IMG/VR virus record: IMGVR_UViG_3300046616_000314
Coordinates: 124,001-188,000 of that record
Length of the DNA stretch: 64,000 nucleotides
Strand: one strand, 5' to 3'
The translations under genes were made by a program, and so were the position numbers. Shown here in pieces: positions 1 to 64,000 of this stretch. The notes beneath the pieces were generated by a model, which was not told where the DNA came from, ran no database searches, and was given only the letters and a program-made list of their open reading frames with translations. Within the stretch, counting starts at the first letter, position 1. Every line of letters begins with the position of its first letter.

Positions 1-247
1 TGGCATGAGTAAAATTGCCACCAAGGGCATACATGATGGCGTATGCGATATCGGATGTAATATAGACGCGCCCGGCAACAGGAGCAAGCATACCCTTGCC
101 TTGGGTCTCGCGACCTTTCAGACCTTCGGTAGCAACGACATTGGCTGCACGAGTCGATGACGTGCCGTGATAGTACGTTTTTGCACGAACGTTATCGTCC
201 GGTGCAGCCTCGTCAATTTCGGTACCAAATAATTCGTGAAAACGCAT
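1..247 (-). CDS. ADP-ribosyltransferase-like protein (runs off window), candidate capsid-packaged protein
   Basis: Manual translation MRFHELFGTEIDEAAPDDNVRAKTYYHGTS...GLKG...GRVYITSDIAYAIMYA; YHGT and VYxT..A..YA are ART-fold motifs; TATAAATA at 252-259 just upstream. Confidence 0.65.
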   Translation of the reverse strand, partial: MRFHELFGTEIDEAAPDDNVRAKTYYHGTSSTRAANVVATEGLKGRETQGKGMLAPVAGRVYITSDIAYAIMYALGGNFTHA

Positions 248-250
248 CCA

Positions 251-496
251 TTATTTATAGTGGAGTGCGAACGCCTCGTTAGCTAATCGTTTGGCTTCGA
301 CCATAGCATCTTCTTTGAGCAAGAACGTTTCGCCTACTGCATGTCTAGTCTCAGGCGAATGGATAACGTACGTGCGATTGCTCAGTTCAAGGACATCGAA
401 ACGAATACGAACATCGTCGTATTGTTCATCATTCTCGCGGTCGATTTCATCGGGGAAGACGTGCCAGTGATCGGCAATGGTATTGGGCGGAATCAT
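251..496 (-). CDS. hypothetical protein
   Basis: ORF MIPPNTIADHW...; ATGA overlap with upstream ORF. Confidence 0.5.
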   Translation of the reverse strand: MIPPNTIADHWHVFPDEIDRENDEQYDDVRIRFDVLELSNRTYVIHSPETRHAVGETFLLKEDAMVEAKRLANEAFALHYK

Positions 497-672
497 TCTG
501 GTGGAATCTCCTTGCATAACTCACTCAATTCATCAACGCTTTGAGATAAAACGTTAAACAGTTGATCTAAGCCCTTTTGATTTACATTATTCTTGAGAGC
601 TTCATTATATGCTTTTTGTGCAGCATCAACGGCGGCACTAGCATCAGATAATTTCAAAATAAAATTTGACAT
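493..672 (-). CDS. small helical hypothetical protein (59 aa, not in ORF track)
   Basis: Manual translation MSNFILKLSDASAAVDAAQKAYNEALK...EIPPE; fills the gap and overlaps the next start. Confidence 0.45.
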   Translation of the reverse strand: MSNFILKLSDASAAVDAAQKAYNEALKNNVNQKGLDQLFNVLSQSVDELSELCKEIPPE

Positions 673-846
673 ATATTAATCATATCGAAAAATTACCAAA
701 AATTCAATTTATTTCGCAACCTTTCATCCCGATCACGCACCAAAATTGTATGGACGCGGGGGATTCAGCCCGAATTGTCCATCATAATAGGTGAGCCTGT
801 CACAAACACCCTGGCTCGTCTCCTAATAGATGAAAGGAACCCAAAC

Positions 847-1059
847 ATGCAAATCCTAGAGCTTGATCCCGTGTGGACCCTGAACCTCAACACCAATGAC
901 CTTCGGCTCGTTTTAAAGGCTCTAGGAGGGCGTTTACGAGAGGATGACACCAAGGATGCATTCGACCTTGGAGAACGGCTCACAGAGGCTCGTATCAGCG
1001 TCACACGGTCGCGGCTGAAGGCTATCGACAAGCTAGAGGAAAACTTTCGTAAGCCTTGA
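847..1059 (+). CDS. hypothetical protein
   Basis: MQILELDPVW...; GAAAGGA RBS upstream. Confidence 0.6.
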   Translation: MQILELDPVWTLNLNTNDLRLVLKALGGRLREDDTKDAFDLGERLTEARISVTRSRLKAIDKLEENFRKP

Positions 1060-1083
1060 CAATTTACGGAATTTTGGTAGTCT
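1056..1083 (+). promoter_or_regulatory. sigma70-like promoter driving the 26-gene paralog array
   Basis: TTGACA-N16-TAGTCT with extended TG; ATG 6 nt after the -10 box. Confidence 0.6.
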
Positions 1084-1089
1084 GTTCGA

Positions 1090-1416
1090 ATGAACAAGGT
1101 GGAACTTCATCTTCTCGAAAAAAGCCGCTATGTGGCGCGACCAGGGAAACTCCTAAAGGACTTCCCTGATTGTGCCATTGTGGTGTTGGAGTATCGCATA
1201 TCGTTCTATCAAAATTTCGATATCGAGTCTGTTCACAACGAGATTACTAATCTGGTGATTGGTAAACTTGAAGGTAAATGGTCTCGGCGTAATCCTCATG
1301 GTTGGCAAGAACAACGTGAAATGGGTTACAATATCAGACAAACGTTCCTTTTCGAACGCGAAGAGGACGCGATGATGTTCAAAATTCTAACGAGTGTGCT
1401 CCCCTATGTTCAATAA
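1090..1416 (+). CDS. FxxEEDA-FKLKW family small protein
   Basis: C-terminal FLFEREEDAMMFKIL. Confidence 0.75.
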   Translation: MNKVELHLLEKSRYVARPGKLLKDFPDCAIVVLEYRISFYQNFDIESVHNEITNLVIGKLEGKWSRRNPHGWQEQREMGYNIRQTFLFEREEDAMMFKILTSVLPYVQ

Positions 1417-1867
1417 GCTGGTTGACATCGCGAAAGACGCTTGGAAAACGTTTCGGGAAGACGAGACGATTGCTCGTGTCAACGTGCGTGTGCCTGAGAA
1501 AATGGTCAGCACGGATCAAGATGTTCTCCAACTTCTGGCGCAACTTCGCACCACATGGCGTGCAAATATGGCGACTGGGGCTATTTCTCCTAACACACCG
1601 ATGCCAGTTCCACCGATTCCCGGTATCCACCGGAAGTCTTTCAACATCCAAGCGGGAAGCCAGCAGTCCAATCGCTATGGGCGCCCTGGCAATGCCTATG
1701 ATTGGGCTGAACCAGAAATTCTCGAATGGTTGCAAAAGACCTATCGCTATCCTGTCGTGTTGACCCGCTATTTCGACTACGGGACTCAGCAGCAAGAATA
1801 TCGCGTGACGTTCAAAACGGACGAACATGCGTCGCTGTTCATCCTGCGCTGGGTTGGCAATAAATGA
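1394..1867 (+). CDS. FxxEEDA-FKLKW family protein
   Basis: VTFKTDEHASLFILRW; true start may be slightly downstream. Confidence 0.7.
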   Translation: MCSPMFNKLVDIAKDAWKTFREDETIARVNVRVPEKMVSTDQDVLQLLAQLRTTWRANMATGAISPNTPMPVPPIPGIHRKSFNIQAGSQQSNRYGRPGNAYDWAEPEILEWLQKTYRYPVVLTRYFDYGTQQQEYRVTFKTDEHASLFILRWVGNK

Positions 1868-2109
1868 GCCATGAAATGCTCATAAAACACGCTCTGTTCG
1901 GTAAGGTGTGGTACCCGGTGATCTCTATGGAAGAGGACGTGGGCATACAACCGTCTATCAGCTTTCAAAATTGGGCGAAAAAACATATCGCGGGTTTCGA
2001 ATTGAAAATGATTAAGTGGACCGGTCCCGAACTGTCTTGGATCACTATCAAATTTGAAAACGAAGAAGATGCTTGCCTCTTCAAATTGAAATGGTGCAAC
2101 AATGCATGA
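1864..2109 (+). CDS. FxxEEDA-FKLKW family small protein
   Basis: IKFENEEDACLFKLKW. Confidence 0.75.
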   Translation: MSHEMLIKHALFGKVWYPVISMEEDVGIQPSISFQNWAKKHIAGFELKMIKWTGPELSWITIKFENEEDACLFKLKWCNNA

Positions 2110-2362
2110 GTTTGATTTGAAAGACTGTCATTGGGTTTGGCTACCGATTTCGGTACCGGGGGCTTCTCGTAAAATTGAGTGGCACGCCGACGTGCTTCCC
2201 TGGCTTAAAGCCAATCTGTCAGCCATACCGGATATTGATATGCGGATGTACGACAGGACCCTACCACCGAAGGCTGGTCAATTGAATTTCTGGCAAAAGG
2301 TTGCTTTCTTCGCTACTGAAGAAGACATGGTTGCATTCAAATTGAAGTATGGTGGCGCATGA
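2102..2362 (+). CDS. FxxEEDA-FKLKW family small protein
   Basis: FFATEEDMVAFKLKY. Confidence 0.75.
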   Translation: MHEFDLKDCHWVWLPISVPGASRKIEWHADVLPWLKANLSAIPDIDMRMYDRTLPPKAGQLNFWQKVAFFATEEDMVAFKLKYGGA

Positions 2363-2676
2363 ACCAATTGAGAGTTGTGCTGGAACGGTCGGACCAATTT
2401 CGTGTGTACGAATTCCGCGTAAAGAAAGGCATGTGGATCGGCAACGAAACCGATAGCCCCATTGTTTTCACCGCCGAAGCTGAAGAGTGGCTGACCGCGA
2501 ACAAAATCCGCGTCAAGAGTCTGGATTTGGAACTGGTTCCGCATCCCGAATTCCTGCGTCAAAAAGCCGCTGGTGAACTGGCTCCCGATTACACGGGTTC
2601 TGGTTTGTGGCGCCAAGCTGTCGTTCGTTTCTATTCCAAGAACGATGCAGCGATGTTCCGGCTGAAGTACGCATGA
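2359..2676 (+). CDS. FxxEEDA-FKLKW family small protein
   Basis: RFYSKNDAAMFRLKY. Confidence 0.75.
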   Translation: MNQLRVVLERSDQFRVYEFRVKKGMWIGNETDSPIVFTAEAEEWLTANKIRVKSLDLELVPHPEFLRQKAAGELAPDYTGSGLWRQAVVRFYSKNDAAMFRLKYA

Positions 2677-2891
2677 CATATGTCGCCACGTTTTTCATCG
2701 TAAACACGGATTATCGTGTAATACGTGCGAAAATGGGCGTGCCAGATTTCATGTCTTTCAGTGAAAAAATAAAAGAAGAATTCCCGTCTGCCTCTACTAC
2801 AAAATGGGTTTATCGTCATACGGCAGAATCGGGATTTCATGTGAGCATGTCTGAAGAAGACGGCATCATGTTTAGACTGAAGTATCTATGA
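2673..2891 (+). CDS. FxxEEDA-FKLKW family small protein
   Basis: MSEEDGIMFRLKY; ATGA overlap start. Confidence 0.7.
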   Translation: MTYVATFFIVNTDYRVIRAKMGVPDFMSFSEKIKEEFPSASTTKWVYRHTAESGFHVSMSEEDGIMFRLKYL

Positions 2892-3247
2892 CCGAACCGG
2901 ACTCAATCAATTCATCGTACTACAAATGGTATTACGTTTTTGCAGAACAACCCATGGGCATGACCGATCATTTTCTTAGAGCGACCCACAAGTTCAAGCA
3001 CGTGTGGACAGATCGCATTCTCCAAGGTCCAGCGGGCGCATATATTGAGCGTGGTTTCAACGATGAGATTCTTGCGTGGATGGAAGCAACGGGATTCGAA
3101 TGCTGGTTCGAAGAACGCATGAGATCGAACGATGAACTTCTCTATTATTCAGATGGTTCGCCCGTTCTGGTTCCGCGATTGGTTATCGTATTCCATTCGG
3201 ACGAAGATGCCGTATTGTTCAAAGTGAAGTGGATGATTGCGAAATGA
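2888..3247 (+). CDS. FxxEEDA-FKLKW family small protein
   Basis: VFHSDEDAVLFKVKW. Confidence 0.75.
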   Translation: MTEPDSINSSYYKWYYVFAEQPMGMTDHFLRATHKFKHVWTDRILQGPAGAYIERGFNDEILAWMEATGFECWFEERMRSNDELLYYSDGSPVLVPRLVIVFHSDEDAVLFKVKWMIAK

Positions 3248-3537
3248 GTGACGATTATATTGCGATCACCGATCACCGAACCGGAAACCTTATCGTTGGA
3301 TACGAGGCAACGTGTCAGTTTCAACGGGACAATCGGTTCCATGGAAACGTGACGTTTAAACCAGACATCAAAGAATGGATCGAAATGACCGGTTGCAAAT
3401 GCAAGATCGAGAAACAGTCGATCTCGCTTTTGAAACTCCAATATTCGGATGGCTCGCTGGTTAAGTCGAATCGTTGGGTGATTGCTTTCGGGTCAGCCGA
3501 AGATCGACTTCTTTTCAAGATTAAATGGAAAGTATGA
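3244..3537 (+). CDS. FxxEEDA-FKLKW family small protein
   Basis: AFGSAEDRLLFKIKW; shares YSDGS with previous ORF. Confidence 0.75.
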   Translation: MSDDYIAITDHRTGNLIVGYEATCQFQRDNRFHGNVTFKPDIKEWIEMTGCKCKIEKQSISLLKLQYSDGSLVKSNRWVIAFGSAEDRLLFKIKWKV

Positions 3538-3773
3538 GCAACTTCACCGACATCGATTTAAACGGTGCTCATTTTTTACGTGGCGGCTATAACGGTCGTG
3601 TGTTCGTAGAACATATGACAAATGGTTCCGTGTACTTCATGTACGATGTTGAAGATTGGTTGAAAAAGCAAGAAATCCATGCTACGATTTTCAATTCTCC
3701 AAGCGGTAGAATAGTGACAGTTAGGTTTTCCAACGACAGCGACGCGGCTCTGTTCAGATTGAAATGGCTATGA
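3534..3773 (+). CDS. FxxEEDA-FKLKW family small protein
   Basis: RFSNDSDAALFRLKWL. Confidence 0.75.
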   Translation: MSNFTDIDLNGAHFLRGGYNGRVFVEHMTNGSVYFMYDVEDWLKKQEIHATIFNSPSGRIVTVRFSNDSDAALFRLKWL

Positions 3774-4066
3774 GTATTACGATCTCACCTTCGACACGCA
3801 ACAAGCTGTTCTATCGGCTGTACTCGTCATCGTACGCCGAAGGGTTCTTGAGTTTCGACCGGGACCACACTGGATTGGTCACGGTCCTGAACCCAGATAT
3901 CGCCGAATGGTGTGAGGCGAACCTTGCGGCTGTTCCTCTGCCCTTCCACGATGGTCATCAAATGCTGTCGGATGGACCCGCTGCAAACTATCTGATCTTC
4001 AAGAACGAGGACGATATGTCTTTGTTTCATATGAAGTTTTCAGAGCGCAATACACCAAGACGATGA
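3770..4066 (+). CDS. FxxEEDA-FKLKW family small protein
   Basis: IFKNEDDMSLFHMKF. Confidence 0.75.
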   Translation: MSITISPSTRNKLFYRLYSSSYAEGFLSFDRDHTGLVTVLNPDIAEWCEANLAAVPLPFHDGHQMLSDGPAANYLIFKNEDDMSLFHMKFSERNTPRR

Positions 4067-4344
4067 ATTTGCTTTTTTGGCAGCGCAAATTTTCCGTTGG
4101 AATCAATTACGATTTCATGCTGGCGTACCTGTATCGCAGCGTGGGAAATCTGAACGATAAATTTTATCCCAAGCAAGAATTAGACACATGGTGGAAAAAG
4201 AATATTCCGTATTCTTTCAAAGCTACGATGTTAGGTTCGTGGGCTCGTCAGGCTTTGGGCGCCACAGATAGCAATATCGATGTTGTGGAAATTCTTTTTA
4301 AAACCGAAGCTGACGCATTAATGTTTCGGTTGAAATGGCTATGA
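4063..4344 (+). CDS. FxxEEDA-FKLKW family small protein
   Basis: LFKTEADALMFRLKWL. Confidence 0.75.
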   Translation: MNLLFWQRKFSVGINYDFMLAYLYRSVGNLNDKFYPKQELDTWWKKNIPYSFKATMLGSWARQALGATDSNIDVVEILFKTEADALMFRLKWL

Positions 4345-4604
4345 TTATTCCTTGGTGTTTTAAGCGTTATAAGCATTCGGTCAAAGTCGGTTATGATTTC
4401 GTATTGAAGAACCTGCGGCGGCGCCCGTTAGGCTATGGTGGCGGCTTTGTCCCTCAGTATGATCTAGAAATGTGGTGGTTCAAAAATATGCCATATCATT
4501 TCAGAGCAAAAATACTTGGCTCATGGGATGAAGCAATTACGACTGTAGAAATTCTATTCAAATCCGAAGAACACGCAATGCTGTTTAGGTTGAAATGGCT
4601 ATGA
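4341..4604 (+). CDS. FxxEEDA-FKLKW family small protein (close paralog of 4063-4344)
   Basis: LFKSEEHAMLFRLKWL. Confidence 0.75.
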   Translation: MIIPWCFKRYKHSVKVGYDFVLKNLRRRPLGYGGGFVPQYDLEMWWFKNMPYHFRAKILGSWDEAITTVEILFKSEEHAMLFRLKWL

Positions 4605-4942
4605 TTTTCGATCTCAAGGCACGGCGCAAGTATCCACATAGTTTCGTGGCGTATGATCATACGCTATCGGATCGATATTTTCTGTTGATTCATGACATCC
4701 GCGAGTATGTCAAGTCTCGGACTGACAATGCTTTTGTTGTTGATTCGCTACCTATGTACTTGCGACACTTTCCCAAAGCCATGCAACTACAGATGTTACA
4801 AACATGGGAAAAACAACGCGAGTCGTGGCAGCATAAGCACCCGATCAACACCACAAAATTTCAACTGAAAACCTATAACCGTTTCGTCGCTGCATTTGAG
4901 ACAGCCGATGATCTAGTCATGTTCAAACTCAAATGGCTCTAA
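4601..4942 (+). CDS. FxxEEDA-FKLKW family small protein
   Basis: AFETADDLVMFKLKWL. Confidence 0.75.
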   Translation: MIFDLKARRKYPHSFVAYDHTLSDRYFLLIHDIREYVKSRTDNAFVVDSLPMYLRHFPKAMQLQMLQTWEKQRESWQHKHPINTTKFQLKTYNRFVAAFETADDLVMFKLKWL

Positions 4943-5211
4943 GAGATTTCTTCTTCCCCTGGAAATATCCGCTCATCCTTTCCAACGACTTCATTGTGGA
5001 AAACGCGAGCGCGATGCGTGACGAAATTTGGTGGGCGCCAGAAATTCAGGAATGGCTTGACATTTCTATCCCTTCTGGTGTTAAATTGGTAAGGAAGAAA
5101 GAAAAGACGTTTATTGGTGGTTTGGGTCAGCGCATTACCAAACGTATCAACATCGTTTATTTCAAACGTGAAGAAGACCGTCTGATGTTCAAGTTGAAGT
5201 GGGCGAAATGA
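4933..5211 (+). CDS. FxxEEDA-FKLKW family small protein
   Basis: YFKREEDRLMFKLKW. Confidence 0.75.
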   Translation: MALRDFFFPWKYPLILSNDFIVENASAMRDEIWWAPEIQEWLDISIPSGVKLVRKKEKTFIGGLGQRITKRINIVYFKREEDRLMFKLKWAK

Positions 5212-5441
5212 AGATTTTTTGGAACATTATCCCGTATCGCCCCATGCTCGAAATGAAAGAGTCGTGGAAGGCAGACATGCGCGTCAAGCACGGGACGGCT
5301 GACGAGCTTCACGCAAAGTTGTCGGAATGGATCGAGTTTTCCATGCCGTATTCACCCCTCGCCAAAGAACATAAAGGCAAGGACTACCTTTGGTTCAAGA
5401 GTGATAAGCACGCGGCGGTCTTCAAACTTAAGTGGCTATAA
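5208..5441 (+). CDS. FxxEEDA-FKLKW family small protein
   Basis: WFKSDKHAAVFKLKWL. Confidence 0.75.
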   Translation: MKIFWNIIPYRPMLEMKESWKADMRVKHGTADELHAKLSEWIEFSMPYSPLAKEHKGKDYLWFKSDKHAAVFKLKWL

Positions 5442-5442
5442 T

Positions 5443-5763
5443 ATGATCAAATACTTACCTCGATTTTTTAAACTCAAGGTTCCTGCGAAATACATCAACA
5501 AGCGTTTTGCCAGAAACGTCCGTGATGCCCTGGAACAGACCTACGCGATTGCTTCGGGGCAAGCGAGCGTAGAAGACTACCTTCCCAATTGGGAAAACCG
5601 CGAGGTTGATTCGTGGTGTGAACGGCACTTCGGTTATATCCCCAAAATCAAGGCTACCGCTGTTCAATGGGAAACTCGTTTAGACGACGATTCGGGCGTC
5701 CGGTTCAGTACAAGTTTTCTAACTCCAACCCACGCTATGCTTTTCCGTTTAAGATGGCTATAG
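5443..5763 (+). CDS. FxxEEDA-FKLKW family small protein
   Basis: SFLTPTHAMLFRLRWL. Confidence 0.72.
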   Translation: MIKYLPRFFKLKVPAKYINKRFARNVRDALEQTYAIASGQASVEDYLPNWENREVDSWCERHFGYIPKIKATAVQWETRLDDDSGVRFSTSFLTPTHAMLFRLRWL

Positions 5764-5972
5764 CGTTCTGGCATCGGAGAACCAAGGTTTCGCCCAAATA
5801 CTTGATGGATTCAACCATGATGTTTTGGTGCCTGCATAATCTTGGTTACACCCCAGAACGGATGTACAAATCGGTTTTACTTGTTGGCGAAAAACTAGTA
5901 ACATCGGATTATCTGACGTTTAGAACGTCACGTGATCTATTTCTGTTTTCGGTGTGTGCGCTAGAAAAATGA
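5754..5972 (+). CDS. FxxEEDA-FKLKW family small protein (divergent)
   Basis: WC...GYxP and TFRTSRDLFLF. Confidence 0.62.
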   Translation: MAIAFWHRRTKVSPKYLMDSTMMFWCLHNLGYTPERMYKSVLLVGEKLVTSDYLTFRTSRDLFLFSVCALEK

Positions 5973-6253
5973 AACGCTTCCTACCCAAGTTCTACAGAGT
6001 AGACATTCCTCCGAAGATGGCTGGGGGTGCTTGGGTAGATTTGCCTTCGTCGCAACAACGATATTACTCAGTCTATTTCCATAACCCCGATATCCTCCAA
6101 TGGTGTGTTAGAGAACTGGGTTACGTTCCCGAACTGGTTCAACATGATCGCGGGCGGACGATTAGTGGTGGCTATACCCCTATCGTCTTCAATTATTATA
6201 TCAAGCTTGCCACCAAGCATGACGTTGTGATGTTCAAACTGAAATGGCTATAA
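5969..6253 (+). CDS. FxxEEDA-FKLKW family small protein
   Basis: WCVRELGYVP...ATKHDVVMFKLKWL. Confidence 0.75.
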   Translation: MKRFLPKFYRVDIPPKMAGGAWVDLPSSQQRYYSVYFHNPDILQWCVRELGYVPELVQHDRGRTISGGYTPIVFNYYIKLATKHDVVMFKLKWL

Positions 6254-6501
6254 TCCTCAGACCGATGGCTGACATGCCCGAAGATGGTACGGCAATTGCC
6301 GTCGTCTTCGATGATCTGATTCGCTTTGGTTCAGTCACAACGAATGCATCAGTGGTGAAATTCTTCGCGGATAACGCTTTCAATGAATGGTGTGACGCTA
6401 TGCTTTCGCGTCGTCCATATGTCCGCGACTCTCTGTATAGAGTTTGGTTTCAATTCGCCAATAGCGACGATGCCGCAATTTTCAAACTTACGTTCAAATA
6501 A
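6244..6501 (+). CDS. FxxEEDA-FKLKW family small protein
   Basis: QFANSDDAAIFKLTF. Confidence 0.75.
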   Translation: MAIILRPMADMPEDGTAIAVVFDDLIRFGSVTTNASVVKFFADNAFNEWCDAMLSRRPYVRDSLYRVWFQFANSDDAAIFKLTFK

Positions 6502-6860
6502 TGCCGAGTGCTCAATACATTAAGTGGCTGACGCCCGTTGAACCATTTGTTCATCGGGTTCCAGGGATCGTATCGTATCATCGGATGCTGTATCGGAAGA
6601 GTAATCCGCCGGTCGTGCCGCCCAAGTGCGCCAATACGTTTTATACGTATGCGGAAGACCGGCGGTTGGTGAATATTGCTCCGTTCATTGCTCCAAAGAT
6701 GGAAAGATGGTTGCAGGAGAAAACCGAAGGTAGATATTTCTTGGTCATGCGTAACAAGAACAACATTCTACCGGGTATCTATTTTGAAGATGAAAACGAT
6801 GCGGTCTATTTCGCATTGGCATGGAATACTAAGCAGAGACATCGACGTGAACACAGATAA
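6501..6860 (+). CDS. FxxEEDA-FKLKW family small protein
   Basis: YFEDENDAVYFALAW. Confidence 0.75.
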   Translation: MPSAQYIKWLTPVEPFVHRVPGIVSYHRMLYRKSNPPVVPPKCANTFYTYAEDRRLVNIAPFIAPKMERWLQEKTEGRYFLVMRNKNNILPGIYFEDENDAVYFALAWNTKQRHRREHR

Positions 6861-7140
6861 ATGGCGTTATGAATTCGATAAAGATAGGTGGTTCTCATCG
6901 CGTTATCACGGCAAGTATGAGAATTTCTCACTGATCGAAAAGCCACAAATCATGCAAGAAATAAAACTTAATGGTGGTGTTGTTTCAATCGATTGGGAGC
7001 GTATTGCCATATGGTGCCGGGATAAATTTGGCAAATTGCCACTGATCTTGACCCAAGGCGATTATCTAGGTATTGTGCTTCCAACGGACGAAGACGCCCT
7101 AATGTTTAGGCTCAAGTTCTCGGAATTGTTCAGTATATGA
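6847..7140 (+). CDS. FxxEEDA-FKLKW family small protein
   Basis: LPTDEDALMFRLKF; GTG start inferred. Confidence 0.68.
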   Translation: MNTDKWRYEFDKDRWFSSRYHGKYENFSLIEKPQIMQEIKLNGGVVSIDWERIAIWCRDKFGKLPLILTQGDYLGIVLPTDEDALMFRLKFSELFSI

Positions 7141-7493
7141 CTTCGAAAATCTTGGTTCACGTTAATAGACCAACACGAACCGCGATCCTTTCTAAGACTG
7201 ATAATTTCGCCTCTGAGGCGGATCGACCCGCCGTGCTTGATCCTGACTTCATTGACTGGTGTAAGACCACTCTACGGGGCTCCTGCGAAGCCGTGAAGGC
7301 ACGCATGGACCAATGCGGCGAGCTACCAGACGATTCTTTCACTAAGCGTCAGTTATGGTTCAATCAAGGCGCGCTGAATGCGAAGCCTCCGAATCCTCTG
7401 CATTGGTTTCATCGTCTGGTGCTGTATTTCGAATACGAAGAAGACGCCACCATGTTCCGTTTGAAGTGGAGCGTTCCCGAAAATGAGTTATAA
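7137..7493 (+). CDS. FxxEEDA-FKLKW family small protein
   Basis: YFEYEEDATMFRLKW. Confidence 0.75.
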   Translation: MTSKILVHVNRPTRTAILSKTDNFASEADRPAVLDPDFIDWCKTTLRGSCEAVKARMDQCGELPDDSFTKRQLWFNQGALNAKPPNPLHWFHRLVLYFEYEEDATMFRLKWSVPENEL

Positions 7494-7818
7494 CGTTCGT
7501 GGAATCGGCATAGTTACAGGCAGATCACTAACCGATAGGGATTGGAAGGGTGAGTGGAAGAACGTCGAAACTCTTCCGCCCTTTATTCTGTACCATTCGG
7601 GTCACTGGAAATATAGTTCCAAGATCGACTGGCAGGGTACTTTCATATGGTGTTCTGCGAACATCAAGAATTTCAGTGCCTTCGCCATCAGAACTGAATC
7701 ACTATCGGGTCCTAACGTTGGATGCCTGTCATTCGATACTGAAGAAGATCGCATGTTGTGCAGAATGAAATTTCCAGATTGGGATTTCATTCCGGCTGAT
7801 ATGGTGCTGCACACATGA
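7483..7818 (+). CDS. FxxEEDA-FKLKW family small protein
   Basis: SFDTEEDRMLCRMKF. Confidence 0.75.
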   Translation: MSYNVRGIGIVTGRSLTDRDWKGEWKNVETLPPFILYHSGHWKYSSKIDWQGTFIWCSANIKNFSAFAIRTESLSGPNVGCLSFDTEEDRMLCRMKFPDWDFIPADMVLHT

Positions 7819-8123
7819 GAATGCGTTACATCGTCCCAAGCGCGGCAGGAAACCGCCTAGTCTGGTATGGCGAATGGCTTAGGGTTTCTGCCGTTCCGCC
7901 GAATTCGCTCATTCTACCCACACAAAATGTGGCAGAGAGCGTTAATCTCGCACACTGGTTTGAATGCCAGAAATGGGCGAAGGAAAATTTTGGCTATTTC
8001 GAAACCTTCGGTCTCGATACAATAATAGTGCGCCAGTCGCCGCTTTGGGGCGCCCATTTCGAAACCGAAGATGACATGCTATTGTTCAAACTGAAATTCA
8101 ATCGATGGCAGATTTTCGAATGA
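7815..8123 (+). CDS. FxxEEDA-FKLKW family small protein
   Basis: HFETEDDMLLFKLKF. Confidence 0.75.
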   Translation: MRMRYIVPSAAGNRLVWYGEWLRVSAVPPNSLILPTQNVAESVNLAHWFECQKWAKENFGYFETFGLDTIIVRQSPLWGAHFETEDDMLLFKLKFNRWQIFE

Positions 8124-8452
8124 TTACCCGGCACGTTGCTCAACCAACGAAGAAACGTTGGCACAATACCGAACGGCAGTTCGTTCGCGTAAATGGGCAA
8201 GTGATCAAACACCTTTTACTAGATTGTGCCAGGAACCCGTATTTCTGGGTGCTAGTCGATATCATGCATTTTCAACCGTATGACGATACGTTTTGGTATG
8301 ACATGCTGCATTGGGGTAGCGAGAATTTTGAGAAGCAACCCGTGGTCCTGTTTCAGAATCATTATTCCGCTATTTTATTTTGCAGCGATGAAGACGCGCT
8401 GCTTTTTAAACTGAAATTCTCTGGGCGGTATACCGCGAGTATGAGCCAATGA
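8120..8452 (+). CDS. FxxEEDA-FKLKW family small protein
   Basis: LFCSDEDALLFKLKF. Confidence 0.75.
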   Translation: MITRHVAQPTKKRWHNTERQFVRVNGQVIKHLLLDCARNPYFWVLVDIMHFQPYDDTFWYDMLHWGSENFEKQPVVLFQNHYSAILFCSDEDALLFKLKFSGRYTASMSQ

Positions 8453-8778
8453 AAGGCGCAATCACATTATACTTTCGGGAGAGTCCCGAAGCGACGTGCT
8501 GGACCGTAAAGGATCGTGACAAATACGTCATGGTCAACGGTAAGACATTTCGCAATCTGGTAAAGGATTGCGTTAAGAATCCGTTTCCATATATCCTTAT
8601 CGATCATGACAAGCACATGGTTGATACGAATATTTGGAATGAAGTTCTGCCATGCACCAAATGGGAAAAATTTCCGACCATTTTGGCACAATGTCAGTTC
8701 ATCCTCGTGCTATTTCATAGCGAGGACGATGCCGTGATGTTCAAGATCATGTTCTCGAAATATTTTAAGGGAGAATAG
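8449..8778 (+). CDS. FxxEEDA-FKLKW family small protein (paralog of 8120-8452)
   Basis: LFHSEDDAVMFKIMF. Confidence 0.75.
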   Translation: MKGAITLYFRESPEATCWTVKDRDKYVMVNGKTFRNLVKDCVKNPFPYILIDHDKHMVDTNIWNEVLPCTKWEKFPTILAQCQFILVLFHSEDDAVMFKIMFSKYFKGE

Positions 8779-8780
8779 AA

Positions 8781-8944
8781 TGGTGCCGGTTGCAAGACTC
8801 GAACTCGCGACCTTCGGTTTTCCTTGATCCTCTAAGCTTTAGGCTCTCGGACCTTCAAAGGGGGAGAGACTTTCGTCTGCTCCCGCTTCAGTCAACTTAA
8901 TGACCTGTACAAAACCACTGCTCTACCAACTGAGCTAAACCGGC
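8781..8944 (-). tRNA. tRNA-Thr(UGU) with 88-nt insertion (putative intron) after position 37
   Basis: Reverse strand GCCGGTT-TA-GCTC-AGTTGGTA-GAGC-A-GTGGT-TT-TGT-A-[88 nt]-A-ACCGA-AGGTC-GCGAG-TTCGAGT-CTTGC-AACCGGC-ACCA; TATAAATA at 8963-8970 upstream. Confidence 0.88.
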
Positions 8945-8995
8945 GTACCGTTTCTATAATTATATTTATACTAAACTAATTTAGTCCTGTCAACA

Positions 8996-9238
8996 TCAAT
9001 CGACTTCGTTGCGACAAATTTTCACGATAGCCATGATGACGATGGAAACACCGAGAGCCGATACCAGTGCAATGATCGGATGGGTACACAACAACCCAAC
9101 GAATGCCAGGGCTCCGAAGAGAATCAGACCCACTAGAGCAAGTCCTACAAATAAGACTGCACCGATTGTTACGCATTCGACAGTGGATAGACGAAGGGCT
9201 TTAACAACCCGCTTGATATTTTGTAAGTTCATATCCAT
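8996..9238 (-). CDS. small membrane protein
   Basis: Two long hydrophobic segments. Confidence 0.6.
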   Translation of the reverse strand: MDMNLQNIKRVVKALRLSTVECVTIGAVLFVGLALVGLILFGALAFVGLLCTHPIIALVSALGVSIVIMAIVKICRNEVD

Positions 9239-9528
9239 TTGAGTTTAAAAAGGATTAGGGTATCGTCGTCAATGAATTCTAGGGCTAGACGCCATTCACG
9301 TCTTCCGTCTATCCCAAAATCTATAGTATCTAATTTTGGCACATATTTCAAATTTTCTTTACACCAATCGACAAAATTATCCGACAGAACAATAGCATTT
9401 GAACTGGTATGTGTTTTACCAGGGAATATTTTTGTCACGTCAACCACAAAGATGTCGTTGAACGGTGATCGCTTCTGATGATTTTCCGGCATGAACACAA
9501 AAACGGGCATTAGGTAGCTTTCAGCCAA
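9229..9528 (-). CDS. FxxEEDA-FKLKW family small protein
   Basis: WCKENL...EFIDDDTLILFKLKWI. Confidence 0.72.
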   Translation of the reverse strand: MAESYLMPVFVFMPENHQKRSPFNDIFVVDVTKIFPGKTHTSSNAIVLSDNFVDWCKENLKYVPKLDTIDFGIDGRREWRLALEFIDDDTLILFKLKWI

Positions 9529-9833
9529 TCATCGATAAAATCGGTTGCAAGGAAGGTGTCGGCGCCAAATTGGGCGTAACGCATCTTGAACATCGTTGCG
9601 TCCAGATCGGTTTCGAAACGAAGATGGAACACTTGGTTGCCGCCATTGTCATACTCTACAGTCGTCGTGGGGTATTTGATGCCCCTGCGGTCCATCCACA
9701 GTAGTACGGAGGTAATAAGATGGTATTCGCGAAAATGCTGTTTGGCTACCTCATCATAGGTCCATCGCCAGTCCAGCAATTGCTCACTACCGTTTTCGTT
9801 AGTCTCGTGAACCCTTACAACGGTATCAGCCAT
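9510..9833 (-). CDS. FxxEEDA-FKLKW family small protein
   Basis: RFETDLDATMFKMRY. Confidence 0.72.
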   Translation of the reverse strand: MADTVVRVHETNENGSEQLLDWRWTYDEVAKQHFREYHLITSVLLWMDRRGIKYPTTTVEYDNGGNQVFHLRFETDLDATMFKMRYAQFGADTFLATDFIDDWLKAT

Positions 9834-10129
9834 CAGAATTTCAACCTACAAAGCAGCATGGATTCTGCGGAGTCTAATTCAAGTAGGAGCTTACGGCAAA
9901 GCCCTTTATTGAAAATAGGTCGCAAGATTGGTGTAATTTCGTTGGCTTCACACCAACAGGTAAATTCCTCCGTCAGCCGAAATACCTCGATAACATTCAA
10001 ATGTCTACTCAGTCGCCCGCTTTTGGTTATTTTGAAGCCAGCCAAATGTTGTTTCGTGGGATCAAGTTCCCACACCTTGCTTCCAAGTTCGGATACATCC
10101 AACTCGTATTTCACAGTTTGTTTGCCCAA
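9833..10129 (-). CDS. FxxEEDA-FKLKW family small protein
   Basis: WCEAN...ELDSAESMLLCRLKF. Confidence 0.68.
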   Translation of the reverse strand: MGKQTVKYELDVSELGSKVWELDPTKQHLAGFKITKSGRLSRHLNVIEVFRLTEEFTCWCEANEITPILRPIFNKGLCRKLLLELDSAESMLLCRLKF

Positions 10130-10383
10130 TAGAGTTTGAACAGGGCTGCGCTATCGGTGTTGTCGAACACGATGAGAGGTTTCCACGTATTAACTTCCGC
10201 GTAGACCTTATTACCATCTGCCACGTGTTGGAAGGAATACCCGTTGACGCCATGCTGTTCGCACCATTTGACGAACGCTTGGGTAGGAAGAATGACGCGA
10301 TCATGTACGCGAGCCGCCCAAATTTCCCATCTAGAATTGAGAGTAAGGGCGATCTCGTTCACAAACGTTTCTCCGAAAACCAA
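10111..10383 (-). CDS. FxxEEDA-FKLKW family small protein
   Basis: WCEQHG...VFDNTDSAALFKLYW. Confidence 0.72.
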   Translation of the reverse strand: MVFGETFVNEIALTLNSRWEIWAARVHDRVILPTQAFVKWCEQHGVNGYSFQHVADGNKVYAEVNTWKPLIVFDNTDSAALFKLYWANKL

Positions 10384-10742
10384 GAAGGATAGGCGTTTAT
10401 AACACGTTTTTGAACAAATGCCATAAAATTACTACTAGAATCTCTGGAATTTCTGAACTGGAACGCTTGATCCTGAAGCGTTACTAACAGAGTGGAGTAT
10501 TCGAGTGCGATATCTTCATAGCTCGTATGGAAATCGTAGTTCTGGGTCAATACGATGATGGCAGCAATTAGATCACTATCATCCACGTGTTCGAATTCGC
10601 GGGGATCATATTCAATTTCTTTAAGAACAGCGTTCGCCAGAGCTTTGAAAGCGTTGCGATCATGTGGCTCTAAACGTTCAGAAAAACTCTCCATATGAGA
10701 ATGGAGTACACTAAGATGTTTCATACCAATACTTATTAACAA
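10359..10742 (-). CDS. hypothetical protein
   Basis: ORF embedded in the minus-strand array, lacks the family motif. Confidence 0.55.
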   Translation of the reverse strand: MLISIGMKHLSVLHSHMESFSERLEPHDRNAFKALANAVLKEIEYDPREFEHVDDSDLIAAIIVLTQNYDFHTSYEDIALEYSTLLVTLQDQAFQFRNSRDSSSNFMAFVQKRVINAYPSWFSEKRL

Positions 10743-10948
10743 AACTTCAATTTAAAATATACAATATCGTCTGGGTTAGTAAGTGTGACTTCGTATAGAA
10801 AGCTAGCAAGTTTAGATTGTCTATAGAAAGTATAGCGTTCTCTGAGAAATGCTCGAATACTAGACAAGCATTCGATTTGATCATAGAACAGAAAACGCCC
10901 CGGATCGGAGGGGCTTTCCCAAGCGCGTTCAACATCAATCATAACCAC
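10736..10948 (-). CDS. FxxEEDA-FKLKW family small protein
   Basis: TLTNPDDIVYFKLKF. Confidence 0.68.
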   Translation of the reverse strand: MVMIDVERAWESPSDPGRFLFYDQIECLSSIRAFLRERYTFYRQSKLASFLYEVTLTNPDDIVYFKLKFC

Positions 10949-11238
10949 TTCAACTTAAACAGCATGGCTTCTTCATCAGTCTCAAACCACATGGAAATGT
11001 GGTCGGGAAACATATCGTTTTGTGTGCGGCGGTTCATAGCAGTTTCGAGAAACGTCCGCCCGATTTCTCCATCACGTTTACGCTCGTTGAGCCATTCGTG
11101 AATTACGTCATCAATCATCGGATACCACAGACCATCGCGCCAGACGAACAGGAAGGCGGTTGTACACCCCGGTCCACCGTATGCGGCATGGTGGTGTTGT
11201 GGAATTTTCAGTTCATACACGTGAAATATACTCAGCAA
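10939..11238 (-). CDS. FxxEEDA-FKLKW family small protein
   Basis: WFETDEEAMLFKLKWL. Confidence 0.72.
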   Translation of the reverse strand: MLSIFHVYELKIPQHHHAAYGGPGCTTAFLFVWRDGLWYPMIDDVIHEWLNERKRDGEIGRTFLETAMNRRTQNDMFPDHISMWFETDEEAMLFKLKWL

Positions 11239-11491
11239 ATTTCAAACGGAATATGACTGCATCGTTATCCGAGACGAAACATGCGGCTGATCGAAACCGA
11301 TACGCGGCGGTAGACATGCTGCGTTCCATCGGTGATTCGTAAATAAAATCATAGCGATAATCTACGACTGCCAAATCTTCGGTTTGGGTTGCGCACCATG
11401 CTTCCATCGTCTGCCGGGCTTCGAAAGACAGAACCTTGTTTAGGATGATAGGCGTAAACCGTTTCCGATCTTTGTGCGCGTTTGGGTCCAT
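11213..11491 (-). CDS. FxxEEDA-FKLKW family small protein
   Basis: CFVSDNDAVIFRLKF. Confidence 0.72.
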   Translation of the reverse strand: MDPNAHKDRKRFTPIILNKVLSFEARQTMEAWCATQTEDLAVVDYRYDFIYESPMERSMSTAAYRFRSAACFVSDNDAVIFRLKFAEYISRV

Positions 11492-11569
11492 ATCTCACCA
11501 TACCTTAACGAAATTGAAATTGCAAATTTTCGTAGGGTTCGCTATGGTAAATCATTGATTGGAATTGAT

Positions 11570-11788
11570 ATGCTTATCTCGTTTGAAGAAATGAATGACT
11601 GCCACGAATTCACTGTGGATCACACCTTGATCGCGAAAATCGTCAAGGAACGTGTGTGCAACCATGACTATTGGGTCATCCACCCTCAAGAAGGGTTTTC
11701 GTTCCGTACTGTCGATAAGATGTCTCACCTGACAATCAAGGGTGCATTTGACATTTGCTGGAATGAATGGGTGAACTATGTGGACTGA
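11570..11788 (+). CDS. hypothetical protein
   Basis: ORF from internal ATG (MLISFEEM). Confidence 0.5.
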   Translation: MLISFEEMNDCHEFTVDHTLIAKIVKERVCNHDYWVIHPQEGFSFRTVDKMSHLTIKGAFDICWNEWVNYVD

Positions 11789-12059
11789 TCGTGACGGCAA
11801 CGAAATCGAAATCGAGACGATGAGCGACCGCTATTTGCTTAATGCGCAGCGATATGCGAAGGCGCGTCTCAAGAAAGTGCGCGAGCAACTGAAGGAAGCC
11901 CAACAGTTTTGGATGATGGTCCAGGGCGATCATGCAGAACGCGAACTTGAGCAACTGATTGAGCGTGGCGAAGATACCGTGTTCATGTTAGAAACCGGAA
12001 TGCGTAAGATGGAAGCTGTCATGCTGTCGCGCGGACTGTCACCGTTACCACAGGTCTAA
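11778..12059 (+). CDS. hypothetical phage protein with coiled coil
   Basis: WTDRDG...I..MSDRYLLN N-terminus resembling common phage hypotheticals. Confidence 0.65.
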   Translation: MWTDRDGNEIEIETMSDRYLLNAQRYAKARLKKVREQLKEAQQFWMMVQGDHAERELEQLIERGEDTVFMLETGMRKMEAVMLSRGLSPLPQV

Positions 12060-12060
12060 G

Positions 12061-12276
12061 ATGTTACATCGTATCCGACTAGGCTATGAAAAAACGTACG
12101 AATTGTCGGAATATGGCGCGCGGGGCGTGTTTAGGTATCTAACTCCCCACGTGGAAGAATGGTGTGAAGAAAACGAAGTCGATCTTCATAGCATCGAAGA
12201 CAATGACGATGACACCTACACCTTTAATTTTGTAGATAAAGACAGCGCGGCATTGTTTCGGTTCAAGTGGCTCTGA
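12061..12276 (+). CDS. FxxEEDA-FKLKW family small protein
   Basis: EEWCEEN...NFVDKDSAALFRFKWL. Confidence 0.75.
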   Translation: MLHRIRLGYEKTYELSEYGARGVFRYLTPHVEEWCEENEVDLHSIEDNDDDTYTFNFVDKDSAALFRFKWL

Positions 12277-12542
12277 TGTATGATTTAGACGTTGCTTATG
12301 ATTATGTTTTGCCGTTGGCGAGTTATGATGTTCATGCAAAAACTCGAATCATCAAGCCGCCTGTTGGCGATTGGTGCAAAGAGAATGGCATAGGCACACC
12401 TACTCTTTCTCATATCAAGGCGAACGTCAAACCGAACATGGAAGGTTCGTTTTATACGTTCACGTTTCAATCAGAAGATGATGCCGCCTTGTTCAAGTTG
12501 AAATGGCTGGCTAAAAATTTGAAGATTGACTTCGGACGATAA
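12276..12542 (+). CDS. FxxEEDA-FKLKW family small protein
   Basis: DWCKENG...TFQSEDDAALFKLKWL. Confidence 0.75.
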   Translation: MYDLDVAYDYVLPLASYDVHAKTRIIKPPVGDWCKENGIGTPTLSHIKANVKPNMEGSFYTFTFQSEDDAALFKLKWLAKNLKIDFGR

Positions 12543-12573
12543 CAGGTACATCGTGTCCGAAACGGAGATCGTT

Positions 12574-12759
12574 ATGCCTAGACTGACCAGTGCCGAGTAT
12601 CTTCGCGCCTACAAAGAAGGTCAGCAAGCTTTCGCCAACATGCTTCAGTGCAGCGATAACCCATACACCGCTCTCATGGATGACCAATTTTTCGGCTGGG
12701 AAAATGGTTGGGTTGACGATCAGCAAGCCGCCTGGGATAAACTGATAGAATCGTTTTAG
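12574..12759 (+). CDS. ribosome modulation factor (Rmf)-like small protein
   Basis: RAYKEGQQA...NPY...WENGW matches the Rmf-fold pattern; GGAG RBS. Confidence 0.5.
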   Translation: MPRLTSAEYLRAYKEGQQAFANMLQCSDNPYTALMDDQFFGWENGWVDDQQAAWDKLIESF

Positions 12760-13349
12760 TACAGACGAGATTTCTTTTTCGTATCTTTGTCTAAACGAAG
12801 TTTGGCGATCACTGCATCTTGTATTTGCTTGGCAGGCTTCCCGTCCACATAGAGTAATGGATGGTCAAAGATCGGAGAATATTGGTGTGGTCCATCAAAT
12901 TCTTCAGGATGATCAATATGATAGATGACGTGTTTCATCATTCTCTCATATTGGGTCATAACCATTTCTAAGCGAATGATATATCGACTCACGTTGTTGA
13001 TGGGTCCGATTACAAACTCTTCCGCTTCGGTATATTCGCCCTCGCGCGTGTATGGCGTAGGCTCGTAAAAACTCTTCTTCTCATCGGTGTCCCAGTAATC
13101 GACGGGCGAGATTTTGTAGTTGTGTGACAGGCGCCGTTGGTCCAGCACGAACACTACGGCTCCGAAACCATGGGCGATACGCGGGCTCCGCGACAGGCTT
13201 ACGCCATTAATGTCGTCCAAGTCCATGTTGGAATGGCTGGTTCGATCCGCCATTTTATTCTGTTTGAGAATGAGCAAAGCACCACCGAACGTCGTCCCAT
13301 GATACAGGGGCGCGTCTCGTCCTTCACATAGAATCTCATGAATAAACAT
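12756..13349 (-). CDS. ADP-ribosyltransferase-like protein, candidate capsid-packaged protein
   Basis: LYHGT...GVSLSRS...EAEEFV motif series; N-terminal MFIHEILCE leader; directly downstream of the neck gene. Confidence 0.55.
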   Translation of the reverse strand: MFIHEILCEGRDAPLYHGTTFGGALLILKQNKMADRTSHSNMDLDDINGVSLSRSPRIAHGFGAVVFVLDQRRLSHNYKISPVDYWDTDEKKSFYEPTPYTREGEYTEAEEFVIGPINNVSRYIIRLEMVMTQYERMMKHVIYHIDHPEEFDGPHQYSPIFDHPLLYVDGKPAKQIQDAVIAKLRLDKDTKKKSRLY

Positions 13350-14117
13350 TTAGCCGATTACGAAGCCATAGCCCATGTCGGAATCGATCAACTGAATGAT
13401 CTCTTGTTCCAGACGTTCCAGTTCGGATTGTGCTTCCGATTTTAGAGCGTCAGCGTTCATGGTGATACCACCTTGAGGACCGGCGAGGCTTTGGAACTTG
13501 CCACGGGCTTCAGCGATCATCAGCTTGCATTGCGCCAAGGCATAGTCACGAATCCACGGGCGAGCATATACGTCGTTGATGATGACTTCTTCAGGACGGG
13601 CGTTGTAGACGTGGACCATGATTTGCTCAACGTATGTAATCTTGCGTTGGATCGTCAGGCTCTTGGAATAGGTATCCCAAGTGTAAAGGATGTCGCGACC
13701 GAACATGCGACCAACAAGCTCTTGATATTGCATAGCAAAGTCGTAAGTGGCTAGCATACCTGCACCGCCGGTATCCATGCCACCTGGGTTGGAAATCATG
13801 TAGATGTTGTTGGTGAAAGCAAGGCTGAAGGGATCGATGGACGCGCCGCCAGCGGTGCCGCCGATGTTACGACGATACAGGGCGACGATGTTTTGAATTT
13901 CCTTCGGGAGAGTGTACTTGTTAACATCTGGTTGAGCATCGAAGAAGACGAAGCTCTCTTCAACGCTGTTACCCGAACGCTGACGATAGCGATCTAGGGC
14001 AAAGGTGATGGCAAGATTATACTCTTTATCTTCCAATTCAAGGTCAATCATGCCGCCGCCCAAACGGGTTTGAATTTCGTCAATCAATTGCGAGCGCGCA
14101 GTTACGTTATTAGCCAT
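13350..14117 (-). CDS. neck protein, T4 gp13-like
   Basis: LGGGMIDLEL, WIRDYALAQCK...KF...GGITMNAD, C-terminal FVIG pattern of gp13-like proteins; GATAAATA upstream. Confidence 0.8.
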   Translation of the reverse strand: MANNVTARSQLIDEIQTRLGGGMIDLELEDKEYNLAITFALDRYRQRSGNSVEESFVFFDAQPDVNKYTLPKEIQNIVALYRRNIGGTAGGASIDPFSLAFTNNIYMISNPGGMDTGGAGMLATYDFAMQYQELVGRMFGRDILYTWDTYSKSLTIQRKITYVEQIMVHVYNARPEEVIINDVYARPWIRDYALAQCKLMIAEARGKFQSLAGPQGGITMNADALKSEAQSELERLEQEIIQLIDSDMGYGFVIG

Positions 14118-14184
14118 GATAAATCCTCACCTTGTAAGGTATTTATCGGTTGACTTTCGTTTGGTAATTAACGAAAATACAAGC

Positions 14185-14382
14185 ATGAAACACGATTTCT
14201 CTGGCTTTCTCGGACGGGCATCGATGCCCGCTGGTTCTCGTTGCGCTTTGCGTCTGAGTAATCGACGTTTGAAGCCCGAAAACCTAAATCTGACTCGTGA
14301 TCAGATGCGTACCTATGCGAAACTTCACGGCTTACCGTACAATGGTCACGTATCTTCGCATAGGTACGGTCAGTGGCGTTGA
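14185..14382 (+). CDS. hypothetical protein
   Basis: ORF after TTGACT promoter-like sequence. Confidence 0.4.
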   Translation: MKHDFSGFLGRASMPAGSRCALRLSNRRLKPENLNLTRDQMRTYAKLHGLPYNGHVSSHRYGQWR

Positions 14383-14431
14383 CATAATTTTCGTAATACC
14401 GTAATAGTCCAGCTTCAGTCGGGAGTATTAC

Positions 14432-14641
14432 GTGTATCAAAAGTCTCAAGAAGAAATCGAACGTGGTTGTCTGAAGTCAAGTAAGATTTTTCCAATTGCG
14501 AATGAAGTGAAGGCAAGATATCTGGCGGGCGAGTCCATGACCAGTATCGGAAATAGCTATCGGCACTTGGGGGTTACGAGTGCCGCTGTCTCTGGTTTCA
14601 TCACCAAGAACAAGATCAAGCGACTAGCCCAAGCTGCATAA
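14432..14641 (+). CDS. small helix-turn-helix protein
   Basis: RYLAGESMTSIG...GVTSAAVSGFI HTH pattern; TTGACA upstream. Confidence 0.5.
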   Translation: MYQKSQEEIERGCLKSSKIFPIANEVKARYLAGESMTSIGNSYRHLGVTSAAVSGFITKNKIKRLAQAA

Positions 14642-14669
14642 GACAGATGATCTAGCCATAAATAAACTT

Positions 14670-15761
14670 ATGGCTAGATTTTCTATTTGGAACAGCGGCA
14701 ACGGACGACGCACAAAAGATTTTAGATTCATTGATCGCACGATTTCTGAATTCTTCAACGTGTCGGGTACTGCCCTCTTTATTCACCTTTATGAAGGTGT
14801 GTACGACCAAGAGGCTCAAGATGGGTCCATCATGGATGGCGGGATCACCGCTATTGAAGACCCGGTTCTAGGTGAAAATCGCGACCGCAAGTATCGCGAT
14901 GAAATCATTGAAATGCGTGGCACATATAATGTCGCGGATAACGACTTTGATATGAAGCAATTCGGTTTGTTTCTATCGAGCGATACGATCTTTATCGAAG
15001 TCCACATGAATGACATGCTCGCAATGTGCGGACGCAAGATCATCCCTGGCGACGTGATTGAACTGCCTCACCAGCGCGACGACGCGATGTTGGATGGTGG
15101 TCCAGCTATCAACAAATATTACGTGGTGGAAGATTCCAACCGGGCTTCGGACGGTTATTCCTCGACATGGTATCCGCACATTTGGCGCCTGAAGATGGTT
15201 CCGATGACGGCTACCCAAGAATTCCAAGACATTCTGGATCAACCTGCGACCGATCCATGGGGCATCAACGATGTCGCCAACGGTGTTACTATTGGTGATA
15301 TCGCTACAGGTAGTGATGGCAATGATCTCATAGACATCAACCAAGACATCTATGATATTGCGGTTGCCAACTTCCGCAATCGTAACTTCGAAACTCAACA
15401 ATTCTGGGTCAAGCCTGGGGACGAAATCACGAGTCAGAACCCATGGATTTTGGCAGGTAACGGTATTCCCCCGAATGGCTATGCTCTATTAGGTACGGGT
15501 GCCACATTCCCGATTAATCCTGACGTGGGCGACTACTATTTGCGCTCAGATTACAATCCGCCGACTTTGTTCCGTAGAACCGAGCATGGATGGAAGATGC
15601 AGGAAATCAATTGGCGTCACCAAGACTGGACGCCAGCGAGCCGCCTGTATCATGATTTCCTCAATAACAATAGGGATGCCACGTTCGACAACGACGGTGG
15701 AACAGAGAAAGAAAAGCAAGCTCTGTCGAAAGTTGTTCGCCCGCGCGCAGATTTCGAATGA
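14670..15761 (+). CDS. neck/head-closure protein, T4 gp14-like
   Basis: ENRDRKY, DMKQFGLFL..DTIFI, GRKIIPGDVIELP; CATAAATA 5 nt before ATG. Confidence 0.72.
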   Translation: MARFSIWNSGNGRRTKDFRFIDRTISEFFNVSGTALFIHLYEGVYDQEAQDGSIMDGGITAIEDPVLGENRDRKYRDEIIEMRGTYNVADNDFDMKQFGLFLSSDTIFIEVHMNDMLAMCGRKIIPGDVIELPHQRDDAMLDGGPAINKYYVVEDSNRASDGYSSTWYPHIWRLKMVPMTATQEFQDILDQPATDPWGINDVANGVTIGDIATGSDGNDLIDINQDIYDIAVANFRNRNFETQQFWVKPGDEITSQNPWILAGNGIPPNGYALLGTGATFPINPDVGDYYLRSDYNPPTLFRRTEHGWKMQEINWRHQDWTPASRLYHDFLNNNRDATFDNDGGTEKEKQALSKVVRPRADFE

Positions 15762-16291
15762 AGGATGTAGGACGCTCACTTACGAATTTGCTCCGCGAGG
15801 AAGCTAAACGCCGTCCAATCGCGGCTGATCTAGTCAATCGCATCGGTGAACTTACCGATGAGGAAATTGATACCGTGAAGGTTCCGTTGCCTTGGTATCG
15901 CAAAGCGTTGCGTGAACTTAAAAAAGAATACATGCGTGGCGATGGTCGCCACGAGGGTTTGAACAAATGGATTCTACGAAATTTCGTAGAAGGAATTGCC
16001 CCCGATCCCGTTGGTAATTTACGCCGCTGGGAACATGCCGATATGTTCATTGACATCGACCGTGGTAATCAAATCGAAGTCCGCACGGGTGAATACATTT
16101 GGTTCGACCCCAAGGGCGGTGTTTGGATTGGTACAATCTACGCCAAGGTGATTGATTACAAATTGCAACACTCGATTGATTTGGGTAGCGCAACTAAGTG
16201 GGCATACAAACAAAAATGCCGGGAACGACTTGAAGGTCATTTCCCGGCATTTGATAGTGCTAACCGTAAGGGTATTACTATCGGTCGTTAG
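15758..16291 (+). CDS. hypothetical protein
   Basis: 177-aa ORF, ATGA-coupled to the previous gene. Confidence 0.6.
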   Translation: MKDVGRSLTNLLREEAKRRPIAADLVNRIGELTDEEIDTVKVPLPWYRKALRELKKEYMRGDGRHEGLNKWILRNFVEGIAPDPVGNLRRWEHADMFIDIDRGNQIEVRTGEYIWFDPKGGVWIGTIYAKVIDYKLQHSIDLGSATKWAYKQKCRERLEGHFPAFDSANRKGITIGR

Positions 16292-16923
16292 ACCAAAAGA
16301 GTCTTCAGACGAGCAAGGTAAGCCTTGCGGTCATCTAGACCATTCGTGCCACCATTGATCTTCTTGGTGATCGAAAGAACGTCGTCCTTATCGGCGAAAT
16401 CATTCATCTTGCGATCTGTCCAATAGAGGCAGGCGGTCAGGGTTGCGATTTCGGGATCAGCAGCCTTTTCAGGAAGCTTCGCCAGATCGATACCCAAACG
16501 CTTGCCGTAGGCAACGTAGTTGAAATAGCCGGTCAATTGGAAGATACCGCGCCCGCGATACTTCGGACCCATGCCGACTTGGTTGTTACCCAAATCCTTA
16601 CGGAAGTCGTACTTCTGAAGGTAGTCATCAAAACCGTCATGGTTCGCATCCTTACCCGAACCCAACTCTTGAAGATAGCGGAAGCCGCCAGTTTCATGAG
16701 CCGCCTGGGCGATGAAGTGCGAAATACGAAGACCGGTGACGATATTGTACTTCGGGAAGTCGGCTGCGAAAGCACGTCCTAGCAGGACGCTCAACGAACC
16801 CAAATCCTTTTTGACTGAATAATTGATGATGGCGGTGAAGGTCTTAGGACCAAGATCACCATCCAAAGTACCAGGGGAGAAGCCAGCAGCCACAAGCTTC
16901 TTCTGAATTGCTAAAACGTCCAT
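16288..16923 (-). CDS. endolysin: peptidoglycan-binding domain plus glycoside hydrolase family 19
   Basis: IQKKL...DGDLGPKT binding motif; AQAAHETGGF, YRGRGIFQLTG..NY, INGG.NGL.DR GH19 motifs; AGGAG RBS before ATG 16923. Confidence 0.9.
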   Translation of the reverse strand: MDVLAIQKKLVAAGFSPGTLDGDLGPKTFTAIINYSVKKDLGSLSVLLGRAFAADFPKYNIVTGLRISHFIAQAAHETGGFRYLQELGSGKDANHDGFDDYLQKYDFRKDLGNNQVGMGPKYRGRGIFQLTGYFNYVAYGKRLGIDLAKLPEKAADPEIATLTACLYWTDRKMNDFADKDDVLSITKKINGGTNGLDDRKAYLARLKTLLV

Positions 16924-16961
16924 ATCCATACTCCTAGTTAAGTACGGATATTTAGTCTGGC

Positions 16962-17189
16962 TTAGCTTTTCAGAATGTCGCTCGCGTAAGCAGATTGGCG
17001 AGCGCGGGCATAAGCGTCCAGACCGGCTTGTTCGTAGAACTTGCCGATGGTGGCAACAGCCGGGAAATACGTCGCAAACAGCTTGGTCCAAGCTTCAACG
17101 TGCTTAGCATATTGCGCGGTGCCTTCAGCGAACAAAGCGGTTGCTTCGTCACTGAAAGTCTTGAGATCATCTTTAGTCATATTGTGCAA
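16962..17189 (-). CDS. hypothetical protein
   Basis: Helical ORF overlapping its neighbour. Confidence 0.5.
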   Translation of the reverse strand: MHNMTKDDLKTFSDEATALFAEGTAQYAKHVEAWTKLFATYFPAVATIGKFYEQAGLDAYARARQSAYASDILKS

Positions 17190-17805
17190 TGCTTCCTGGG
17201 CGAACTTGGCACATATCTTGTGACAAATCCTTGAGTTTCTGTACGTCTTTAGTGTTCATGTCTTCACGACGAGTGAAAACTTGTTCAGCCTTGTGAACAT
17301 CCAAGCCGAGAACCTTGGCTTCTGCCGGGGTCAGCTTAGCGATAGCGGACTTGAAAACAAAATCAGTTCCGCCAAGACCTAGTTCTTCGGTTGCGTCATA
17401 CATGCAAGCCGAGTAACGGACGATCTTGAAAGTGGTCGGATCAACATCCGATTCGAAACGAATGGCGTCGTCAATTGCGATACGTGACCACATATACTTC
17501 AAATGTTCAACGTTGCTTGCCGAGAACAGGAACGGTTGTTCCGAGATATCTAGATAGCGTTCTTGGAAGCGAACGAAAAACAGAGTGCCATTGTTATGCT
17601 GCACGGTGGCGGCATAGTAGAACGCCTCTGGGTTCAGCTTTTGGGCATAGCGATTGCCGTATGCATCCGAGGATTCGCACACTTCATCGCAGCTAGTATA
17701 GTTGCGGCTGCGACGTGCCTTGGCTGCAACGATACCACGGCTCTTGGTCTTTGCGGTCATTCGACCGGCGGACTTGATGCCCGACTGCAACTTTTTGGAA
17801 GCCAT
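17173..17805 (-). CDS. hypothetical protein
   Basis: 210-aa ORF, basic N-terminus. Confidence 0.65.
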   Translation of the reverse strand: MASKKLQSGIKSAGRMTAKTKSRGIVAAKARRSRNYTSCDEVCESSDAYGNRYAQKLNPEAFYYAATVQHNNGTLFFVRFQERYLDISEQPFLFSASNVEHLKYMWSRIAIDDAIRFESDVDPTTFKIVRYSACMYDATEELGLGGTDFVFKSAIAKLTPAEAKVLGLDVHKAEQVFTRREDMNTKDVQKLKDLSQDMCQVRPGSIAQYD

Positions 17806-17874
17806 TTAAAATTACCTAAAAATTTATAATCCCATATTGCCAAATTGGGACAACGGAAGTCAATAAATAAACGC

Positions 17875-19236
17875 ATGGCTATTCACACATTGGATCATTT
17901 TTATGATCGTCAGCAACTTCGTTTCCTAGAGCAAGTGGTTCGCGCCTTTTCGGGGTTCCAATATACCATTGGTAGCCGCAAGGGTATGCCTCCTGAACTG
18001 AAGATGGTCCCGGTCACGATGGCTAAGACAAGCAAGCTTGTCGCCAACATCATGCGCAACGGTTCTGAAAACAGCCTCAACTCCGCGCCTCAGATTACGG
18101 TCTGGCAGACAGGCTTGACGGGGCGTCGCGAAGACGTTCAGAACCCGGCTCACGTTGATGAGCTAAAAGTTATCGAGCGTGCGATTGATCCGCTCACGAA
18201 CAAATATACGGCTGAACGCGGGCGTAGTTATAGCGTCAAGCGTCTGATGCCCCGACCGTTCAACATGGAAATCCAAATCGACCTTTGGACATCCAACTAC
18301 GAACAAAAATACGAAATCATGGAACAAATTCTTCCGGTTATGTATCCTAACTTCTGGATTCAAAACAGCGACAATGCGTTGGATTGGACTGCCCTGACGG
18401 ATGCTCACCTAGAAGACATCACATGGACTTCTCGTTCTATTCCGGTCGGTACCGAGGAATTGGAAATCTCTACGATGAAGCTGCGTATTCCTATTTGGAT
18501 TTCGCCGCCAGCCATGGTCACGCAACAGCGTCTCATCGAACAAATCGTCACGAACATCAACGACGTTCCGTTCGATGAAAATACTATCGTGGATAAGGAC
18601 TACGCGAAAGGTAAGCGCATGTCGCAAGAGGTTGTTACTCCTGGCAACTTCAAAGTCTACATCGAAGGCAACATCGCTTCGCTAGTCGATGAGCGTGGCT
18701 CGAATGTCGATGCAGAGGGCAATCCCTACAAATGGTCTGAATTGCTTTGGGATTATGGAGCGTTGCGCCCGGCTGTCAGCCGTATGATTTTGAATCCCAA
18801 TGCGGCTGATTTGGAAGCGACATCGGGTATCGTTGGCACGCTGCAATACAGCCAAGACCCGAATGAATTATTTTTCCAAATTGATCCAGACACGATCCCG
18901 AGCAACACGTTTGCTCCGGTTGACGCCTTGATTGATCCTATGACAGCGTTCCCAAGCCAAAAACTTCCCCCGGTGGCTCAAGGTCAACGATATCTGATTA
19001 TCAGTGATGTTGGACCTTCGGTAGCGTGGGGAAATCTGAATGCCAGCGTAAATGATATTATTGAATTTTCGGGTACGGAATGGTTTGTATCGTTTGATGC
19101 TTCGCAATCGGACGCAACACAGTTACAGTTCGTATTGAATTTGAATTCTTCGAATCAACTCAAGTGGACTGGTATAGAATGGATTCTATCTATCGATGGT
19201 ATCTATAACCCTGGCTTCTGGCGTCTAAAACTCTGA
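17875..19236 (+). CDS. tail sheath stabilizer/tail completion protein, T4 gp15-like, with C-terminal extension
   Basis: HFYDRQQLRFL, MPRPF...DLWTSN.EQK..IMEQI...F; C-terminal GQRYLI...WG...NDIIEF module; AATAAATA upstream. Confidence 0.75.
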   Translation: MAIHTLDHFYDRQQLRFLEQVVRAFSGFQYTIGSRKGMPPELKMVPVTMAKTSKLVANIMRNGSENSLNSAPQITVWQTGLTGRREDVQNPAHVDELKVIERAIDPLTNKYTAERGRSYSVKRLMPRPFNMEIQIDLWTSNYEQKYEIMEQILPVMYPNFWIQNSDNALDWTALTDAHLEDITWTSRSIPVGTEELEISTMKLRIPIWISPPAMVTQQRLIEQIVTNINDVPFDENTIVDKDYAKGKRMSQEVVTPGNFKVYIEGNIASLVDERGSNVDAEGNPYKWSELLWDYGALRPAVSRMILNPNAADLEATSGIVGTLQYSQDPNELFFQIDPDTIPSNTFAPVDALIDPMTAFPSQKLPPVAQGQRYLIISDVGPSVAWGNLNASVNDIIEFSGTEWFVSFDASQSDATQLQFVLNLNSSNQLKWTGIEWILSIDGIYNPGFWRLKL

Positions 19237-19274
19237 TTGACACTAAGAGCGCGGGCTGATAGATCACCAGTAGC

Positions 19275-19351
19275 GCGCTCTTAGCTTAGCGGTCGAAAGC
19301 CGGGTGCTCATAACACTCTGATCACTGGTTCGAATCCAGTAGGGCGCACCA
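19275..19351 (+). tRNA. tRNA with CAU anticodon (Ile2 or elongator Met)
   Basis: Full cloverleaf GCGCTCT...CT-CAT-AA...AGGGCGC-ACCA; G1-C72 paired, so not an initiator. Confidence 0.92.
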
Positions 19352-19352
19352 C

Positions 19353-20204
19353 TCATCTATCCATATGGTTCAGCATATGAAAGCCTAGTTTCTGCATGGC
19401 AGGATCGGCTTCGTACATGCTTTTTGGAACCCATAATGGAAGATAATCGTATTTTTTATTGATAGCCTTGTGCTGGGCAACCGGGAATTCTTCGGGAATT
19501 TTACCCTCTACGTCAATGATGGTTGCGTTTTTTGCAACAATCAGGAATTGTTGATAGGCAATATGTTCAAAAGCATACCAGTCGATACGCTCTAGAAATG
19601 TATCCAATCCTTGATTTTCATCCATCATAGCAAAAAAATCAGCTAGGTCTTCTTTCTTATATGTGGGAACATCATGGAACCACGTATAAACATGACCGTC
19701 ATTGGTGTTTTGTTTGATCTTGGCAACCTGATCTGGTTTAAAATATCGATGGTTGACATTGTTCATTCTATAGAATGAAAAATCTCGCGTGGTACTTCCG
19801 AAGAAAATATTCTTTTTGTAATTAGTAACCGCTGCCTTGAGGATAGTCGTCAGATCAGACAACGCTTTGGAATCAGCATCGACACAGACGGCATAATCAT
19901 AATCGCGCATAGACCACATAAGAGCGGCAAATTTCTTGATATTGATAATTCCTGACGCGGAGCATTGGATTGCCTTTGAACCCGCGTGCAAGCCTTCTGA
20001 CGAGAGATAATCTGCCGTGGCAAGAAAGAACAAGTTATTATACTGCGGCGATTGAGCTAATCGTTTCTTGAACAAATCGATGTCTCTACCTACAGAGACA
20101 GCAATAACAATTTTTTCATTTTCGGGATTGGATAATGTTTCGAGAAAATCCAAAAGCCATGGGATTTTAGGTTCATGGCAAGGGATGATGAGACAAGCAC
20201 GCAT
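19353..20204 (-). CDS. putative glycosyltransferase (GT-A-like)
   Basis: N-terminal CLIIP strand and YAVCVDADS DxD motif; AATAAATA upstream. Confidence 0.45.
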   Translation of the reverse strand: MRACLIIPCHEPKIPWLLDFLETLSNPENEKIVIAVSVGRDIDLFKKRLAQSPQYNNLFFLATADYLSSEGLHAGSKAIQCSASGIINIKKFAALMWSMRDYDYAVCVDADSKALSDLTTILKAAVTNYKKNIFFGSTTRDFSFYRMNNVNHRYFKPDQVAKIKQNTNDGHVYTWFHDVPTYKKEDLADFFAMMDENQGLDTFLERIDWYAFEHIAYQQFLIVAKNATIIDVEGKIPEEFPVAQHKAINKKYDYLPLWVPKSMYEADPAMQKLGFHMLNHMDR

Positions 20205-20211
20205 CTATTAT

Positions 20212-20676
20212 TTATTTGATGCAAAGAAACGCCAGCGTCTTCAGTTCGCCTTTGATGTCGTTGATTTTCGCGAGAGATTCGCGCATGTTCTCAACAATCA
20301 TTTCGGCGCGGGAAATATTACCTGACGCGATAGCCCGAACAATGGCGTGTTGTGGTTCATGCATAAAATATTGTTCACTAAAATTTCGGGCTTCCATCAA
20401 CCATCCAAGGTAACGTTCACGGTCCTTGCCATCAAAATAGTGATCCCGGTCGTCATAATGATATGTATCCGGTGAACTAATGAGACCTTGAGTCATGTCG
20501 TCACGCGCACCATTCAGCCATGCGCGGCAACCCGAAATGTAGGCGGTGCGCCCATCGATAATTTCGCTAATCTGTAGCATATACCAATATATGCTATGGG
20601 ATGTATCACTAAGGTCTTCTGCCTCTTTTGAGAGACCAAAGACATACATTCCAGGGATGATATGGGCTGGGATCAT
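20212..20676 (-). CDS. hypothetical protein
   Basis: ORF from internal ATG (MIPAHIIPG). Confidence 0.55.
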   Translation of the reverse strand: MIPAHIIPGMYVFGLSKEAEDLSDTSHSIYWYMLQISEIIDGRTAYISGCRAWLNGARDDMTQGLISSPDTYHYDDRDHYFDGKDRERYLGWLMEARNFSEQYFMHEPQHAIVRAIASGNISRAEMIVENMRESLAKINDIKGELKTLAFLCIK

Positions 20677-20756
20677 ACAAGGAAGATACCAAAAAACGTG
20701 TTGGGATGAAAGAGTTTTTCTTGACCAATTTCGTTTTCGTGATAATGATGAGGTAA

Positions 20757-21110
20757 GTGAAAGGATATTCTGTGGACTCATCTGTTGTTAGAATTAGGCA
20801 GTATAACAAGGTCAAGTTCCCTGCCGCGTCGGCTGGGGAATTGCGTGATCTGGCTACTGCCATTCGCAACGGTCATGTGTTCGGAAGCTGGGATATGAAG
20901 GCGGGCGACGAAGCCCTGTTGGAAGTCGTATTCTGTCACCTTCGTTTGCGCTCGCAATGGCGCCTGAAGGAAGAAGAGTACAACAGCATCAAATATTTTT
21001 ACGGCTACCTGAAGGATGCCGTTCCCAATGCCGCCAACGGTTATCCGATGTTCTTGAAGTTTCATGCGCTGTCGGAAACCGATTACGCTCACCTGTTGAA
21101 GATGCTGTAA
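20757..21110 (+). CDS. hypothetical protein
   Basis: GAGG RBS, GTG start. Confidence 0.6.
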   Translation: MKGYSVDSSVVRIRQYNKVKFPAASAGELRDLATAIRNGHVFGSWDMKAGDEALLEVVFCHLRLRSQWRLKEEEYNSIKYFYGYLKDAVPNAANGYPMFLKFHALSETDYAHLLKML

Positions 21111-21111
21111 G

Positions 21112-21390
21112 ATGCAACAAGCTGTTTTCTACTTTCACGGATATGACGGCATGGAACTTGAGCCCATTCGGCTCATCATGTTGGACGACGATATGTGCAA
21201 CGACGTTGGTCGTTCCATTCGTCAATTCCTGATGCATCTGAACAGCACGCAAGCCTTGTATCACATTGAATTTGAGCCGACCGATGACTACACGGAATAT
21301 CGGATTGTGGTCTATAACGACGAAGATTCTGTTGCGGGGAAGCTGAAGTTCCCGATGCTTAAATTCGAGGAAATCACCAATGCGGATTGA
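21112..21390 (+). CDS. FxxEEDA-FKLKW family small protein (divergent)
   Basis: VYNDEDSVAGKLKF. Confidence 0.62.
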   Translation: MQQAVFYFHGYDGMELEPIRLIMLDDDMCNDVGRSIRQFLMHLNSTQALYHIEFEPTDDYTEYRIVVYNDEDSVAGKLKFPMLKFEEITNAD

Positions 21391-21628
21391 TCACGAAGGC
21401 TGGAAAAAAGTCTCGCTTCCCTTCACGCATGTTGAAGTGGTGAACCCGTCCTTTCGGCTGTTCCATCGCGAACTGATTCTGAAATGGATCGACGCTCACT
21501 GTGACGGTGGCTGGTACTACTACGACGATAGCACCAACTACACGTTCGAAAAGAACGAAGACGCCGTGATGTTCCAAATGTGGATCACCGCGAACCCGTT
21601 CAAGGACAACATCACGGAACACGTCTGA
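21380..21628 (+). CDS. FxxEEDA-FKLKW family small protein
   Basis: KWIDAHCDGGWYY...TFEKNEDAVMFQMW. Confidence 0.72.
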   Translation: MRIDHEGWKKVSLPFTHVEVVNPSFRLFHRELILKWIDAHCDGGWYYYDDSTNYTFEKNEDAVMFQMWITANPFKDNITEHV

Positions 21629-22305
21629 TGGTGTACGAAAAAACAGAGACGTGTTTCGTACTTCAACACCCTGACAAGTACGAAAAATATTGGACGGGCG
21701 TTGGCATCGCCAAGGCGCGATCCAATGGCGTGCGCTTTGATGTTCAAGGCAAGATGTATCCGTCTGCGGAAGATGCAATGATCGCGCATGACATTTATCA
21801 GGTTGCCGCGAATTATTTCAAATCGGCGAACTTGCCGCCTAGCCTAGACCTAGTTGAACTTCAAATCACCACCAAAGAAATCGGCAAACCGGAGCGTATG
21901 CCGAACCAAGAAAAGAATTTGGTGATCTCTAATTTTCTTAAAATTCCTGACGCTCAGCGCAAGGAATTCGCGCATCTATATGACTTCGCGAACTATCTAC
22001 TAGATCATAGGTCATATGATCTAGTCAATCAATTTGACTATCTGGTTGCAGTGCAAGGTGACTTTGATGATTACCGTACCGGGGGACGCGAAGAAGAATG
22101 GACGGCATATGTCGCAATGATCGAAAGCAAGCTTTCGATTTCACTGGGCTTAAAACATAATAAACTTTGGCACAATAGCTCAGACTATAACAAACGTCTC
22201 GTGTACTGCGTTTTTCCGGTCAATTCGGATGATCTTGTGGTTGTAAAGATGCTCTGCCCTGCGATGCGCGCAATCAACCTGCGCACCGGAAAGCTGGCGT
22301 CCTGA
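21628..22305 (+). CDS. hypothetical protein, paralog trio member 1
   Basis: N-terminal KYWTG...F...GK module shared with the next two ORFs. Confidence 0.65.
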   Translation: MVYEKTETCFVLQHPDKYEKYWTGVGIAKARSNGVRFDVQGKMYPSAEDAMIAHDIYQVAANYFKSANLPPSLDLVELQITTKEIGKPERMPNQEKNLVISNFLKIPDAQRKEFAHLYDFANYLLDHRSYDLVNQFDYLVAVQGDFDDYRTGGREEEWTAYVAMIESKLSISLGLKHNKLWHNSSDYNKRLVYCVFPVNSDDLVVVKMLCPAMRAINLRTGKLAS

Positions 22306-22916
22306 TGTCAGTCGATATCGTCTACAAAATCCGAGACAAGACCACGGGTCTGTACTGGGGCGGTCCCAAGCTCCAATGCACGGATCAAGTTGGAACACGC
22401 TTTGCGCGTTGGTCGATGGTCGAACAGGTCGTCAATGATATGTATCGTCTTCACGGCGGCTTCCCTGAAAATTGGGAAATCCTGACGGTCAAACTCAAAG
22501 AAGAAATTGAATTCATTCGCGACCACAAGCAAATTTCGATCACACATATGATCGAACAAATCTTGATGAAACGGTCTGCCGAATTTGGACTAAACTCGCA
22601 CGTTATGGATTCGTTGCTGACAAGCGGATCGTTCATGAAGCTTCGGCGCAATCAAGTTCTGAAGCGGTGGACGCACGTGTTTTATGTGCCGATCTCTCGC
22701 TATTCGAACGTTCAGATTCGTGCAGAATTGTCCAAGAAATTCGGTGACATTGAAGGTCACATGACCATCAAGGACAATCGCTGGGTCTTCACGGACAATG
22801 CAGAGATCGCTTCGACTGCGGTTATGATGGGCTTGACGGAAGTCTGTATTGACATCAATAACTTACGCGGTTGGTTGGCGGAAAAAATTGGTTGTGAGCC
22901 TGAAGCGATATGGTAA
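22305..22916 (+). CDS. hypothetical protein, paralog trio member 2
   Basis: YKIRDKTTGLYWGG...VGTRF. Confidence 0.65.
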   Translation: MSVDIVYKIRDKTTGLYWGGPKLQCTDQVGTRFARWSMVEQVVNDMYRLHGGFPENWEILTVKLKEEIEFIRDHKQISITHMIEQILMKRSAEFGLNSHVMDSLLTSGSFMKLRRNQVLKRWTHVFYVPISRYSNVQIRAELSKKFGDIEGHMTIKDNRWVFTDNAEIASTAVMMGLTEVCIDINNLRGWLAEKIGCEPEAIW

Positions 22917-23515
22917 CGAGAACAACGACGGGCTATCGCCTTCGCGCCCCTGATGGAAAATTTTATAAAAAAGGTTCGTATAATCTTGGCGAGCCTTGGT
23001 TCGATAAGATCGGTTCGCGGTTCGCGAACCTGAATGCGATGAATACTGCCTGGGTCATCTATTTGGATGAAGCCAAAAAAACAGATACGCCCGAGAAATA
23101 TCCGCAACTGACTCCGATTGAAGTCAAGACGGTTTCGGTCATCAAAGAGCGGGAGTTGTCTGCAACGAAACCAACGACCGATCTTGCTATGCAATTTCGT
23201 TCTGTGTTCCGCTACGACACTGAGGCTTGGCATTTCCTGCGCCAGTGTTGCCGCAAGAACCTTGAGCCTGTCTACGTCATTCGTATTGGCGGTCTCATTT
23301 CCGAAACTTCGGACTTTTTGCAAGTTTTGGAAACGAACCTTACGATTAAAATTTCGCCCCTTGCGAAATACATGAAGGATAATCAGTTTGATTACAACGC
23401 GGATCGGATAGTTGCCGTATTTTCGGAAGCTGATTTAGCTTTCATTAAGATGAAAATCCCCAAGAGACTTACCCTCATCGGGTGTGATCTTAGAACCATG
23501 ACAGAATTTGCTTGA
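22910..23515 (+). CDS. hypothetical protein, paralog trio member 3
   Basis: YRLRAPDGKFYKKG...IGSRF; C-terminal VFSEADLAFIKM. Confidence 0.65.
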   Translation: MVTRTTTGYRLRAPDGKFYKKGSYNLGEPWFDKIGSRFANLNAMNTAWVIYLDEAKKTDTPEKYPQLTPIEVKTVSVIKERELSATKPTTDLAMQFRSVFRYDTEAWHFLRQCCRKNLEPVYVIRIGGLISETSDFLQVLETNLTIKISPLAKYMKDNQFDYNADRIVAVFSEADLAFIKMKIPKRLTLIGCDLRTMTEFA

Positions 23516-23580
23516 CAACGGGAGAATCTATAGTAATGTTCGGACATAGATCGAAACAACATTCTTTCGGAGATAAAACC

Positions 23581-23724
23581 ATGCCGAACACCGCCGCTGG
23601 TCGTCAGCAAGCCTATCTCAAGTCGCAATCGGTCGATGATCTGAAGGCGGGCATTCGCAGCCTGCAACCGGGCGAAATGCGTTCGATCTTGGAAGACGAA
23701 CTGCAACGCCGCCTGAACCCCTAA
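23581..23724 (+). CDS. small hypothetical protein
   Basis: GGAG RBS; MPNTAAGRQQ...; TTGACA promoter at ~23512. Confidence 0.5.
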   Translation: MPNTAAGRQQAYLKSQSVDDLKAGIRSLQPGEMRSILEDELQRRLNP

Positions 23725-24458
23725 TGTTTATCAAGGGGCTCCGCTGTACGGGATTTAATAGTTGGTTCAGCACCGACATTAAATTCACGAAGAATACCTG
23801 CATCATTGGAATGAATGGTGCAGGTAAGACAACGGTCCTGAACCTGCTTGCCGGTGTCATGGGGACACCGAACGCCAATGAATTGATTGAAGGGCGTCCG
23901 ATCACGTCTTGTGAAATCGACTTCATTGACGACGATGGCAATGAACGTACTTTCTCTATGAAGAACAAAAATCAGTTCGACATGGATGAGATCACCGAAT
24001 TCAAAAAGACCCTGTACAACAAGGTGAGTTTCATTCTCACCAGTGACACATTCGATGACTACTTCGTTGGTCGTCGGGCTGATGGCGTTGAGAACTTTCA
24101 ACGAATGCAGCAAATTTTGGAAGGCATGGACCACATGCATTTCAATAACCAGAACACACGTATCGAAGGGAAGACCTACCAGGGCTTCGTATCCGAGACC
24201 GGGGCGCAACGTTATTTGCTGCACCTGTTTATGCGAATGCCCCCTGAGACTGGCGTTCCCATTCTGGTTGATGGTCCCGAACGCCATCTGCATCCTTCGA
24301 CGCAACGCACGCTAATGGAAACCATTCGTCACGTCGAACAGTTTATCTTTACATGCCATAGCCCGTTCATGCTGTCGGAATCGCGCCAGGGGCGTGAAGG
24401 TAGAAGCACGATCATCGATCTGGCAACGGGAAAATCGTCTGATTTTTTTGACGATTAA
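23724..24458 (+). CDS. ABC-type ATPase (AAA_21/OLD-like)
   Basis: Walker A GMNGAGKTT; Walker B/D-loop ILVDGPERHLHP; H-switch TCHSP. Confidence 0.8.
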   Translation: MFIKGLRCTGFNSWFSTDIKFTKNTCIIGMNGAGKTTVLNLLAGVMGTPNANELIEGRPITSCEIDFIDDDGNERTFSMKNKNQFDMDEITEFKKTLYNKVSFILTSDTFDDYFVGRRADGVENFQRMQQILEGMDHMHFNNQNTRIEGKTYQGFVSETGAQRYLLHLFMRMPPETGVPILVDGPERHLHPSTQRTLMETIRHVEQFIFTCHSPFMLSESRQGREGRSTIIDLATGKSSDFFDD

Positions 24459-24477
24459 ATTTATTTTCGGATTTATG

Positions 24478-24506
24478 TTGACAAGCTCGTCGCAGTTTGC
24501 TAAATA
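24478..24506 (+). promoter_or_regulatory. promoter of leader peptide/tRNA operon
   Basis: TTGACA-N17-TAAATA, 6 nt before ATG 24513. Confidence 0.55.
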
Positions 24507-24512
24507 TAGATT

Positions 24513-24629
24513 ATGAAAAACGCATCGACCCTTTTCGCAACTGTTGCCCCGGCTTTCGCCGGTCGCGGCTTTGTGCGCGGTGGCTCGGAGGAACGTGAAG
24601 GTTCCGCCGGGTTGCTTGGTCGCGTTTAA
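24513..24629 (+). CDS. putative 38-aa leader peptide ahead of the tRNA cluster
   Basis: MKNASTLFATVAPAFAGRGFVRGGSEEREGSAGLLGRV; overlaps an 11-bp stem (24605-24615/24652-24662). Confidence 0.5.
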   Translation: MKNASTLFATVAPAFAGRGFVRGGSEEREGSAGLLGRV

Positions 24630-24697
24630 CTAGACCATCCTTAAATTAAGGGCAACCCGGCGATCCAGTGGACAACCACTGGACCAAATTGCCATGC

Positions 24698-24774
24698 GCG
24701 CCCTTCGTCTAACTGGACTAGGACCCTCGACTTTCAATCGGGTAATGCGGATTCGAATTCCGTAGGGCGTACCA
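24698..24774 (+). tRNA. tRNA-Glu(UUC)
   Basis: Cloverleaf with CT-TTC-AA loop and CCA end. Confidence 0.92.
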
Positions 24775-24794
24775 ACCTTTATTAGGTACATGAT

Positions 24795-24869
24795 GCGGCT
24801 ATAGCTCAGAGGTAGAGCGTCTGCTTGCCATGCAGAAGGTCGTGGGTTCGATCCCCACTAGCCGCTCCA
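24795..24869 (+). tRNA. tRNA-Gly(GCC)
   Basis: Cloverleaf with TT-GCC-AT loop, U73, CCA. Confidence 0.95.
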
Positions 24870-24893
24870 TCACCCTAATAAATGTTCCTGTGT

Positions 24894-24968
24894 GGAGCAT
24901 TCGTCTATCGGTTAGGACGCCAGAATTTCACTCTGGAAAGAGGGGTTCGATTCCCCTATGCTCTTCCA
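24894..24968 (+). tRNA. tRNA-Glu(UUC), second divergent copy
   Basis: Cloverleaf with AT-TTC-AC loop and CCA end. Confidence 0.9.
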
Positions 24969-25010
24969 AAAAATTATTGTCAAATATAATTTCCATGATA
25001 CAAGTATAGC

Positions 25011-25394
25011 ATGGAAACCAAGTCCTACATCATTGATGCATTTGTAACCAGGGATAACACCTTCTGGGGATCGCTCACCACGACAATTAAGCGTCCGATG
25101 GACGGATGGGAATGCTTGCCTGGACATGCGCCGTACAACGCCTACTGCATGTTTTGGGGCAGACGAGACCAAACGAAAATTAACCTAAAACAGGTTCCTT
25201 ACACCAAGCGTCATCGCACTCTTCACGTAAAACATCGTGACGGATTTTTGAGTGTCAATGGCGTAACTCCCCTGCACCCGCAAAACGATGCCGTGCTGTT
25301 CGATCAGATGCGGGCGACTATTCCTGTCTGGTATCCTGAATTCATGGATCGCCTGGACGAAATGATGATCATGTTTTTGCTGAAGGAAAGCTGA
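25011..25394 (+). CDS. hypothetical protein
   Basis: 127-aa ORF. Confidence 0.6.
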   Translation: METKSYIIDAFVTRDNTFWGSLTTTIKRPMDGWECLPGHAPYNAYCMFWGRRDQTKINLKQVPYTKRHRTLHVKHRDGFLSVNGVTPLHPQNDAVLFDQMRATIPVWYPEFMDRLDEMMIMFLLKES

Positions 25395-25395
25395 A

Positions 25396-25605
25396 ATGGC
25401 TAAGCTGGAAATTGGTTCGCGCGTCGTTATGGTCAACCACAAGGGCGATGATCGCGCCATCGACTATGGCGAAGACAAACTGGAAATCGGCATGACCGGG
25501 ACCATCACCGGCAAGGACACCGATGACTTTGAGTGGGTCGCCAAAATCGATCAAGACAATGGTCGGGAATATGGCTTCTATCGCGGTGAACTGAAGCTTA
25601 TCTAA
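25396..25605 (+). CDS. small SH3/KOW-like beta-barrel protein
   Basis: LEIGSRVV...GMTGTI...ELKLI pattern; AAGGA RBS. Confidence 0.55.
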   Translation: MAKLEIGSRVVMVNHKGDDRAIDYGEDKLEIGMTGTITGKDTDDFEWVAKIDQDNGREYGFYRGELKLI

Positions 25606-25655
25606 GTATTCGCTTGACGAATGCTTGAAAGGGGTTATACTCGTAACATAATCAT

Positions 25656-26282
25656 TTGATTCTTTGTTGGAGATACGTCTTGGAAGATTACAATGAATGG
25701 TTCCAGTGGGCGGTGACGCAGAAAGTGCATCCCGACGTGCTGGGCTATATCCAAGTCTTCAAGAACGAATTGTCGCTGTATGACGACGGTCGTAACACGA
25801 TCACGCCGAGGGCGTGGGTTCGTATCTCGGACATGCTTTACGCCAACACCGAGGAAGACATTCTGAGAGCCGCTATGCGAGTCATCGGCGGCGCCGATGC
25901 CCAAAGCCTTGACCGGTTTCTCTACTATCGGACCATCTTGACTGGTATCTCGCCGGTTGATTCCATTCTGTCGGGAAATGCCACGGTCGAGACGGCGAAG
26001 ACTACGACCGAGCGAATGGCTGCGATTACCATGGCGTACTCTTCGTCTGTGGCGGCGTGCTATGAACTTGCTGCGCGTGCCGAACAAGGTGTTACCGACG
26101 AATGGTATCAAGCCGCTGATAATTTCATTCAGTATTTGGTGACGACCGAAGTCGTTGAACTTCAGGTTGATATTTTGAAGCAAGCTATCGTCGTGTACAA
26201 ACTCCCGTTTTCCACGGCTAAGATGCCAGTGTTTGCCAAATACACCAAAGATATGCGTCGTATGGTTTTGGAGGATTGTTAA
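25656..26282 (+). CDS. stand-alone C-terminal part of a MoxR-like AAA+ ATPase
   Basis: EW.QWA...HP.V..YI and TPRAW sensor motif, no Walker A/B; real start likely TTG ~25680 after GGAG. Confidence 0.5.
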   Translation: MILCWRYVLEDYNEWFQWAVTQKVHPDVLGYIQVFKNELSLYDDGRNTITPRAWVRISDMLYANTEEDILRAAMRVIGGADAQSLDRFLYYRTILTGISPVDSILSGNATVETAKTTTERMAAITMAYSSSVAACYELAARAEQGVTDEWYQAADNFIQYLVTTEVVELQVDILKQAIVVYKLPFSTAKMPVFAKYTKDMRRMVLEDC

Positions 26283-26752
26283 TGATCGATATCGTCACCG
26301 AAATGCGTCGCTGCTATGAGCAATTCCAAGGTCAGCGGACGCTCGAAAATTTCGATATGTTCGAAAGCCTCGCGGAGAACTTTAGCGTGATCGCCGAACA
26401 CGCGGCACGTGAAGCCATGGATGGGCGGATGCGTAGCGTCAGCGTTTCGAAGGCTTCGGTCCAACCTCTGACCACCGACAAGGAATATGGCAAGGGCGTC
26501 AATGTCCACTATTCGGTGGATGCCAAGTACGGCTTCCTGCTGTCGGACCCCTACACCTATCAAGCCGGGGCGATGGGTCCGATGTTCAGGAGCTTCACGG
26601 ACATCCTGCGCAAGCGGATGGAAGCTCTGTACGGCAAGTACGCGAAGGTGTATGTTCAACACAATTACGGCGGGCGCAAGAAGAACTTCACTTTCTTGGT
26701 GACGGTGAAGTGCTACCCGTCGATGTATTCGCGCGAAGAGGAAGCCGCCTGA
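26282..26752 (+). CDS. hypothetical protein
   Basis: Coupled ORF. Confidence 0.6.
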   Translation: MIDIVTEMRRCYEQFQGQRTLENFDMFESLAENFSVIAEHAAREAMDGRMRSVSVSKASVQPLTTDKEYGKGVNVHYSVDAKYGFLLSDPYTYQAGAMGPMFRSFTDILRKRMEALYGKYAKVYVQHNYGGRKKNFTFLVTVKCYPSMYSREEEAA

Positions 26753-27510
26753 TGAACGACCCCGTTCAATTCGAACGCGACTATAATACCGCTGTTGATC
26801 TTCAGCGGTATCGCGAAAGCATCATGCACGGCATCTATTCGGCTATTCAGACGAGCCTTGGTGTCGCGTTCGCAACGAACGATATTTCGAAGCTGCTGTA
26901 TCGTTATCTTGAACCGCACAAGACTCAAGAAGGCACGATTCGCATTCGCGAATTCCATGTCCCGGTCAAGGTGATCACCGATGCCTGTGACTATCTGGGC
27001 ATGGATTTGAACGTTCCTCAATCGCGTCAAGACTATGAAAACGCTAGTGAAGTTCTAGAAAAGGTTATGGTGTGCGGTAAGTCGAATGCCGAATTGGCGG
27101 CTTTCCCCGGCTACTACCAACCGAAGATCATCGATCCGGCTGAATATGAAATCCGTGCGCTGTCGATGGCAATGCATACGACCGTTGTCCGAATCAACAT
27201 CGAAGAAAAAGAAACCGAAGACTTTCCGATTCGTGTCCCGAAGGTTCTTCGGAAGCTGTACGATGCTTTCCTGATCCATCCCGACGTGATCGAGTACGGC
27301 AACCAGTATCGGATTTATAATAAAGCTCGCAAGCGCGACATTTATTATTTCCGCAACAATCCCGCCGTCGATGCTTTCTCGGAAGAATTGATCGCGTTGA
27401 TCAAGTCCAAGCAAGATGCGGAAACTGAAGCGAAGACCAATGCCGAACGCATTAAGCGTCAAGAAACTTACTTGATGCTGAAGGCAGAATTCGAGCCCGA
27501 AACCCTCTAG
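26752..27510 (+). CDS. hypothetical protein
   Basis: TGATG-coupled ORF. Confidence 0.65.
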   Translation: MNDPVQFERDYNTAVDLQRYRESIMHGIYSAIQTSLGVAFATNDISKLLYRYLEPHKTQEGTIRIREFHVPVKVITDACDYLGMDLNVPQSRQDYENASEVLEKVMVCGKSNAELAAFPGYYQPKIIDPAEYEIRALSMAMHTTVVRINIEEKETEDFPIRVPKVLRKLYDAFLIHPDVIEYGNQYRIYNKARKRDIYYFRNNPAVDAFSEELIALIKSKQDAETEAKTNAERIKRQETYLMLKAEFEPETL

Positions 27511-27519
27511 GAGATAATC

Positions 27520-27840
27520 ATGTCCGATTCGCCTGCTTATCGCCTGGGATTCTTTGGGCTCTGCGTCGAAGACAACCACAACAAGGTGTGGGGTTGGATT
27601 GTATCAACGAGCGGAAATCGTTATTACATTTTTTGGGGCAAGGCTGGCGCCAAGAAACTAAGTATGGCGGAACGCAACGTTGGGCAAATTAATAACCTAG
27701 TGCGCGAGAAACAATCGCTAGGTCGTAAGAACGGAACCTACGTCGCGGTTCATAAAGACCATGTTGAGCAAGCCTATCCCAATTTCTGGGAACAGCTTGA
27801 AGAACAATTCTGCTTCATGAGGCTGAAGGCTAAGATTTAG
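27520..27840 (+). CDS. WGR-domain-like protein
   Basis: HNKVWG...YYIFWGK...K..Y pattern; AGGAG RBS. Confidence 0.55.
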   Translation: MSDSPAYRLGFFGLCVEDNHNKVWGWIVSTSGNRYYIFWGKAGAKKLSMAERNVGQINNLVREKQSLGRKNGTYVAVHKDHVEQAYPNFWEQLEEQFCFMRLKAKI

Positions 27841-30217
27841 TCCGCGAGAGATTGGTCTTCAGAGCCGTAGGCAAACGCAGTTCCAATTCAGCGATAACAT
27901 CCTTGAGAGCTTGGCGTTGCGTATTGGATAGGTTCGGAGCAATGTTCAAGATTTTTTGACGAGCCGCCGAACTATCTAGATAGCTAGATTCGGTTGTCAT
28001 CATTTCCTTGAATTCATTACCTTCCATTACGCCATAGTACCAAACGGTCGATGACCATGCTGGCTTGATAGCAGCATGGAAGACCTGTAGCCCGGCATAA
28101 TGACCCATGGGCGTAGCGACTTCACTGATAGTTTTTCCGGTCTTGTGCGTGCTCTCGTTTCGGATAAGCCCAAATACCTCAAGGTCACTCGTTTGGAGAT
28201 TGCTCCCTAGTTTCAATTTGTGTTGCTTTACGAATTTAAGCAAATCAAAATTGCCTGCTTCTAACGCATCTTCAAGACGACGTTCAGCGGCGTCATGATA
28301 TGATGATGACTTGAAACGATTCTTTTGAGTTTTGAATCGTTGATAACGACTTACTGTACCGCTGACCGAAGTGATTTCATCTTTGTCATTCACAATGACA
28401 AGCCACGCCAGATCACTCCAACGCTCGATTTTACCAACGCGGTCTGGGGCTTCGCCATTTAGTGCGAGCGTTATATAATACGACTTTGGAGCATCCTCGC
28501 CAGGGCTAGGAATTTTCCAAATTGGATCGTTGCCAAGTTTGCCGAGGCTTTCGCTAAACTCTTGGAAGGGCTTCCACTCGCCATTGACGAAAGTGACACC
28601 TAGTGTTTCTGGCATATGAACAGCCCAACTTTCACAGAAGAAATGTTGATCATTAAAATAATCAGCGATTTCTTTTGCATATTTTGTGAACAATGCGGGG
28701 TCGCCGTTTGGCTTTTTCATTGCCGAAATCTTATTGTTATTGACTTCGGTCAGAGGCATAGTCTCGCCATCGATGGTGATAGAAACGGCATCACCTTCGC
28801 GCTGAATGGAAATATCTCCATACTGTTTAGCAAACGACTCACCCTTGGATGCAACAGAGATACCTAGATAATTAGCGATCTCTTCCATGTTCATGCGACC
28901 ATTGCCGCGAACGCGCTTGTCGGTTGATGCCTTCTTGAAAATGTTTTGAACTTGATCGACTTGGACCGGGCGAGCGCGTTGCTTCGACCAGAATTCATCC
29001 ATGAAAGCAAACACTTTATCCATGTAGCTTTTCTTGGTGTTGAAGCTGAACGTTTTCTCGTTGGCGGCTTCCAACGACTTGACCAACAGTTGCGCGGTTT
29101 TCTGAGACATTTCCTCAGTGAACGGTAGCTTGAAGCGATCAGCGATAGCTTTGATACGCTCAATTTTTTGAGCCAGCTTCGGACCATATTCTTTTTCGTA
29201 GCTGTATTCGTCGCCACGATGCGGCTCCACATTTTTGAAACGCTCTGCCATATCGGCGGCGATTTCAGTGAATGAAGCCGTATTGTCGTACTGAACTTTG
29301 ATCGGCTTGAAGCCTGGACCTTGAAGCGTGACCGCCATCTTTGAAGCCGTGGATTCAGTATTTTCGCGATGCTTGCGCATGAACGAGTAATCCTTGTCTA
29401 GGATAACGACGATCTTGCGCTTAGCAGCGGTGTAATAAGTTGTCTCGTGTTCGCCACCAACCGCATTCGAAGACACGAGGCGGTCGCCAATAGCTTTGGC
29501 GATCATGGCGGGGAGGCGTTGTAGTTGTTCGGTGTGATCAGCCGAGCCGATCTCAGCTTGCGTTGCCGCGCGATTTCGTAGTTCAAATACGTCGATCACC
29601 TTGAAAGCAGAACGCTTCATGAAGACAATTTGTTCGGGTTCGGCGCGATAGATAATAGCTTCATGTTCTGATCGCGATTTGTCCTCTAGCGCATCGATTC
29701 CTGCTTTCAGGAAGAACGCCGTTTGGGTCGCGTTGTCGTGTTTAACCTTTTGACCGACCTGGGTATAGGACTGCACAACGGCAAAGAACGCTTTTGCGAT
29801 GATATTGCCTTGTTGGAACTGACCCACACGTTGGATCATGTTCATTTTTTTCTCAGGATCGGCAATGCCCATCTTGGTCAGAATCGAGATAGCGGTGTCT
29901 TTGGTCAGGTCGTTGAGAACGAGCTTATGAGCCGACGTGTCTTGGATGACGCGCAGATAGCGGGTCTGTTGTCCGTACTGAATGTCGGCGGGGTGATTAA
30001 GAACGTATTCCAGCGGATAGGCGTACAAGCCCGCCGGGTCCGAGTGATTGGGAACCGGAGAGAAATTACGATCCAGAGTGTTACCGGCGTGATCGCCAAA
30101 ATTCACATATAAATCTTGGCGATGAGCCAAGGGCATATACTTCTTGCGGAAAGCTTCGAACGTCTTCGGAAAGAAGTCCGCAGCGTGAATTTCATTGAGG
30201 ATTTCGTATGCGCGCAT
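27830..30217 (-). CDS. large late protein with PxGLYAYPL domain, candidate capsid-packaged protein
   Basis: 795 aa; MRAYEILNE leader; N-domain paralogous to 60714-62093; AATAAATA 4 nt upstream. Confidence 0.7.
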   Translation of the reverse strand: MRAYEILNEIHAADFFPKTFEAFRKKYMPLAHRQDLYVNFGDHAGNTLDRNFSPVPNHSDPAGLYAYPLEYVLNHPADIQYGQQTRYLRVIQDTSAHKLVLNDLTKDTAISILTKMGIADPEKKMNMIQRVGQFQQGNIIAKAFFAVVQSYTQVGQKVKHDNATQTAFFLKAGIDALEDKSRSEHEAIIYRAEPEQIVFMKRSAFKVIDVFELRNRAATQAEIGSADHTEQLQRLPAMIAKAIGDRLVSSNAVGGEHETTYYTAAKRKIVVILDKDYSFMRKHRENTESTASKMAVTLQGPGFKPIKVQYDNTASFTEIAADMAERFKNVEPHRGDEYSYEKEYGPKLAQKIERIKAIADRFKLPFTEEMSQKTAQLLVKSLEAANEKTFSFNTKKSYMDKVFAFMDEFWSKQRARPVQVDQVQNIFKKASTDKRVRGNGRMNMEEIANYLGISVASKGESFAKQYGDISIQREGDAVSITIDGETMPLTEVNNNKISAMKKPNGDPALFTKYAKEIADYFNDQHFFCESWAVHMPETLGVTFVNGEWKPFQEFSESLGKLGNDPIWKIPSPGEDAPKSYYITLALNGEAPDRVGKIERWSDLAWLVIVNDKDEITSVSGTVSRYQRFKTQKNRFKSSSYHDAAERRLEDALEAGNFDLLKFVKQHKLKLGSNLQTSDLEVFGLIRNESTHKTGKTISEVATPMGHYAGLQVFHAAIKPAWSSTVWYYGVMEGNEFKEMMTTESSYLDSSAARQKILNIAPNLSNTQRQALKDVIAELELRLPTALKTNLSRTKS

Positions 30218-30220
30218 TCT

Positions 30221-30481
30221 TTATTTATTGCACGCCAAGAAGACCATCATGGCTTCTTCTTCGGTATCGAACTGAATCCCGATTTGACTTTCTTTGTTCC
30301 GAACGGGCATCCATTTACCGAGGGTTTCGACTATAAGACCACTTACATATGACTTTTTGGGATATCCATAATTAGTCATGGCATGTTTGTAGACTTCCCA
30401 ATACTCCTTCGGAGGAACATTGGAGAATTCAGATGTTTGGGGGAAAAATATAGCGCGCGGGTTTTGTTTGGAAATATACAT
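30221..30481 (-). CDS. FxxEEDA-FKLKW family small protein
   Basis: QFDTEEEAMMVFL. Confidence 0.65.
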   Translation of the reverse strand: MYISKQNPRAIFFPQTSEFSNVPPKEYWEVYKHAMTNYGYPKKSYVSGLIVETLGKWMPVRNKESQIGIQFDTEEEAMMVFLACNK

Positions 30482-30798
30482 TACAGTTTTGGGTAAACTA
30501 CAGGTCCGAATTTCAGTACGAACAGTATAGCATCTTCTTCATCCCGAAAGCCAAAATCATTTATGTTGATGCACGACCGATATCGGCTCAACTCAGGATA
30601 GGGGATAGTACCACCCACAATTCGGTAGTTGTCGCCTTGGGCGTAACAAAATTCGTACATCGCATCACGCGCGGCGATGAATTGCGAGAACAAATCGTTT
30701 TGGTTAGAAACGATTGTATCGATCATGTAGGTAAAGCGGAAATGTGGGTCTATTTGGAAATTGGGTCGAGTTAGACGCCACATTTTTTTGTCAGACAT
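30481..30798 (-). CDS. FxxEEDA-FKLKW family small protein
   Basis: GFRDEEDAILFVLKF. Confidence 0.72.
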   Translation of the reverse strand: MSDKKMWRLTRPNFQIDPHFRFTYMIDTIVSNQNDLFSQFIAARDAMYEFCYAQGDNYRIVGGTIPYPELSRYRSCININDFGFRDEEDAILFVLKFGPVVYPKL

Positions 30799-31055
30799 TA
30801 GACACCGCTGTTGATAGCCACGAAAATGACCATATCAACTTCGTAGCGAAACATAAAGGCAATCCAGCCAGTTTCTTGGTGCGACCAACGTCCGCCGAAT
30901 TCGGCGCGACCGCTTTGACCGAAAGTCTTGCGGCAAAAAGCGGTCAGAGACTTGATCCGGTCGGAATCGAGCGCGTCAGTGGTTTCCACACGAAACGGGT
31001 ACACCGTGTCGCCGGAATTGTTCTTCACCACTTTCCATTCGATTGCTTTTTCCAT
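30798..31055 (-). CDS. FxxEEDA-FKLKW family small protein
   Basis: FC..TFG...GRW...MFRYEVDMVIF. Confidence 0.65.
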   Translation of the reverse strand: MEKAIEWKVVKNNSGDTVYPFRVETTDALDSDRIKSLTAFCRKTFGQSGRAEFGGRWSHQETGWIAFMFRYEVDMVIFVAINSGV

Positions 31056-31114
31056 GATCCTATTCTCTCACAGATGTTACTTATGTCAAGTAATATTAAA
31101 CAGCTAAATATCGT

Positions 31115-32191
31115 ATGCGCGCATTCGAACTGTTTGAAGAAAAGAAAACCCTCTACGTCTCTCGTAAGCTGAAGAACGGCGAGGCGTTAGTGAAATGGGC
31201 TAAGGATCAAGGCTTTACTGAATGCCTAGCCCCATCGGAAATGCATGTCACGATTGCATATTCCAAGAGCAAGATCGAATGGAGCGATATGACTTCAGCC
31301 GAGAAAGAGCTTACGGTCAAAAAGAAATCTGGCAAGCGTAAGATCAAATGTTTCGGGGAAGACAAAAACGCAGTCGTTTTGGTTTTCGATAGCGAGGAAC
31401 TTAAGGATCGCTGGAAAGAATTTAAAGATGAGCTAGGGGCATCCTGGGACTTCCCGACTTATCATGCTCACGTAACCATTACCTACAACGGTCTTCCCGA
31501 AGGTGTGAAGCTCAAAGACATTACGCCCTATGAGGGTCCTTTGGAATTTGGTCCCGAACGCAAGTCGGAGATCACCAAGGATTGGAAGGGTAAGACCAAG
31601 ACGAAGAAACTCACGGAATCATTTCGTCTGGCTGACGTAGATACCGAAGAACTGTACCAGACCTTCAAGAAATCCTATGAAGCCGAAACGGGCGCAAGCT
31701 GGTCTAAGGACAAGATGCTAGAGCGGGCGCGCAATTGGGAATTCTTCGGAGAACCTACAGGCTTCGTTGCGATTCGTCGGCAAGCCTCTGGGATGGTGAA
31801 ACTCGTTGCTACGGCAGGCGACTTCAAAGGCATCATGCGCGGCTTCTCAGAACTTCAGAACGAGGGTGGTCCGTTGTGGGGCGCCGTCTCTAATCAACTA
31901 GCGAGAATCGCCAAGAGCCGGGGTATGATCGTGCCTCACCTGATGCCGGGTGGTCCGACCTTCATTAAGCTGATGGTTCCCATGATCCCGGCAGCGGTGT
32001 TCGGTGGGTTCGAACCAAAGATCAATGACGATGGTGGCATGACATTTGAGTATGATGATGTAGGGGCAGCTACCAAGTATTTGATTGGTAACAAAGAATA
32101 TTTCAAAATGGCTATTGCCAATAACAATCTTTCATCGTATATTTCAAAGGTTCCTGGGTTGAAACAATTCCTAGCTTTGATTGGATTATGA
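31115..32191 (+). CDS. Acb1-like 2H phosphoesterase (anti-CBASS-like) fused to a second domain
   Basis: Two HxT motifs (MHVTIAYS, HAHVTITY) plus GASWDF and PYEGPLEFGPE; MRAFELFEE leader; GCTAAATA upstream. Confidence 0.75.
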   Translation: MRAFELFEEKKTLYVSRKLKNGEALVKWAKDQGFTECLAPSEMHVTIAYSKSKIEWSDMTSAEKELTVKKKSGKRKIKCFGEDKNAVVLVFDSEELKDRWKEFKDELGASWDFPTYHAHVTITYNGLPEGVKLKDITPYEGPLEFGPERKSEITKDWKGKTKTKKLTESFRLADVDTEELYQTFKKSYEAETGASWSKDKMLERARNWEFFGEPTGFVAIRRQASGMVKLVATAGDFKGIMRGFSELQNEGGPLWGAVSNQLARIAKSRGMIVPHLMPGGPTFIKLMVPMIPAAVFGGFEPKINDDGGMTFEYDDVGAATKYLIGNKEYFKMAIANNNLSSYISKVPGLKQFLALIGL

Positions 32192-32512
32192 TTGGAAAAC
32201 AAGCGCGAAACATTAGAGTATGTCTTTGATGTCCTTCATAGCAAACTCAAGATGCTGCGCGTTGGAATCACTTCCTACGAAGAAACTCTGATTTTCGACA
32301 ATCAGGAATTTCACTACAAACGTGAAGTAATTGTAAGCCACAAAGATCGAAGTCAATGGGTCTTCCACTACTATGTTCATAGGGATTGGAAAATCACTAT
32401 GAATTATATACTTGATGACGCTGACAGCAAAGAAAATTTCATGGTCCAGGGCAACACGGATGCCTTGACCGAACTGGCGGTAATGTGGCGCCTCAAGGGT
32501 CATCAGACTTGA
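32192..32512 (+). CDS. hypothetical protein, G..E.F.ED..KLKG family
   Basis: C-terminal GNTDALTELAVMWRLKG. Confidence 0.55.
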   Translation: MENKRETLEYVFDVLHSKLKMLRVGITSYEETLIFDNQEFHYKREVIVSHKDRSQWVFHYYVHRDWKITMNYILDDADSKENFMVQGNTDALTELAVMWRLKGHQT

Positions 32513-32536
32513 CGAAAATTTTCTAATCGTTATGGT
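32509..32536 (+). promoter_or_regulatory. sigma70-like promoter (TTGACGAAAAT motif, also at 34049 and 41050)
   Basis: TTGACG-N16-TATGGT; identical 11-mer at three gene ends. Confidence 0.5.
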
Positions 32537-32538
32537 CG

Positions 32539-32832
32539 ATGACCATGAATGATTTTGCTATCGCTTTTTTCGTAAATTGCAGATTCGCCACATTACAAAA
32601 TGATGGTGCAGGCAACTACCATGCCGATTTGGTTATTGGTGAAACTCCGGTGAAATATATTTTCACACCTTTGAGTGAGATTCAATCGCAACATAAGTAT
32701 TCTGCCAATGGCTGGGAATTTCAGTTTGTGACCGACATTCGTGGGAACGCGAAGATCGTCTCAAACAAGCTGTCGGGCGACCACGAACGTTTTTCCGATG
32801 ACATGGCTCTGTGGAAGCTGAAGTATGGTTGA
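32539..32832 (+). CDS. hypothetical protein, G..E.F.ED..KLKG family
   Basis: GDHERFSDDMALWKLKYG. Confidence 0.6.
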   Translation: MTMNDFAIAFFVNCRFATLQNDGAGNYHADLVIGETPVKYIFTPLSEIQSQHKYSANGWEFQFVTDIRGNAKIVSNKLSGDHERFSDDMALWKLKYG

Positions 32833-33253
32833 CCATAGGTATGTTGAAACATACAAATTATGGCGAACCCAATCATACGGTCTCGGGATCAGAAATTATG
32901 TAGATCGTGAATCCACCAAAGTCATGTGGAATGAAATCCACAAGATTAGAATTGGTAAGTGGTGGGATCGGTTTTGGCTAAAATTAGCCGGTGGAGAATT
33001 TGTTTGGTTGCGTGACTTTGATGAGCGCGCTTTTTTAGTCAAAGCTTATCGGCTAGAGGACGGATCGTTCCGAGCCACGCGATACGAAAGCAGCGAAACG
33101 TTCTACAATTTAGAACTTCTCCCCGATGGGTTAACCAAAGGGTGTAGATTTTCGTATAATTGGGTGTTTGAGAATCACGAAAAACAGGTTATGATGTTCC
33201 TTAAATATCGGGATTCATATCCTGACAAGGTTTTAGAGGTTTTTGAATTCTGA
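32825..33253 (+). CDS. hypothetical protein, VWLRD pair member 1
   Basis: FVWLRDFD...W..EN.E.Q..M. Confidence 0.62.
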   Translation: MVDHRYVETYKLWRTQSYGLGIRNYVDRESTKVMWNEIHKIRIGKWWDRFWLKLAGGEFVWLRDFDERAFLVKAYRLEDGSFRATRYESSETFYNLELLPDGLTKGCRFSYNWVFENHEKQVMMFLKYRDSYPDKVLEVFEF

Positions 33254-33597
33254 TGGCAAAGCAAGTTCTCACGTGGCTTCCGCCCAAGACGGCTCCGAAG
33301 TCGTTTCGTACTGATTTTATGCGCCTGATCGCAAAAATCGGTAAGGGTAAGCTGGTTTGGTTGCGCGATTGGGACGACCAAATCACCCTGACTGTCGCTC
33401 GCACTCGCAAGATGGGCGACGAAGTTGTTTTGTCGGCGCCTCGTTTTTGGCCCCTGGCTGCACCTTGCATTCTCAACGAGGACGGCACGGTCAATGGCAT
33501 TGAAATTGCTAAGCAATGGATCGCCGAAAACGAAGAAGACCAAACCCTGATGTACGTCAAGAATTCTGACGTTTATCGGAACATGGCGGATCGCTGA
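33253..33597 (+). CDS. hypothetical protein, VWLRD pair member 2
   Basis: LVWLRDWD...W..EN.E.Q..M. Confidence 0.62.
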   Translation: MAKQVLTWLPPKTAPKSFRTDFMRLIAKIGKGKLVWLRDWDDQITLTVARTRKMGDEVVLSAPRFWPLAAPCILNEDGTVNGIEIAKQWIAENEEDQTLMYVKNSDVYRNMADR

Positions 33598-34052
33598 TGG
33601 AAGTCACCGTAACCACGGCTGCTGGTGCAAAGCACTGGTTAGCTAAGCTTGATGCCGTAGTCGCTAATCATCAAATTTGGAGCGATTACAACAACGTCAA
33701 CGATTTGTTGACGTGGCGTCGCGGGTGGTGGGCTAAATTTCGCGGGCGCGAGAACAAGTTTCCGAAGCGTAAGCGTTACGGCGGTGCCATGTGGCAGCAA
33801 CGGCGACATGATCGTCTCACTGAGTTGCTGACAGAGCTTACCGACAACTCTGGCAATCCACAATATTTCGTGACTCTGAGTGAGTCCGAAAATCACAACA
33901 TCGGTGAGTGGGCGCGAAATTCGGATTATGCTGATTTCATGGCGGTCGTTGCCGAACACCCCGGTTTGTTGGAAGCCTGGGATGCGGCAATTGCTGCGAA
34001 AACGACCAAGCGTGCTTTCTGGGCATGGAAGGTTTATCCTCCGCTCGATTGA
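33597..34052 (+). CDS. hypothetical protein
   Basis: Coupled ORF. Confidence 0.6.
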   Translation: MEVTVTTAAGAKHWLAKLDAVVANHQIWSDYNNVNDLLTWRRGWWAKFRGRENKFPKRKRYGGAMWQQRRHDRLTELLTELTDNSGNPQYFVTLSESENHNIGEWARNSDYADFMAVVAEHPGLLEAWDAAIAAKTTKRAFWAWKVYPPLD

Positions 34053-34111
34053 CGAAAATAAATTGACCGCCTTCGTGGTTTCTGTCAGATTAACAGGCTA
34101 CGGAGGCGGTT

Positions 34112-34840
34112 ATGTATCGAGTCACAGACACCACAAATCTCAAGGCAGTCATGGGCTACATGACCGCTGATGAAGTTGCGACCGGTAAATTTCGACAAAA
34201 ATTGGTTGAATTTGCGACCAAGAGCAAAACGATTGTTCGTTGCTCGACATCACCGCTTACCTATACCATGGACGATGACGGTGTGATCACCGTGGCAGTT
34301 CACTTCAGTAAGGACGGCACAAAAACAAATGTGCTTACCTTCATCGTAGAACCTTGCACGCCGGATTTGCGAATCGAAAATCTGGTTCTACCAACCGATG
34401 ATGTCGTACGCTATAATTTGTCTCCTGAAATTAAATCTAAGGTGTTTTTTGCGACACCGGAGTACAAATCCAAAGCGGCGAAAAAAGCGGAAAAAGTAGA
34501 GCCAGAACCGGTGCTGACCAAGCGAGAAGCCTGGGAGAAGCACCGAAACGAGCGCAAGCAAAACGCCATGGCAGAATTTTCTGCCAAGTACAGCTACACC
34601 GAAGTTTCAACCAAGCTGCGCGAAGTGCTTCGCCATGCAGAATATGACTATGCGCTTCGGTTCTCGCGTTCGTCATCAAGCATTTACGTGATTGCTCAGA
34701 AAAAAGGCAAGGTCGTAAACATTCGGGTTTCCGACCACGGGAACAGCAAAAAGAACATGCATTATTCTGATATGTTCTTCGATCCCAAACAAATCGTTAA
34801 CGGCGAATTCGAAACTGCGATTAAAAGCTTGTCAAACTAA
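34112..34840 (+). CDS. hypothetical protein with C-terminal SxY...RVSDH module
   Basis: GGAGG RBS; SSSIYV...IRVSDH. Confidence 0.65.
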   Translation: MYRVTDTTNLKAVMGYMTADEVATGKFRQKLVEFATKSKTIVRCSTSPLTYTMDDDGVITVAVHFSKDGTKTNVLTFIVEPCTPDLRIENLVLPTDDVVRYNLSPEIKSKVFFATPEYKSKAAKKAEKVEPEPVLTKREAWEKHRNERKQNAMAEFSAKYSYTEVSTKLREVLRHAEYDYALRFSRSSSSIYVIAQKKGKVVNIRVSDHGNSKKNMHYSDMFFDPKQIVNGEFETAIKSLSN

Positions 34841-34888
34841 AATTTCGTGATAATATTCTTGAGACATTAAATGTTTTAGGAGTCTTTC

Positions 34889-35251
34889 GTGGATTTTGGT
34901 TTTCCTAGCAATCTCGCCAACCGCATTGAGGTTGCCTATTTCAACCTGACCTACATCATGGCTCGCATCAAGCAAGCTTCTACCGGCATCCATCTGAAGC
35001 CCGCCGTGGTTCTGAAGGAAGTCAAGAAGGCTCGTGCGGCTCTGGATCGGTTGGAAGCCGAAGCTCTGGTGGTGCAAGCTGAACAGCAAGCCTACGCCAA
35101 GGCTGTCGCGGATCAACGCAAGCGCGATGATCGTGATCGGGCTCGCGAGCAAGCTCGCAATGCCGCTCAAGCTGCGAAGCTGGACCAGTTCTCGCGCACC
35201 CCGGCTGGCGCCAACGTCATCGGCTTGGTTCCCAAGAGCAACGCCGCCTGA
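34889..35251 (+). CDS. coiled-coil hypothetical protein
   Basis: AGGAG RBS, Ala/Gln/Arg-rich helix. Confidence 0.65.
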   Translation: MDFGFPSNLANRIEVAYFNLTYIMARIKQASTGIHLKPAVVLKEVKKARAALDRLEAEALVVQAEQQAYAKAVADQRKRDDRDRAREQARNAAQAAKLDQFSRTPAGANVIGLVPKSNAA

Positions 35252-35363
35252 TGGAAGGCGTTTTTTACATCCTTGGGTTCATTCTGCTTTTGACTGGAAA
35301 TCCGGCTGGGATTATTTTTCTCATAATCGGATTCGCGTTCATGGATACGAAAAAGGGTCGCTG

Positions 35364-35639
35364 ATGCGGTACGTAATTTTTATTCTGTTTCTCTTCGTCG
35401 TGACGGCGTGCGTTGAACCCGCGCCCAATGCCGCGAAGGTGAATGAATACCCGTCATCTGTTACCTTCACCGAAGCTGCTGCGAACCAGCAACAAGCGGA
35501 AAGTGATGCAAAAATCACCGAATTTGAAGACGTGATAAAGAAATGCCACGAAGCCGATGGCATCTTTATTCAAGATGGGCACTATGGCGAAAACGTTTGC
35601 TTCCGCCGGGATGCCGTGATCTTCACTGAGCGGCACTAA
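35364..35639 (+). CDS. putative lipoprotein
   Basis: MRYVIFILFLFVVTAC lipobox-like signal. Confidence 0.6.
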   Translation: MRYVIFILFLFVVTACVEPAPNAAKVNEYPSSVTFTEAAANQQQAESDAKITEFEDVIKKCHEADGIFIQDGHYGENVCFRRDAVIFTERH

Positions 35640-36121
35640 TGCGCAGGCTCGCCATCCTGGCGTGTCTCGCGCTGGCGGCTTGCGACAGCGGCACGTTCAA
35701 AGAATCGGATCACTCGACGCAGGCTTTTGACATCGTTGTCTATAAGCCCGTCGAGAATCCGATCAACTATAACGTCTCTATGTTGGACGTGGGTGTTCAA
35801 GAGCCGATTGCTACGGCGTTGCCTCTTCAATTCGAGAACACTGTTCCGGTTGCCCCACAACCCGTTGAACAAATTCCTCAAGTTCGTGATAACGCTCCAT
35901 TGCCGCCGAGGATTATTCATCCTCCGGTGGTGGATACGAATGAATATAACTATCCCGAAGATCAAGATGAAATTGATAGACAGGATGGTATTAATTGGGC
36001 TAAACGTATGCAAATCCTAGACTTCCAAGTGTGTAGCGGAGCAAGAAGCTTAGCCTACGCGAAAGGTTGTGTTGGACAGGCGCAACGCAATCGCCAGGAA
36101 TACGACGAACGAGGATACTAA
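35639..36121 (+). CDS. putative lipoprotein
   Basis: MRRLAILACLALAAC lipobox. Confidence 0.7.
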   Translation: MRRLAILACLALAACDSGTFKESDHSTQAFDIVVYKPVENPINYNVSMLDVGVQEPIATALPLQFENTVPVAPQPVEQIPQVRDNAPLPPRIIHPPVVDTNEYNYPEDQDEIDRQDGINWAKRMQILDFQVCSGARSLAYAKGCVGQAQRNRQEYDERGY

Positions 36122-37474
36122 ATGATTCGACTGCACAATTCGTTGTCACGGAAGTTGGAAGACTTCAAGCCGATTGATTCTAATCGGGTGACGATGTACG
36201 TGTGTGGTGCGACCGTTTATGACACCCCTCACCTGGGTAACGCCCGTCCTGCTGTTGTGTTCGACGTGCTGTTCCGGCTGTTGCAACACGCCTATCCCTT
36301 GGTTGAGTATGCGCGAAACTTCACTGACGTTGATGACAAGATCATCGCCCGGTCGAACGAATCCGGCGAACCCATCAATGAACTGACTGAACGGGTCATC
36401 CGCGAGTATCACGCCAGCATGGATGCGCTGGGCGTGGCGCGACCGACTTATGAGCCGCGCGTGACGGGCAACATGGCTCCGATCAAGGGCATGATCTCTG
36501 AACTGATTATGTCGGGGCACGCCTATGTCTCTGAAGGTCATGCACTATTCGACGTGAAATCATTCCCGTTGCATGGATCATTGAGCGGACATCTTCAAGA
36601 AAACTTGGATGTTGGACACCGCGTGGCTGTTGCCGACTATAAGCGCGATCCGGCGGATTTCGTTTTGTGGAAGCCTGCCAAGGAAGGCGAGCCCGCTTGG
36701 GACTTCCCTTCGGTTAGTTCGGGTCGCCCTGGCTGGCACATTGAATGCTCCGCGATGATCAAAAATGTTTTCGCGGACAACACCATTGATATTCATGGCG
36801 GCGGCGCGGACCTTCGGTTCCCGCATCACGAATGCGAAATGTCACAGAGCCATGCGGCGAATGGTCATCATTTAGCTAACTACTGGCTGCACAATGCCAT
36901 GGTTACGCTTGGTGGAAGCAAGATGCAAAAGACGGGTAGTCATATGATTACTGTCGATCAAATTTTGCGAAACAATGATGGGGCTTCAGTTCGCTTTGCA
37001 TTGCTGTCAAGCCATTATCGGTCGCCTCTGGATTGGTCGCCAGAACTACTCGAAAACAGCCATGGGACGCTTGCTAAGTGGCATAAGCTACTTTCGGCGA
37101 GCGATGCTCCTGCGGAGGCTAACAACGTCTCTACGGCGATCCTGAAGCCTCTGTATACCGATCTGAACGTCCCTGGCGCGGTGGGTGCAATCCATAACGC
37201 GCTGGCGACTGTCACGGATACGGTTGCCGCCGGGGTTCGCTATGCTGCTTCGGTCATGGGCTTCGATCTCAGTCAGGAAGCCAACCTAGCGTTCTTGAAG
37301 GAACCGGAGTTGGAGCCGCAATTGGTTCTGGAAATCGAGCGTTTGCTAGGCGAACGGGCTGTTGCCAGACAAAATAAAAATTTTGCGGAATCGGATCGGG
37401 TTCGCGAACTGATCGCCAACATGGGGGTCGTTGTGGAAGACGGTCCCGAAGGCACGACGTGGAAAGTCAAATGA
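36122..37474 (+). CDS. cysS: cysteinyl-tRNA synthetase
   Basis: YVCG.TVYD..HLGNAR, NFTDVDDKII, DF.LWK, GRPGWHIECSAM, DIHGGG.DL.FPHHE, KMQKT (KMSKS variant), C-terminal anticodon-binding domain. Confidence 0.95.
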   Translation: MIRLHNSLSRKLEDFKPIDSNRVTMYVCGATVYDTPHLGNARPAVVFDVLFRLLQHAYPLVEYARNFTDVDDKIIARSNESGEPINELTERVIREYHASMDALGVARPTYEPRVTGNMAPIKGMISELIMSGHAYVSEGHALFDVKSFPLHGSLSGHLQENLDVGHRVAVADYKRDPADFVLWKPAKEGEPAWDFPSVSSGRPGWHIECSAMIKNVFADNTIDIHGGGADLRFPHHECEMSQSHAANGHHLANYWLHNAMVTLGGSKMQKTGSHMITVDQILRNNDGASVRFALLSSHYRSPLDWSPELLENSHGTLAKWHKLLSASDAPAEANNVSTAILKPLYTDLNVPGAVGAIHNALATVTDTVAAGVRYAASVMGFDLSQEANLAFLKEPELEPQLVLEIERLLGERAVARQNKNFAESDRVRELIANMGVVVEDGPEGTTWKVK

Positions 37475-37674
37475 CTTTCCGGCGGATAGTGTTTCAAGAC
37501 GTTTGCGTGGTCGAGAGCGACGATGGCAAGCAAGCCAAGATCGCCGAATTTGGGCGAGAAGACTTGCCGGTCTTTGTTCGTTTTCAAAGCTGGGACACAA
37601 CCAAAGAACACGAAATCATGTCGTTGTTTGAAGGCAAGACAGTTCGTGTTACGGTGGAAGTTATAGATGACTGA
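37471..37674 (+). CDS. hypothetical protein
   Basis: ATGA-coupled to cysS. Confidence 0.6.
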   Translation: MTFRRIVFQDVCVVESDDGKQAKIAEFGREDLPVFVRFQSWDTTKEHEIMSLFEGKTVRVTVEVIDD

Positions 37675-38044
37675 TCTGATTGCACAATTTGATTACGGTG
37701 ATGAGCGCGTCGAACTTCGCCATCATGTTAATGCAAACAATTGGGTTGTTCAGCGCAGCACTTTTAATAGCGCGACCGACTTCACCATTCTTCTAATGAT
37801 TTCGGTGAAATCTAAGGACGAAGGTGAAAAGAACTTTCAAAATTTAGTCCAAGAAATTATCCAGGGTCCTTTGACCATAAAAAACCGGACTCTATTGGAT
37901 GAGATACAGGTTCATAAAATTTTGAAAGACCCGTTTGCCGTTCGTATCAATATGATGCGAGGGTCTATTGCGGCGCCGTCAGTTGAGACCATGATGGACA
38001 TCCACGGCGAGCGCGGGCAATGGTCGCGTGACGGTTATGATTGA
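37667..38044 (+). CDS. hypothetical protein
   Basis: Coupled ORF. Confidence 0.55.
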   Translation: MTDLIAQFDYGDERVELRHHVNANNWVVQRSTFNSATDFTILLMISVKSKDEGEKNFQNLVQEIIQGPLTIKNRTLLDEIQVHKILKDPFAVRINMMRGSIAAPSVETMMDIHGERGQWSRDGYD

Positions 38045-38336
38045 TGACATTCCAGAGTTTGGACCGGTTGAGCAATATTACTGTCGTAATGGGGCGCGAT
38101 TGTCGATTGCACTGATGCCCGAATTAGATTTCGACATGATCGCCCAAGGTAAGAGCCGATGGTTGGACAACTATGAGCTTGCGATCATCTACCCGAACGA
38201 TGAGATCGCGCCGTTGATTCGGGACCGGGACATAGAATTTCTAAGAACTTATACGAAAACCATCATCGAAGAAAATGGTGGGCTTTGTCCGCATCGTGGA
38301 AAAGTTATTTTTGTAAAAGTTGTTGTTAAAAAATAA
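38028..38336 (+). CDS. hypothetical protein
   Basis: Coupled ORF ending at the terminator. Confidence 0.55.
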   Translation: MTVMIDDIPEFGPVEQYYCRNGARLSIALMPELDFDMIAQGKSRWLDNYELAIIYPNDEIAPLIRDRDIEFLRTYTKTIIEENGGLCPHRGKVIFVKVVVKK

Positions 38337-38362
38337 AGGGGAGCACTGGGCTCCCCTTTTTT
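38335..38362. terminator. bidirectional intrinsic terminator
   Basis: AAAGGGGAGC-ACTGG-GCTCCCCTTTTTT between convergent genes. Confidence 0.8.
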
Positions 38363-38363
38363 C

Positions 38364-39209
38364 TTAGCCGTCTGATCGCTTGTAGCGATATTCCAGCATT
38401 TTGGCGAAGTCGCCTTGGTATTGGTAGCTCCCAAGGTGGCTTAGCTTCGAGTCTGCATCACAGAAAACCTTGCCGCCGATTTGCTGCCACAAACGACAGA
38501 AAGCATAGTCTTCCGAAAGATAACGACCTTCTTCGTCAATAAACGTGTCGAAGAAATTGTAATAGTAATCGTTGATCTTACCAGCCAGCTTTTCCAAGCC
38601 AACTTGGTGATCGGGCTTGTACTTCAGCTTGGGATAATTCTTGATCATCTTTTCAAAGACGGGTCGCTGAATCATCATCAAGCCGGTAGGGGCGTCCTTA
38701 ACTTCAACGAAGCCATTGGTGACTTGGAAAGACGTGCCAATGGGATTGAAGGGGTAGCCCGTGTACTTCCCAATAAATTCTTCCTTTGTCATTTCTGCCG
38801 GAAGGACATCGGGGAATTGCAGAGCCTTCAGTGGATAGACACCAGCGGCAATCTCGTAGTTGCTTTGCAGCAAGCGATAGACTGCCTCTGGCTTGAAACC
38901 GATGTCGGCGTCAATCCACAGAAGGTGGGTGTATTGTTCATTCGACAGGAATTCGGCGACGATTGAGTTACGCGAGCGCGTAATCAACGAATCACCGCCA
39001 CGGACGATGAACGAAAGATCGACATCACCACGCTTTTGCACGGTGAAGATCAGTTGAATAATGCTCAAGAAATAATTCTGGAACACCTGACCGCCGTAAC
39101 AAGGCGTAGCAATGCAGATATGTGGCTTAGTTGGAGCCGGGGGAGTTGCCACAGCCGGGGGCAGAACCGGGGTAGTGGCAGTTGGATTTAAGTTGATTTC
39201 TTCACTCAT
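38364..39209 (-). CDS. glycosyltransferase (GT-A, phage type)
   Basis: IATPCYGG, THLLWIDADI, TGLMMI.R.VF, LSEDYAFCR, LSHLG. Confidence 0.8.
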   Translation of the reverse strand: MSEEINLNPTATTPVLPPAVATPPAPTKPHICIATPCYGGQVFQNYFLSIIQLIFTVQKRGDVDLSFIVRGGDSLITRSRNSIVAEFLSNEQYTHLLWIDADIGFKPEAVYRLLQSNYEIAAGVYPLKALQFPDVLPAEMTKEEFIGKYTGYPFNPIGTSFQVTNGFVEVKDAPTGLMMIQRPVFEKMIKNYPKLKYKPDHQVGLEKLAGKINDYYYNFFDTFIDEEGRYLSEDYAFCRLWQQIGGKVFCDADSKLSHLGSYQYQGDFAKMLEYRYKRSDG

Positions 39210-39280
39210 GAATGATTTACCAAAGCTAATAAGTTAATATTAACCTAGTCGTAGAGTAAAAATCAATATAAATCGTAATA

Positions 39281-39308
39281 AAAAAGGGGAGCACGAGGCT
39301 CCCCTTTT
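39281..39308 (-). terminator. intrinsic terminator
   Basis: AAAAAGGGGAGC-ACGAG-GCTCCCCTTTT. Confidence 0.75.
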
Positions 39309-39329
39309 CCAATATTATCTTAGCTAAGC

Positions 39330-39686
39330 TTAGATTGAAGCGATGCGTGCGTGACCAGCTTCGGTGGTTGCACCGAGTGTCCATGCGTACGAGCCGCCTT
39401 CGATAGTAGTAGCGCGCTTGGAAAGCAACTTCTTGACGTGTTGGGCAGTGCCCGACTCTACGCCGTTAACAACCGGGAAAATATCGATAACCAATTCACC
39501 AGCAACCGGATTGCCAGCCTTGGCGAGTTTGCAGACGTATTGTGTAACGCCGTCGCTCGAAACGATAAATTTGTAGATGCTCAATTGCTTAACGATATAA
39601 CCGTAACCAATAGATGTGCCATTGTGAAAGCGAATCTTGATTTTACCGGCTTCATTACCGAAATCAACATTTGAAACTGGATGCAT
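39330..39686 (-). CDS. putative small virion protein
   Basis: TATAAATA at 39719-39726, GAGGGAG RBS, beta-rich sequence. Confidence 0.6.
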   Translation of the reverse strand: MHPVSNVDFGNEAGKIKIRFHNGTSIGYGYIVKQLSIYKFIVSSDGVTQYVCKLAKAGNPVAGELVIDIFPVVNGVESGTAQHVKKLLSKRATTIEGGSYAWTLGATTEAGHARIASI

Positions 39687-39766
39687 AGTTTTCTCCCTCG
39701 AATCCGAGATTTATTAACTATTTATACGCATGTTGACATTTTAACATATACAGATATAACTCGTGT

Positions 39767-40096
39767 ATGACCTATCCCTATATGAAAGATTGCCCCGATT
39801 ATAGTCGGGAAGACTTGGAACGAATGACGGACGGTTGCTTGCCCAACTATCACGTCGTTCAGGTCTTGAAGCAACATATTCGAAGCTATCGCGAAGGGGC
39901 GTTGTCGTCGTTCACCCTGCGCGAAGATGTCGCGGAGTGGGTCATGAAGCAACAGGGCTACAATACGATTTGTACATCGGTGTTTGGCTGGAATTCAAAA
40001 TACCCGGATGAACGGTATGCCGTGCCGCTCTTGCTGTTCGATAGCAAGGAACACGCCGCCGCATATCAAGTGTTCTGGAACTGGGGGCGCAAATGA
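39767..40096 (+). CDS. FxxEEDA-FKLKW family small protein
   Basis: LFDSKEHAAAYQVFW; TTGACA promoter upstream. Confidence 0.68.
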   Translation: MTYPYMKDCPDYSREDLERMTDGCLPNYHVVQVLKQHIRSYREGALSSFTLREDVAEWVMKQQGYNTICTSVFGWNSKYPDERYAVPLLLFDSKEHAAAYQVFWNWGRK

Positions 40097-40458
40097 GCCA
40101 TTTCCAATTCAAAATTTTTACTCTGATCGACCACGGTGAGAACGACTACGAGCAATGCCCGCTCTTACTTGAACACACCATGCAAAAATATTATCCTTTC
40201 GCGGTGAAAGTTTCGGCGGATCAGTTTTATAACAATCTGCGGCGTATCTATTGGTACGACGAAATCAAGAATCCGTGGGCGTGTGGCGTGATCGGCGAAG
40301 AAGCGGGTCCGTACTTCACATTCTATCCCTACGAAGCCCGGTCTCCAAATCATCCCAAGCCGCCGACGTTTGGCTTGGCTCGATCCGAAATCTATGCTGG
40401 CTATTTTCTTTTTGAGAACCAAGAAGATGCTGCCCTTGCTCAAATGTATATGGTGTAG
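40093..40458 (+). CDS. FxxEEDA-FKLKW family small protein
   Basis: GYFLFENQEDAALAQM. Confidence 0.7.
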   Translation: MSHFQFKIFTLIDHGENDYEQCPLLLEHTMQKYYPFAVKVSADQFYNNLRRIYWYDEIKNPWACGVIGEEAGPYFTFYPYEARSPNHPKPPTFGLARSEIYAGYFLFENQEDAALAQMYMV

Positions 40459-40460
40459 TC

Positions 40461-40796
40461 ATGAGCTTTAGAAAAGTAGATCATGTCTTGATGGATACTG
40501 AGCACTTCATGTGCGAGTATATTGAAGGGCTGTTGCTGGCTCGTTATAAGCACATGATCAAAATTTCTACTGAGCAATACGCTGCGAACATCGAGAAAAT
40601 TTTCGAAAAACAAATGAATGACTATTGGACGGCGGGTGTCATTCGCGTGGACTCTAGCTTTAGGTCCAACGTATATCGATTTGCCCAATACGACAATTCG
40701 GACTCGCGCCCGAATCCCCACAAGGATGCAGTTCACGGCTATTTTCTCTTCAAAAATGAAGAGGATGCGGCATTTACCAGAATGATGCTCACGTGA
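40461..40796 (+). CDS. FxxEEDA-FKLKW family small protein (paralog of 40093-40458)
   Basis: GYFLFKNEEDAAFTRM. Confidence 0.7.
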   Translation: MSFRKVDHVLMDTEHFMCEYIEGLLLARYKHMIKISTEQYAANIEKIFEKQMNDYWTAGVIRVDSSFRSNVYRFAQYDNSDSRPNPHKDAVHGYFLFKNEEDAAFTRMMLT

Positions 40797-41053
40797 TTTA
40801 CGATATCTACAAAAATTGGCATACGTTTATAGTGCCGGATCATTTGTATGTTCAGAATGACAAATACCAGGGTCATGCGGCGGTGCCGACTGAATTTTTC
40901 AGTGAATGGTTGGCTCAAAACGTCAGGTACCCATATCGATTTGAACAAATTCCGCGAACGTGGGAGGGCTATGGTATGACGCTCCACAATTATCTCAAAA
41001 TACACTTTCGCAGCAAAGAAGATGCGGTAGTCTTCCAAATGAAATTCACTTGA
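40793..41053 (+). CDS. FxxEEDA-FKLKW family small protein
   Basis: HFRSKEDAVVFQMKF. Confidence 0.72.
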   Translation: MIYDIYKNWHTFIVPDHLYVQNDKYQGHAAVPTEFFSEWLAQNVRYPYRFEQIPRTWEGYGMTLHNYLKIHFRSKEDAVVFQMKFT

Positions 41054-41111
41054 CGAAAATTTAGAATCGGCTATATTGGCGTCAGAACCAAGATAAAGGA
41101 CATGACACTAT

Positions 41112-42299
41112 ATGGCTGATTTTTCCGTTGAAGTGGTGCGGATCGCTGCACCCGTTACCGATCACCCGAACGCTGACCGCCTGTCGCTGATTCAAATCGG
41201 CGGCTACCTCTGCATTTCCGCCAAGCTGGACGACGGCTCGCATCGCTACGAAGAAGGCGATCTGGTCGTCTACGTTCCCGAAGCGTCGGTGGTTCCTGAG
41301 TACATCCTGAAGCCGGGCTTCTGGGATGAAGCCAAGGGCAAGGGCATCCTGGCGGGGTCGAAGGGCGACCGCGTTAAGGCGAAGCGTCTGCGCGACATTT
41401 TCTCGCAAGGCATTCTGCTGGCTGTCGAATTCGACATGGGGGCTCCGACTGTTGGCGACGATGGTTCGCTTGATCTGACTCCGCACTTCTACATCACCAA
41501 CGAAGCTGGTGAGCGACTGAAGGTGGAAGCCGGTGATAACGTCGCCGAATTCCTGGGCATCACCAAGTACGAGCCGCCGGTTCCGGCGTGCCTCGCGGGT
41601 GAAGTCTGCAACATCTTCGGCAAGACCGCCAAGTATGATTTCGAAAGCATTCAACGGGTCACTGACCTGTTCGAAATCGGCGAAGATGTCATCGCCACCG
41701 AAAAGATTCACGGCACGAACAGCCAGATCGGCTACGTTCCGGGTCTGAACCATGAAGAACTGTTCTTCGACGGCAACCTGTACATCGGTTCGAAGGGTCT
41801 TTCGGCTCAAGGTCTGGTGATGAAGAACAACGAAAAGAACAAGACGAATACCTACGTCCTGGCTCTGACGAACCTTCTGGATCAAGGCTTCGGCGACAAG
41901 ATCAAGGTGATTTCGGATCGTTTCGACGGCGCCGTTGTTCGCGTCTTCAGCGAAATCTACGGCAAGGGCATTCAAGACCTGTCGTACGGTACGGACAAGC
42001 CGACCATCGCGGCGTTCGACATTCAAATCAACGGCGAATACGTCGCCTACGATCTGATGGTTGAACTGGCGACGGAACTGGGCATCGCCGTGGTTCCGAC
42101 GCTGTACGAAGGTCCCTACGACCTTGAAGCTCTGATCGTCCATCGGGACGGCATTGACACGATTTCGCAAACCAACGTGCGCGAAGGCATCGTGATCAAG
42201 GCGCGGAACGGCGGTCGTCACGTCCACCACGGTCGTAAGATCGGTAAGTGGGTGAGCCCGGCGTATCTGGAACGCAAGAACGCCACCGAACACAACTAA
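41112..42299 (+). CDS. ATP-dependent RNA ligase, DRB0094/Rnl2-like
   Basis: N-terminal HPNADRLS domain; motif I TEKIHGTN, SEIYG.GIQ, FDI, REGIVIK. Confidence 0.9.
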   Translation: MADFSVEVVRIAAPVTDHPNADRLSLIQIGGYLCISAKLDDGSHRYEEGDLVVYVPEASVVPEYILKPGFWDEAKGKGILAGSKGDRVKAKRLRDIFSQGILLAVEFDMGAPTVGDDGSLDLTPHFYITNEAGERLKVEAGDNVAEFLGITKYEPPVPACLAGEVCNIFGKTAKYDFESIQRVTDLFEIGEDVIATEKIHGTNSQIGYVPGLNHEELFFDGNLYIGSKGLSAQGLVMKNNEKNKTNTYVLALTNLLDQGFGDKIKVISDRFDGAVVRVFSEIYGKGIQDLSYGTDKPTIAAFDIQINGEYVAYDLMVELATELGIAVVPTLYEGPYDLEALIVHRDGIDTISQTNVREGIVIKARNGGRHVHHGRKIGKWVSPAYLERKNATEHN

Positions 42300-42304
42300 G
42301 ACTA

Positions 42305-42336
42305 TCCCGCCCTCGAAAGGGGGCGGGAATTTGTTT
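42305..42336 (+). terminator. intrinsic terminator
   Basis: TCCCGCCCTC-GAAA-GGGGGCGGGA followed by a T-rich tail. Confidence 0.7.
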
Positions 42337-42347
42337 AAGGATTTCCC

Positions 42348-43823
42348 ATGTCTGCTAGCGACCTTCACAAGCAAATCATTGTTGATCTGATCAAGAATGA
42401 CCCGTCCATTACTGCGCATGAATATGCGTTCAAGTACAGGACCAACACGTTCGTCGGAACAATCGAAATGTTCCGCGCTGAAGTGGCGAAGGAAACCCAA
42501 TCTAGCAGCGGTAAGCCGAAGCTGTCGCGCGTGTGGAAGAAGTCACAACCGGATGGCACGATTATCCGGGGTTATAGCAATCCCGTCTTTTGGCGTACGT
42601 TCTTTGTCACGGTCGAAGACGTGACGGGGAAGATCAGCCGCGTGGATATCTATGAAAAAGAATTCACGACTACGATCCCCGACTTGACCCTGCGGATTAT
42701 GACGTTTGCGTTGACGGATGCGGTCATTGCCACGGGCGAAACTGCTGTCGAGAAAATCGCAGAATCCAAGGTCAAAGAACTTGATGTTCTTCCTCTTAAG
42801 GAAACCCCTCGCGGGTTGGTGATCGACTACAAGTCGTTTGCTGAAATGTTCGAAAAGCAAGAACAGCGCGGTAAGCTCAAAAAACTAAAGAACGATCTCG
42901 AAAACTCGCGGCGGATGGCTAGCTATCTAGACGCTGCTGTCGCGGCTGCTGGATTTAAGTTCGAACACCCTGGCATTCGCAAAAATTCTACAGATTTCTT
43001 GGGAATCGTCACGCACTCTGACATTGTGTTCCGGGTGTATATCGCGGATCAAATGGACCGCGAACGTTTGCCATTTTTGTATGTCGATATTCACGATGCT
43101 GGATATTGCAATAGCTCGCAATTCTGCGGCATTCTGTATTTCGATGACGACACTGACGAGAAAATTGTAAATGATTTCTTCCTGGCATGTGCTGGGGAAG
43201 TCCCCACGGTTCTCGCCGGAAAAGAGATCAATCGCGCGCTCCTGCATCCATTCGCCGGTAAATCCGACAAGCGGACCAAGCCGATTGTGCAGGCTCCGAA
43301 GGAACCCAAGGCGACGAAATCAAAGGCTCCGGTGAAGAAAGCTGAACCTCGCGTTCAAGTTCTTCTCGCGGCGATCTCGTCTGACAAATACGTTTTTGAG
43401 CAAGACTACGCTCAATCGGCTTGGTTTGGTGGTTCCCTCCGGTCTCCGAACGCGGGCATCCATGCCAAGGAATGCATCGCGGAACTGGCGCGCTCCAACG
43501 GCGCCGTAAAAGAAAATATGTTTCCTCTGATTTGGGAACGCACTGAAGCCGATGGCTCCAAGAGCTTCGGGTACGCAGGAACGCTCCCGCGCTTGTTCTA
43601 CGTCGTACGGGAAACACAAGATGTTGTTACACGCATCGAAGTGTGGACGCATGATTTTACGTTCACCGATGTTGGGCAAGATTTGACTGTCAAGGGTGAT
43701 CCCAAGCACCTGATGCATTTCTATGCGGTCAAGGTGGTGGATGGTAAGTACGTCGTCACCCCGCCGCCGGTCGCACATTGGGATCGTTCGTTCTTCCGCC
43801 AAAATTTTAGGGAGATTGCGTAA
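42348..43823 (+). CDS. hypothetical protein with repeated W....DG module
   Basis: 491 aa; C-terminal domain paralogous to the next ORF. Confidence 0.7.
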   Translation: MSASDLHKQIIVDLIKNDPSITAHEYAFKYRTNTFVGTIEMFRAEVAKETQSSSGKPKLSRVWKKSQPDGTIIRGYSNPVFWRTFFVTVEDVTGKISRVDIYEKEFTTTIPDLTLRIMTFALTDAVIATGETAVEKIAESKVKELDVLPLKETPRGLVIDYKSFAEMFEKQEQRGKLKKLKNDLENSRRMASYLDAAVAAAGFKFEHPGIRKNSTDFLGIVTHSDIVFRVYIADQMDRERLPFLYVDIHDAGYCNSSQFCGILYFDDDTDEKIVNDFFLACAGEVPTVLAGKEINRALLHPFAGKSDKRTKPIVQAPKEPKATKSKAPVKKAEPRVQVLLAAISSDKYVFEQDYAQSAWFGGSLRSPNAGIHAKECIAELARSNGAVKENMFPLIWERTEADGSKSFGYAGTLPRLFYVVRETQDVVTRIEVWTHDFTFTDVGQDLTVKGDPKHLMHFYAVKVVDGKYVVTPPPVAHWDRSFFRQNFREIA

Positions 43824-44374
43824 TGGCTAGAATTCCCGAAGACGTGAGCGACAGCAATTTCTTCAAGCAATTGCTTCTCGACGCTTTCAAGTCGGATGAT
43901 TATATTTTTCATCAAGGCAGGGAAGTCAATCTAGACTATGATCGCCGGGGGCATGGACGGATCATTGATCCAAATATGACCGTGGAAGAATACAAAGCGT
44001 TGAAGCTTAAGCGTCTGCAAAAACGCAACGGTGGTTTTCTTCCGAAAGAATGGTATCGAGTTTGGAAGCGTAAGGAAGCTGATGGCTCTATTACGCGCGC
44101 TTTCCGTGCCTATGTGCTTACGGGAACCTATACCGTAAACGAACGCGACGGGGAATTCGATCAGATTAACGTCTGGTGTAAGGATTTCACGTCCAGCGGC
44201 GGTTGTCCTGGGGATGCTTGGTACCAACCAAAAGACGATCCCAAGCGTCAGCCGCAACCGCAATGGTTGATGCATCACTACAAAGTGGTGCAACTGTCGA
44301 ACGGTATTTACGCCTTTACTTCGCCGTCATTCGACCGCTCATTCTTTCATGCCGAATATTATCTGGTGCCATGA
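43823..44374 (+). CDS. hypothetical protein, paralog of C-terminus of previous ORF
   Basis: VW.KDFT, LMH.Y.V, DRSFF shared. Confidence 0.7.
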   Translation: MARIPEDVSDSNFFKQLLLDAFKSDDYIFHQGREVNLDYDRRGHGRIIDPNMTVEEYKALKLKRLQKRNGGFLPKEWYRVWKRKEADGSITRAFRAYVLTGTYTVNERDGEFDQINVWCKDFTSSGGCPGDAWYQPKDDPKRQPQPQWLMHHYKVVQLSNGIYAFTSPSFDRSFFHAEYYLVP

Positions 44375-44856
44375 TGATCGAAGACGAACAAAAGGGTTAT
44401 GTCCTTTGGCAGGACCCCACGAACGACAAAAATTATCTGTCGTTCCGCAATGGCATCATGACAGCGGTCCACGATGGCATTAGCGGTATGTCATCTGCGG
44501 ATGAAGTGTGGATTAACCTAACGTCCACGGAACTGGTTCCGTATGAAGTGCAGGTTCCGCCGAAGTTCCTCCAATCCAAGACCAATCCTCGTCCCGACTT
44601 TATGCCCAAGGATGTCAAGGCATTGATGGACGAAATTGTTGGGTCGGAAAGCACGGCTCATAATTTCGGTTGGGATGGTGACTTCTTTTATACGTGGCGC
44701 CGTCAATTTCGTGCCCGTGACCGGCAACGTATGAAGGTCGAAGAACTTTATACCCTGCTGGACGGCTATAACATTGATCGCGGTTGCATCATTCGCGCGC
44801 GAACGGGCGTCATCGAAGTTAGCGTTCACCTGATGGTAGAAAAACACAGGAAATAA
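44371..44856 (+). CDS. hypothetical protein
   Basis: ATGA-coupled ORF. Confidence 0.6.
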   Translation: MMIEDEQKGYVLWQDPTNDKNYLSFRNGIMTAVHDGISGMSSADEVWINLTSTELVPYEVQVPPKFLQSKTNPRPDFMPKDVKALMDEIVGSESTAHNFGWDGDFFYTWRRQFRARDRQRMKVEELYTLLDGYNIDRGCIIRARTGVIEVSVHLMVEKHRK

Positions 44857-44875
44857 CAACCACTTACATCATTAC

Positions 44876-44915
44876 GAAAAGCCCTCGGAAAAATTTTCGT
44901 TCCGGGGGCTTTTTC
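44876..44915. terminator. intrinsic terminator
   Basis: GAAAAGCCCTCGGAA...TTCCGGGGGCTTTTTC. Confidence 0.75.
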
Positions 44916-44997
44916 AATTTGTAAACCACGTTTCGGTGTGCTTATATGGGTCATCAAGTGGTTAACAGATTTTTCACCACATTTTTGAAAGTCATAA

Positions 44998-45432
44998 ATG
45001 AGTTGGGATGCCAGATGGCTCTCACAAGCGGAACACTCTGCAAGTTGGAGCAAAGATCGAAGCCGACACGTCGGCGCGGTCATCGTGAGAGGCGATATTG
45101 ATATTTCGAAAGGCTGGAATGGTTTTCCACGCAAGATTAACGACGAAGTTGACGAAAGACACGAACGTCCGCTGAAATATCTTTGGACGGAACACGCCGA
45201 AAGAAACGCAATCTATAACGCTGCAAAGCATGGTTTCGCGACTGACGGTTGTAGAATTTATCAGACTTTATATCCCTGCGCACATTGCGCCCGAGCCATT
45301 ATTCAATCGGGCATAATCGAAGTCATCACAACCGAACCGGATTGGAATGACCCGACCTATGCCGAAGAATTTAAAGTAACTAAACAGATGCTCGCGGAAG
45401 CATCAGTAAGTGTAAGGTTTTTAGATTTATGA
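44998..45432 (+). CDS. dCMP deaminase
   Basis: SKD...VGAVIV, G.NG.P, HAERNAI, PCAHC zinc motifs. Confidence 0.9.
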   Translation: MSWDARWLSQAEHSASWSKDRSRHVGAVIVRGDIDISKGWNGFPRKINDEVDERHERPLKYLWTEHAERNAIYNAAKHGFATDGCRIYQTLYPCAHCARAIIQSGIIEVITTEPDWNDPTYAEEFKVTKQMLAEASVSVRFLDL

Positions 45433-47507
45433 GCAAGCTTTTCGTTGAAAAAGTAATGTTGAACCTTCTCACCACTTGGAGAGAAACGTTCTACTACGAA
45501 AATCTGGTGCGTCGGGCTATGCACCACGGCGCGGGTCTCTTTGACCTGGGTGGTGTGTCATCGGATTGGCGTGAATTCCTGACCAACAAGCGCAACGCTC
45601 ACGTCGCGATCTTGGAAGCGCGAGGCGATAGCCGCGCGTCGAGCTACGACTATCTGGTTCCGATCACTGAATACCTCGACAAGTCGGACATGCAAACCGT
45701 GTACGACATGATCACGGGTAGCAAGCCGGAACTGAAGGAAGACTTCGTTCTGGACGCCAATATTGAACTGTTGGGCGGTCTGCTTGAACTGACTCCGATG
45801 GAACGTCTGGTTCTGCAAATGTCGGCGGAAATGCAGGAATTGGAATATCCAATGTCCGATATGTTCCAACGTCTGAATCACGATGACAAGATGCTGGACC
45901 CGGCTCTTGCCTATTCGGTCCTCTTTGGTAAGGCGGAATCGGAATTCAAGAACATCAGCAAGAGCTTCCTGCTGAACAGCGGCATTCTTCAGACGAACAT
46001 CGACTACAAGTATCTTCATCAAATCAATGAAGAACTGGTAGATTCGTTCACGGATAAGAAACTGACTCTGGATACTCTGGACGCAGTTTTGTTCCCGAGC
46101 GACATGAGCGCGAATCTGGACCTGACTTGCTACTCGCACCTGTCCAAGGAAATCGAGCGCACCGAACGTGTCATCCAAGTTTCGTTGGACGAAAAGAAAA
46201 TCGGTACCAATGTCATGTTCTGGGGTATCCCCGGTACTGGCAAGACCCAACTGGCTCTGACCCTGGCGAAGACCCACGGCTGGGACTTGAAGGTCATCGG
46301 TGACATTTCGAAGAATGATGCGACCGAAAAGAGCCGTGCGCAACGCATCGCTAGCTTGAAGATCGCGATGAAGCTGTATGCGGGCAAACCCAATACGGTT
46401 CTGTTGTTCGATGAAATGGAAGACCTGTTCAAGCACGACACGAACGCCGTGTTCTCGAAAGCCTTCATCAACCGCATCGTGGAATCCACTCCGGTTCCGA
46501 TCATCTGGACGACCAACGATCTGATCTCGCTGGGTAGCGCGGTGCTTCGCCGTATGACCTACAACATCGCGTTTGAAATCCCCACGCTTTCGGCTCGCCG
46601 CAAGATTTGGGAAAAGCATAGCGCGGACTACAAGGTTGATATCGACGCCGATACGATTTCGTCTCTGGCGACGAACTACAACATCGTTCCGGCTCTGATC
46701 GAAAACGCGGTCAAAATTTCTTCGTCGGCTGGTCTGGCTCACGCCGAATTGCCTGATATCGTCACGTCGCTGGATCGACTGATGAATTATGGTGAGAAGC
46801 GTAAGTTCCATATCACCACTAAGAAAGACACTCCGTATAGCCCGAAATGGGCTAACACTGATCTCGATTTGGACGATCTGACTTCACGTCTGACCAAAGC
46901 CAAACCGAATTTCAGCCTGTGTCTCTATGGTGCGCCCGGTACGGGTAAGAGCGAATATGGTCGTTATCTGACGGATAAGATCGGTAAGCCGCTGCTGTAC
47001 AAGCGTGCCTCTGATCTGATCAGCATGTGGGTTGGTGAAACTGAGAAGAACATCGCGCGTTGTTTCGAGGAAGCCAAAGAAGAACAAATGGTTCTGCTGA
47101 TTGACGAAGGTGATACTTTCCTGCGCTCTCGCGAAAACGCGAAAAATAGCTGGGAAGTCACTCAAGTCAATGAAATGCTGTCGCAAATGGAATCCCATTC
47201 GCAACCGTTCATTCTGACCACGAACTTGATGAAGGAACTGGACCCGGCGGCTATGCGTCGCTTCACCTTCAAGATGAAGTTCAACTTCCTGCGTTCTGAC
47301 CAAGCTGTCGAACTGTTCCAAGCGTATTTCGGAGTGGAAGCCCCCAAGGCAATCCTCACGAATGAAATCTTGGCTCCGGGTGACTTCGCCAACATCAAGC
47401 GTAAGACGGATATCCTGGGCATCACCGATGCCGAAGAAATCTACAAGATGATTCTTGAAGAATGCGCTCTGAAGCCGGATTCCCCGCCGCGCAAGCTGGG
47501 CTTCTAA
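45429..47507 (+). CDS. AAA+ ATPase with two ATPase domains
   Basis: GIPGTGKT/LLFDEME and GAPGTGKS/LLIDEGD; LDPAAMRRF; C-terminal LGF. Confidence 0.9.
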   Translation: MSKLFVEKVMLNLLTTWRETFYYENLVRRAMHHGAGLFDLGGVSSDWREFLTNKRNAHVAILEARGDSRASSYDYLVPITEYLDKSDMQTVYDMITGSKPELKEDFVLDANIELLGGLLELTPMERLVLQMSAEMQELEYPMSDMFQRLNHDDKMLDPALAYSVLFGKAESEFKNISKSFLLNSGILQTNIDYKYLHQINEELVDSFTDKKLTLDTLDAVLFPSDMSANLDLTCYSHLSKEIERTERVIQVSLDEKKIGTNVMFWGIPGTGKTQLALTLAKTHGWDLKVIGDISKNDATEKSRAQRIASLKIAMKLYAGKPNTVLLFDEMEDLFKHDTNAVFSKAFINRIVESTPVPIIWTTNDLISLGSAVLRRMTYNIAFEIPTLSARRKIWEKHSADYKVDIDADTISSLATNYNIVPALIENAVKISSSAGLAHAELPDIVTSLDRLMNYGEKRKFHITTKKDTPYSPKWANTDLDLDDLTSRLTKAKPNFSLCLYGAPGTGKSEYGRYLTDKIGKPLLYKRASDLISMWVGETEKNIARCFEEAKEEQMVLLIDEGDTFLRSRENAKNSWEVTQVNEMLSQMESHSQPFILTTNLMKELDPAAMRRFTFKMKFNFLRSDQAVELFQAYFGVEAPKAILTNEILAPGDFANIKRKTDILGITDAEEIYKMILEECALKPDSPPRKLGF

Positions 47508-47513
47508 TTAATG

Positions 47514-47550
47514 ACATGACCCCGTTTCGAAAGATTCGGGGTCGTGTTTT
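47514..47550 (+). terminator. intrinsic terminator
   Basis: ACATGACCCCG...CGGGGTCGTGT-TTT. Confidence 0.7.
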
Positions 47551-47575
47551 GTAAAAAATTTGGTAAGATGGCAAT

Positions 47576-47893
47576 ATGTTGAGCACCACACTTATCACCA
47601 TCGCGGTCATCATTGTCATGATCAGCACGGCTGTTTCCATTTTTGCCTTTTTGGTATGGAATGGTGCAATCACTGATCGTGATGACGCAGGGATAATGAT
47701 TTTTGCAAGCTGCGCGGGTGGAGTTTTCTTCTTCCTGTCGATCCCTGCTATTTTTATCATTTTGATTTTCAGAGGCTTGTTCAAGCTTTTTGAAGGTTTC
47801 TTCACTGACGTTATTTGGTATAGCCAGCAACGTAAGAAAGAAATCACACAAGCAGAAGAAGCACACAAAGCTAAACTTAAGCAAAGAAAATAA
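47576..47893 (+). CDS. membrane protein
   Basis: Two transmembrane segments. Confidence 0.6.
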   Translation: MLSTTLITIAVIIVMISTAVSIFAFLVWNGAITDRDDAGIMIFASCAGGVFFFLSIPAIFIILIFRGLFKLFEGFFTDVIWYSQQRKKEITQAEEAHKAKLKQRK

Positions 47894-47894
47894 T

Positions 47895-48938
47895 ATGCTG
47901 ATCGAATCTAAGAAGTATTACGACTACGACGACGTTTTGATTCTACCGAAGAAGACTTTTCTCAAGTCACGTAATGACGTTTCTTTGACGGTACTCTATA
48001 AGACCAAGCATTCGCAACGTTCTTTAGTAGGCGTGCCGATCTTTGCGGCAAACATGGACACCACAGGTACGTTTGAAATGGCGAGAGCCCTTCAAGCGGA
48101 ATCCATGTTCACCTGTCTGCATAAGTTTTACACGGCTGAAGAGATCATCGCCCAATTCGATAGCGGATTGTCTTATAATTTTGCGTTCGTAAGCATCGGC
48201 AAGTCGGCTGCGGACATCGAAAAATTTTCAAAGATTCACGACAAATATCCTAACGCGCATCTGTGTATCGATGTTGCCAACGGCTATACCGACGACTTCC
48301 TTACCTTTGTGAAGGAAGTCCGCGCAACGTTCCCGAAGACCGTCATCATGGCGGGCAACGTTGCTACGGATGACATCATTGCCGAATACGACGCAGCGGG
48401 TGTCGATATCGTCAAGATCGGCATCGGTCCTGGGAACTTCTGTCGTACTCGCACGACGGCTGGTGTTGGTGTTCCCCAACTGTCAGCGGTTATGGACACG
48501 TCGGCTGCTGCTGATGGCTATGGCATCTTGATTTGCGCCGATGGCGGGCTGAATGAATATTGCGATTTCGCGAAGGCATTTGCTGGCGGCGCCAACTTTG
48601 TCATGGCTGGTTCGATGTTCGCTGCCCATGAAGAATCGGGTGGTGACAAAATTACCGAGAACGGCGAGACGTTCAAGATCACCTACGGAATGTCGTCTGA
48701 GACTGCCATGAACAAATATTATGGCAAGGTGGATGGCTATCGCGCATCCGAAGGTCGAACCGTAAAGGTCCCGTATAAGGGTCCGGTGGCGGACACTGTT
48801 CGAAATATCCTGGGTAGCTTGCGTAGCACGCTGACTTATACTAATATCGCCAAGCTGGATAATTTGTACATGGCGAAGATGATTGTGGTCAACAATACCA
48901 TTAATCGCAGCCACGTACGGAACACGATTGGGAACTGA
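47895..48938 (+). CDS. guaC: GMP reductase
   Basis: DYDDVLILPK..SR, AANMDTTGTFEMA, CIDVANGY, KIGIGPG..C.TR, ADGG, YRASEGRTV; no CBS domains. Confidence 0.9.
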   Translation: MLIESKKYYDYDDVLILPKKTFLKSRNDVSLTVLYKTKHSQRSLVGVPIFAANMDTTGTFEMARALQAESMFTCLHKFYTAEEIIAQFDSGLSYNFAFVSIGKSAADIEKFSKIHDKYPNAHLCIDVANGYTDDFLTFVKEVRATFPKTVIMAGNVATDDIIAEYDAAGVDIVKIGIGPGNFCRTRTTAGVGVPQLSAVMDTSAAADGYGILICADGGLNEYCDFAKAFAGGANFVMAGSMFAAHEESGGDKITENGETFKITYGMSSETAMNKYYGKVDGYRASEGRTVKVPYKGPVADTVRNILGSLRSTLTYTNIAKLDNLYMAKMIVVNNTINRSHVRNTIGN

Positions 48939-48939
48939 T

Positions 48940-49212
48940 ATGGACGGCTTTGGCGGATTGATTCTTCTGTATATTACGGTAGCGATTATTTCCGCCATTG
49001 CTTACCTGTTGGTTAACATAAAATCAGGTACATACTTCAGCCAATCCGATCTGAATTCAGGTTACGGTTCGGCTGTTTTCTTTGGTTCCATCTGGTTCAT
49101 CACTGTTCCCGGCTATTTCTTTCTCTTGATCACGAGCTATTTGATTGACCTGTTCAAATGGTGTAATGGGAAATTCCTTGAAGAATCTCGTCGGGTACGG
49201 AGAAATACGTGA
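48940..49212 (+). CDS. membrane protein
   Basis: Two hydrophobic segments. Confidence 0.55.
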   Translation: MDGFGGLILLYITVAIISAIAYLLVNIKSGTYFSQSDLNSGYGSAVFFGSIWFITVPGYFFLLITSYLIDLFKWCNGKFLEESRRVRRNT

Positions 49213-49451
49213 GCGATGAGCCCGAAATTGAGAAGATGCTTGCCCTTCTCAAATTTGATCGGCAAAAATTAGCCGATTGGTTAGCCGAATACTTTGATAT
49301 CGGTGACAGCTATTTCTATGCGCTCACACGCTGCAAATCTGCGTTTGGGTATGGAACGGTCAGCATAGATGATTTCGTAGAAATCGATGACAACCAGATG
49401 TTTGATATCGCTGATTTCTTGATCATGAAATTTTCTAGTCAAACATCGTAG
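49209..49451 (+). CDS. hypothetical protein
   Basis: GGAG RBS, GTG start. Confidence 0.6.
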   Translation: MSDEPEIEKMLALLKFDRQKLADWLAEYFDIGDSYFYALTRCKSAFGYGTVSIDDFVEIDDNQMFDIADFLIMKFSSQTS

Positions 49452-49472
49452 ATCATGATAACGTCCTAGGAA

Positions 49473-49763
49473 TTGCTTCCTGGGACGTTTTTCGTGGACG
49501 ATTACACAAAGACCAGTGATTACCTTAAGGCGCGAGGCGAGCGTTCGCTTCATGCTGCGCTGTTCAATGTAATCATTTTTATCCTCGCATGTGTGTTCTT
49601 TTGTTTCTCCTACCATAGAATACAGTTTCCTCTTCTGAACCACATTGATGCAATTGTGCTTTGGATGATTTCTATGTATTTGTATTTTATGAGTATTGGA
49701 AACATCATCGTCTTGCAACGAATGTATGCATATAACGTATCGTTGTTCGATGAACAGCGGTAA
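49473..49763 (+). CDS. membrane protein
   Basis: Hydrophobic segments. Confidence 0.45.
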   Translation: MLPGTFFVDDYTKTSDYLKARGERSLHAALFNVIIFILACVFFCFSYHRIQFPLLNHIDAIVLWMISMYLYFMSIGNIIVLQRMYAYNVSLFDEQR

Positions 49764-50013
49764 AGAACTTGATCGCTTCTTTATAGAAAGCGGCGCAAGT
49801 TTTATACACAACAAAATTTCAACCTGTATTGCAGCATGGTTCGTTCCGATCCCTCTTTGGATTGCGGCGATTGCCCTGAATAACCTATACCTATATTTTG
49901 GAAGCACGATATTTTCGGTTGCAATTTGGTGGTGGTCGATATATAATTTGATCCAAATTAATAACGATTACGTGGATAAATTAGATGTCATCTATCGCGC
50001 AAAGCAAAGATGA
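49750..50013 (+). CDS. membrane protein
   Basis: Hydrophobic segments; start MNSGKEL. Confidence 0.45.
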   Translation: MNSGKELDRFFIESGASFIHNKISTCIAAWFVPIPLWIAAIALNNLYLYFGSTIFSVAIWWWSIYNLIQINNDYVDKLDVIYRAKQR

Positions 50014-50788
50014 TCTCGGCGACCGGATGAAGGGTTACGAGAATCATGAGACAGGGCGTCGGTTTATTCCGATGTTGCCGGTCTATGGGCGTTTCGATGG
50101 CATTGGCTTCTCGAAATTCACCAAAGGGATGGCTCGCCCATTCGACCAACGCATGACGGATACCATGGTTGAAGTGACCAAGTATCTCGTCAAGGAAACC
50201 CATGCTCGTATCGGCTATGTTCAGTCCGATGAGATCAGCCTGTTTTGGCACGCGGAAGACCATCTTTCGAGCTTGCGCCACGACGGCAAGGTCATGAAGT
50301 CGGCAACTACGGTTGCTGCCAAGGCTTCAGCGAAGATGGGTCAACTGATTCGTGGTTGGGAACCCTTTGAAGATCGCCTGCCCGCCTTTGACGGGCGCGT
50401 GCTTCAGCTACCCAATCGGGGCGAAGTCGCCAATATGTTTTTGTGGCGGAATATCGATGCGACCAAAAATGCGGTGAGCATGGCGGCGCGGCATTACTAT
50501 TCCACCAAGGAACTGTTCAAGAAGAACCAGGGTGAAATGATTACGATGCTAGCGGAAAAAGGCGTCACGTTTGACGACTATCCGAAGGCATTTCGTCAAG
50601 GTACCTGGGTTCGGCGTGTGACGGAGCAACGAACGTTGACCGATGATGAGCTAGCCAAAATTCCGGCTAAGCATCGTCCCAATGCTTCGGAACTGGTCAC
50701 GCGCTCTGAAGTCAAGATTTTGGATGTCCCTCCGTTCAGAGACATTTTCAATCGGGCAGGGTTCCTTTACGGCGAGGATGCGTACTAG
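49985..50788 (+). CDS. tRNA(His) guanylyltransferase Thg1-like protein (3'-5' polymerase)
   Basis: LGDRMKGYE, RFDG.GFSKFT, GYVQSDEISL, FDGRV, WR..DA..N. Confidence 0.92.
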   Translation: MSSIAQSKDDLGDRMKGYENHETGRRFIPMLPVYGRFDGIGFSKFTKGMARPFDQRMTDTMVEVTKYLVKETHARIGYVQSDEISLFWHAEDHLSSLRHDGKVMKSATTVAAKASAKMGQLIRGWEPFEDRLPAFDGRVLQLPNRGEVANMFLWRNIDATKNAVSMAARHYYSTKELFKKNQGEMITMLAEKGVTFDDYPKAFRQGTWVRRVTEQRTLTDDELAKIPAKHRPNASELVTRSEVKILDVPPFRDIFNRAGFLYGEDAY

Positions 50789-51018
50789 TGCCGAAAACGT
50801 TGACTAACGATTTCAACTCTACCGGAGGCTTTGTGCTTTATTTGCGGTCTCTTATGCAGAGCGGCGAGACTGGGCAGGAATGTCGGGATCGCCAAGAAGC
50901 ATATATAGATAAGCATTGCACTGGGCGATGGGGAGCAAATCAAATTGGATCAGCAATGGTACTAGCGTTTGAAGACCCGGAAGACTTGGTTTTGATGCGG
51001 TTGAAATACTCGCTATGA
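50788..51018 (+). CDS. FxxEEDA-FKLKW family small protein
   Basis: HCTGRW...AFEDPEDLVLMRLKY. Confidence 0.68.
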   Translation: MPKTLTNDFNSTGGFVLYLRSLMQSGETGQECRDRQEAYIDKHCTGRWGANQIGSAMVLAFEDPEDLVLMRLKYSL

Positions 51019-51072
51019 GATAAAGAATTTTCTCGTAGCGGTTATTTTTCCCTTGATTATAGGAGAAAGAAA

Positions 51073-51270
51073 ATGCTACTAGAAAGTTCACTAATTGGTC
51101 TGCCTCTGAAGGATGCAGAAATTCGCGGCAAGAAACTGGGAATTCGTTCTATTCGTGTGTTGGAAGAAGATGGCGAACGCTATCGCTTCGCAGCCGAAGC
51201 CGAACGTCAAGATCGGATTAATGTCGGTGTGATCGAAGGTCATATCGTACGCCTGTATGGACGTGGATAA
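51073..51270 (+). CDS. peptidase inhibitor I78/I13-like small protein
   Basis: LIGL...A...RV...DG...DRINV.V..G.IV...G pattern; AGGAG RBS. Confidence 0.55.
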   Translation: MLLESSLIGLPLKDAEIRGKKLGIRSIRVLEEDGERYRFAAEAERQDRINVGVIEGHIVRLYGRG

Positions 51271-51861
51271 ATGAAAGTTTCGCTTCGCAAAGCTGCCGCT
51301 CTGTCGCAACTCCTGTTCGACGCCAGCAAGAAATTTCCGCTGACGAAAACCATTTCGTTTTCGATCTATGCGGACGTTTCCGTTGGTAAGGAAATGATTG
51401 AGGCGCGCGAAGCTTTCGAGGCGAACCTTACGGCGGCTGGTGATCTAGTCGCTGGTGCCTACGTCATTCGTGCTCTGCTGGGCGACGCGAACAACAAGTT
51501 TGGCGTTGACGCTCGCCTTGCGGAACAAGCCGGTCTGAGTGCCCGCGAAAAGCTGCTGACGGCGGCTATCGCGGGCAATGATGCCTATGGTGCCGTGGCG
51601 TACAAGGAACCGAATACGGTCGGAGCCCAACTGTCGGCTATGATCGAGCGTTCCAAGTCGTCTGAACGTATCCGTTCGGATGACAGCCTGACCGTGAACG
51701 TGTTGGACGCTGGTTTCATCACGGAAATTCAAAATCAACTCGCGGACATTCGTCGCCGTAAGGTGGCGATCTCCGACGATCTGCTGGGTATCAATACCGG
51801 GCAGACTGTCGAGTTGCCGGAATCGGTCGTCAAGCTGCTGCAAAGCATCAAGGCGATCTAA
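51271..51861 (+). CDS. helical hypothetical protein (possibly remote DIP1984-like)
   Basis: MKVSLRKAAAL... and C-terminal D.LL.IN...VEL. Confidence 0.7.
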   Translation: MKVSLRKAAALSQLLFDASKKFPLTKTISFSIYADVSVGKEMIEAREAFEANLTAAGDLVAGAYVIRALLGDANNKFGVDARLAEQAGLSAREKLLTAAIAGNDAYGAVAYKEPNTVGAQLSAMIERSKSSERIRSDDSLTVNVLDAGFITEIQNQLADIRRRKVAISDDLLGINTGQTVELPESVVKLLQSIKAI

Positions 51862-51865
51862 GAGC

Positions 51866-52128
51866 TTGTGGAACGTCGGTCCTCGGATCGATGACCACGA
51901 GGGGTGAAGATGGAGTTGAGCTAGGTACACAAACAAAGTCATGGTTTCCTTCCAGGGAAACTCGCACCCGAAAGGGACGAAACCTTGCTAATCCGGTATT
52001 TTAGCTTTCGAGCCGCCTCTTTAGGGGTGTTTGTTTTTTGCTCGGATTTGTTGGTTTCTTTGTGCGTTGCTACTTGTTCGTTGCAACTTGTTCGTTGCTC
52101 GTACCCTTGATCGCTCCGTCTTCACTCT
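51866..52128 (+). ncRNA. putative structured non-coding RNA or 3'UTR element
   Basis: 15-bp closing stem 51901-51915/52114-52128, several internal hairpins, U-rich repeated tract. Confidence 0.6.
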
Positions 52129-52250
52129 ACCAATTCAAAAAAGGAACTGACTGTTATGATTGCCTAATTCGTCAAGAGATCGCTTCGCCCATCATAGTCA
52201 CGCGCTTGCGCGGGATGATGGCTGTCTATGACTAATTATAGGAAATCAAA

Positions 52251-52502
52251 ATGTCAGAAATTAAAAAGCCCAAGGGCTATCGTACACTGAATATCGGTCT
52301 GGAAACTTGGTACTGGACCAGAGGAAAAAAGAGCACGGTGATCATAAGCCCTCTCGGAAAGCGTTCTCACGTAAGTAACGACGTGATTGCCGATATCTTA
52401 GAAACGACTTGTGAGTGCTGCGGTGAGTCCGATGGGGGCGAAATCCCAGTGGTCTTGCCGAGTGGCGTTCGAAAATATATCGACGCTAATTTGAGAACTT
52501 GA
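52251..52502 (+). CDS. hypothetical protein
   Basis: AGGA RBS; CECC motif. Confidence 0.6.
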   Translation: MSEIKKPKGYRTLNIGLETWYWTRGKKSTVIISPLGKRSHVSNDVIADILETTCECCGESDGGEIPVVLPSGVRKYIDANLRT

Positions 52503-52553
52503 TAAATTTGCGCCAGCCTGAGAAATTGGGCTGGCGCAATAGCATGGTGGAAT

Positions 52554-52715
52554 ATGGGCTTCGAAGTCTGGGTAAAACTGACGAACTACGAACGTCAAGT
52601 CTATTGGGCTTTCGGCTTGCCGGAAGCTAAGAGCTATGCCTTAATGTGCAGAGAAATGCACGGGACGACCTTCACTGTTGAAGTGCGTGCCAACGGAACT
52701 ATTTTAGATGCCTAA
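52554..52715 (+). CDS. small hypothetical protein (53 aa, not in ORF track)
   Basis: MGFEVWVKLTNYERQ...TILDA after hairpin 52508-52539. Confidence 0.45.
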   Translation: MGFEVWVKLTNYERQVYWAFGLPEAKSYALMCREMHGTTFTVEVRANGTILDA

Positions 52716-53058
52716 GAAAGATATCCCGCGCATCGAGATAAATGATTATCTTGAACGCCTGACCGGTCAAAGTCTTGAAGGTTCGATTGATTTCGCCATC
52801 AAGACCTTTGTGGACATTAAACACAAGTATCCCGATCACAAGCTGCATGTCACCCATGAAGGTGATAGCTGGGGATCGGAATTTGAAATCAGCGGGACTC
52901 GTCCCGAAACTGATGAAGAATATGAGAAGCGCAAGGCTCTCCTAGAGCGGCGTGATGCCAAAGAACGTGAGCGCAAGAAAAACGCTTCCAAGGCGAAGAA
53001 AGAACGCGATCTCAAAGAATTGGCTCGTTTGAAAGCTCTTTACGAGAAAGACAAATGA
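52708..53058 (+). CDS. hypothetical phage protein
   Basis: RPETDEEYEKR...LARLKALYE pattern. Confidence 0.65.
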   Translation: MPKKDIPRIEINDYLERLTGQSLEGSIDFAIKTFVDIKHKYPDHKLHVTHEGDSWGSEFEISGTRPETDEEYEKRKALLERRDAKERERKKNASKAKKERDLKELARLKALYEKDK

Positions 53059-53351
53059 GTGAGCGTTTCCCATATGATCTAACTCTCCATAAAACCGCTG
53101 ATCTTACGAATGCTTGGCAGGTTCGGATTGTTATAAAGTATGGTACTACGCCGCCCCCGGCAAATTCCAGTATTTGGAAATTCGGGATGAATGATTTCTC
53201 GCTAGCCGAAGAGAACCCGTTCCCCTTTGGAAGAATGCAAGCTTGGATCGAAGACAACATAGACAGCTATGTCTATATTAATCCACATGGTTGTTTATTT
53301 GCATTCGATACAGAAGAAGAAGCTTGCTACTTTATGCTGTACTGGAAATGA
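53055..53351 (+). CDS. FxxEEDA-FKLKW family small protein
   Basis: AFDTEEEACYFMLYWK. Confidence 0.72.
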   Translation: MSERFPYDLTLHKTADLTNAWQVRIVIKYGTTPPPANSSIWKFGMNDFSLAEENPFPFGRMQAWIEDNIDSYVYINPHGCLFAFDTEEEACYFMLYWK

Positions 53352-53650
53352 GTTTCAAATTCAAAATTTTTCACGACGACACCGGGTCCGAAAAATTCCC
53401 ATGGGCGGTGGTTGCTGAATTTATAAATGCCTCTCCGTTTGATATCGCAAAAAATTATGCGGGGAGAGTGAATTTGCCATATTTGCCATCTTTGGCGTCT
53501 GAATCGATTAGTAGTTTTGCGCGACTTGAAACATGGCTAAGCGATAATATTGATATCTTCGAAGTATGCCCCGACTCGACCCGCTGGGAAAAAGAGTATT
53601 GGTTTGCGACTGAAGAAGACGCCTATCATTTCATGTTGTATTGGAAATGA
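53348..53650 (+). CDS. FxxEEDA-FKLKW family small protein
   Basis: WFATEEDAYHFMLYWK. Confidence 0.72.
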   Translation: MSFKFKIFHDDTGSEKFPWAVVAEFINASPFDIAKNYAGRVNLPYLPSLASESISSFARLETWLSDNIDIFEVCPDSTRWEKEYWFATEEDAYHFMLYWK

Positions 53651-53925
53651 GCGTAGAATATTTTATAGAATTTCACACCCGAGAGCCGGAACTACAATAT
53701 CCGTGGATGATTTTAGTTCGGACCACGGGAACCCGGCTTACCTCTATGTGGTACGACCGGGATTCTTGGTATCCCTATGAAGAAATGACTAAATGGCTCC
53801 AACTTGAATTAATAAATGAGCGAATGGAAAAGCTCAATTACGAATCCAAGGGAGACAAATACAAGAAGGCTTACTTCTTCACGACAGAAGAAGATGCTAT
53901 GAAGTTTTTACTTCGGTGGAAGTGA
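53647..53925 (+). CDS. FxxEEDA-FKLKW family small protein
   Basis: FFTTEEDAMKFLLRWK. Confidence 0.72.
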   Translation: MSVEYFIEFHTREPELQYPWMILVRTTGTRLTSMWYDRDSWYPYEEMTKWLQLELINERMEKLNYESKGDKYKKAYFFTTEEDAMKFLLRWK

Positions 53926-54763
53926 CCTGGGCGGCTCTCATAGCTTCTAGTTTTTCGTTCAGATTGAACCGCAACAATTGATCCCATTCGGGAACGCGGT
54001 CGTATTGGTGGACGACGGGATACAGCTTGCCCCCGGCGGTCTTCACGCCTTCTTCGTCCAGAACCGGTTCAGGCTCTAGCAGGAACGGTCTAAAGCCGTC
54101 TACCTTCTTGGGATCGGCGAAAGTCCCCGCTTGGCAAGCAAACCCATCTTCAGACAATCCAATTTGGGCTACATCCTTATAGGGATGCGAGTCGAGAAGC
54201 AGATTGTATCCGCTTTGGTCAGCGACAGGGAAGCCAGTTGACTTGGCGATCTGGGAAACGGCTAAGCAAAGGTCAGAGATATACGGCGCCTCACCAGCTA
54301 GGACGCCGACGTTGTATACGCACTTGTCCATGATGTTGTTCGCAATGGCTGGGAAGCCTTGATTCAAGTTATCCCGGTTCCATGCTTCATCCTTGAACTT
54401 GATGCCTTCTCCGACCGCGTAGAACTTACCGGTCAGGTTGGCGGCGAGCCAATCCATAGGATTTGATTGGAAATAAACGTCGCGAGCATCGGTCACGACA
54501 CAGTAGCGCAACTTGTCGGCTACTGGCTTCATAACTTCATAAAAATCATGGAAGCGTTGATTATAGATCGACCCGCGCAAGGGCATTTCGATCACTTGGA
54601 AACCGAGTTGCTTGAAATTCGCGATCACGTCGGCATTATTATCGTATACGATGACAGCCTTGAGACCGGTGTAACCTGAAGAAATTAGGCTAAGAGCCCA
54701 CAGGTTGACTTGTTCCCACTTGTATCCGCCTATCGCCCCTAGAACGAGGTCTTGTTTAGACAT
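53897..54763 (-). CDS. putative glycosyltransferase (GT-A)
   Basis: VVTDARDVYFQSNP, N.GV.AG, DQ..YN, VVHQYDR. Confidence 0.72.
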   Translation of the reverse strand: MSKQDLVLGAIGGYKWEQVNLWALSLISSGYTGLKAVIVYDNNADVIANFKQLGFQVIEMPLRGSIYNQRFHDFYEVMKPVADKLRYCVVTDARDVYFQSNPMDWLAANLTGKFYAVGEGIKFKDEAWNRDNLNQGFPAIANNIMDKCVYNVGVLAGEAPYISDLCLAVSQIAKSTGFPVADQSGYNLLLDSHPYKDVAQIGLSEDGFACQAGTFADPKKVDGFRPFLLEPEPVLDEEGVKTAGGKLYPVVHQYDRVPEWDQLLRFNLNEKLEAMRAAQVTSTEVKTS

Positions 54764-54790
54764 TTAGCTCACATATAAAAGTTACTATGT

Positions 54791-55276
54791 TTACTCTACG
54801 CTAGATTTCTCTGCAAAATCAATAATAAAATGACCTTGATTACTTAAAGTTAGTTTCAAGGTCACGATTTCTTCTTCACTGTTGGTGAAGAACCACTCAT
54901 CATTCTTGAGTTTTACTATACGCCGCCCAATGGTTTGCGAAATTTTCACACGAACCGGGCCTTTATCTTCGATCTTCGGATTGACCAGAAGTCCAAATCT
55001 GGCTGGCAACCGGTTGATCGCTGGCTTGGTTTTGTGAGCAAACTCTATGATGAAATGGTTCAGTTGTTCGACGGTGGTGAAGAACAGGGTATTACCAACC
55101 CACGTGAAATCCCTTGGGAAAACCTCTTGTCCCCACTTGACTGCATCGTTCCAGAATCTAGGACGCTGGGGATAATGCCCCTTCATCACATAGTTGGGAT
55201 AGCCCGCATTACGCAACTTTGAGGCTGCGTGAAACTTGTCTTCTAGGTCATCACAAAAATCACGAATAGGTTTCAT
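54791..55276 (-). CDS. protein with two degenerate FxxEEDA-like modules
   Basis: FFTTVEQLNHFIIEF and WFFTNSEEEIVTLKL. Confidence 0.55.
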   Translation of the reverse strand: MKPIRDFCDDLEDKFHAASKLRNAGYPNYVMKGHYPQRPRFWNDAVKWGQEVFPRDFTWVGNTLFFTTVEQLNHFIIEFAHKTKPAINRLPARFGLLVNPKIEDKGPVRVKISQTIGRRIVKLKNDEWFFTNSEEEIVTLKLTLSNQGHFIIDFAEKSSVE

Positions 55277-55341
55277 GGCTAAACATATCATTATTCTAGG
55301 GATTGTCAAGACATTCAAACTAGACTATAATCTAGAAAATA

Positions 55342-55605
55342 ATGGAGGTTCGTATGATTCTGAGAGATTGCAATCGTGGTGTTATCGTCGCCGTCGCCCA
55401 AGAAGACAGTGTTGATCAATGGCGTGGGCAAGTCGGTCATATCATCGGCGTCCGCAAGGTGGCGACTTATGACTATGCAGTTGAAGTCGAACTGGGCTAT
55501 AATCCACTGTTGCCTGAGATTGACCCCTTGACCGGTGTGAAGAACCCCGAGAACAAGCGGTTGGTCATCTGTGTGCATCCGAAATATTTGACACGGGATT
55601 TCTAA
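55342..55605 (+). CDS. hypothetical protein (SH3-like)
   Basis: GGAGG RBS before ATG 55354; G.VG.I...YAVEV. Confidence 0.55.
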   Translation: MEVRMILRDCNRGVIVAVAQEDSVDQWRGQVGHIIGVRKVATYDYAVEVELGYNPLLPEIDPLTGVKNPENKRLVICVHPKYLTRDF

Positions 55606-56061
55606 ATGCGTTGTGGCATGTATGTGAAGCGAGTCGAGAAAAACGGCAAGTTTAAAATTGTCGAACAACGCTCGTGGATAACCACTCTAGATCACTCAGT
55701 CTCACTAAACGGCTGGGGTCTGTCAGCGGAACAACTGCTGGCAGAAGGCGCCGAGATTTGTGACGGCAAGATCGAAGCTCGCGTGGAAGCCGAGGATGAA
55801 CCCTACATGGGCGGCTCAAGCGCGGTGTTGACGATCACTTACACGTGCGAGAAATGCCATGGTCAGCATTTCCCTCATCTTCCCGAGGATTCCAAGAGCC
55901 TTGGTAAGTTCCTGACGGAAGTCATCGAGCAAATGGATGACGCTCCCTTGATCGCGGCAAAAACTGCGCAAGAGAAAGTGGATGTCGATAATCGCAATGC
56001 GGCGATGGCGAAGATTAACGCGGATCGAGCGAAACGCAATCAACCTCCGCTGGGGTTTTAA
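55606..56061 (+). CDS. hypothetical protein
   Basis: CEKC motif. Confidence 0.6.
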   Translation: MRCGMYVKRVEKNGKFKIVEQRSWITTLDHSVSLNGWGLSAEQLLAEGAEICDGKIEARVEAEDEPYMGGSSAVLTITYTCEKCHGQHFPHLPEDSKSLGKFLTEVIEQMDDAPLIAAKTAQEKVDVDNRNAAMAKINADRAKRNQPPLGF

Positions 56062-56096
56062 TTAGGGTCCTAGGGCATCGTCTGTTATGATGCTTT

Positions 56097-56228
56097 ATGA
56101 AATTTACAACATTCTCTGACCCTAAACCCAAGCCCGGTATGTCTGACCCTCGTTCAACGGGGGTGTCCAGACCAAGACCGCGACCCTCTACACGTTTCGT
56201 TCCAAACGATCCGCGTAGCACACGATAA
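56097..56228 (+). CDS. putative 43-aa Pro/Arg-rich peptide
   Basis: MKFTTFSDPKPKPGMSDPRSTGVSRPRPRPSTRFVPNDPRSTR; stop abuts the terminator. Confidence 0.35.
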   Translation: MKFTTFSDPKPKPGMSDPRSTGVSRPRPRPSTRFVPNDPRSTR

Positions 56229-56265
56229 AGAAAAGCCGCCAGAGGGTTTCCCTGGCGGCTTTTCT
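56229..56265. terminator. bidirectional intrinsic terminator
   Basis: AGAAAAGCCGCCAG...CTGGCGGCTTTTCT. Confidence 0.8.
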
Positions 56266-56266
56266 G

Positions 56267-56467
56267 TTACTGTTGGCTCAGAACGTATGTCTTAGCATCA
56301 GCGAGCAACTTGAACTTGCGTTCGTTATCGTAATCTTCGCCACGTCCAGCAACCCATTGGCGAACCCTGGCTGGATTTTGCTGATCGGCAAAGGTTCGTG
56401 CGCCGATGTCAGGATAAATCCACCAATCATTTAGGCGATAAACGCCGTTATGATCCCGTTCAAACAT
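56267..56467 (-). CDS. hypothetical protein
   Basis: TGATG-coupled to the AlkB-like gene. Confidence 0.55.
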   Translation of the reverse strand: MFERDHNGVYRLNDWWIYPDIGARTFADQQNPARVRQWVAGRGEDYDNERKFKLLADAKTYVLSQQ

Positions 56468-57036
56468 CAGATCAAGCCTCTGAAGGTTGCGCTGATTCTG
56501 GGCTTATGGAACCCAGACTTGGGGATCGCGTGCTGGTGCGTGGATTGCATTCCCGCCTCCATAATGGCGACGGAGCCGTGTTCCAGCAACAACTTCTCTT
56601 CGTCTCCGAACACCGGCTTGACGGTATCCGAACCGGCGACCAGAACGCGCCTAAACTTGATGACACGCTCTTGACCCAGAGTGATGATCGGAATCGGCTT
56701 GGTGTGATCGATGCCGGGATCATCATCGGCGTGGAAGCCCAAGGAATCCAGACCGTCTTTGTAGCCGTTCAGGAAACAACCTTCGAAACTGATGCCGGTG
56801 GCGACATAGATTCGGTCGGTCATTTCGGTGATCAGTTCGTGAGCCGCCTGGGGCTCATAGGTGCGCAGCTCCCTTTTCCCGTAGGTGTACGGGCGATTCA
56901 GGATGTTGTACCAATACTCCCTACGCGGAGTGTTGGGGCGGAACTGCCAATCCAACTCAGCCCACAATCTGTCGAAATAGACAGTCGCGGTCTTCGGATC
57001 GATGAAGTTCTTTACGTATGTAACCGGAGCGTCCAT
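56467..57036 (-). CDS. AlkB-family 2OG-Fe(II) dioxygenase
   Basis: LNGY.DG.DSLGFHADD (HxD), HAIPK, RISATFR. Confidence 0.9.
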   Translation of the reverse strand: MDAPVTYVKNFIDPKTATVYFDRLWAELDWQFRPNTPRREYWYNILNRPYTYGKRELRTYEPQAAHELITEMTDRIYVATGISFEGCFLNGYKDGLDSLGFHADDDPGIDHTKPIPIITLGQERVIKFRRVLVAGSDTVKPVFGDEEKLLLEHGSVAIMEAGMQSTHQHAIPKSGFHKPRISATFRGLI

Positions 57037-57062
57037 GACGGCTCCCCTTTTCTATTTCTGGA

Positions 57063-57458
57063 TCAGATCGGGTCAGTGCCCAAGATGCGATCCACGATGG
57101 GTTTGACGGCGGAATTGGTCGGAACGTACTGGAAAGCCATGTCGTTTGCCGAAATCGGACCAAACGTGCGCCAGCCTTCCGTATCCGAACCGCCTTCGAA
57201 AATCACGGTGACGTAATCATCGGTGGAATACTCGTCTTTCTTGCAAAGCTCGATAGCCTTGACTTCACCGGCTCCACCAAAATGACCGAAGATGTTCGGG
57301 TTCATGAACACCTTGAACGCCGAGCGTCGCTGCCAATGCTGGCAAAGTCGGCGGGCGGTCGTGTTAGCCCAACTACCAGTGTACTCACGGGCTTGCGCCG
57401 GAAACGTGAAGTCCGCCGGTTTTGCTTGTTTGAAAATACGCATACGGCTCTCCATCAA
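57063..57458 (-). CDS. hypothetical protein
   Basis: ORF upstream of the AlkB-like gene. Confidence 0.6.
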   Translation of the reverse strand: MMESRMRIFKQAKPADFTFPAQAREYTGSWANTTARRLCQHWQRRSAFKVFMNPNIFGHFGGAGEVKAIELCKKDEYSTDDYVTVIFEGGSDTEGWRTFGPISANDMAFQYVPTNSAVKPIVDRILGTDPI

Positions 57459-57513
57459 AGAATAGTCCTTATAATATCAGGGATATGCTTTCTGTCAACT
57501 CATAAATAAAGAT

Positions 57514-58569
57514 ATGTCTGACTTAGCCAAACGTATCATTGAATTATCCGGTCGCATCGTAGAAGATTCTGCTTTGTTTACTTCCGATCAAGCACAAGAT
57601 GTTCTTCGTTCCCACGGGTTCGACCCTGTAGGCTTGACCGATGATATTTTCAAGATGACCTATGATCGTGGTGTGAAGGCAGGCAAGATTACACCGCGAA
57701 ACAAAGACATTATCATTCGCGCGTATGGCGTTGTGAAACATAGCGAATCTGCTGTTCCCGAGTGGGCAAAAGCGGGTGGCTATTCCGGTAATCACGAAAT
57801 CAAAACGACCGACTATTCGGATGCTAATTTCATTAAGAAACGCATCTGGGAACTGTCGGGTCACGCTAAGACTCCTTACACACTTTGGGTTTTCGACGGC
57901 AAGTCTTTCTCTACACATTTGACGGTGTTTGGAACGCCTAAGTATCTACGTGAAATGACCAAGGCAATGATGATCTATGCTCGCAAATCTGCGGCGATTT
58001 TTGTCACCGGTCCTAGCAAGGCTTTGATTTTGCTGGCTATTGGTGGATTCATTTTGGAACAACCGATGGCTCTAGAAAATCGTTCAATCACCGATCCTCA
58101 TTTTGTTGCCGCATTACCAAACATGCTGTCGCGCATTGCTCAACAAATCAAAGACAAGGCGCCACCTGTTGCTGAATTCAAGGCATGGTTCAACACTAAG
58201 AACGGTAAGATGATCGAAATGAAACCTACTGAAAGTTTCTACGATCCTATTCGTCAAGACCCAAAACAGTATGGAGTCATTGATGAAGAAATGGCATCCT
58301 TGACCAATGTTCGGGCGAAGATGGAAGCCAAAGGTTGGGCTGCTATTGGGGTCAACGCAGCGGACAAAAATAACATAACTGCTATTGTTCAGGCGGGTGA
58401 TAACGATAAAGCACTCGCGGCAAGCCGTTGGTTGTATCATCAACGTTACGAAAAGGCTCCCTGGAAAAAATTGAATGTTAAGGCGCAAGGGCGCACCATC
58501 GTTCTAGACGGGCACGCCGAGATTCTTGACTACCTTAAAACTGGTAAGGCAAGCTATTACATCGGTTGA
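57514..58569 (+). CDS. late hypothetical protein, candidate capsid-packaged protein
   Basis: CATAAATA 5 nt before ATG; RIIELSG.IVE leader. Confidence 0.65.
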   Translation: MSDLAKRIIELSGRIVEDSALFTSDQAQDVLRSHGFDPVGLTDDIFKMTYDRGVKAGKITPRNKDIIIRAYGVVKHSESAVPEWAKAGGYSGNHEIKTTDYSDANFIKKRIWELSGHAKTPYTLWVFDGKSFSTHLTVFGTPKYLREMTKAMMIYARKSAAIFVTGPSKALILLAIGGFILEQPMALENRSITDPHFVAALPNMLSRIAQQIKDKAPPVAEFKAWFNTKNGKMIEMKPTESFYDPIRQDPKQYGVIDEEMASLTNVRAKMEAKGWAAIGVNAADKNNITAIVQAGDNDKALAASRWLYHQRYEKAPWKKLNVKAQGRTIVLDGHAEILDYLKTGKASYYIG

Positions 58570-58618
58570 TTTCGTATTTTGATCGTGATATTTTATAAAA
58601 AATATTTACGGATCGGTC

Positions 58619-59119
58619 ATGTCCACCCTTATCATGTCTCGTGTGAGAAAATTGAGCGAAGACGATTTCAAGAGCATCCAAGGCTCTGAAACGCACGCGG
58701 CTATGGTCAAGTGGCGTATTCGCATCAAGATCGACAAAGACTATACTCAGAACGCCCTTTCGACCTTTGAAAAATGGGCAGAAGACAACACCACGGGTTT
58801 GTACCGGGTTTGCTGGTATGGGTCAGATCGAGCCGCCATTGACATCTATTTCGAAGAAGACGCGGACGCGGCGACCTTTAAGCTGAAGTTCGAAGGTTCC
58901 AAGGAATCACCTATTCCGAAGAATCCACCACCAAGACCACAACCGAACTTCAATCAAACTGCCGCCATGCAGCGCGTCAAGCAATCGATCTACGACAAAT
59001 ATACCGATCATGATCCATATGATTCGTTCGGTCGCTACGATAGCTACGAGACCGATTTGACCAAGCTTGAACATCTTCGTCGGATGTACGAGCAACAGCG
59101 TAAAAGCAAAGGCAAATGA
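58619..59119 (+). CDS. FxxEEDA-FKLKW domain protein with C-terminal extension
   Basis: EKWAEDNTTG.Y...YFEEDADAATFKLKF, then Pro-rich linker. Confidence 0.72.
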   Translation: MSTLIMSRVRKLSEDDFKSIQGSETHAAMVKWRIRIKIDKDYTQNALSTFEKWAEDNTTGLYRVCWYGSDRAAIDIYFEEDADAATFKLKFEGSKESPIPKNPPPRPQPNFNQTAAMQRVKQSIYDKYTDHDPYDSFGRYDSYETDLTKLEHLRRMYEQQRKSKGK

Positions 59120-59565
59120 AAATCTTAGAGGGTTTTCTTGAGAAGAACCCCAAGGTTCTCGCAGCGGTCGATGTCTGGTTTGCAGAAATGCAAGCGGGTG
59201 GATGGCTCACGGTATCGGGCATCTACCCACAATGGCAACGATATCTTGCGCTCAGCGACAACGGCAAGATCGTAAGTTTTATGATTTTCGAGCGTGCGGC
59301 AAACAAGTCCATGATCCGCATCAAGGCGGCTTGGACTGACCCCGCGTATCGCCGTCAAGGGCTCTACGATACCCTCTGGAACGAGCTTGTGAGCCGCTAC
59401 AGGGGCATGTACGGAACTATCCGTAGTGGCTTCCATAAATCCAATAAAGCCTCTGAGGCGATGCAAATCAAGCAAGGTCGAAAGATCGTAGAAGGCATCA
59501 GCGGGAATGGAACCCACATGACATCTTACTACGAACTGAACCCCAAATTAAATATTGCTTTCTAG
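59116..59565 (+). CDS. GNAT-family acetyltransferase
   Basis: WTDPAYRRQGL motif A; N.AS motif. Confidence 0.75.
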   Translation: MKILEGFLEKNPKVLAAVDVWFAEMQAGGWLTVSGIYPQWQRYLALSDNGKIVSFMIFERAANKSMIRIKAAWTDPAYRRQGLYDTLWNELVSRYRGMYGTIRSGFHKSNKASEAMQIKQGRKIVEGISGNGTHMTSYYELNPKLNIAF

Positions 59566-59606
59566 TATTTGAATAGCGGATAATCTTCTATATTTGGAGA
59601 TTATCT

Positions 59607-60338
59607 ATGCGCGTTGCCGTACTCACACCATACCATAAAGAATCACTAGACGTTCTTAAGCGTTGCCACGATAGCGTTGTAAATCAAACCCATGCCGATG
59701 TTGTTCACTTCATGGTGGCGGATGGACACGCTATTGATGAGATCGACACTTGGGAAAAAATTGAACATATTAAGCTCCCCAATCAGCACGCCGATTATGG
59801 CGATACGCCGCGTTGCATTGGTGCTCTGAGTATTTCGGCTCAAGGGTTTGACGCGATCACGCTTCTGGACGCGGACAACTGGTTTGAACCAAACCATATC
59901 GAAACTTTGCTGAAGATGCAGCGGGACACCGGAGCCCAAGTCGTCACGGGTACACGAACCCTACGGCGCCCCGATGAAAGTATCCTGGCGGTTGACACCG
60001 AATCCGATGGTGTTCATTTCAATGATACCAATTGTTACCTCATGATGAAGCCGACATTCGTTGCGTTCAGTTCATGGGGCTTCAAGGATACGAAGGAAGG
60101 TATCATCGGAGATCGATATTTCTGGGAAACCGTGCAGCGCATGGGCTATACCCGCGCCCACTGTACAATTCCGACCACGAATTACGTGACGACGTTTGCC
60201 TATCACTATGAGAAGCATGGCGAGACGCCACCCGATTGGTCAAAGGTTATTGCACGCCTACCTGGGGACACTCACAACACCATGTATAATTACGTGGATT
60301 ATGTTGCCAAGATTAAGGCGATCCGAGCTAAAGCTTAG
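59607..60338 (+). CDS. glycosyltransferase family 2
   Basis: VAVLTPY, SV.NQT, VADG, LLDADNW. Confidence 0.85.
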   Translation: MRVAVLTPYHKESLDVLKRCHDSVVNQTHADVVHFMVADGHAIDEIDTWEKIEHIKLPNQHADYGDTPRCIGALSISAQGFDAITLLDADNWFEPNHIETLLKMQRDTGAQVVTGTRTLRRPDESILAVDTESDGVHFNDTNCYLMMKPTFVAFSSWGFKDTKEGIIGDRYFWETVQRMGYTRAHCTIPTTNYVTTFAYHYEKHGETPPDWSKVIARLPGDTHNTMYNYVDYVAKIKAIRAKA

Positions 60339-60672
60339 GATTTTTGTGCAACACAACGTCGGCGGTGAGAGCTTCGACTTCTGAAAAATAGATGTCAATC
60401 TTATGTGAGCGTGCGGGACCATCGGAAAATTCGATGTCTCGTGCGCTCATTCCGTTTTCACGATGCCGTAGAAAAATTCGGTAGCCAGATGGGTTATCGC
60501 ACTTTACGATAACAACAATCTTAATCTTGTCACCGATCTTCTCAATCGTTTGCGGAGTAAGACCACAATATATTGGAGCCGGAATTTGTGTATTGATTTT
60601 TTCGACAACAACTGGAACTGGCTTGAGAAACAAACCCATAAGCAACGCTAACAAATACATAAAATACACCAC
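60328..60672 (-). CDS. hypothetical exported/membrane protein
   Basis: N-terminal hydrophobic segment; CTAAATA upstream. Confidence 0.5.
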   Translation of the reverse strand: MVYFMYLLALLMGLFLKPVPVVVEKINTQIPAPIYCGLTPQTIEKIGDKIKIVVIVKCDNPSGYRIFLRHRENGMSARDIEFSDGPARSHKIDIYFSEVEALTADVVLHKNPKL

Positions 60673-60713
60673 GCGGACACCTATAGATATTTAGTTGGCT
60701 ATAAATAATAGTT

Positions 60714-62093
60714 ATGCGTATTGCTGAACTTTTTGAAAACGTGCTTCTAGAGCAAATCGATATGCGCAAGGCATTAGAGAAATACGCCAATGATCCGTCT
60801 ATCTATGTATCATACACGAATTTACCAAAAATTGGAATCAATCCGAAGTTTGACTTCGGGACACCACTAGGCATCTATGCCTATCCGCTGCGGAATATGT
60901 GGTTCGACATCAAATCGAACGATGTCCCATTCGGCGGTAATCGCAAATATATTCAAATTCTGAAAGCCGGTCCTTCGGTTATCAAAGCCGAGACTTACAA
61001 TAACTTCGAAGCAGACTGCCGGAAACTATACGATTTGTATGGCAAGGAATTTATTTCGAAATACAAAGATGCTTCCGATCCAGAAAAAATATGGAAATTC
61101 TTTGTGGATCACGCAAGCCAAGACGCCGAACACTACCATAATGGCACGATGCCAATCGTTCATTTGTGGGGACTCACACACAAATTAGCTAATTTTCTCG
61201 CGCCAGATCAGCGCAGCGGGCTTACCGTAGTGACGAAATGGAATTCAATTTTTCGTGCTTTGGGCTATGGTGGTATTTCGGATGGCGGTATGGGTTTGAT
61301 CCACGCCAACGAGCCTGCACAAGTAATTTTCTTTTCTAAGAGCGCGTTCCAGCATATCGGAATGGTAGACAACGTTCGAAAGATCACACAAGACCTTTCC
61401 AACCACGAGATCGAAGATTTGAACGATCTCATTGAAATCATAAACGAATATTGGGTAGACCACGATAGTTCAGATCGTGATGTCGGGGCAGAAGGCAATG
61501 CTGCTAAGATGCTACACCAAGCCGTAGCAAACGAATGGCTTGATCTGTTCAAGACAGGTTCGACCGCGCATTTTAAAATCAATGATCTTCATACGTTTTG
61601 GTCCAGCGTCACGATGAGTGAATTCAAGCGATTTGCTAGAATGCTATTGAAGCAGGGCAAGCCGGGTACCGTTGCCAAACTGATTCAATTGATCAAAGAA
61701 TTCCCGCAACTCGACACGTCGATCAGCAACATCGTGGAACTTGCGGCGAAGACACCTGGGGTTCGTATGAACCGCGCAGATTTCGATGCTCTCTACGATC
61801 CTGAATTCACAGAGAAAGCGGATAAAGAGGGCGTAAGCTTGCGCTATGATCGCAACGAAATCATTCTTCGTCAGGCGGTTGCGCAGTTGGTCAGAGGCGA
61901 GCAATTCAATTTGCGTCGTGCTGCTGAAAAAATGAAAGACAAACTACCGTTGGACTACGGCAAGAAAGTCACACCCGAAGACGTGAAGAAATTCCTGGGC
62001 GCCAAATATGCCCAAAAAATTGCTATGGAGTTTGAAGATTCGAGTATCGAACAGATGATCGAACGCGAACGCCGTAGATGGGTGTTCGCTTAA
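60714..62093 (+). CDS. late protein with TPLGIYAYPL domain, candidate capsid-packaged protein
   Basis: TATAAATA at 60700-60707; MRIAELFE leader; paralog of 27830-30217. Confidence 0.7.
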   Translation: MRIAELFENVLLEQIDMRKALEKYANDPSIYVSYTNLPKIGINPKFDFGTPLGIYAYPLRNMWFDIKSNDVPFGGNRKYIQILKAGPSVIKAETYNNFEADCRKLYDLYGKEFISKYKDASDPEKIWKFFVDHASQDAEHYHNGTMPIVHLWGLTHKLANFLAPDQRSGLTVVTKWNSIFRALGYGGISDGGMGLIHANEPAQVIFFSKSAFQHIGMVDNVRKITQDLSNHEIEDLNDLIEIINEYWVDHDSSDRDVGAEGNAAKMLHQAVANEWLDLFKTGSTAHFKINDLHTFWSSVTMSEFKRFARMLLKQGKPGTVAKLIQLIKEFPQLDTSISNIVELAAKTPGVRMNRADFDALYDPEFTEKADKEGVSLRYDRNEIILRQAVAQLVRGEQFNLRRAAEKMKDKLPLDYGKKVTPEDVKKFLGAKYAQKIAMEFEDSSIEQMIERERRRWVFA

Positions 62094-62281
62094 TAACTCT
62101 TGTCGATGTACAGGATGTCTTCTGGACGCTGCTTCAGAGCGCGTAGATAGCCCGAGATTTCTCGTTCGGACATATTTTCATGGCGTTCAATGATACCATC
62201 GACATATTCGATGACCATTTCCAGCTTATCTTCATTGAGATAATAGCTGGCAACCGCTGGTGAGCGGAGCGAGAAATTCAT
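62090..62281 (-). CDS. KTSC-like small protein
   Basis: S..V.S......L...IEY.DG....H.N.....YL.A resembles a degenerate KTSC domain. Confidence 0.4.
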   Translation of the reverse strand: MNFSLRSPAVASYYLNEDKLEMVIEYVDGIIERHENMSEREISGYLRALKQRPEDILYIDKSY

Positions 62282-62314
62282 TTGTTGGGATCAATCAAAA
62301 AATAAAAAGAGCGT

Positions 62315-62389
62315 TGGCGGCGATCAGAGGACTCGAACTTCTATACACCCTTTGCGAGGGCACCCGTATCCAATTCCGGGCAGATCGCC
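62315..62389 (-). tRNA. atypical tRNA-Cys(GCA)-like gene
   Basis: GGCGATC/GATCGCC acceptor stem, TTCGAGT T-loop, TC-GCA-AA loop, encoded CCA; G73, C33 and a T-stem mismatch are non-canonical. Confidence 0.6.
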
Positions 62390-62446
62390 ATGTCAAACGC
62401 TGACCATTACTATATAGGGAATCATCAAAGCCCCGTCAAGGCTTGA

Positions 62447-62905
62447 TTACGAATTTTCGTCAAAAATTTCGGCGTTTTGGAAAATGGCTTGGAAACGGGG
62501 ATGAGCCATGAACTGTCCGACAGTGGATTTATCGGCGTAGATGAATCCCAGATCGGGGTCTTCGATGAACGCATAGTGACCCGGAGACGCATACTCGCGC
62601 GCAGCGTCTTCCTTCAGAACCTCAAGGTCCAGGGCAAACATGAAGGGAATGACGTTGGTTGAAACGTCGGTCAGTTGCCGCCAAATCTGGTGGTGGATGG
62701 CTTGTGAAGCATCCCAGAAATAGATGTCGTTTTGGAGAATGAACCCGCGAGCCAGACCATACTTTGCACGCTCTATTAGAGCTTTAGTGCCATTACGGGT
62801 CGGGTTGATCGTAACCAATACATCGCGCCCGCGAATCTCAAAACGCTCAACTTTTTCGTTGAGTAGCGATTCTTCAATTATATCGATGTACTTGCGAAGG
62901 CTCAT
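62447..62905 (-). CDS. late hypothetical protein, candidate capsid-packaged protein
   Basis: CATAAATA upstream; MSLRKYIDIIEESLLNE leader. Confidence 0.65.
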   Translation of the reverse strand: MSLRKYIDIIEESLLNEKVERFEIRGRDVLVTINPTRNGTKALIERAKYGLARGFILQNDIYFWDASQAIHHQIWRQLTDVSTNVIPFMFALDLEVLKEDAAREYASPGHYAFIEDPDLGFIYADKSTVGQFMAHPRFQAIFQNAEIFDENS

Positions 62906-62914
62906 AAAATATAT

Positions 62915-63217
62915 TTATGATCCGAGAAGACCTTTCAGTCGGGCACGTACCATAAGGTCTTCAAAGACTTCTTGGTTCCCGCTAAATTTATGTTCGAAAC
63001 GAACCTTGTGGATTTTGATACTCCACACATGGTCTCGTGGGCGCAACCTGATATAACCGGGACCGAAAATCACAAAGATATCCGTGCCAACCAGATCGCC
63101 CAAGAGCGATCCGGTTTCTTGCCGCATGTAATAATCGGCGCCCTGGCGGCGGCGAGCATCTTCCTGGCTCATACCGATCAAATGCAAAAACAGATTTCGG
63201 ATCAATTCATCGTTCAC
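62915..63217 (-). CDS. hypothetical protein, G..E.F.ED..KLKG family
   Basis: GNQEVFEDLMVRARLKG. Confidence 0.6.
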   Translation of the reverse strand: MNDELIRNLFLHLIGMSQEDARRRQGADYYMRQETGSLLGDLVGTDIFVIFGPGYIRLRPRDHVWSIKIHKVRFEHKFSGNQEVFEDLMVRARLKGLLGS

Positions 63218-63573
63218 TTAATCAATCCTTTCAGCTTAAAAAAGCAAATATCTTCATCAAAATGTTGATGGGAGCCGCGAAGGTAGAAATGCCCATCAAG
63301 GTATTTCACTTCCCACATTTCAGCCATGAGAATTACGTTAAAGAAACTGTCGTTGCTATACATATAAGTGAAACTATGACCTTCAACTTCCGTATCGCTT
63401 TGGAATGCACCGACCTTAGCCGGTCCATGGATAGCCAGTTCCTTCTTGTGTCGGTCATGAATCTCTTGTGGAATACTGGTAGCAACCACTCGGATTAGAC
63501 CGTCAACCGTATCAAACAGGTTGGGGTCTAATCTGAGTGGCTTTTTACCGGTTGGTGAAGCGATCAAGGACAT
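63214..63573 (-). CDS. hypothetical protein, G..E.F.ED..KLKG family
   Basis: GSHQHFDEDICFFKLKG; start MSLIASP. Confidence 0.6.
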   Translation of the reverse strand: MSLIASPTGKKPLRLDPNLFDTVDGLIRVVATSIPQEIHDRHKKELAIHGPAKVGAFQSDTEVEGHSFTYMYSNDSFFNVILMAEMWEVKYLDGHFYLRGSHQHFDEDICFFKLKGLIK

Positions 63574-64000
63574 TTTGAACCTCGCGCAAAACCAACTCGA
63601 CTGGGACATTCTTAGCGACGGCGTTATCCAGGCTACCATAGTGCTGTTCCAAACATTGGAACATGATAGTCTTGATTTCTTCCTCATCGGGACCGAACGG
63701 AAGCTTGCTTTCCTTGTAAACCGTTTCCAGTTCACTTTCGGTCTTGGTGAAGAATTGCTCGACCTGATCCAGAGTCCATTCGCCGTTGCGGATAGCAATC
63801 AGCTTACGGTTATTCCGTTGCAGGTCCAAGTCACCTTCGGTCAAGATTTGCTCGACTTCGCCCAAGAGGCGAACCAGATGGTACGCGAACTTGGTATCGT
63901 AGCCGTACTTGGCGATGGTCTCGGCTCGCTTCGGATTGCTCCGATTTTGCTTCGACTTGATCTTACCCAATTGCGTGAAGGCGTAACCCTTGAAGCTATG
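63545..64000 (-). CDS. nucleotidyltransferase (Pol-beta superfamily), C-terminal part; 5' end outside window
   Basis: Open frame to window edge: FKGYA..Q, GYDTKFAYHLVRLL, L..IRNG, S.LP..PD. Confidence 0.8.
   Translation of the reverse strand, partial: HSFKGYAFTQLGKIKSKQNRSNPKRAETIAKYGYDTKFAYHLVRLLGEVEQILTEGDLDLQRNNRKLIAIRNGEWTLDQVEQFFTKTESELETVYKESKLPFGPDEEEIKTIMFQCLEQHYGSLDNAVAKNVPVELVLREVQNVLDRFTNR

What the first reader, a model, noticed from the sequence alone, without database searches (positions are those of the whole stretch)
1..62905. Dispersed late genes share an N-terminal M-R-x-x-E-(L/I)-x-E leader: candidate capsid-loading tag for injected enzymes
Seen: MRFHELFGTEIDE (247,-), MFIHEILCE (13349,-), MRAYEILNE (30217,-), MRAFELFEE (31115,+), MRIAELFENVLLE (60714,+), plus looser MSLRKYIDIIEESLLNE (62905,-) and MSDLAKRIIELSGRIVE (57514,+). 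Six have a TAAATA box 4-6 nt before ATG; the seventh directly follows the neck gene. Their bodies mostly differ: two YHGT ART-like domains, an Acb1-like 2H phosphoesterase and two GxYAYPL-domain proteins. Known: T4 late promoters are TATAAATA; T4 internal proteins carry an N-terminal capsid-targeting peptide removed by the prohead protease at (I/L)-x-E, and T4 Alt is a packaged ART. Inference: a portable leader that loads diverse anti-defence or host-takeover enzymes into the head for co-injection with DNA.
Basis: partly seen in the sequence, partly recalled or inferred. Interest (0 to 1): 0.75.

Follow-up and report, generated by a model that had tools for sequence, protein, structure and literature searches.

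The report
T4-style capsid-loading tag in a megaphage
A 561-kb uncultured phage with a T4-type head puts the same 9-13-residue N-terminal tag, very like the tag T4 uses to load proteins into its head, on at least 30 otherwise unrelated enzymes, so it probably injects a large kit of host-modifying enzymes with its DNA; no virion data exist to prove it.

Summary
All seven N-termini and six TAAATA boxes sit where stated. The window is part of a 561,116-bp IMG/VR phage that has a T4-type capsid protein, a T4-type prohead protease (Peptidase_S77) and a gp55-like late sigma factor.

Genome-wide, at least 33 proteins in at least 15 sequence clusters start with M-R-x-h-x-x-h-h-E, ending in (L/I)-x-E. 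"MR plus (L/I)xE at residues 5-11" occurs in 17 of 49 genes with TAAATA 3-7 nt before the ATG, against 4 of 826 others (p=1e-19). A related 499-kb phage repeats this (28/88 vs 12/667).

The leader matches T4's capsid targeting sequence (MKTYQEFIAE) and the Alt propeptide (MELITELFDE). Across 180 homologs of the GxYAYP family, E is 95% conserved and L/I/V two residues before it 93%, although leader length varies. The Acb1 protein carries the leader as an add-on; its collinear ortholog in the 499-kb phage lacks both leader and box.

Best reading (about 0.65): a portable T4-type capsid-targeting propeptide that is cut by the prohead protease and loads ADP-ribosyltransferase-like, Acb1, NUDIX and other enzymes for injection. 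Packaging, cleavage and ejection are untested. This is a new variant of a known kind.

The parts
2..247 (-). First 82 codons of a 245-aa ADP-ribosyltransferase-like protein (the gene ends at genome 123510). The leader MRFHELFGTEIDE is at 209-247.
   Evidence: About 50 metagenomic homologs, most with leaders ending (L/I/F)xE before (M/A)AxP. Model pLDDT 92, with the first 10 residues at pLDDT 52 outside the fold; PDB hits are all ART folds but weak. H27 and E117 are invariant.
252..257 (-). TAAATA box, 4 nt before the ATG at 247
12756..13349 (-). 197-aa YHGT ART-like paralog. The leader MFIHEILCE is at 13323-13349. It has no box and starts directly after the stop of the adaptor gene.
   Evidence: Ortholog in the 499-kb phage: MRWSEIIEEGVRDAHLYHG behind a TAAATA box.
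13350..14117 (-). Head-tail adaptor (neck) gene upstream of the seventh leader gene (context)
   Evidence: phrog_211, E=6e-35
27830..30217 (-). 795-aa GxYAYP-family protein. The leader MRAYEILNE is at 30191-30217.
30222..30227 (-). TAAATA box, 4 nt before the ATG at 30217
31105..31110 (+). TAAATA box, 4 nt before the ATG at 31115
31115..32191 (+). 358-aa protein: leader MRAFELFE (31115-31138), Acb1 2H-phosphoesterase domain (residues 11-159), then a C-terminal module of unknown function.
   Evidence: Pfam PF23474, E=1e-37. PDB sequence hits: Pam3 portal protein residues 470-620 (E=7e-20) and T4 Acb1 7t26 (E=2e-7). HVT motifs at 44-46 and 108-110. The collinear G002 ortholog lacks both leader and box.
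57503..57508 (+). TAAATA box, 5 nt before the ATG at 57514
57514..58569 (+). 351-aa protein with a looser leader MSDLAKRIIELSGRIVE (IIE at 8-10, IVE at 15-17). Possible member.
   Evidence: No Pfam or PHROG match.
60702..60707 (+). TAAATA box, 6 nt before the ATG at 60714
60714..62093 (+). 459-aa GxYAYP-family protein. The leader MRIAELFENVLLE is at 60714-60752. The N-terminal domain (about residues 28-225) has an ART-like fold.
   Evidence: Model pLDDT 81; the leader forms a helix at residues 3-11 ahead of the first strand. Structural matches: cyanophage A4 pre-ejectosome 9k3a_B Z=7.1, MbcT Z=5.2, ART-PolyVal-like and DUF3990 clusters.
62447..62905 (-). 152-aa protein with leader MSLRKYIDIIEESLLNE (62855-62905). 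It resembles MRKYMDIINEA of another leader gene, with two extra residues in front.
   Evidence: Its body shares a repeated module with the 967-aa leader protein at genome 282793. The G002 homolog starts MRNWINLVE.
62912..62917 (-). TAAATA box, 6 nt before the ATG at 62905

Best explanation
The leader is a T4-type capsid targeting sequence: a short N-terminal propeptide. It has a basic residue at position 2, hydrophobic or aromatic residues at about positions 4 and 7-8, and it ends in (L/I)-x-E.

Inferred mechanism, by analogy with T4:
1. Late in infection the tagged proteins are made from TAAATA-type late promoters.
2. The tag docks them onto the scaffolding core of the growing prohead.
3. The gp21-like Peptidase_S77 protease cuts after the Glu.
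4. The freed mature enzymes stay in the head with the DNA and enter the next host cell with it.

The cargo is a large, mosaic set of enzymes: several ADP-ribosyltransferase-like families (including the very widespread GxYAYP domain), an Acb1 cyclic-nucleotide phosphodiesterase and a NUDIX fusion. In the sister phage it also includes GNAT and phospholipase-A2-like proteins.

Shown here: the motif, its statistics, its link to the box, its portability, its likeness to the T4 tags, and the presence of the T4-type protease, capsid protein and sigma factor. Inferred: binding to the core, cleavage, packaging and ejection.
For: 1. T4-type machinery is present in the same genome: Peptidase_S77 (E=5.5e-27), Gp23 (E=8e-78), and a gp55 homolog (E=4.5e-7). 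The head-module proteins themselves start with (L/I)xE-bearing N-termini (MKIFEFVDE, MRAMLEKALVALLNE, MDKTLAELL). The capsid protein has LME four residues before the region that aligns with mature T4 gp23.

2. T4 sequences read from NC_000866: IPII and IPIII MKTYQEFIAE, Alt MELITELFDE. This phage has MRAYEILNE, MRAFELFEE and MLITELFEA. Some homologs read MKTFLQFIQEAR or MITFKEFLAEMA. Published work places T4 targeting at residues 4 and 7 and processing at residues 8 and 10 (PMC9026906). Alt is cut at ITE-6 (PMC5694885).

3. In 180 GxYAYP homologs anchored on RRNP, position -2 is E in 95% and position -4 is L/I/V in 93%, while leader length ranges mostly from 9 to 19 residues. The unrelated YYHGT family shows the same (L/I/F)xE before (M/A)AxP.

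4. Link to the box: 17/49 vs 4/826, p=1e-19. G002 repeats it: 28/88 vs 12/667, p=2e-19.

5. The signal acts at the protein level. Synonymous codons vary within the leader. The leader also occurs on Shine-Dalgarno-led genes. Box-led tail sheath and other virion structural genes lack it.

6. Portability: at least 15 BLAST clusters carry it. Modules lie directly behind a leader in one protein and are internal in another. Leader flavours swap between orthologs. The Acb1 ortholog pair exists with and without leader plus box.

7. Cargo types match those proposed for virion-delivered 'polyvalent' proteins: ART-PolyVal (E=3e-19), and DUF3990, GNAT and PLA2-like. The Acb1-like domain also occurs on the C-terminus of the Pam3 portal protein. 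The GxYAYP domain resembles part of a solved capsid-internal pre-ejectosome protein.
Against: There is no proteomic, structural or transcript evidence for this phage, and no RNA run holds it.

A set of 33-50 different tagged proteins per genome, many only 70-200 aa long, is far beyond anything known for T4-type heads.

Two S77-positive phages with GxYAYP homologs (G003, G008) show no expansion. Two complete phages without a detectable S77 (G004, G015) still have h-x-E before ARRNP. The link to this particular protease is therefore not established by co-occurrence.

The conserved E-A-R-R-N-P stretch could be a structural part of the domain rather than a cleavage site.

A few leaders (for example MRFHELFGTE and MRELMDILGD) lack a clean (L/I)xE at the usual place.

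Fold matches to the pre-ejectosome protein and to ARTs are weak (Z 5-7; E 0.002-0.1).
Confidence: 0.65

Rival explanations
1. The leader is a short N-terminal docking helix for some other late process, not for the prohead core. Examples: assembly into a cytoplasmic complex, a chaperone or protease recognition tag, a degron, or timing control. The proteins would then act in the producing cell.
For: The set is unusually large and includes many small proteins. Late expression alone could suit Acb1 if host CBASS fires late; that point is my own reasoning. The G002 Acb1 ortholog works without the leader. Phages without a detectable S77 keep h-x-E in the GxYAYP family.
Against: This does not explain the close match to the T4 capsid targeting sequence and Alt propeptide at exactly the residues that matter in T4 (PMC9026906). 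It also does not explain near-invariance of (L/I/V)-x-E, the similar N-termini on the head-module proteins themselves, or the polyvalent-type cargo.
Confidence: 0.17
2. The shared N-terminus is a by-product of a nucleic-acid signal. The first codons would be constrained because the mRNAs are leaderless (or start within the box-ATG unit) and need a particular 5' sequence for transcription start or ribosome loading.
For: TAAATA sits a fixed 4-5 nt from the ATG and there is no Shine-Dalgarno sequence. Codon 2 is CGC or CGT in 23 of 23 leaders that have Arg at position 2. MR is also mildly enriched in box genes that lack the full leader.
Against: Codons 3-9 vary synonymously (TTA/CTG/CTA/CTT, ATT/ATC, GAA/GAG, TTT/TTC) while the residues are kept. 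CGC and CGT are simply the two commonest Arg codons genome-wide. The leader also occurs on SD-led, operon-internal genes (genome 114529, 123510, 300854, 514164; a dozen in G002). 27 of 49 box-led genes, including tail sheath and structural proteins, have no leader.
Confidence: 0.08
3. The leader is only inherited sequence: a conserved N-terminal stretch of a few large paralog families, spread by duplication and by recombination at the promoter-leader cassette, with no function of its own.
For: Nine of the roughly 33 proteins belong to the GxYAYP cluster, and another nine form a loosely linked ART-like mosaic cluster. Within the GxYAYP family the leader runs straight into the conserved RRNPxxNPK stretch.
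Against: The leader is found on at least 15 clusters with no detectable body similarity, including Acb1, whose Pfam model and T4 homolog begin only after it. It is kept under amino-acid-level selection across a 47% GC and a 57% GC genome and in thousands of distant homologs. Leader length and flavour change while (L/I)xE stays.
Confidence: 0.07

Closest known systems
T4 internal proteins IPI, IPII and IPIII and their capsid targeting sequence (CTS)
   Same: A 10-residue N-terminal tag: M, basic residue, aromatic or hydrophobic residue at 4, hydrophobic at 7-8, ending (L/I)-x-E, followed by A (MKTYQEFIAE|A against MRAYEILNE, and MKTFLQFIQE|AR in homologs). The bodies are unrelated and the tag is shared. 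The genes are late, and a gp21-type protease is encoded in the same genome (PMC9026906, PMC3012670).
   Different: T4 has three such proteins (a handful per T-even phage), and they are small basic proteins. Here there are 33-50 per genome, many of them enzymes of up to 967 aa. Arg rather than Lys is at position 2, and most leaders are one residue shorter. The genes are dispersed and each has its own box 4-5 nt from the ATG. Packaging is proven for T4 and not here.
T4 Alt (packaged, injected ADP-ribosyltransferase)
   Same: An ART-type enzyme with a short N-terminal propeptide. MELITELFDE is almost identical to MLITELFEA of genome gene 300854 and close to MRAFELFEE. Alt is cut at ITE-6 and ejected with the DNA (PMC5694885).
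   Different: No sequence similarity of the bodies to Alt was found. The ART-like domains here belong to ART-PolyVal/DUF3990-like and H-Y-E-type families. C-terminal processing as in Alt was not examined.
Ejection-protein propeptides of phiKZ-like giant phages (SPN3US, 201phi2-1)
   Same: Giant phages whose heads hold about 50 proteins, several of which carry propeptides removed by a T4-related prohead protease after a Glu (PMC5694885, PMC7411985).
   Different: Those propeptides are mostly longer than 100 residues, the cleavage motif is (S/A/G)-x-E, and there is no shared short leader. This phage has a T4-type Gp23 capsid protein and short T4-like leaders.
Polyvalent proteins of phages and conjugative elements (ART-PolyVal and associated domains)
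   Same: The same domain vocabulary (ART-PolyVal, DUF3990-like) and the same mosaic shuffling of modules. From my own knowledge, not read here: these proteins have been proposed to enter the host cell with the DNA.
   Different: Classic polyvalent proteins are single giant polypeptides. Here most modules are separate genes, each with its own leader and box. Only a few (for example the 967-aa protein at genome 282793) are multi-module.
Acb1 (anti-CBASS 2H phosphoesterase, T4 gene 57B)
   Same: Pfam Acb1 well above the cut-off, both HxT motifs present, and sequence similarity to solved Acb1 7t26.
   Different: It carries an N-terminal leader of 8-10 residues, a late-type box, and an extra C-terminal module of about 200 residues. 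No Acb1 is known to me to be packaged. An Acb1-like domain on the Pam3 portal protein is the nearest virion-linked case.

Membership tests
T4-type capsid targeting sequence / gp21-processed head-internal proteins | N-terminal propeptide of about 10-20 residues ending in the gp21 cleavage motif (L/I)-x-E | tested here: met
   (L/I)xE ends at residue 8-13 in 5 of the 7 window proteins and at 10-17 in the 2 looser ones. In 180 family homologs E is 95% and L/I/V 93% conserved at the site.
T4-type capsid targeting sequence / gp21-processed head-internal proteins | Hydrophobic or aromatic residues at about positions 4 and 7, which are the targeting determinants in IPIII | tested here: met
   Position-wise enrichment in box genes: L/F at position 4, I/F/L at position 7, against background. 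T4 has Y4 and F7 (PMC9026906).
T4-type capsid targeting sequence / gp21-processed head-internal proteins | The genome encodes a gp21-family prohead protease, a scaffold core and a Gp23-type shell | tested here: met
   PF03420 at 92.8 bits and PF07068 at 260 bits. Head module in T4 gene order.
T4-type capsid targeting sequence / gp21-processed head-internal proteins | Late expression together with the head proteins | tested here: inconclusive
   TAAATA box 4-6 nt upstream in 6 of 7 genes. The box also precedes tail sheath and virion structural genes. A gp55 homolog is present. No transcript data exist.
T4-type capsid targeting sequence / gp21-processed head-internal proteins | Physical incorporation into proheads and removal of the tag | not testable with these tools
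   The phage is uncultured and no virion proteome exists. The protease-peptide complex prediction gave no answer.
T4-type capsid targeting sequence / gp21-processed head-internal proteins | Ejection into the host with the DNA | not testable with these tools
   Inference from T4 only.
Acb1 (PF23474) | Match to the family model above the curated cut-off | tested here: met
   129 bits against a cut-off of 27; residues 11-159 cover model positions 1-143 of 144.
Acb1 (PF23474) | Two H-x-T/S catalytic motifs of the 2H fold | tested here: met
   HVT at 44-46 and HVT at 108-110.
Acb1 (PF23474) | Hydrolysis of CBASS cyclic nucleotides | not testable with these tools
   An enzyme assay is needed.
ADP-ribosyltransferase superfamily (the YHGT proteins at 2-247 and 12756-13349) | ART fold with an H-Y-E or R-S-E catalytic set | tested here: inconclusive
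   No Pfam match. For the 2-247 protein, modelled at pLDDT 92, the best PDB matches are all ARTs (pertussis S1, Arr, Tpt1, PARP1, DarT) but only at E=0.02-0.8 and TM below 0.5. H27 and E117 are invariant in 43 homologs. 12756-13349 was not modelled; it is 20% identical to the modelled protein in that alignment.
ADP-ribosyltransferase superfamily (GxYAYP domain) | ART fold | tested here: inconclusive
   AFDB clusters named ART-PolyVal-like or DUF3990 at probability 0.87-0.99 but E=0.01-0.3. MbcT Z=5.2; A4 pre-ejectosome protein Z=7.1. No Pfam match.

The most novel reading that the evidence does not exclude
A clade of roughly 0.5-Mb soil and freshwater megaphages with T4-type heads carries an 'injectome' of 30-50 different enzymes per genome. 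Each is marked by a 9-13-residue T4-like capsid-targeting tag and by a late promoter fused 4-5 nt to the start codon. The tag would then be a sequence-only way to list virion-delivered effectors. That list would include a pre-loaded anti-CBASS Acb1 and the hitherto unnamed GxYAYP ART-like family (more than 3,500 representative sequences), most of whose members carry it.
Probability: 0.45. Interest if true: 0.8.

Novelty: new variant of a known kind. Interest (0 to 1): 0.62.

Why it matters
If the tag works as in T4, a simple motif search would tell which proteins of uncultured giant phages are delivered into the host at the moment of infection. Such proteins can act before any phage gene is expressed, and they are prime candidates for anti-defence and host-takeover functions. 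It would assign a location, and a first idea of role, to dozens of 'hypothetical' genes per genome and to a very large uncharacterised protein family. It would also give the first case of an anti-CBASS enzyme shipped in the capsid. In addition, it would show that the T4 loading mechanism, already used as a protein-delivery tool, has been scaled up more than ten-fold in nature.

Tried and rejected
- A complex prediction of the S77 protease with residues 1-30 of the Acb1 protein gave no answer (score 0.00). It counts neither way.
- Megablast of 6.5 kb of the window, and tblastn of two family members, against 50,697 phage records found no cultured relative. The only hits were a 735-kb uncultured phage, whose homolog has the domain internally and no leader, and a Tunturiibacter jumbo phage ART-annotated protein. 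No virion proteome could therefore be borrowed.
- A search for RNA runs to map transcript starts found none that holds the phage.
- Co-occurrence of the family with S77 on 22 long IMG/VR contigs was inconclusive: 7 of 22 overall and 3 of 5 near-complete ones. Four AT-rich genomes, with or without S77, show no leader expansion.
- Pfam and PHROGs find nothing for most leader proteins.
- A sequence search of the ART-like protein against the PDB gave only noise.
- The chance explanation is rejected on the statistics.
- Caveat: gene calls are my own crude hexamer-based caller, whose start choice favours box-adjacent ATGs. A caller-free count gives the same spike.

Full report
**What the window is.** The 64-kb window is bases 124001-188000 of a 561,116-bp IMG/VR virus record (97% complete by CheckV, 47% GC) assembled from a rhizosphere metagenome. 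The genome encodes a T4-type major capsid protein (Pfam Gp23, E=8e-78) and a T4-type prohead protease (Peptidase_S77, E=5.5e-27). These lie in a head module with T4 gene order: portal, two small core proteins, protease, scaffold, capsid protein. A homolog of T4's late sigma factor gp55 is also present (E=4.5e-7). No cultured phage is close.

**The observation.** The seventh gene starts directly after the stop of a head-tail adaptor gene. The bodies are as guessed:
- 31115-32191 is an Acb1 2H phosphoesterase. It scores 129 bits against a cut-off of 27, the domain begins at residue 11, and both HVT motifs are present.
- 27830-30217 and 60714-62093 belong to one 'GxYAYP' family.
- 2-247 and 12756-13349 are YHGT proteins. 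The AlphaFold model of the 2-247 protein (pLDDT 92) matches only ADP-ribosyltransferase folds in the PDB, and weakly.

**The set is larger than reported.** I called 955 genes with a crude caller of my own.
- 16 proteins match M-[RKFLY]-x-x-E-[LI]-[FILV]. A second flavour (MRDLMNIVE, MRDLLNLLED, MREFMKIVES, MRYRDLLKES) brings the total to at least 33.
- With the first 14 residues removed, these proteins fall into at least 15 BLAST clusters. One is a GxYAYP cluster of nine. Another is a loosely linked mosaic cluster of nine in which modules recur at different positions.
- 'MR + (L/I)xE at residues 5-11' occurs at 21 N-termini, against 2.5 expected from internal-Met contexts (p=4e-13).
- The same pattern is found in 17 of 49 genes that have TAAATA 3-7 nt before the ATG, against 4 of 826 others (Fisher p=1e-19).
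- A count that uses no gene calls shows that 52 of the 188 TAAATA hexamers in the genome lie 4-5 nt before an ATG, and 49 of those open at least 60 codons.

**The signal is in the protein, not the RNA.** Within the leader, Leu, Ile, Phe and Glu codons vary synonymously while the residues are kept. Arg2 uses the two commonest Arg codons. The leader also occurs on genes with a Shine-Dalgarno sequence and no box, at genome 114529, 123510, 300854 and 514164. Conversely, 27 of 49 box-led genes lack it, among them the tail sheath, virion structural proteins, PhoH and a methyltransferase.

**Comparison with T4.** I read the T4 sequences from NC_000866:
- IPII and IPIII begin MKTYQEFIAE|A.
- Alt begins MELITELFDE.
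- gp24 begins MAKINELLRE, gp22 MLKEQLIAE, and gp21 MNEPQLLIE.

The window's MRAYEILNE aligns with the T4 targeting sequence with one gap: M, basic, small, Y, E, hydrophobic, hydrophobic, x, E. Genome gene 300854 begins MLITELFEA, nearly the Alt propeptide. Published work shows three things. The first 10 residues of IPIII suffice for packaging. Residues 4 and 7 matter for targeting, and residues 8 and 10 for cleavage (PMC9026906). Alt is cut at ITE-6 (PMC5694885). This phage's own head-module proteins start in the same way (MKIFEFVDE, MRAMLEKALVALLNE, MDKTLAELL), and its capsid protein has LME four residues before the part that aligns with mature gp23.

**The leader is conserved far beyond this genome.** A profile of the eight GxYAYP paralogs finds 3,529 representative proteins at E<=0.001, all from uncultured material. 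Most begin with a leader, and some are almost the T4 sequence (MKTFLQFIQEARKNP, MKSFKQYLEEARRNP). In the 180 homologs that have the RRNP anchor, the residue two before the anchor is Glu in 95% and the residue four before it is L/I/V in 93%. The distance from Met1 varies, mostly between 9 and 19 residues. This is the pattern expected of a conserved processing site behind a variable tag. The unrelated YYHGT family shows the same thing: MRWEEISEMAAP, MITFKEFLAEMAAP, and even two leaders in tandem.

**Portability.**
- The Acb1 Pfam model, solved T4 Acb1 and an Acb1-like domain at the C-terminus of the cyanophage Pam3 portal protein all align only from about residue 10 of the window protein.
- G002 is a related 499,572-bp phage (57% GC; capsid protein 68% and protease 58% identical). 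It has a collinear ortholog of the Acb1 protein, 38% identical over 355 residues. That ortholog starts at the equivalent of residue 9, has a Shine-Dalgarno-like sequence, and has neither leader nor TAAATA box.
- Between orthologs the two leader flavours swap (MRYSEIINE against MLLRDLFEA).
- The same module lies directly behind a leader in one protein and at residues 149-288 of another.

**Replication and limits of the range.** In G002, TAAATA ends 4 nt (69 genes) or 5 nt (19 genes) before the ATG. The leader is found in 28 of these 88 genes against 12 of 667 others (p=2e-19). G002 is a relative, so this is conservation across deep divergence rather than an independent origin. Four AT-rich phages that carry GxYAYP homologs show neither the TAAATA spike nor the expansion; two of them have S77 and two have none detectable. 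The expansion is therefore a trait of this clade. Homologs of the ART-like protein also lie on contigs of 562 and 578 kb.

**Cargo.**
- Pfam names Acb1, ART-PolyVal (genome 106644, E=3e-19; 547053 weakly) and NUDIX (514164) in this genome.
- In G002 it names two GNAT proteins, a phospholipase-A2-like protein, ART-PolyVal, DUF3990 and PFIN. 35 of the 42 scanned proteins have no Pfam match, and none is a replication or housekeeping enzyme.
- The GxYAYP domain model (pLDDT 81) has the leader as a separate short helix.
- That domain's nearest structural matches are a capsid-internal pre-ejectosome protein of cyanophage A4 (Z=7.1), the ART-fold toxin MbcT (Z=5.2), and AlphaFold clusters named ART-PolyVal-like or DUF3990. 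All of these matches are weak (PMC12002296).

**Mechanism and rivals.** The best-supported reading is a T4-type capsid targeting propeptide. It would dock cargo onto the scaffolding core and be cut after the Glu by the S77 protease, and the cargo would then be ejected with the DNA (confidence about 0.65). Docking, cleavage, packaging and ejection are inferred from T4, not shown. The rivals are:
- a docking helix for another late process (0.17);
- a by-product of leaderless-mRNA constraints (0.08), which is contradicted by synonymous variation and by Shine-Dalgarno-led members;
- mere inherited sequence (0.07), which is contradicted by at least 15 unrelated bodies and by the Acb1 ortholog pair.

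Points against the main reading are the unprecedented number of tagged proteins, the lack of a clean co-occurrence with S77 in other phages, and the possibility that E-A-R-R-N-P is structural.

**Novelty.** T-even phages are known to carry a few diverse internal proteins that share a capsid targeting sequence (PMC3012670, PMC9026906), so the kind is known. Four things are new here:
- the scale, 33-50 genes per genome;
- the enzymatic cargo, which includes Acb1;
- the fixed fusion of a late-type box to the start codon;
- the link to a very large unnamed protein family.

Noticed in passing
Genome-wide; in the window at 252-257, 30222-30227, 31105-31110, 57503-57508, 60702-60707 and 62912-62917, and before 14670 and 17875: The hexamer TAAATA is almost reserved for one position, 4-5 nt before an ATG with no Shine-Dalgarno sequence: 52 of 188 hexamers here and 103 of 171 in the 499-kb relative. 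This suggests leaderless late mRNAs. By the T4 rule, as I recall it (TATAAATA at -13 to -6), a 4-nt spacer would put +1 on the T of the ATG. Either the start lies 1 nt closer than in T4 or the box has another role.
   Followed up: partly
window 31115-32191; PDB 8hds_A: The Acb1 domain's best solved-structure sequence match is not Acb1 but the 'Pam3 portal protein', residues 470-620 (E=7e-20). A cyanophage portal therefore carries a C-terminal Acb1-like domain. I found no mention of this domain in the Pam3 structure paper (PMC9942802).
   Followed up: partly
window 31115-32191, residues about 190-270; L018 1057-3270: The C-terminal half of the Acb1 protein (...RNWEFFGEPTGFVAIRRQASG...) closely resembles the C-terminus of a 737-aa GxYSYP protein in the 735-kb phage LR756501, so it is another shuffled module. 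The protein atlas gives only a weak GNAT-like lead (TM about 0.4).
   Followed up: partly
window 27830-30217 and 60714-62093; genome 52785, 112841-123510, 298939, 300854: The GxYAYP domain (KIGINP..TPxGIYxYP ... GIIHxNEPxQAVFF) has 3,529 representative homologs but no Pfam or PHROG family. Its conserved stretch E-[AK]-R-R-N-P-x-x-N-P-K lies right after the leader. Five tandem paralogs lie just upstream of the window.
   Followed up: partly
Homologs of the protein at window 2-247 (P0227-P0275): In the YYHGT family the residue after the putative cleavage Glu is usually Met (E-M-A-A-P), and some database homologs start exactly at MAAP. This could be an internal start that gives an untagged isoform, or simply a miscalled start.
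   Followed up: no
genome 1-553 (- strand), L014: Another leader gene (MRFHEIITEGRDAPLFHFTS, with TAAATA 6 nt upstream) runs off the start of the contig. When the contig ends are joined the frame stays open for 25 more codons, to 209 aa in all, so the record may be circularly permuted there.
   Followed up: partly
window 41112-42299 and 45429-47507: An RNA ligase (phrog_968, E=2e-40) and a 692-aa AAA-type ATPase (phrog_10401, E=5e-79) lie between the late-gene blocks. They are not linked to the leader.
   Followed up: no
G002 (IMGVR_UViG_3300049988_000286) 301674-304150: In the 499-kb relative the untagged Acb1 ortholog sits 9 nt behind a box-led GxYFYP-family gene (MQDLMEYEF...), as if co-transcribed with a tagged neighbour.
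   Followed up: partly

Follow-up and report, generated by a model that had tools for sequence, protein, structure and literature searches.

A family of at least 275 small-protein genes arranged in head-to-tail arrays in a complete 561-kb soil phage genome

Family genes within the 64-kb window

The stretch of DNA analysed here (the window, 64,000 nucleotides) derives from the complete 561,116-bp genome of a T4-type rhizosphere phage related to Atu_ph07 and Phosso. In order to determine whether the window encodes an array of small proteins sharing one C-terminal motif, as claimed in an initial annotation, we listed its open reading frames and searched them with an iterated HMM. In total 46 members were identified in the window at E<=0.01, together with about 6 weaker, degenerate ORFs with a visible motif. 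These comprise 25 consecutive members plus one degenerate member in the main array, 7 members on the minus strand, 2 further members on the plus strand and 12 satellites (starting at 21380, 30221, 30481, 39767, 40093, 40461, 40793, 50788, 53055, 53291, 53641 and 58619). The observation made in the initial annotation is thus confirmed, although its scale (about 50 genes) was underestimated, since the family has at least 275 members in the whole genome. The features are as follows:

1056-1083 (+): candidate sigma70-like promoter (TTGACA-N16-TAGTCT), 6 nt before the first family start codon; a second candidate lies at 666-693
1090-8778 (+): main array of 26 head-to-tail family genes, 25 at E<=0.01 and a degenerate one at 5667-5972 (E 0.15)
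9229-10383 (-): four family genes (9229-9528, 9510-9833, 9833-10129, 10111-10383), E 1.7e-8 to 3e-4
10359-10742: 127-aa non-member ORF without a Pfam hit, separating the minus-strand blocks
10736-11491 (-): three family genes (10736-10948, 10939-11238, 11213-11491)
12061-12542 (+): two family genes, a minimal 71-aa member at 12061-12276 (E 5e-9) and the best-scoring member at 12267-12542 (E 1e-13)
21112-21628 (+): satellite pair, 21112-21390 (weak, E 0.019) and 21380-21628 (E 4.9e-4)
30221-31055 (-): satellite cluster, 30221-30481 (E 0.0057), 30481-30798 (E 2.3e-6) and the degenerate 30798-31055 (E 3.6)
32539-33253 (+): two weak, degenerate candidates with a visible C-terminal motif (E 0.23 and 0.071), of uncertain membership
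39767-41053 (+): satellite array of four genes (E 0.007, 0.0046, 0.0048 and 4e-8) immediately upstream of an RNA ligase gene (41112-42299)
50788-51018 (+): single member (E 5.5e-5)
53055-53925 (+): satellite array of three genes forming a subfamily that ends in F-[ML]-L-[YR]-W-K
58619-59119 (+): member with the core at residues 22-95 followed by a 70-residue tail, an exception to the C-terminal position of the core

The main array is nearly gapless, with 17 of its 25 junctions being ATGA stop/start overlaps. The initial annotation had placed this array behind a single sigma70-like promoter: whilst the candidate at 1056-1083 was recovered by a pattern scan, sigma70-like consensus hits are not enriched in the region (19 found against 23.5 expected), and hence a single promoter remains only plausible. 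A 37-nt match to tRNA-Thr inside a family gene is not a functional tRNA.

Extent, origin and selection of the family

Across the genome the 275 HMM hits compare with 0 hits among reversed ORF sequences, whilst the next largest paralogue group has 11 members. The family accounts for about 27% of the genes and 16% of the DNA (89 kb), in 19 arrays of 3 or more genes and up to 52 genes. The encoded proteins are small and soluble (median about 95 aa) and share a C-terminal core of about 55-60 residues, in which a Trp helix is followed by F-x-[STN]-E-E-D-A-x-x-F-K-L-K-W; the conserved positions are W (97%), F (84%), E/D (88%), D (63%), A (62%), F (91%), K/R (87%), L/M (88%), K/R (94%) and W/F/Y (98%). 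The spacing F-8-F is fixed in 257 of 273 members and the core ends within 3 residues of the C-terminus in 225 of 275, whilst the N-terminal and loop parts are variable and the N-terminal parts cannot be aligned between subfamilies. In more than half of the junctions the stop codon of one gene overlaps the start codon of the next, with this ATGA overlap lying inside the conserved K-W-L-stop codons.

Conservation acts on the protein rather than on the DNA: motif codons vary synonymously and there are no DNA repeats among members. The copies are old, as no pair exceeds about 49% identity. In the case of 52 members the best hit is the immediate neighbour (about 2 expected) and for 72 it lies within 3 genes (about 5 expected), which indicates tandem duplication. 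Copy number differs more than 100-fold among related phages, with about 2 copies in Atu_ph07, at least 43 in Phosso and 65 in another metagenomic phage (G003), and 245 of 264 members have their best hit within their own genome.

In order to analyse selection, orthologues were required. No stretch of the family alignment was conserved enough to search for related loci, and a degenerate DNA pattern for F-K-L-K-W-L-stop was used instead. One apparent syntenic relative (locus L009) proved to be the same phage at 100% identity, assembled from the source run, and could not serve as an orthologue; G003 is too distant for dS (core proteins about 48% identical), and the Phosso array region has no close counterpart in the phage collection searched. 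Fragments of a 95-100% identical relative in a freshwater metagenome showed 12 synonymous against 3 non-synonymous changes in the main array, and orthologues in IMG/VR loci gave a pN/pS of 0.10 for the C-terminal 40 aa and 0.15 for the rest. Individual copies are thus maintained by purifying selection, and the initial annotation's description of the proteins as hypervariable, and with it diversifying selection, is not supported.

These results bear on two alternative explanations. The variable N-terminal parts and the variation in copy number could suggest a cassette system actively diversified by a DGR-like or accordion-like process; however, the absence of template/variable DNA repeat pairs, the low pN/pS upstream of the core and the closest paralogues being only about 49% identical largely refute this. 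It also appears unlikely that the family is largely neutral or selfish filler, spread by unequal recombination at the conserved gene junction and padding the genome to fit an enlarged headful capsid. In support of this, the 89 kb roughly equals the size excess of this genome over Phosso and Atu_ph07 (470-490 kb), and the junction microhomology could favour unit-length duplication; against it stand the purifying selection on orthologues, the retention of the motif at the protein level through synonymous change in 275 copies and the lack of recent duplicates and of obvious pseudogenised runs.

Predicted fold and comparison with known families

The two members at 12061-12542, which have unrelated N-termini, were modelled using AlphaFold2. 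Both models exhibit the same predicted beta-beta-alpha-beta-beta-alpha topology, albeit with only moderate confidence (pLDDT 66 and 72). The core matches nothing in Pfam, PHROGs, NCBIfam or PADLOC, so that no known defence or anti-defence family was recovered in these libraries, and no description was found in the literature searched; amongst 132 members no Pfam family recurred at E<=1. A search with a single member found no homologue beyond itself among 5.8 billion clusters, and tblastn of the best member against cultured phages found nothing. Neighbours were virus-restricted. Three long representative hits (P0020, P0025 and P0096) were repeat-driven false positives, including HA-domain repeats with F-x-D-W-C.

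The initial annotation had inferred a resemblance to the RRM/ferredoxin-like fold. This resemblance is only generic: the best matches in PDB, AFDB and Atlas reach a Foldseek probability of at most 0.3, a TM of at most 0.52 and a Z of at most 4.2, no significant Foldseek or VIA match was obtained, and the order of elements differs from the beta-alpha-beta-beta-alpha-beta of this fold, although a circular permutation is not excluded. RNP1/RNP2 motifs and Pfam RRM or ACT hits are likewise absent. Small two-layer alpha/beta domains (ACT, PII/DUF2007, RRM) and the AbrB/SpoVT swapped hairpin are similar to the core in size and in the general packing of a four-stranded sheet with helices. In case of AbrB/MazE/SpoVT, the topology is compatible and natural two-core fusions occur in other phages (P0004 and P0040), with a Foldseek probability of at most 0.23 and no Pfam hit (PF04014). 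A PH/Ran-binding domain, a seven-stranded beta-sandwich capped by a C-terminal helix, is not supported: the models have four strands, and only a 25-residue local profile match to the last strand and helix of RanBD was found (E 0.005).

These weak topological similarities (AbrB/SpoVT, ACT, PII, KH and RRM models), together with the conserved K-x-K in the last helix and two-core fusions that recall MraZ-type pseudo-dimers, could point to a large set of nucleic-acid-binding regulators, acting as transcription or translation factors or as nucleoid proteins. We consider this unlikely, since all structural matches are non-significant, no RNP or AbrB sequence signatures are present, the median pI is 6.0 and 48% of members have a pI below 6. 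The pI distribution is bimodal and gives no support for a uniform DNA-mimic or nucleic-acid-binding role.

Promoter context and possible roles

A first 7-mer search upstream of the arrays found nothing, and the exact T4 late box TATAAATA is rare (20 in the genome) and absent upstream of arrays. A de novo k-mer search then identified a relaxed, late-type ATAAATA box, which fronts the terminase, two giant virion proteins and the neck gene. None of 64 family-dominated transcription units carries this box, against 42 of 360 others (Fisher p 0.001), whilst sigma70-like pairs precede 7 of 37 family units against 17 of 251 others (p 0.02). This suggests early, non-structural expression, although the inference rests on consensus motifs and on our crude gene and operon calls.

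The alternative that members are virion-associated (internal head, decoration or ejected proteins targeted into the very large capsid by the conserved core) could be drawn from the main array abutting the neck, virion-protein and tail-sheath module, and from the 131 proteins found in Atu_ph07 virions, most of which have no known function (PMC6102473). The accessions of the Atu_ph07 family members were not found in the text of the virion proteome supplement examined. This alternative seems unlikely given the absence of the late box, the fact that Atu_ph07 builds a comparable virion with only about 2 members, and the prediction that the conserved part is an integral helix of the fold rather than a free targeting peptide. 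T4 internal proteins share a cleavable N-terminal signal and are late and packaged, whilst here the constant part is a C-terminal domain, predicted to be folded; both cases nevertheless combine a constant segment with variable parts, in T4 internal proteins a shared capsid-targeting segment joined to variable cargo. T4-like genomes also contain hyperplastic regions and early "monkey-wrench" genes, i.e. clusters of many small, non-essential-looking genes, but T4 small early genes are mostly unrelated to each other.

Taken together, our analysis demonstrates a very large lineage-specific family that shares an undescribed alpha+beta core, lies in head-to-tail arrays, arose long ago by tandem duplication, is maintained by purifying selection and differs in copy number among relatives. 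That the arrays are expressed early or in the middle of infection rather than late, and are translated in a coupled way so that many different members are made together, is inferred. A weaker inference is that the constant core is a folding scaffold whose C-terminal helix, with an acidic N-terminal cap, a basic K-x-K end and two hydrophobic stripes, may also be a shared dimerisation or docking surface (the two-core fusions providing a hint of dimers), whilst the variable N-terminal extension and the Trp-to-Phe segment provide member-specific surfaces. Together these would form a repertoire of intracellular binders aimed at host or competitor proteins, for host takeover, anti-defence or inter-phage competition. 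This is our best, but tentative, explanation, reached without direct functional evidence from expression, interaction or informative domain fusions: the only fusion found is to DUF7448, itself of unknown function. Furthermore, purifying selection argues against an arms-race pattern at the time scales sampled, and the conserved residues are largely core-forming or helix-capping, so that a shared docking surface is not demonstrated. The interpretation in the initial annotation is thus partly supported: one family with a constant core and variable remaining parts, a shared predicted topology of two members, the lack of a description in four HMM libraries and in the literature searched, and the differing array content of relatives all hold, whilst a binder library docking on one partner remains a reasonable hypothesis, for which the lack of the late box is the only indirect support.

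A more far-reaching possibility, which we regard as unlikely but not excluded, is a combinatorial adaptor repertoire, in which hundreds of scaffold-sharing proteins would use the conserved C-terminal helix to pair with each other or to dock on one common machine (a protease, a polymerase or another phage or host hub), with each variable surface recognising a different host defence or takeover target. This would be a bacteriophage counterpart of the expanded F-box, BTB or ankyrin adaptor families of giant eukaryotic viruses, and its expansion would be what pushed this lineage to a 561-kb genome.

Multigene families of large eukaryotic DNA viruses (ASFV MGF110/360/505, poxvirus ankyrin/BTB families, pandoravirus and mimivirus paralogue expansions) likewise form tandem paralogue arrays that make up a sizeable fraction of a giant viral genome and vary in copy number between relatives, and are usually linked to host range or immune evasion; here, however, the virus is a bacteriophage, the proteins are much smaller (70-130 aa), the domain is unknown and no recent "accordion" copies are present. 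Phage anti-defence clusters (anti-CRISPR and anti-restriction loci) also encode small, mostly ORFan-like, clustered and probably early proteins that vary between related phages, but anti-defence proteins are not known to share one scaffold and occur as a few genes rather than hundreds. Should the members be anti-defence or host-takeover binders, this would be by far the largest such repertoire known in a phage. A single undescribed domain here accounts for about a quarter of the genes of a complete genome that is larger than that of any cultured phage known to us. This suggests that phage gigantism in this clade is driven by amplification of one gene family, as in giant eukaryotic viruses; the 89 kb of the family roughly equals the size difference from its relatives. 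The family also defines a new domain of about 60 residues with hundreds of natural variants on one scaffold, each kept by selection, and its presence in the cultured Phosso, which infects Sinorhizobium meliloti, makes its function directly testable. The largest phage gene-family expansion that we found described is a Zn-ribbon family of ~35 copies in Bacillus phage G, termed "unprecedented" (Iyer et al. 2021, PMC7824862), in which one small domain of unknown function is likewise amplified within one giant phage genome. In comparison, the family reported here has about 8 times more copies, a predicted alpha+beta fold with no metal ligands and long arrays with inferred translational coupling, and is shared with, and differentially expanded in, related phages.

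Extent and organisation of the gene family

In order to establish the extent of the family, we first listed the ORFs of positions 1–13500 of the window, which revealed a tiling of short ORFs ending in variants of F-x-[ST]-E-E-D-A-x-x-F-K-L-K-W. An HMM was then built from regular-expression seeds and iterated over all ORFs of the genome, where it converged on 275 ORFs at E<=0.01, of which 261 have E<=1e-3 and 195 have E<=1e-5; the same search performed on reversed ORF sequences gave 0 hits. Within the window, 46 ORFs pass E<=0.01 and about 6 more carry a degenerate motif, which matches the count of about 50 given in the initial annotation: the array that it described is real. The main + strand run comprises 25 clear members plus a decayed one at 5667–5972, with seven members following on the - strand and two at 12061–12542.

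The window corresponds to positions 124001–188000 of a single 561,116-bp contig, an IMG/JGI virus record from a rhizosphere metagenome. The contig ends (1–187 and 560930–561116) overlap by 187 bp at 99.5% identity, and hence the genome appears to be complete; at 561 kb it is larger than that of Atu_ph07 (490 kb) and also larger than that of Bacillus phage G (about 498 kb). The neck protein encoded next to the array is about 47% identical to those of Sinorhizobium phage Phosso (469 kb), which infects S. meliloti, and Agrobacterium phage Atu_ph07, which places the phage among the T4-related "group 2.2" jumbo phages (PMC7824862).

The family covers 89 kb, or 15.9% of the genome, and forms 19 arrays of 3 or more genes, the largest having 52 consecutive genes at genome positions 371,751–386,480. 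Based upon a crude gene call it accounts for about 27% of roughly 980 genes, with a median length of 97 aa, whilst the next largest paralogue group has only 11 members (median 291 aa). This second group is represented in the window by a 197-aa ORF (12756–13349, - strand) that lies between the array and the neck gene, contains an L-Y-H-G-T-T motif and has no Pfam or PHROG hit. In the case of the main family, 107 of 196 intra-array junctions are ATGA overlaps, as are 17 of 25 in the main array of the window. The junction consensus is ..TTC AAG CTG AAA TGG CTA TGA: the last base of the final Leu codon and the stop codon together form the ATG of the next gene, and a second in-frame ATG lies inside AAATGG. 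The cassette boundary is therefore written into the conserved codons, and we infer that successive genes are probably translationally coupled.

Sequence core and predicted fold

Profile conservation defines two elements within the proteins. The first is a semi-conserved Trp followed by [IV]-x-E-x-x-W(97%)-C-x-x-[NH], and the second, which follows a variable segment, is [YF]-x-[ILV]-x-F(84%)-x-[STN]-[ED]-[ED]-D-A-x-x-F(91%)-[KR]-[LM]-[KR]-[WFY]. The core ends within 3 residues of the C-terminus in 225 of 275 members and the F-to-F spacing is fixed in 257 of 273 members, whilst the Trp-to-Phe distance ranges from 8 to 69 residues and the part before the Trp from 16 to 275; variation therefore sits in the N-terminal extension and one internal segment. 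AlphaFold2 models of two members with unrelated N-termini (pLDDT 72 and 66) exhibit the same order, beta-beta-alpha-beta-beta-alpha, with the Trp in helix 1 and the E-E-D-A..F-K-L-K-W stretch forming helix 2. By helical-wheel reasoning, helix 2 is inferred to have an S/T-x-x-E capping box, two hydrophobic stripes (A/F/W and L/L), an acidic start and a basic end, a pattern that would suit antiparallel helix pairing. Natural two-core fusions found in other phages (the representative proteins P0004 and P0040) fit a dimerising domain, although this remains a prediction from sequence and monomer models.

Comparison with known families did not identify the core. No hit was obtained in Pfam or PHROGs for 10 members, no family recurred when 132 members were scanned individually against Pfam and PHROGs, and NCBIfam and PADLOC also gave nothing. 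A profile search of PDB sequences gave only a 25-residue local match to the last strand and helix of Ran-binding domains (E 0.005), which we read as a convergent strand/acidic-cap/helix motif. Foldseek searches against PDB, BFVD and AFDB clusters gave nothing significant, and neither did VIA-align against PDB representatives and the ESM Atlas: the best real neighbours are uncharacterised viral proteins, with ACT, PII/DUF2007, RRM, KH and AbrB/SpoVT appearing only at TM up to about 0.5, probability up to 0.3 and Z up to 4.2. The RRM/ferredoxin-like fold proposed in the initial annotation is therefore a generic resemblance only; a role of the members as nucleic-acid-binding regulators is one of the rival explanations that we considered. 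Literature searches for the motif, for phage multigene families and for the relatives found no description of the family. One member (genome 285619–286242, outside the window) carries an N-terminal DUF7448/phrog_2650 domain fused to the family core; the DUF7448 part alone is widespread, without the core, in Bacillus SPO1-like, Burkholderia BcepSauron-like and other large phages.

Duplication history and selection

Motif codons differ synonymously among copies and the genome has no DNA-level repeats among members. The only sizeable internal DNA repeat of the genome is an inverted pair of about 600 bp at 71% identity (genome 479310–479908 and 495043–495644, outside the window), which lies in a region with paralogous large genes. 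The best paralogue hit has a median of 35% identity and never exceeds about 49% over full length. Best hits are strongly enriched among neighbours, with 52 adjacent and 72 within three genes against about 5 expected, and the arrays therefore grew by tandem duplication long ago.

In order to place these copies among other phages, we performed an exhaustive profile search, which found 657 representatives among 1.84 billion proteins; a substantial share of these are this genome's own copies (8 of the 10 top hits checked). Phosso has at least 43 members and Atu_ph07 about 2, whilst an IMG/VR relative (G003, a 415-kb fragment whose core proteins are about 48% identical) has 65, and smaller fragments of other jumbo phages carry clusters of 5–10. 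Of 264 members in the present genome, 245 have their closest relative within this genome, although a few have true orthologues in G003, Phosso and Atu_ph07, for example the pair at genome 192,878–193,575. The family is thus ancestral at low copy in the clade and expanded independently and to very different extents. The neighbourhood of the single ancestral-type family member in Atu_ph07 (RnlA and the vWA/MoxR pair) is also found in the window, where two RNA ligase genes and a MoxR-like AAA+ ATPase lie at 31115–32191, 41112–42299 and 45429–47507.

A freshwater metagenome contains low-coverage fragments that are 95–100% identical to this rhizosphere phage over window positions 1000–6900, and hence close relatives occur in a different habitat. 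Of 15 substitutions within family ORFs, 12 are synonymous third-position changes and only two codons change. Orthologous members also occur among IMG/VR loci at 81–93% nucleotide identity, with a pN/pS of about 0.10 in the C-terminal 40 residues and about 0.15 upstream; these are uncorrected counts and some of the comparisons are non-independent. The genes are real and each copy is conserved, an observation that argues against the rival view of the family as neutral filler. The N-terminal parts are different between paralogues but are not being diversified at the time scales sampled, and the further rival of a hypervariable cassette system is largely refuted here. The interpretation offered in the initial annotation, of a hypervariable library of binders on a constant RRM/ferredoxin-like scaffold, is only partly supported.

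One family gene (7815–8123) contains, on the opposite strand to the coding gene, a 37-nt stretch (7909–7945) that is 97% identical to the 5' half (D-arm and anticodon arm, anticodon UGU) of tRNA-Thr of Rhizobium phages RHph_X2_28B and X3_15. As ARAGORN and Rfam do not call a tRNA there, it looks like a tRNA-gene fossil overprinted by a family gene.

Candidate promoters and inferred function

In order to gain insight into the timing of expression, we performed a de novo k-mer search of intergenic DNA, which found an ATAAATA box that is enriched about 20-fold and typically lies 25–35 nt before start codons. The box precedes the large terminase, two giant virion structural proteins and the neck gene, and in the window it also lies just before or at the annotated starts of the virion-protein (14670) and tail-sheath (17845) genes. 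It resembles the T4 late promoter TATAAATA, of which it is a relaxed version, and probably marks the late promoters of this phage clade. The boxes noted in the window, which lie a few to about 30 nt before the starts of the neck, virion-protein, tail-sheath and other genes, together with one within the convergent gap, are:

14140–14146 (-), ATAAATA box
14658–14664 (+), ATAAATA box
17863–17869 (+), ATAAATA box
20209–20215 (-), ATAAATA box
30222–30228 (-), ATAAATA box
39719–39725 (-), ATAAATA box
57502–57508 (+), ATAAATA box
60701–60707 (+), ATAAATA box
8963–8969 (-), ATAAATA box pointing from the convergent gap back into the 3' end of the + strand array, which, if active, would give a late antisense transcript over the end of the array

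None of 64 family-dominated transcription units has the box, against 42 of 360 family-free units (p 0.001). Sigma70-like TTGAC-N16-19-TAnnnT pairs, on the other hand, precede 7 of 37 family units against 17 of 251 others (p 0.02), and one such pair (TTGACA-N16-TAGTCT) lies at 1056–1083, directly before the first gene of the main array. Whilst dependent on our crude operon calls, this argues for early or middle, non-structural expression, and against the rival explanation of the members as virion-associated proteins.

Taken together, we are highly confident that this is a real, very large, lineage-specific multigene family built on an undescribed small alpha+beta domain. The family's size, arrangement, divergence and conservation rest on direct comparison of sequences, whereas translational coupling, helix pairing, the timing of expression and any function are inferred. 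As to function, we commit only tentatively: we favour a co-expressed repertoire of intracellular binders for host takeover, anti-defence or inter-phage competition, with a constant scaffold and member-specific surfaces. The 89 kb occupied by the family roughly equals the size excess of this genome over its 470–490-kb relatives, and we infer that expansion of this family may be what made this phage so large.

Beyond the family, the window contains five tRNA genes scattered among structural and RNA-repair genes:

19275–19351, tRNA-Met
24698–24968, cluster of tRNA-Glu, tRNA-Gly and tRNA-Glu
62315–62389, tRNA-Cys

What the first reader, a model, noticed from the sequence alone, without database searches (positions are those of the whole stretch)
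3755..6253. The conserved motif doubles as the start signal of the next gene (self-coupling cassette junction)
Seen: the K/R-W-L codons recur as near-identical DNA. TTGAAATGGCTATGA ends the genes at 3773, 4344 and 4604, with variants CAAATGGCTCTAA (4942), AGATGGCTATAG (5763) and GAAATGGCTATAA (6253); on the minus strand AAATGGATATGA (9229) and AAGTGGTTATGA (10939). At 4933, 5754 and 6244 the next gene's ATG is formed by the last A of the K/R codon plus TG of the Trp codon; elsewhere ATGA overlaps are used. Inference: each unit's 3' end supplies both microhomology for recombination and translational coupling, so units could be inserted, duplicated or shuffled without their own RBS.
Basis: partly seen in the sequence, partly recalled or inferred. 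Interest (0 to 1): 0.6.

Follow-up and report, generated by a model that had tools for sequence, protein, structure and literature searches.

The report
Overlapping stop-start junctions, expanded phage family
The recurring DNA word is the end of a small protein copied about 246 times in a 561-kb phage; its last codon and stop codon are tuned to spell the next gene's ATG, which is an ordinary way of chaining genes, and I found no sign that it acts as a recombination signal.

Summary
The window is part of a 561,116-bp virus record. An iterated HMM finds 246 paralogs of one small (about 90 aa) uncharacterised protein, 13% of the genome, in arrays of up to 50 genes. The motif F-K-L-K-W-L is the end of the predicted C-terminal helix. 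Synonymous bias is very strong only at the last sense codon (CTA 62% against 11.7% baseline) and the stop (TGA 65% against 34%). Both biases belong to the 108 junctions that spell ATGA. The Lys codon that makes the K-W ATG is at baseline usage. So that ATG, 7 nt before the stop, is a by-product. It is still the only available start at about 10 junctions, including 4933. ATGA starts after family genes have no Shine-Dalgarno-like pairing, which fits translational coupling. The recombination idea has no support: there are no recent duplicates, the 15-mer count is close to expectation (11 against 7.4), and the K-W ATG is not conserved in related phages. Overall this is an ordinary mechanism in an unusually large new family.

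The parts
1090..8778 (+). Co-directional array of 24 HMM-supported family genes plus at least 2 degenerate ones (2607-2891 and 5754-5972). It contains the finding.
3525..3773 (+). Family gene ending LKWL-stop. The 15-mer lies at 3759-3773. The start is 3525 or the ATGA start at 3534.
3764..4066 (+). Family gene with a C-terminal tail after the motif. Its two in-frame starts are 3764 (K-W ATG) and 3770 (ATGA). Its own stop forms ATGA with the start at 4063.
4063..4344 (+). Family gene. The 15-mer lies at 4330-4344.
4335..4604 (+). Family gene and nearest paralog of 4063-4344 (47% identity). Starts at 4335 or 4341. The 15-mer lies at 4590-4604.
4595..4942 (+). Family gene. Starts at 4595 or 4601.
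4933..5211 (+). Family gene whose only usable start is the K-W ATG at 4933, which gives a 10-nt overlap.
5208..5441 (+). Family gene starting at an ATGA overlap. It ends AAGTGGCTATAA. The next start, 5443, lies 4 nt after the first base of the stop.
5443..5763 (+). Family gene ending RWL-stop (AGATGGCTATAG).
5754..5972 (+). Degenerate family member, not reached by the HMM. The start is ambiguous: 5754 (R-W ATG), 5805 or 5817.
5969..6253 (+). Family gene starting at an ATGA overlap and ending AAATGGCTATAA. Its product is identical to P0002 from an independent assembly.
6244..6501 (+). Family gene. The start is ambiguous: 6244 (K-W ATG), 6265 or 6274. Its stop overlaps the next start by 1 nt (TAATG).
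9229..11494 (-). Minus-strand run of family genes, with the junctions AAATGGATATGA at 9229-9240 and AAGTGGTTATGA at 10939-10950. The first of these feeds a non-family membrane-protein gene at 8996-9238.
12061..12542 (+). Two more family genes. The junction AAGTGGCTCTGATG at 12265-12278 is a 1-nt overlap.

Best explanation
The repeated DNA is the 3' end of a massively expanded family of small alpha/beta proteins in a 561-kb phage related to the Phosso and Atu_ph07 jumbo phages. It is not a dedicated DNA element. Three things make it recur. (1) Protein-level conservation of a C-terminal helix, ..ED.A..F-K-L-K-W-L, that ends one residue after the Trp. (2) The small codon choice for Lys and Trp. 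(3) Selection on the third base of the last sense codon and on the stop codon, so that together they spell ATGA, or TGATG/TAATG. This places the next gene's ATG on the previous gene's stop. The arrays are therefore most likely long polycistrons. In them a ribosome that terminates on one unit restarts on the next without a Shine-Dalgarno sequence, because the protein motif occupies the place where one would sit. The coupling step is inferred. The ATG formed by Lys/Arg plus Trp, 7 nt before the stop, is in frame with the ATGA start. It is an unselected by-product of K-W. It acts as the start, or as a back-up start, only where the ATGA has been lost, at about 4% of junctions including 4933. The family grew by old tandem duplications.
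For: The family and its size: 246 HMM members, 73.4 kb, 13.1% of the genome, arrays of 50, 24 and 21 genes. The motif is protein-level. It closes helix 71-81 of the AlphaFold model. It is kept where a tail follows it and in relatives that read FKLRW, FKLTW or FKMFW. Codon bias is confined to the overlap: terminal Leu is CTA in 43 of 69 cases against an 11.7% baseline (p 3e-23), and internal Leu is CTA in 2 of 69. TGA is 65% in the family against 34% elsewhere, but only 38% once the ATGA junctions are removed. Members that lack Trp, and so have no ATG 7 nt before the stop, still end GGATGA, CTATGA and so on. The Lys AAA frequency is at baseline. ATGA occurs at 44% of family stops against 10% of others. 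The downstream gene is in the ATGA frame at 131 of 172 junctions. The ATGA starts are Shine-Dalgarno-free. The array shows no excess of sigma-70-like promoters or terminators. The exact 15-mer occurs 11 times among the 43 members ending LKWL, against 7.4 expected from independent site frequencies. The related 415-kb phage G001 shows ATGA at 16 of 67 members without a conserved K-W ATG. ATGA/TGATG overlaps and termination-reinitiation are established in bacteria (PMC6728339).
Against: No expression, ribosome or N-terminal data exist, so coupling is inferred. According to PMC6728339, most bacterial overlapping pairs carry a Shine-Dalgarno motif, and removing it usually lowers reinitiation in E. 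coli, so a chain without one is atypical. Three synonymous patterns are left unexplained. The internal Leu is TTG in 51% of cases against 25.5% (p 8e-8). All 12 Lys-Trp junctions with a 1-nt overlap use AAG (Fisher p 8e-6). CTA remains at 27.5% outside the ATGA class (p 0.005). Neighbouring genes share motif codons slightly more often than random pairs (0.61 against 0.50, p 0.006; not significant within junction class). The non-family gene set is a crude greedy ORF set.
Confidence: 0.72

Rival explanations
1. One reading: the junction word is a selected dual-purpose DNA cassette end. Its microhomology drives insertion, duplication and shuffling of units, and it also supplies the start signal.
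For: Units abut exactly at the word, and the arrays are tandem. The best paralog is the immediate neighbour for 49 of 244 members, and lies within 3 genes for 70, against about 7 expected. Neighbours share motif codons a little more often than random pairs. The ATGA starts lack a Shine-Dalgarno sequence of their own.
Against: There are no recent duplicates. Paralog DNA matches are 50-120 nt at 72-85%, and best protein identity has a median of 36%. Bias at the stop and last codon disappears outside ATGA junctions. The 15-mer count is close to the independent-site expectation. Relatives keep the protein motif with other codons and other residues. Any whole-gene duplicate that survives would begin and end at gene borders, whatever the mechanism.
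Confidence: 0.1
2. The K-W ATG, 7 nt before the stop, is the real start at every AAATGG junction. The overlaps are then 10 nt and the products begin Met-Ala-Met. The ATGA is secondary.
For: It is in frame and upstream of the ATGA ATG at 37 of the 53 Lys-Trp ATGA junctions. It is the only start at about 10 junctions. The gene calls on an independent assembly use it at 4595 and 4933.
Against: AAA at that Lys is not enriched over baseline, and is equally common where no ATG can form. The ATGA ATG is under very strong selection, including in Phe/Tyr variants that have no upstream ATG. The position is Arg, Thr, Ala or Phe in relatives.
Confidence: 0.12
3. The overlaps only reflect genome compaction. 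Each unit is initiated de novo on an unstructured, Shine-Dalgarno-independent start, with no dependence on translation of the upstream unit.
For: Shine-Dalgarno use is weak throughout this genome: only 30-48% of starts pair at -4 kcal/mol or better, and the purine enrichment upstream of starts is modest.
Against: ATGA is three times more frequent among close family junctions than among close non-family junctions in the same genome (54% against 27%, p 3e-9). The family ATGA starts are the class with the least Shine-Dalgarno pairing. Overlapping pairs tested experimentally in bacteria were nearly all coupled (PMC6728339).
Confidence: 0.18

Closest known systems
Overlapping stop-start gene pairs (ATGA, TGATG) coupled by termination-reinitiation (PMC6728339, PMC10666635)
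   Same: Co-directional genes with 4-nt or 1-nt overlaps, where the downstream start sits on the upstream stop. This is the dominant junction type in the family.
   Different: Here the pairs form chains of up to 50 paralogous units. The Shine-Dalgarno motif usual for such pairs is absent, because a conserved protein motif fills that position. A second in-frame ATG lies 6 nt upstream at many junctions.
PeSL promoter-terminator cassettes that mediate modular shuffling in T4-type phages (PMC2839356, PMC4122927)
   Same: A short repeated sequence at the borders of small variable genes in a T4-related large phage.
   Different: PeSLs are intergenic regulatory repeats, and their role was shown by indels between near-identical phages. 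Here there is no intergenic DNA, no promoter or terminator signal, only 12-15 nt of coding identity, and no indel evidence.
Lineage-specific expansions in jumbo phages, for example about 35 zinc-ribbon copies in Bacillus phage G, called unprecedented in PMC7824862
   Same: One small domain multiplied within one large phage genome.
   Different: There are about 246 copies here, 13% of the genome, of a family with no Pfam or PHROG model.
Uncharacterised 'hypothetical protein' genes of Sinorhizobium phage Phosso (PV764938.1) and metagenomic relatives
   Same: Same family by profile search: 27 matches in Phosso, 67 in the 415-kb G001 record, and 1,181 representatives at E 0.001 or better in the large library, about half of the top 150 from this genome itself. 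All end shortly after the Trp.
   Different: The consensus elsewhere is FKL-R/T/A-W, so the K-W ATG is mostly absent. The Phosso loci examined show few ATGA overlaps and mix family members with other genes. In G001 ATGA still occurs at 16 of 67 members.

Membership tests
ATGA/TGATG overlapping, translationally coupled gene pairs | Co-directional neighbours whose stop and start codons overlap by 4 nt or 1 nt | tested here: met
   108 ATGA and 34 TGATG/TAATG junctions among 246 family genes. The downstream gene is in that frame at 131 of 172 family-to-family junctions.
ATGA/TGATG overlapping, translationally coupled gene pairs | Shine-Dalgarno motif in the 3' end of the upstream gene (typical, not obligatory) | tested here: not met
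   Family ATGA starts have a mean duplex energy of -2.07 kcal/mol against -2.02 at random positions, and 13% against 17% reach -4 or better.
ATGA/TGATG overlapping, translationally coupled gene pairs | Downstream translation depends on upstream translation | not testable with these tools
   This needs reporter constructs or ribosome profiling.
PeSL-type mobile regulatory cassettes | Repeated intergenic unit with a terminator stem-loop and an early promoter | tested here: not met
   The genes overlap, so there is no spacer. Promoter-like sites: 21 found against 24 expected. Terminator-like sites: 15 against 15.
PeSL-type mobile regulatory cassettes | Indels between close relatives bounded by the repeat | not testable with these tools
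   The closest distinct relatives share only 54-73% identity in the neck protein. The 80,975-bp Logan contig is the same phage.
Tandem lineage-specific expansion of one protein family | Many paralogs recognised by one profile, clustered in arrays, with nearest paralogs close together | tested here: met
   246 members in 65 runs, the largest with 50 genes. The best paralog lies within 3 genes for 70 of 244 members against about 7 expected.
Any curated protein family (Pfam, PHROGs) or solved fold | Significant profile or structural match | tested here: not met
   Pfam gives 0 families for 82 members. PHROGs give nothing below E 0.03. Foldseek against the PDB gives a best E of 0.24. VIA-align gives a best Z of 4.4. 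The PDB profile search gives a best E of 0.006, to a 27-residue stretch of RanBD.

The most novel reading that the evidence does not exclude
Every unit of this family carries, inside its own conserved C-terminal codons, the complete start signal for whatever follows it: two in-frame ATGs and no Shine-Dalgarno sequence. Chains of up to 50 genes would then be read by serial termination-reinitiation. This self-contained junction would be what allowed the unit to be copied some 246 times, the largest paralog expansion I could find reported for a phage.
Probability: 0.15. Interest if true: 0.7.

Novelty: new variant of a known kind. Interest (0 to 1): 0.45.

Why it matters
The junction mechanism itself is textbook. 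The setting is not. One uncharacterised 90-residue domain fills 13% of a 561-kb phage genome, and its conserved C-terminus is locked together with the next gene's start codon. This gives a natural test bed for how far Shine-Dalgarno-free termination-reinitiation can carry along a polycistron. It also shows how a protein constraint and an overlapping start codon together can mimic a conserved DNA element. For annotation, it shows that start calls in these arrays (ATGA against the ATG 6 nt upstream) are systematically ambiguous. The function of the family is the larger open question. My guess, which is inference only, is a diversified binder or host-takeover repertoire.

Tried and rejected
2. 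Near-identical relatives for breakpoint mapping: IMG/VR and JGI scans with the neck protein gave at most 73% identity.
3. Selection for the K-W ATG: rejected, because AAA usage equals the baseline.
4. Duplication of a two-gene block, 5443-5972 onto 5969-6501: the first genes are paralogs (E 7e-8), but the second genes show no pairwise similarity. Not supported.
5. Function from fold or sequence: Foldseek against the PDB, VIA-align wide, the PDB profile search, Pfam, PHROGs and the ESM Atlas gave only generic alpha/beta-sandwich resemblances.
6. Cultured-phage hits with a single member by tblastn: none. The profile search was needed.
7. Another genetic code: not invoked. All three stop codons end units at the same motif position.
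8. My first placement of the tRNA-like match at 5909-5945 was a coordinate error, because those were query coordinates. The correct site is 8908-8944.
Full report
**Where the window lies.** The window is bases 124,001-188,000 of a 561,116-bp IMG/VR virus record. The record is estimated 97% complete and has 48% GC. Its first 187 bases repeat at its end. The window encodes a T4 gp13-like neck protein at 13350-14117. The closest cultured relatives of that protein, at 46% identity, are Sinorhizobium phage Phosso (469 kb) and Agrobacterium phage Atu_ph07 (490 kb). Uncultured huge phages of 415 and 457 kb share 54-67% identity.

**The observation.**
- TTGAAATGGCTATGA occurs three times in the window, each time ending a gene, against 0.01 expected.
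- The looser pattern gives 11 matches against 1.8 expected. Ten are gene ends and one is an out-of-frame chance hit.
- The ATGs at 4933, 5754 and 6244 are built from the last A of Lys/Arg plus the TG of Trp.
- The same kind of ATG also exists at 3764, 4335 and 4595, six bases upstream of, and in frame with, the ATGA starts.

**What the thing is.** The genes are members of one paralogous family.
- A profile built from ORFs with the C-terminal motif and iterated once finds 246 members in the genome. They total 73.4 kb, 13.1% of the genome.
- They form 65 runs, including arrays of 50, 24 (the window's plus-strand array, 1090-8778) and 21 genes. 37 members lie in the window.
- 145 of the 246 end exactly one residue after the aromatic residue. 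That last residue is Leu in 86 and Gly in 20.
- No Pfam or PHROG family matches.
- An AlphaFold model made with 82 paralogs has mean pLDDT 73.6, and 81-92 over the C-terminal half. It is a small alpha/beta domain in which ED.A..FKLKW forms the last helix.
- Structure searches give only generic alpha/beta-sandwich resemblances: Foldseek E 0.24 or worse, and VIA-align Z 4.4 or less.
- The family is widespread but unnamed. It has 1,181 representatives at E 0.001 or better in the large library. Of the top 150, 73 come from elsewhere, mostly ending FKLRW plus one residue. There are 27 matches in Phosso, all annotated as hypothetical proteins, and 67 in the 415-kb relative G001.

**Junction anatomy.**
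- At 172 family-to-family junctions the downstream gene is in the frame of the ATGA ATG in 131 cases, in the second other frame in 36, and in the upstream gene's frame in 5.
- I classed each stop by the nearest ATG that opens at least 50 codons. The 246 family genes give ATGA 108, TGATG/TAATG 34, an ATG 3-15 nt downstream 32, only the ATG 7 nt upstream 10, another upstream ATG 13, and none nearby 46.
- The 752 other ORFs of a greedy gene set give 77, 51, 83, 4, 46 and 468 for the same classes.
- ATGA is therefore 44% against 10% (p 2e-28). Among close junctions it is 54% against 27% (p 3e-9).

The baseline is codon usage in family gene bodies.
- Terminal Leu is CTA in 43 of 69 cases against 11.7% (p 3e-23). 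The Leu two codons earlier is CTA in only 2 of 69.
- The stop is TGA in 160 of 246 against 253 of 752 for other ORFs. Once the 108 ATGA junctions are set aside, TGA is 52 of 138, or 38%, which is baseline.
- The Lys before Trp is AAA in 61 of 101 cases. AAA is 55% in family bodies, 40 of 59 before internal Trp, 24 of 35 where Phe or Tyr replaces Trp so that no ATG can form, and 15 of 24 where the motif is followed by a tail.
- The excess conservation is therefore real, but it is the footprint of the overlapping ATG of the next gene. The K-W ATG shows no selection of its own.
- The exact 15-mer is found 11 times among the 43 members ending LKWL. Independent site frequencies predict 7.4, and baseline codon usage predicts 0.26. 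There is no extra linkage that would point to a DNA element.

**Where the K-W ATG does matter.** At 10 family junctions it is the only ATG available.
- At 4933 the next in-frame start is a GTG 56 nt past the stop, while homology to the paralogs at 4063 and 4335 begins at residue 7.
- At genome position 376,527 (minus strand) the next start is 140 nt away, and the family domain begins at residue 21.
- Five of the ten keep the otherwise rare CTA or TTA before a TAA or TAG stop. This fits decayed ATGA junctions rescued by the upstream ATG, though that reading is an inference.
- 5754 and 6244 are ambiguous. Later ATGs exist, and the gene calls on an independent assembly of the same phage chose 5817 and 6265. 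Those same calls chose 4595 and 4933 (mapped using the 100% identity).

**Ribosome binding sites.** Pairing of the 18 bases upstream of each start to a generic anti-Shine-Dalgarno sequence averages as follows:

| Class of start | Mean pairing (kcal/mol) |
|---|---|
| Family ATGA starts | -2.07 |
| Random positions | -2.02 (p 0.57 against family ATGA) |
| ATGA starts after non-family genes | -3.21 |
| Family 1-nt overlaps | -3.27 |
| Starts 3-15 nt downstream of the stop | about -3.5 |

The protein motif occupies the place where a Shine-Dalgarno sequence would be. The array has no excess of sigma-70-like promoters or terminators. With the established behaviour of ATGA/TGATG pairs (PMC6728339), the most likely mechanism is serial termination-reinitiation along long polycistrons. 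This step is inferred, not shown. That paper also reports that such pairs usually do carry a Shine-Dalgarno motif, so these chains are atypical in that respect.

**Recombination.**
- A self-comparison of the genome finds no recent duplicates. Matches between paralogs are 50-120 nt long at 72-85% identity, mostly at the 3' ends.
- The best paralog has a median identity of 36%, and at most about 47% over a full length.
- The best paralog is the immediate neighbour for 49 of 244 members, and within three genes for 70, against about 7 expected. Growth was therefore by tandem duplication, but long ago.
- Neighbours share motif codons slightly more often than random pairs (0.61 against 0.50, p 0.006). 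The effect is not significant within a junction class (p 0.14) and is expected from shared ancestry.
- In relatives the residue before Trp is Arg, Thr, Ala or Phe. In the Phosso loci I examined ATGA is infrequent, and in G001 it is 16 of 67. The K-W ATG is thus a feature of this lineage, not of the family.
- The direct test, indel breakpoints, could not be run.

**Unexplained residue.**
- The internal Leu is TTG in 51% of terminal motifs against 25.5% in the same Leu-Lys context (p 8e-8), and in 37% where a tail follows.
- All 12 Lys-Trp junctions with a 1-nt overlap use AAG (p 8e-6 against the ATGA class). AAGTGG then lies 5 nt before the ATG and pairs somewhat better with the anti-Shine-Dalgarno sequence. 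That is a possible reason but is untested.

**Verdict.** It is wrong about the importance of the K-W ATG. Its recombination idea is unsupported. The mechanism is a known kind in an unusual setting. The more notable fact is the size of the family: PMC7824862 called about 35 copies of a zinc ribbon in phage G unprecedented.

Noticed in passing
window 8781-8944 (-): An interrupted tRNA gene in the gap between the plus-strand array and the minus-strand genes. Its 5' half (8944-8908) is 97% identical to the start of tRNA-Thr(UGU) of Rhizobium phage RHph_X2_28B. An insertion of about 87 nt then follows anticodon-loop position 37, and after it comes a normal 3' half ending in CCA. Default ARAGORN and Rfam (E up to 1) miss it. 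ARAGORN in intron mode calls it with an 86-nt intron. The whole folds as a cloverleaf with a three-hairpin insert (z -3.8). Intron mode finds two more candidates in the genome, at 194,503-194,610 and 509,247-509,420. The insert is too short for a group I intron.
   Followed up: partly
whole genome G000; arrays at 1-6 kb, 118-136 kb, 355-386 kb, 402 kb and 547-550 kb: The family has about 246 members and fills 13% of the genome, with one uninterrupted run of 50 genes at 371,754-386,429 (-). This is several times larger than the largest phage expansion I found in the literature (about 35 copies, PMC7824862).
   Followed up: yes
G000:C1:1-187 and 560,930-561,116: The two ends of the record repeat each other at 99.5% identity. 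This points to a circular or circularly permuted complete assembly, although the record is labelled linear.
   Followed up: no
window 8996-9238 (-): An 80-aa predicted membrane protein that is not a family member. It is chained to the family gene 9229-9528 through the same AAATGGATATGA junction, so the junction also serves unrelated genes.
   Followed up: no
genome-wide junctions, e.g. window 12265-12278: Every Lys-Trp junction with a 1-nt overlap (TGATG or TAATG) uses AAG, never AAA (12 of 12). ATGA junctions use AAA in 70% of cases. The internal Leu of the motif also prefers TTG about twofold over baseline. Neither pattern is explained.
   Followed up: partly
protein P0007 (876 aa, from the large library): The top hit of the profile search is a long protein with about 10 repeats that match only the family's middle helix (the ..DWC..HGG.LP.. 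region). It resembles helicase-associated-domain repeats. This may be chance similarity or a distant link for that sub-motif.
   Followed up: no
family profile positions 51-77: A weak sequence match (E 0.006) to the last strand and C-terminal helix of the Ran-binding domains of RanBP2/Nup358, which carry a similar ..F...E.A..FK.KF.. segment. The predicted folds differ, so this is probably convergence.
   Followed up: no
window 12756-16291 and the Logan contig: An 80,975-bp contig assembled from run SRR26076614 carries the same genes in the same order, with one product 100% identical. The phage was therefore assembled independently at least twice, and the array is not an assembly artefact.
   Followed up: partly
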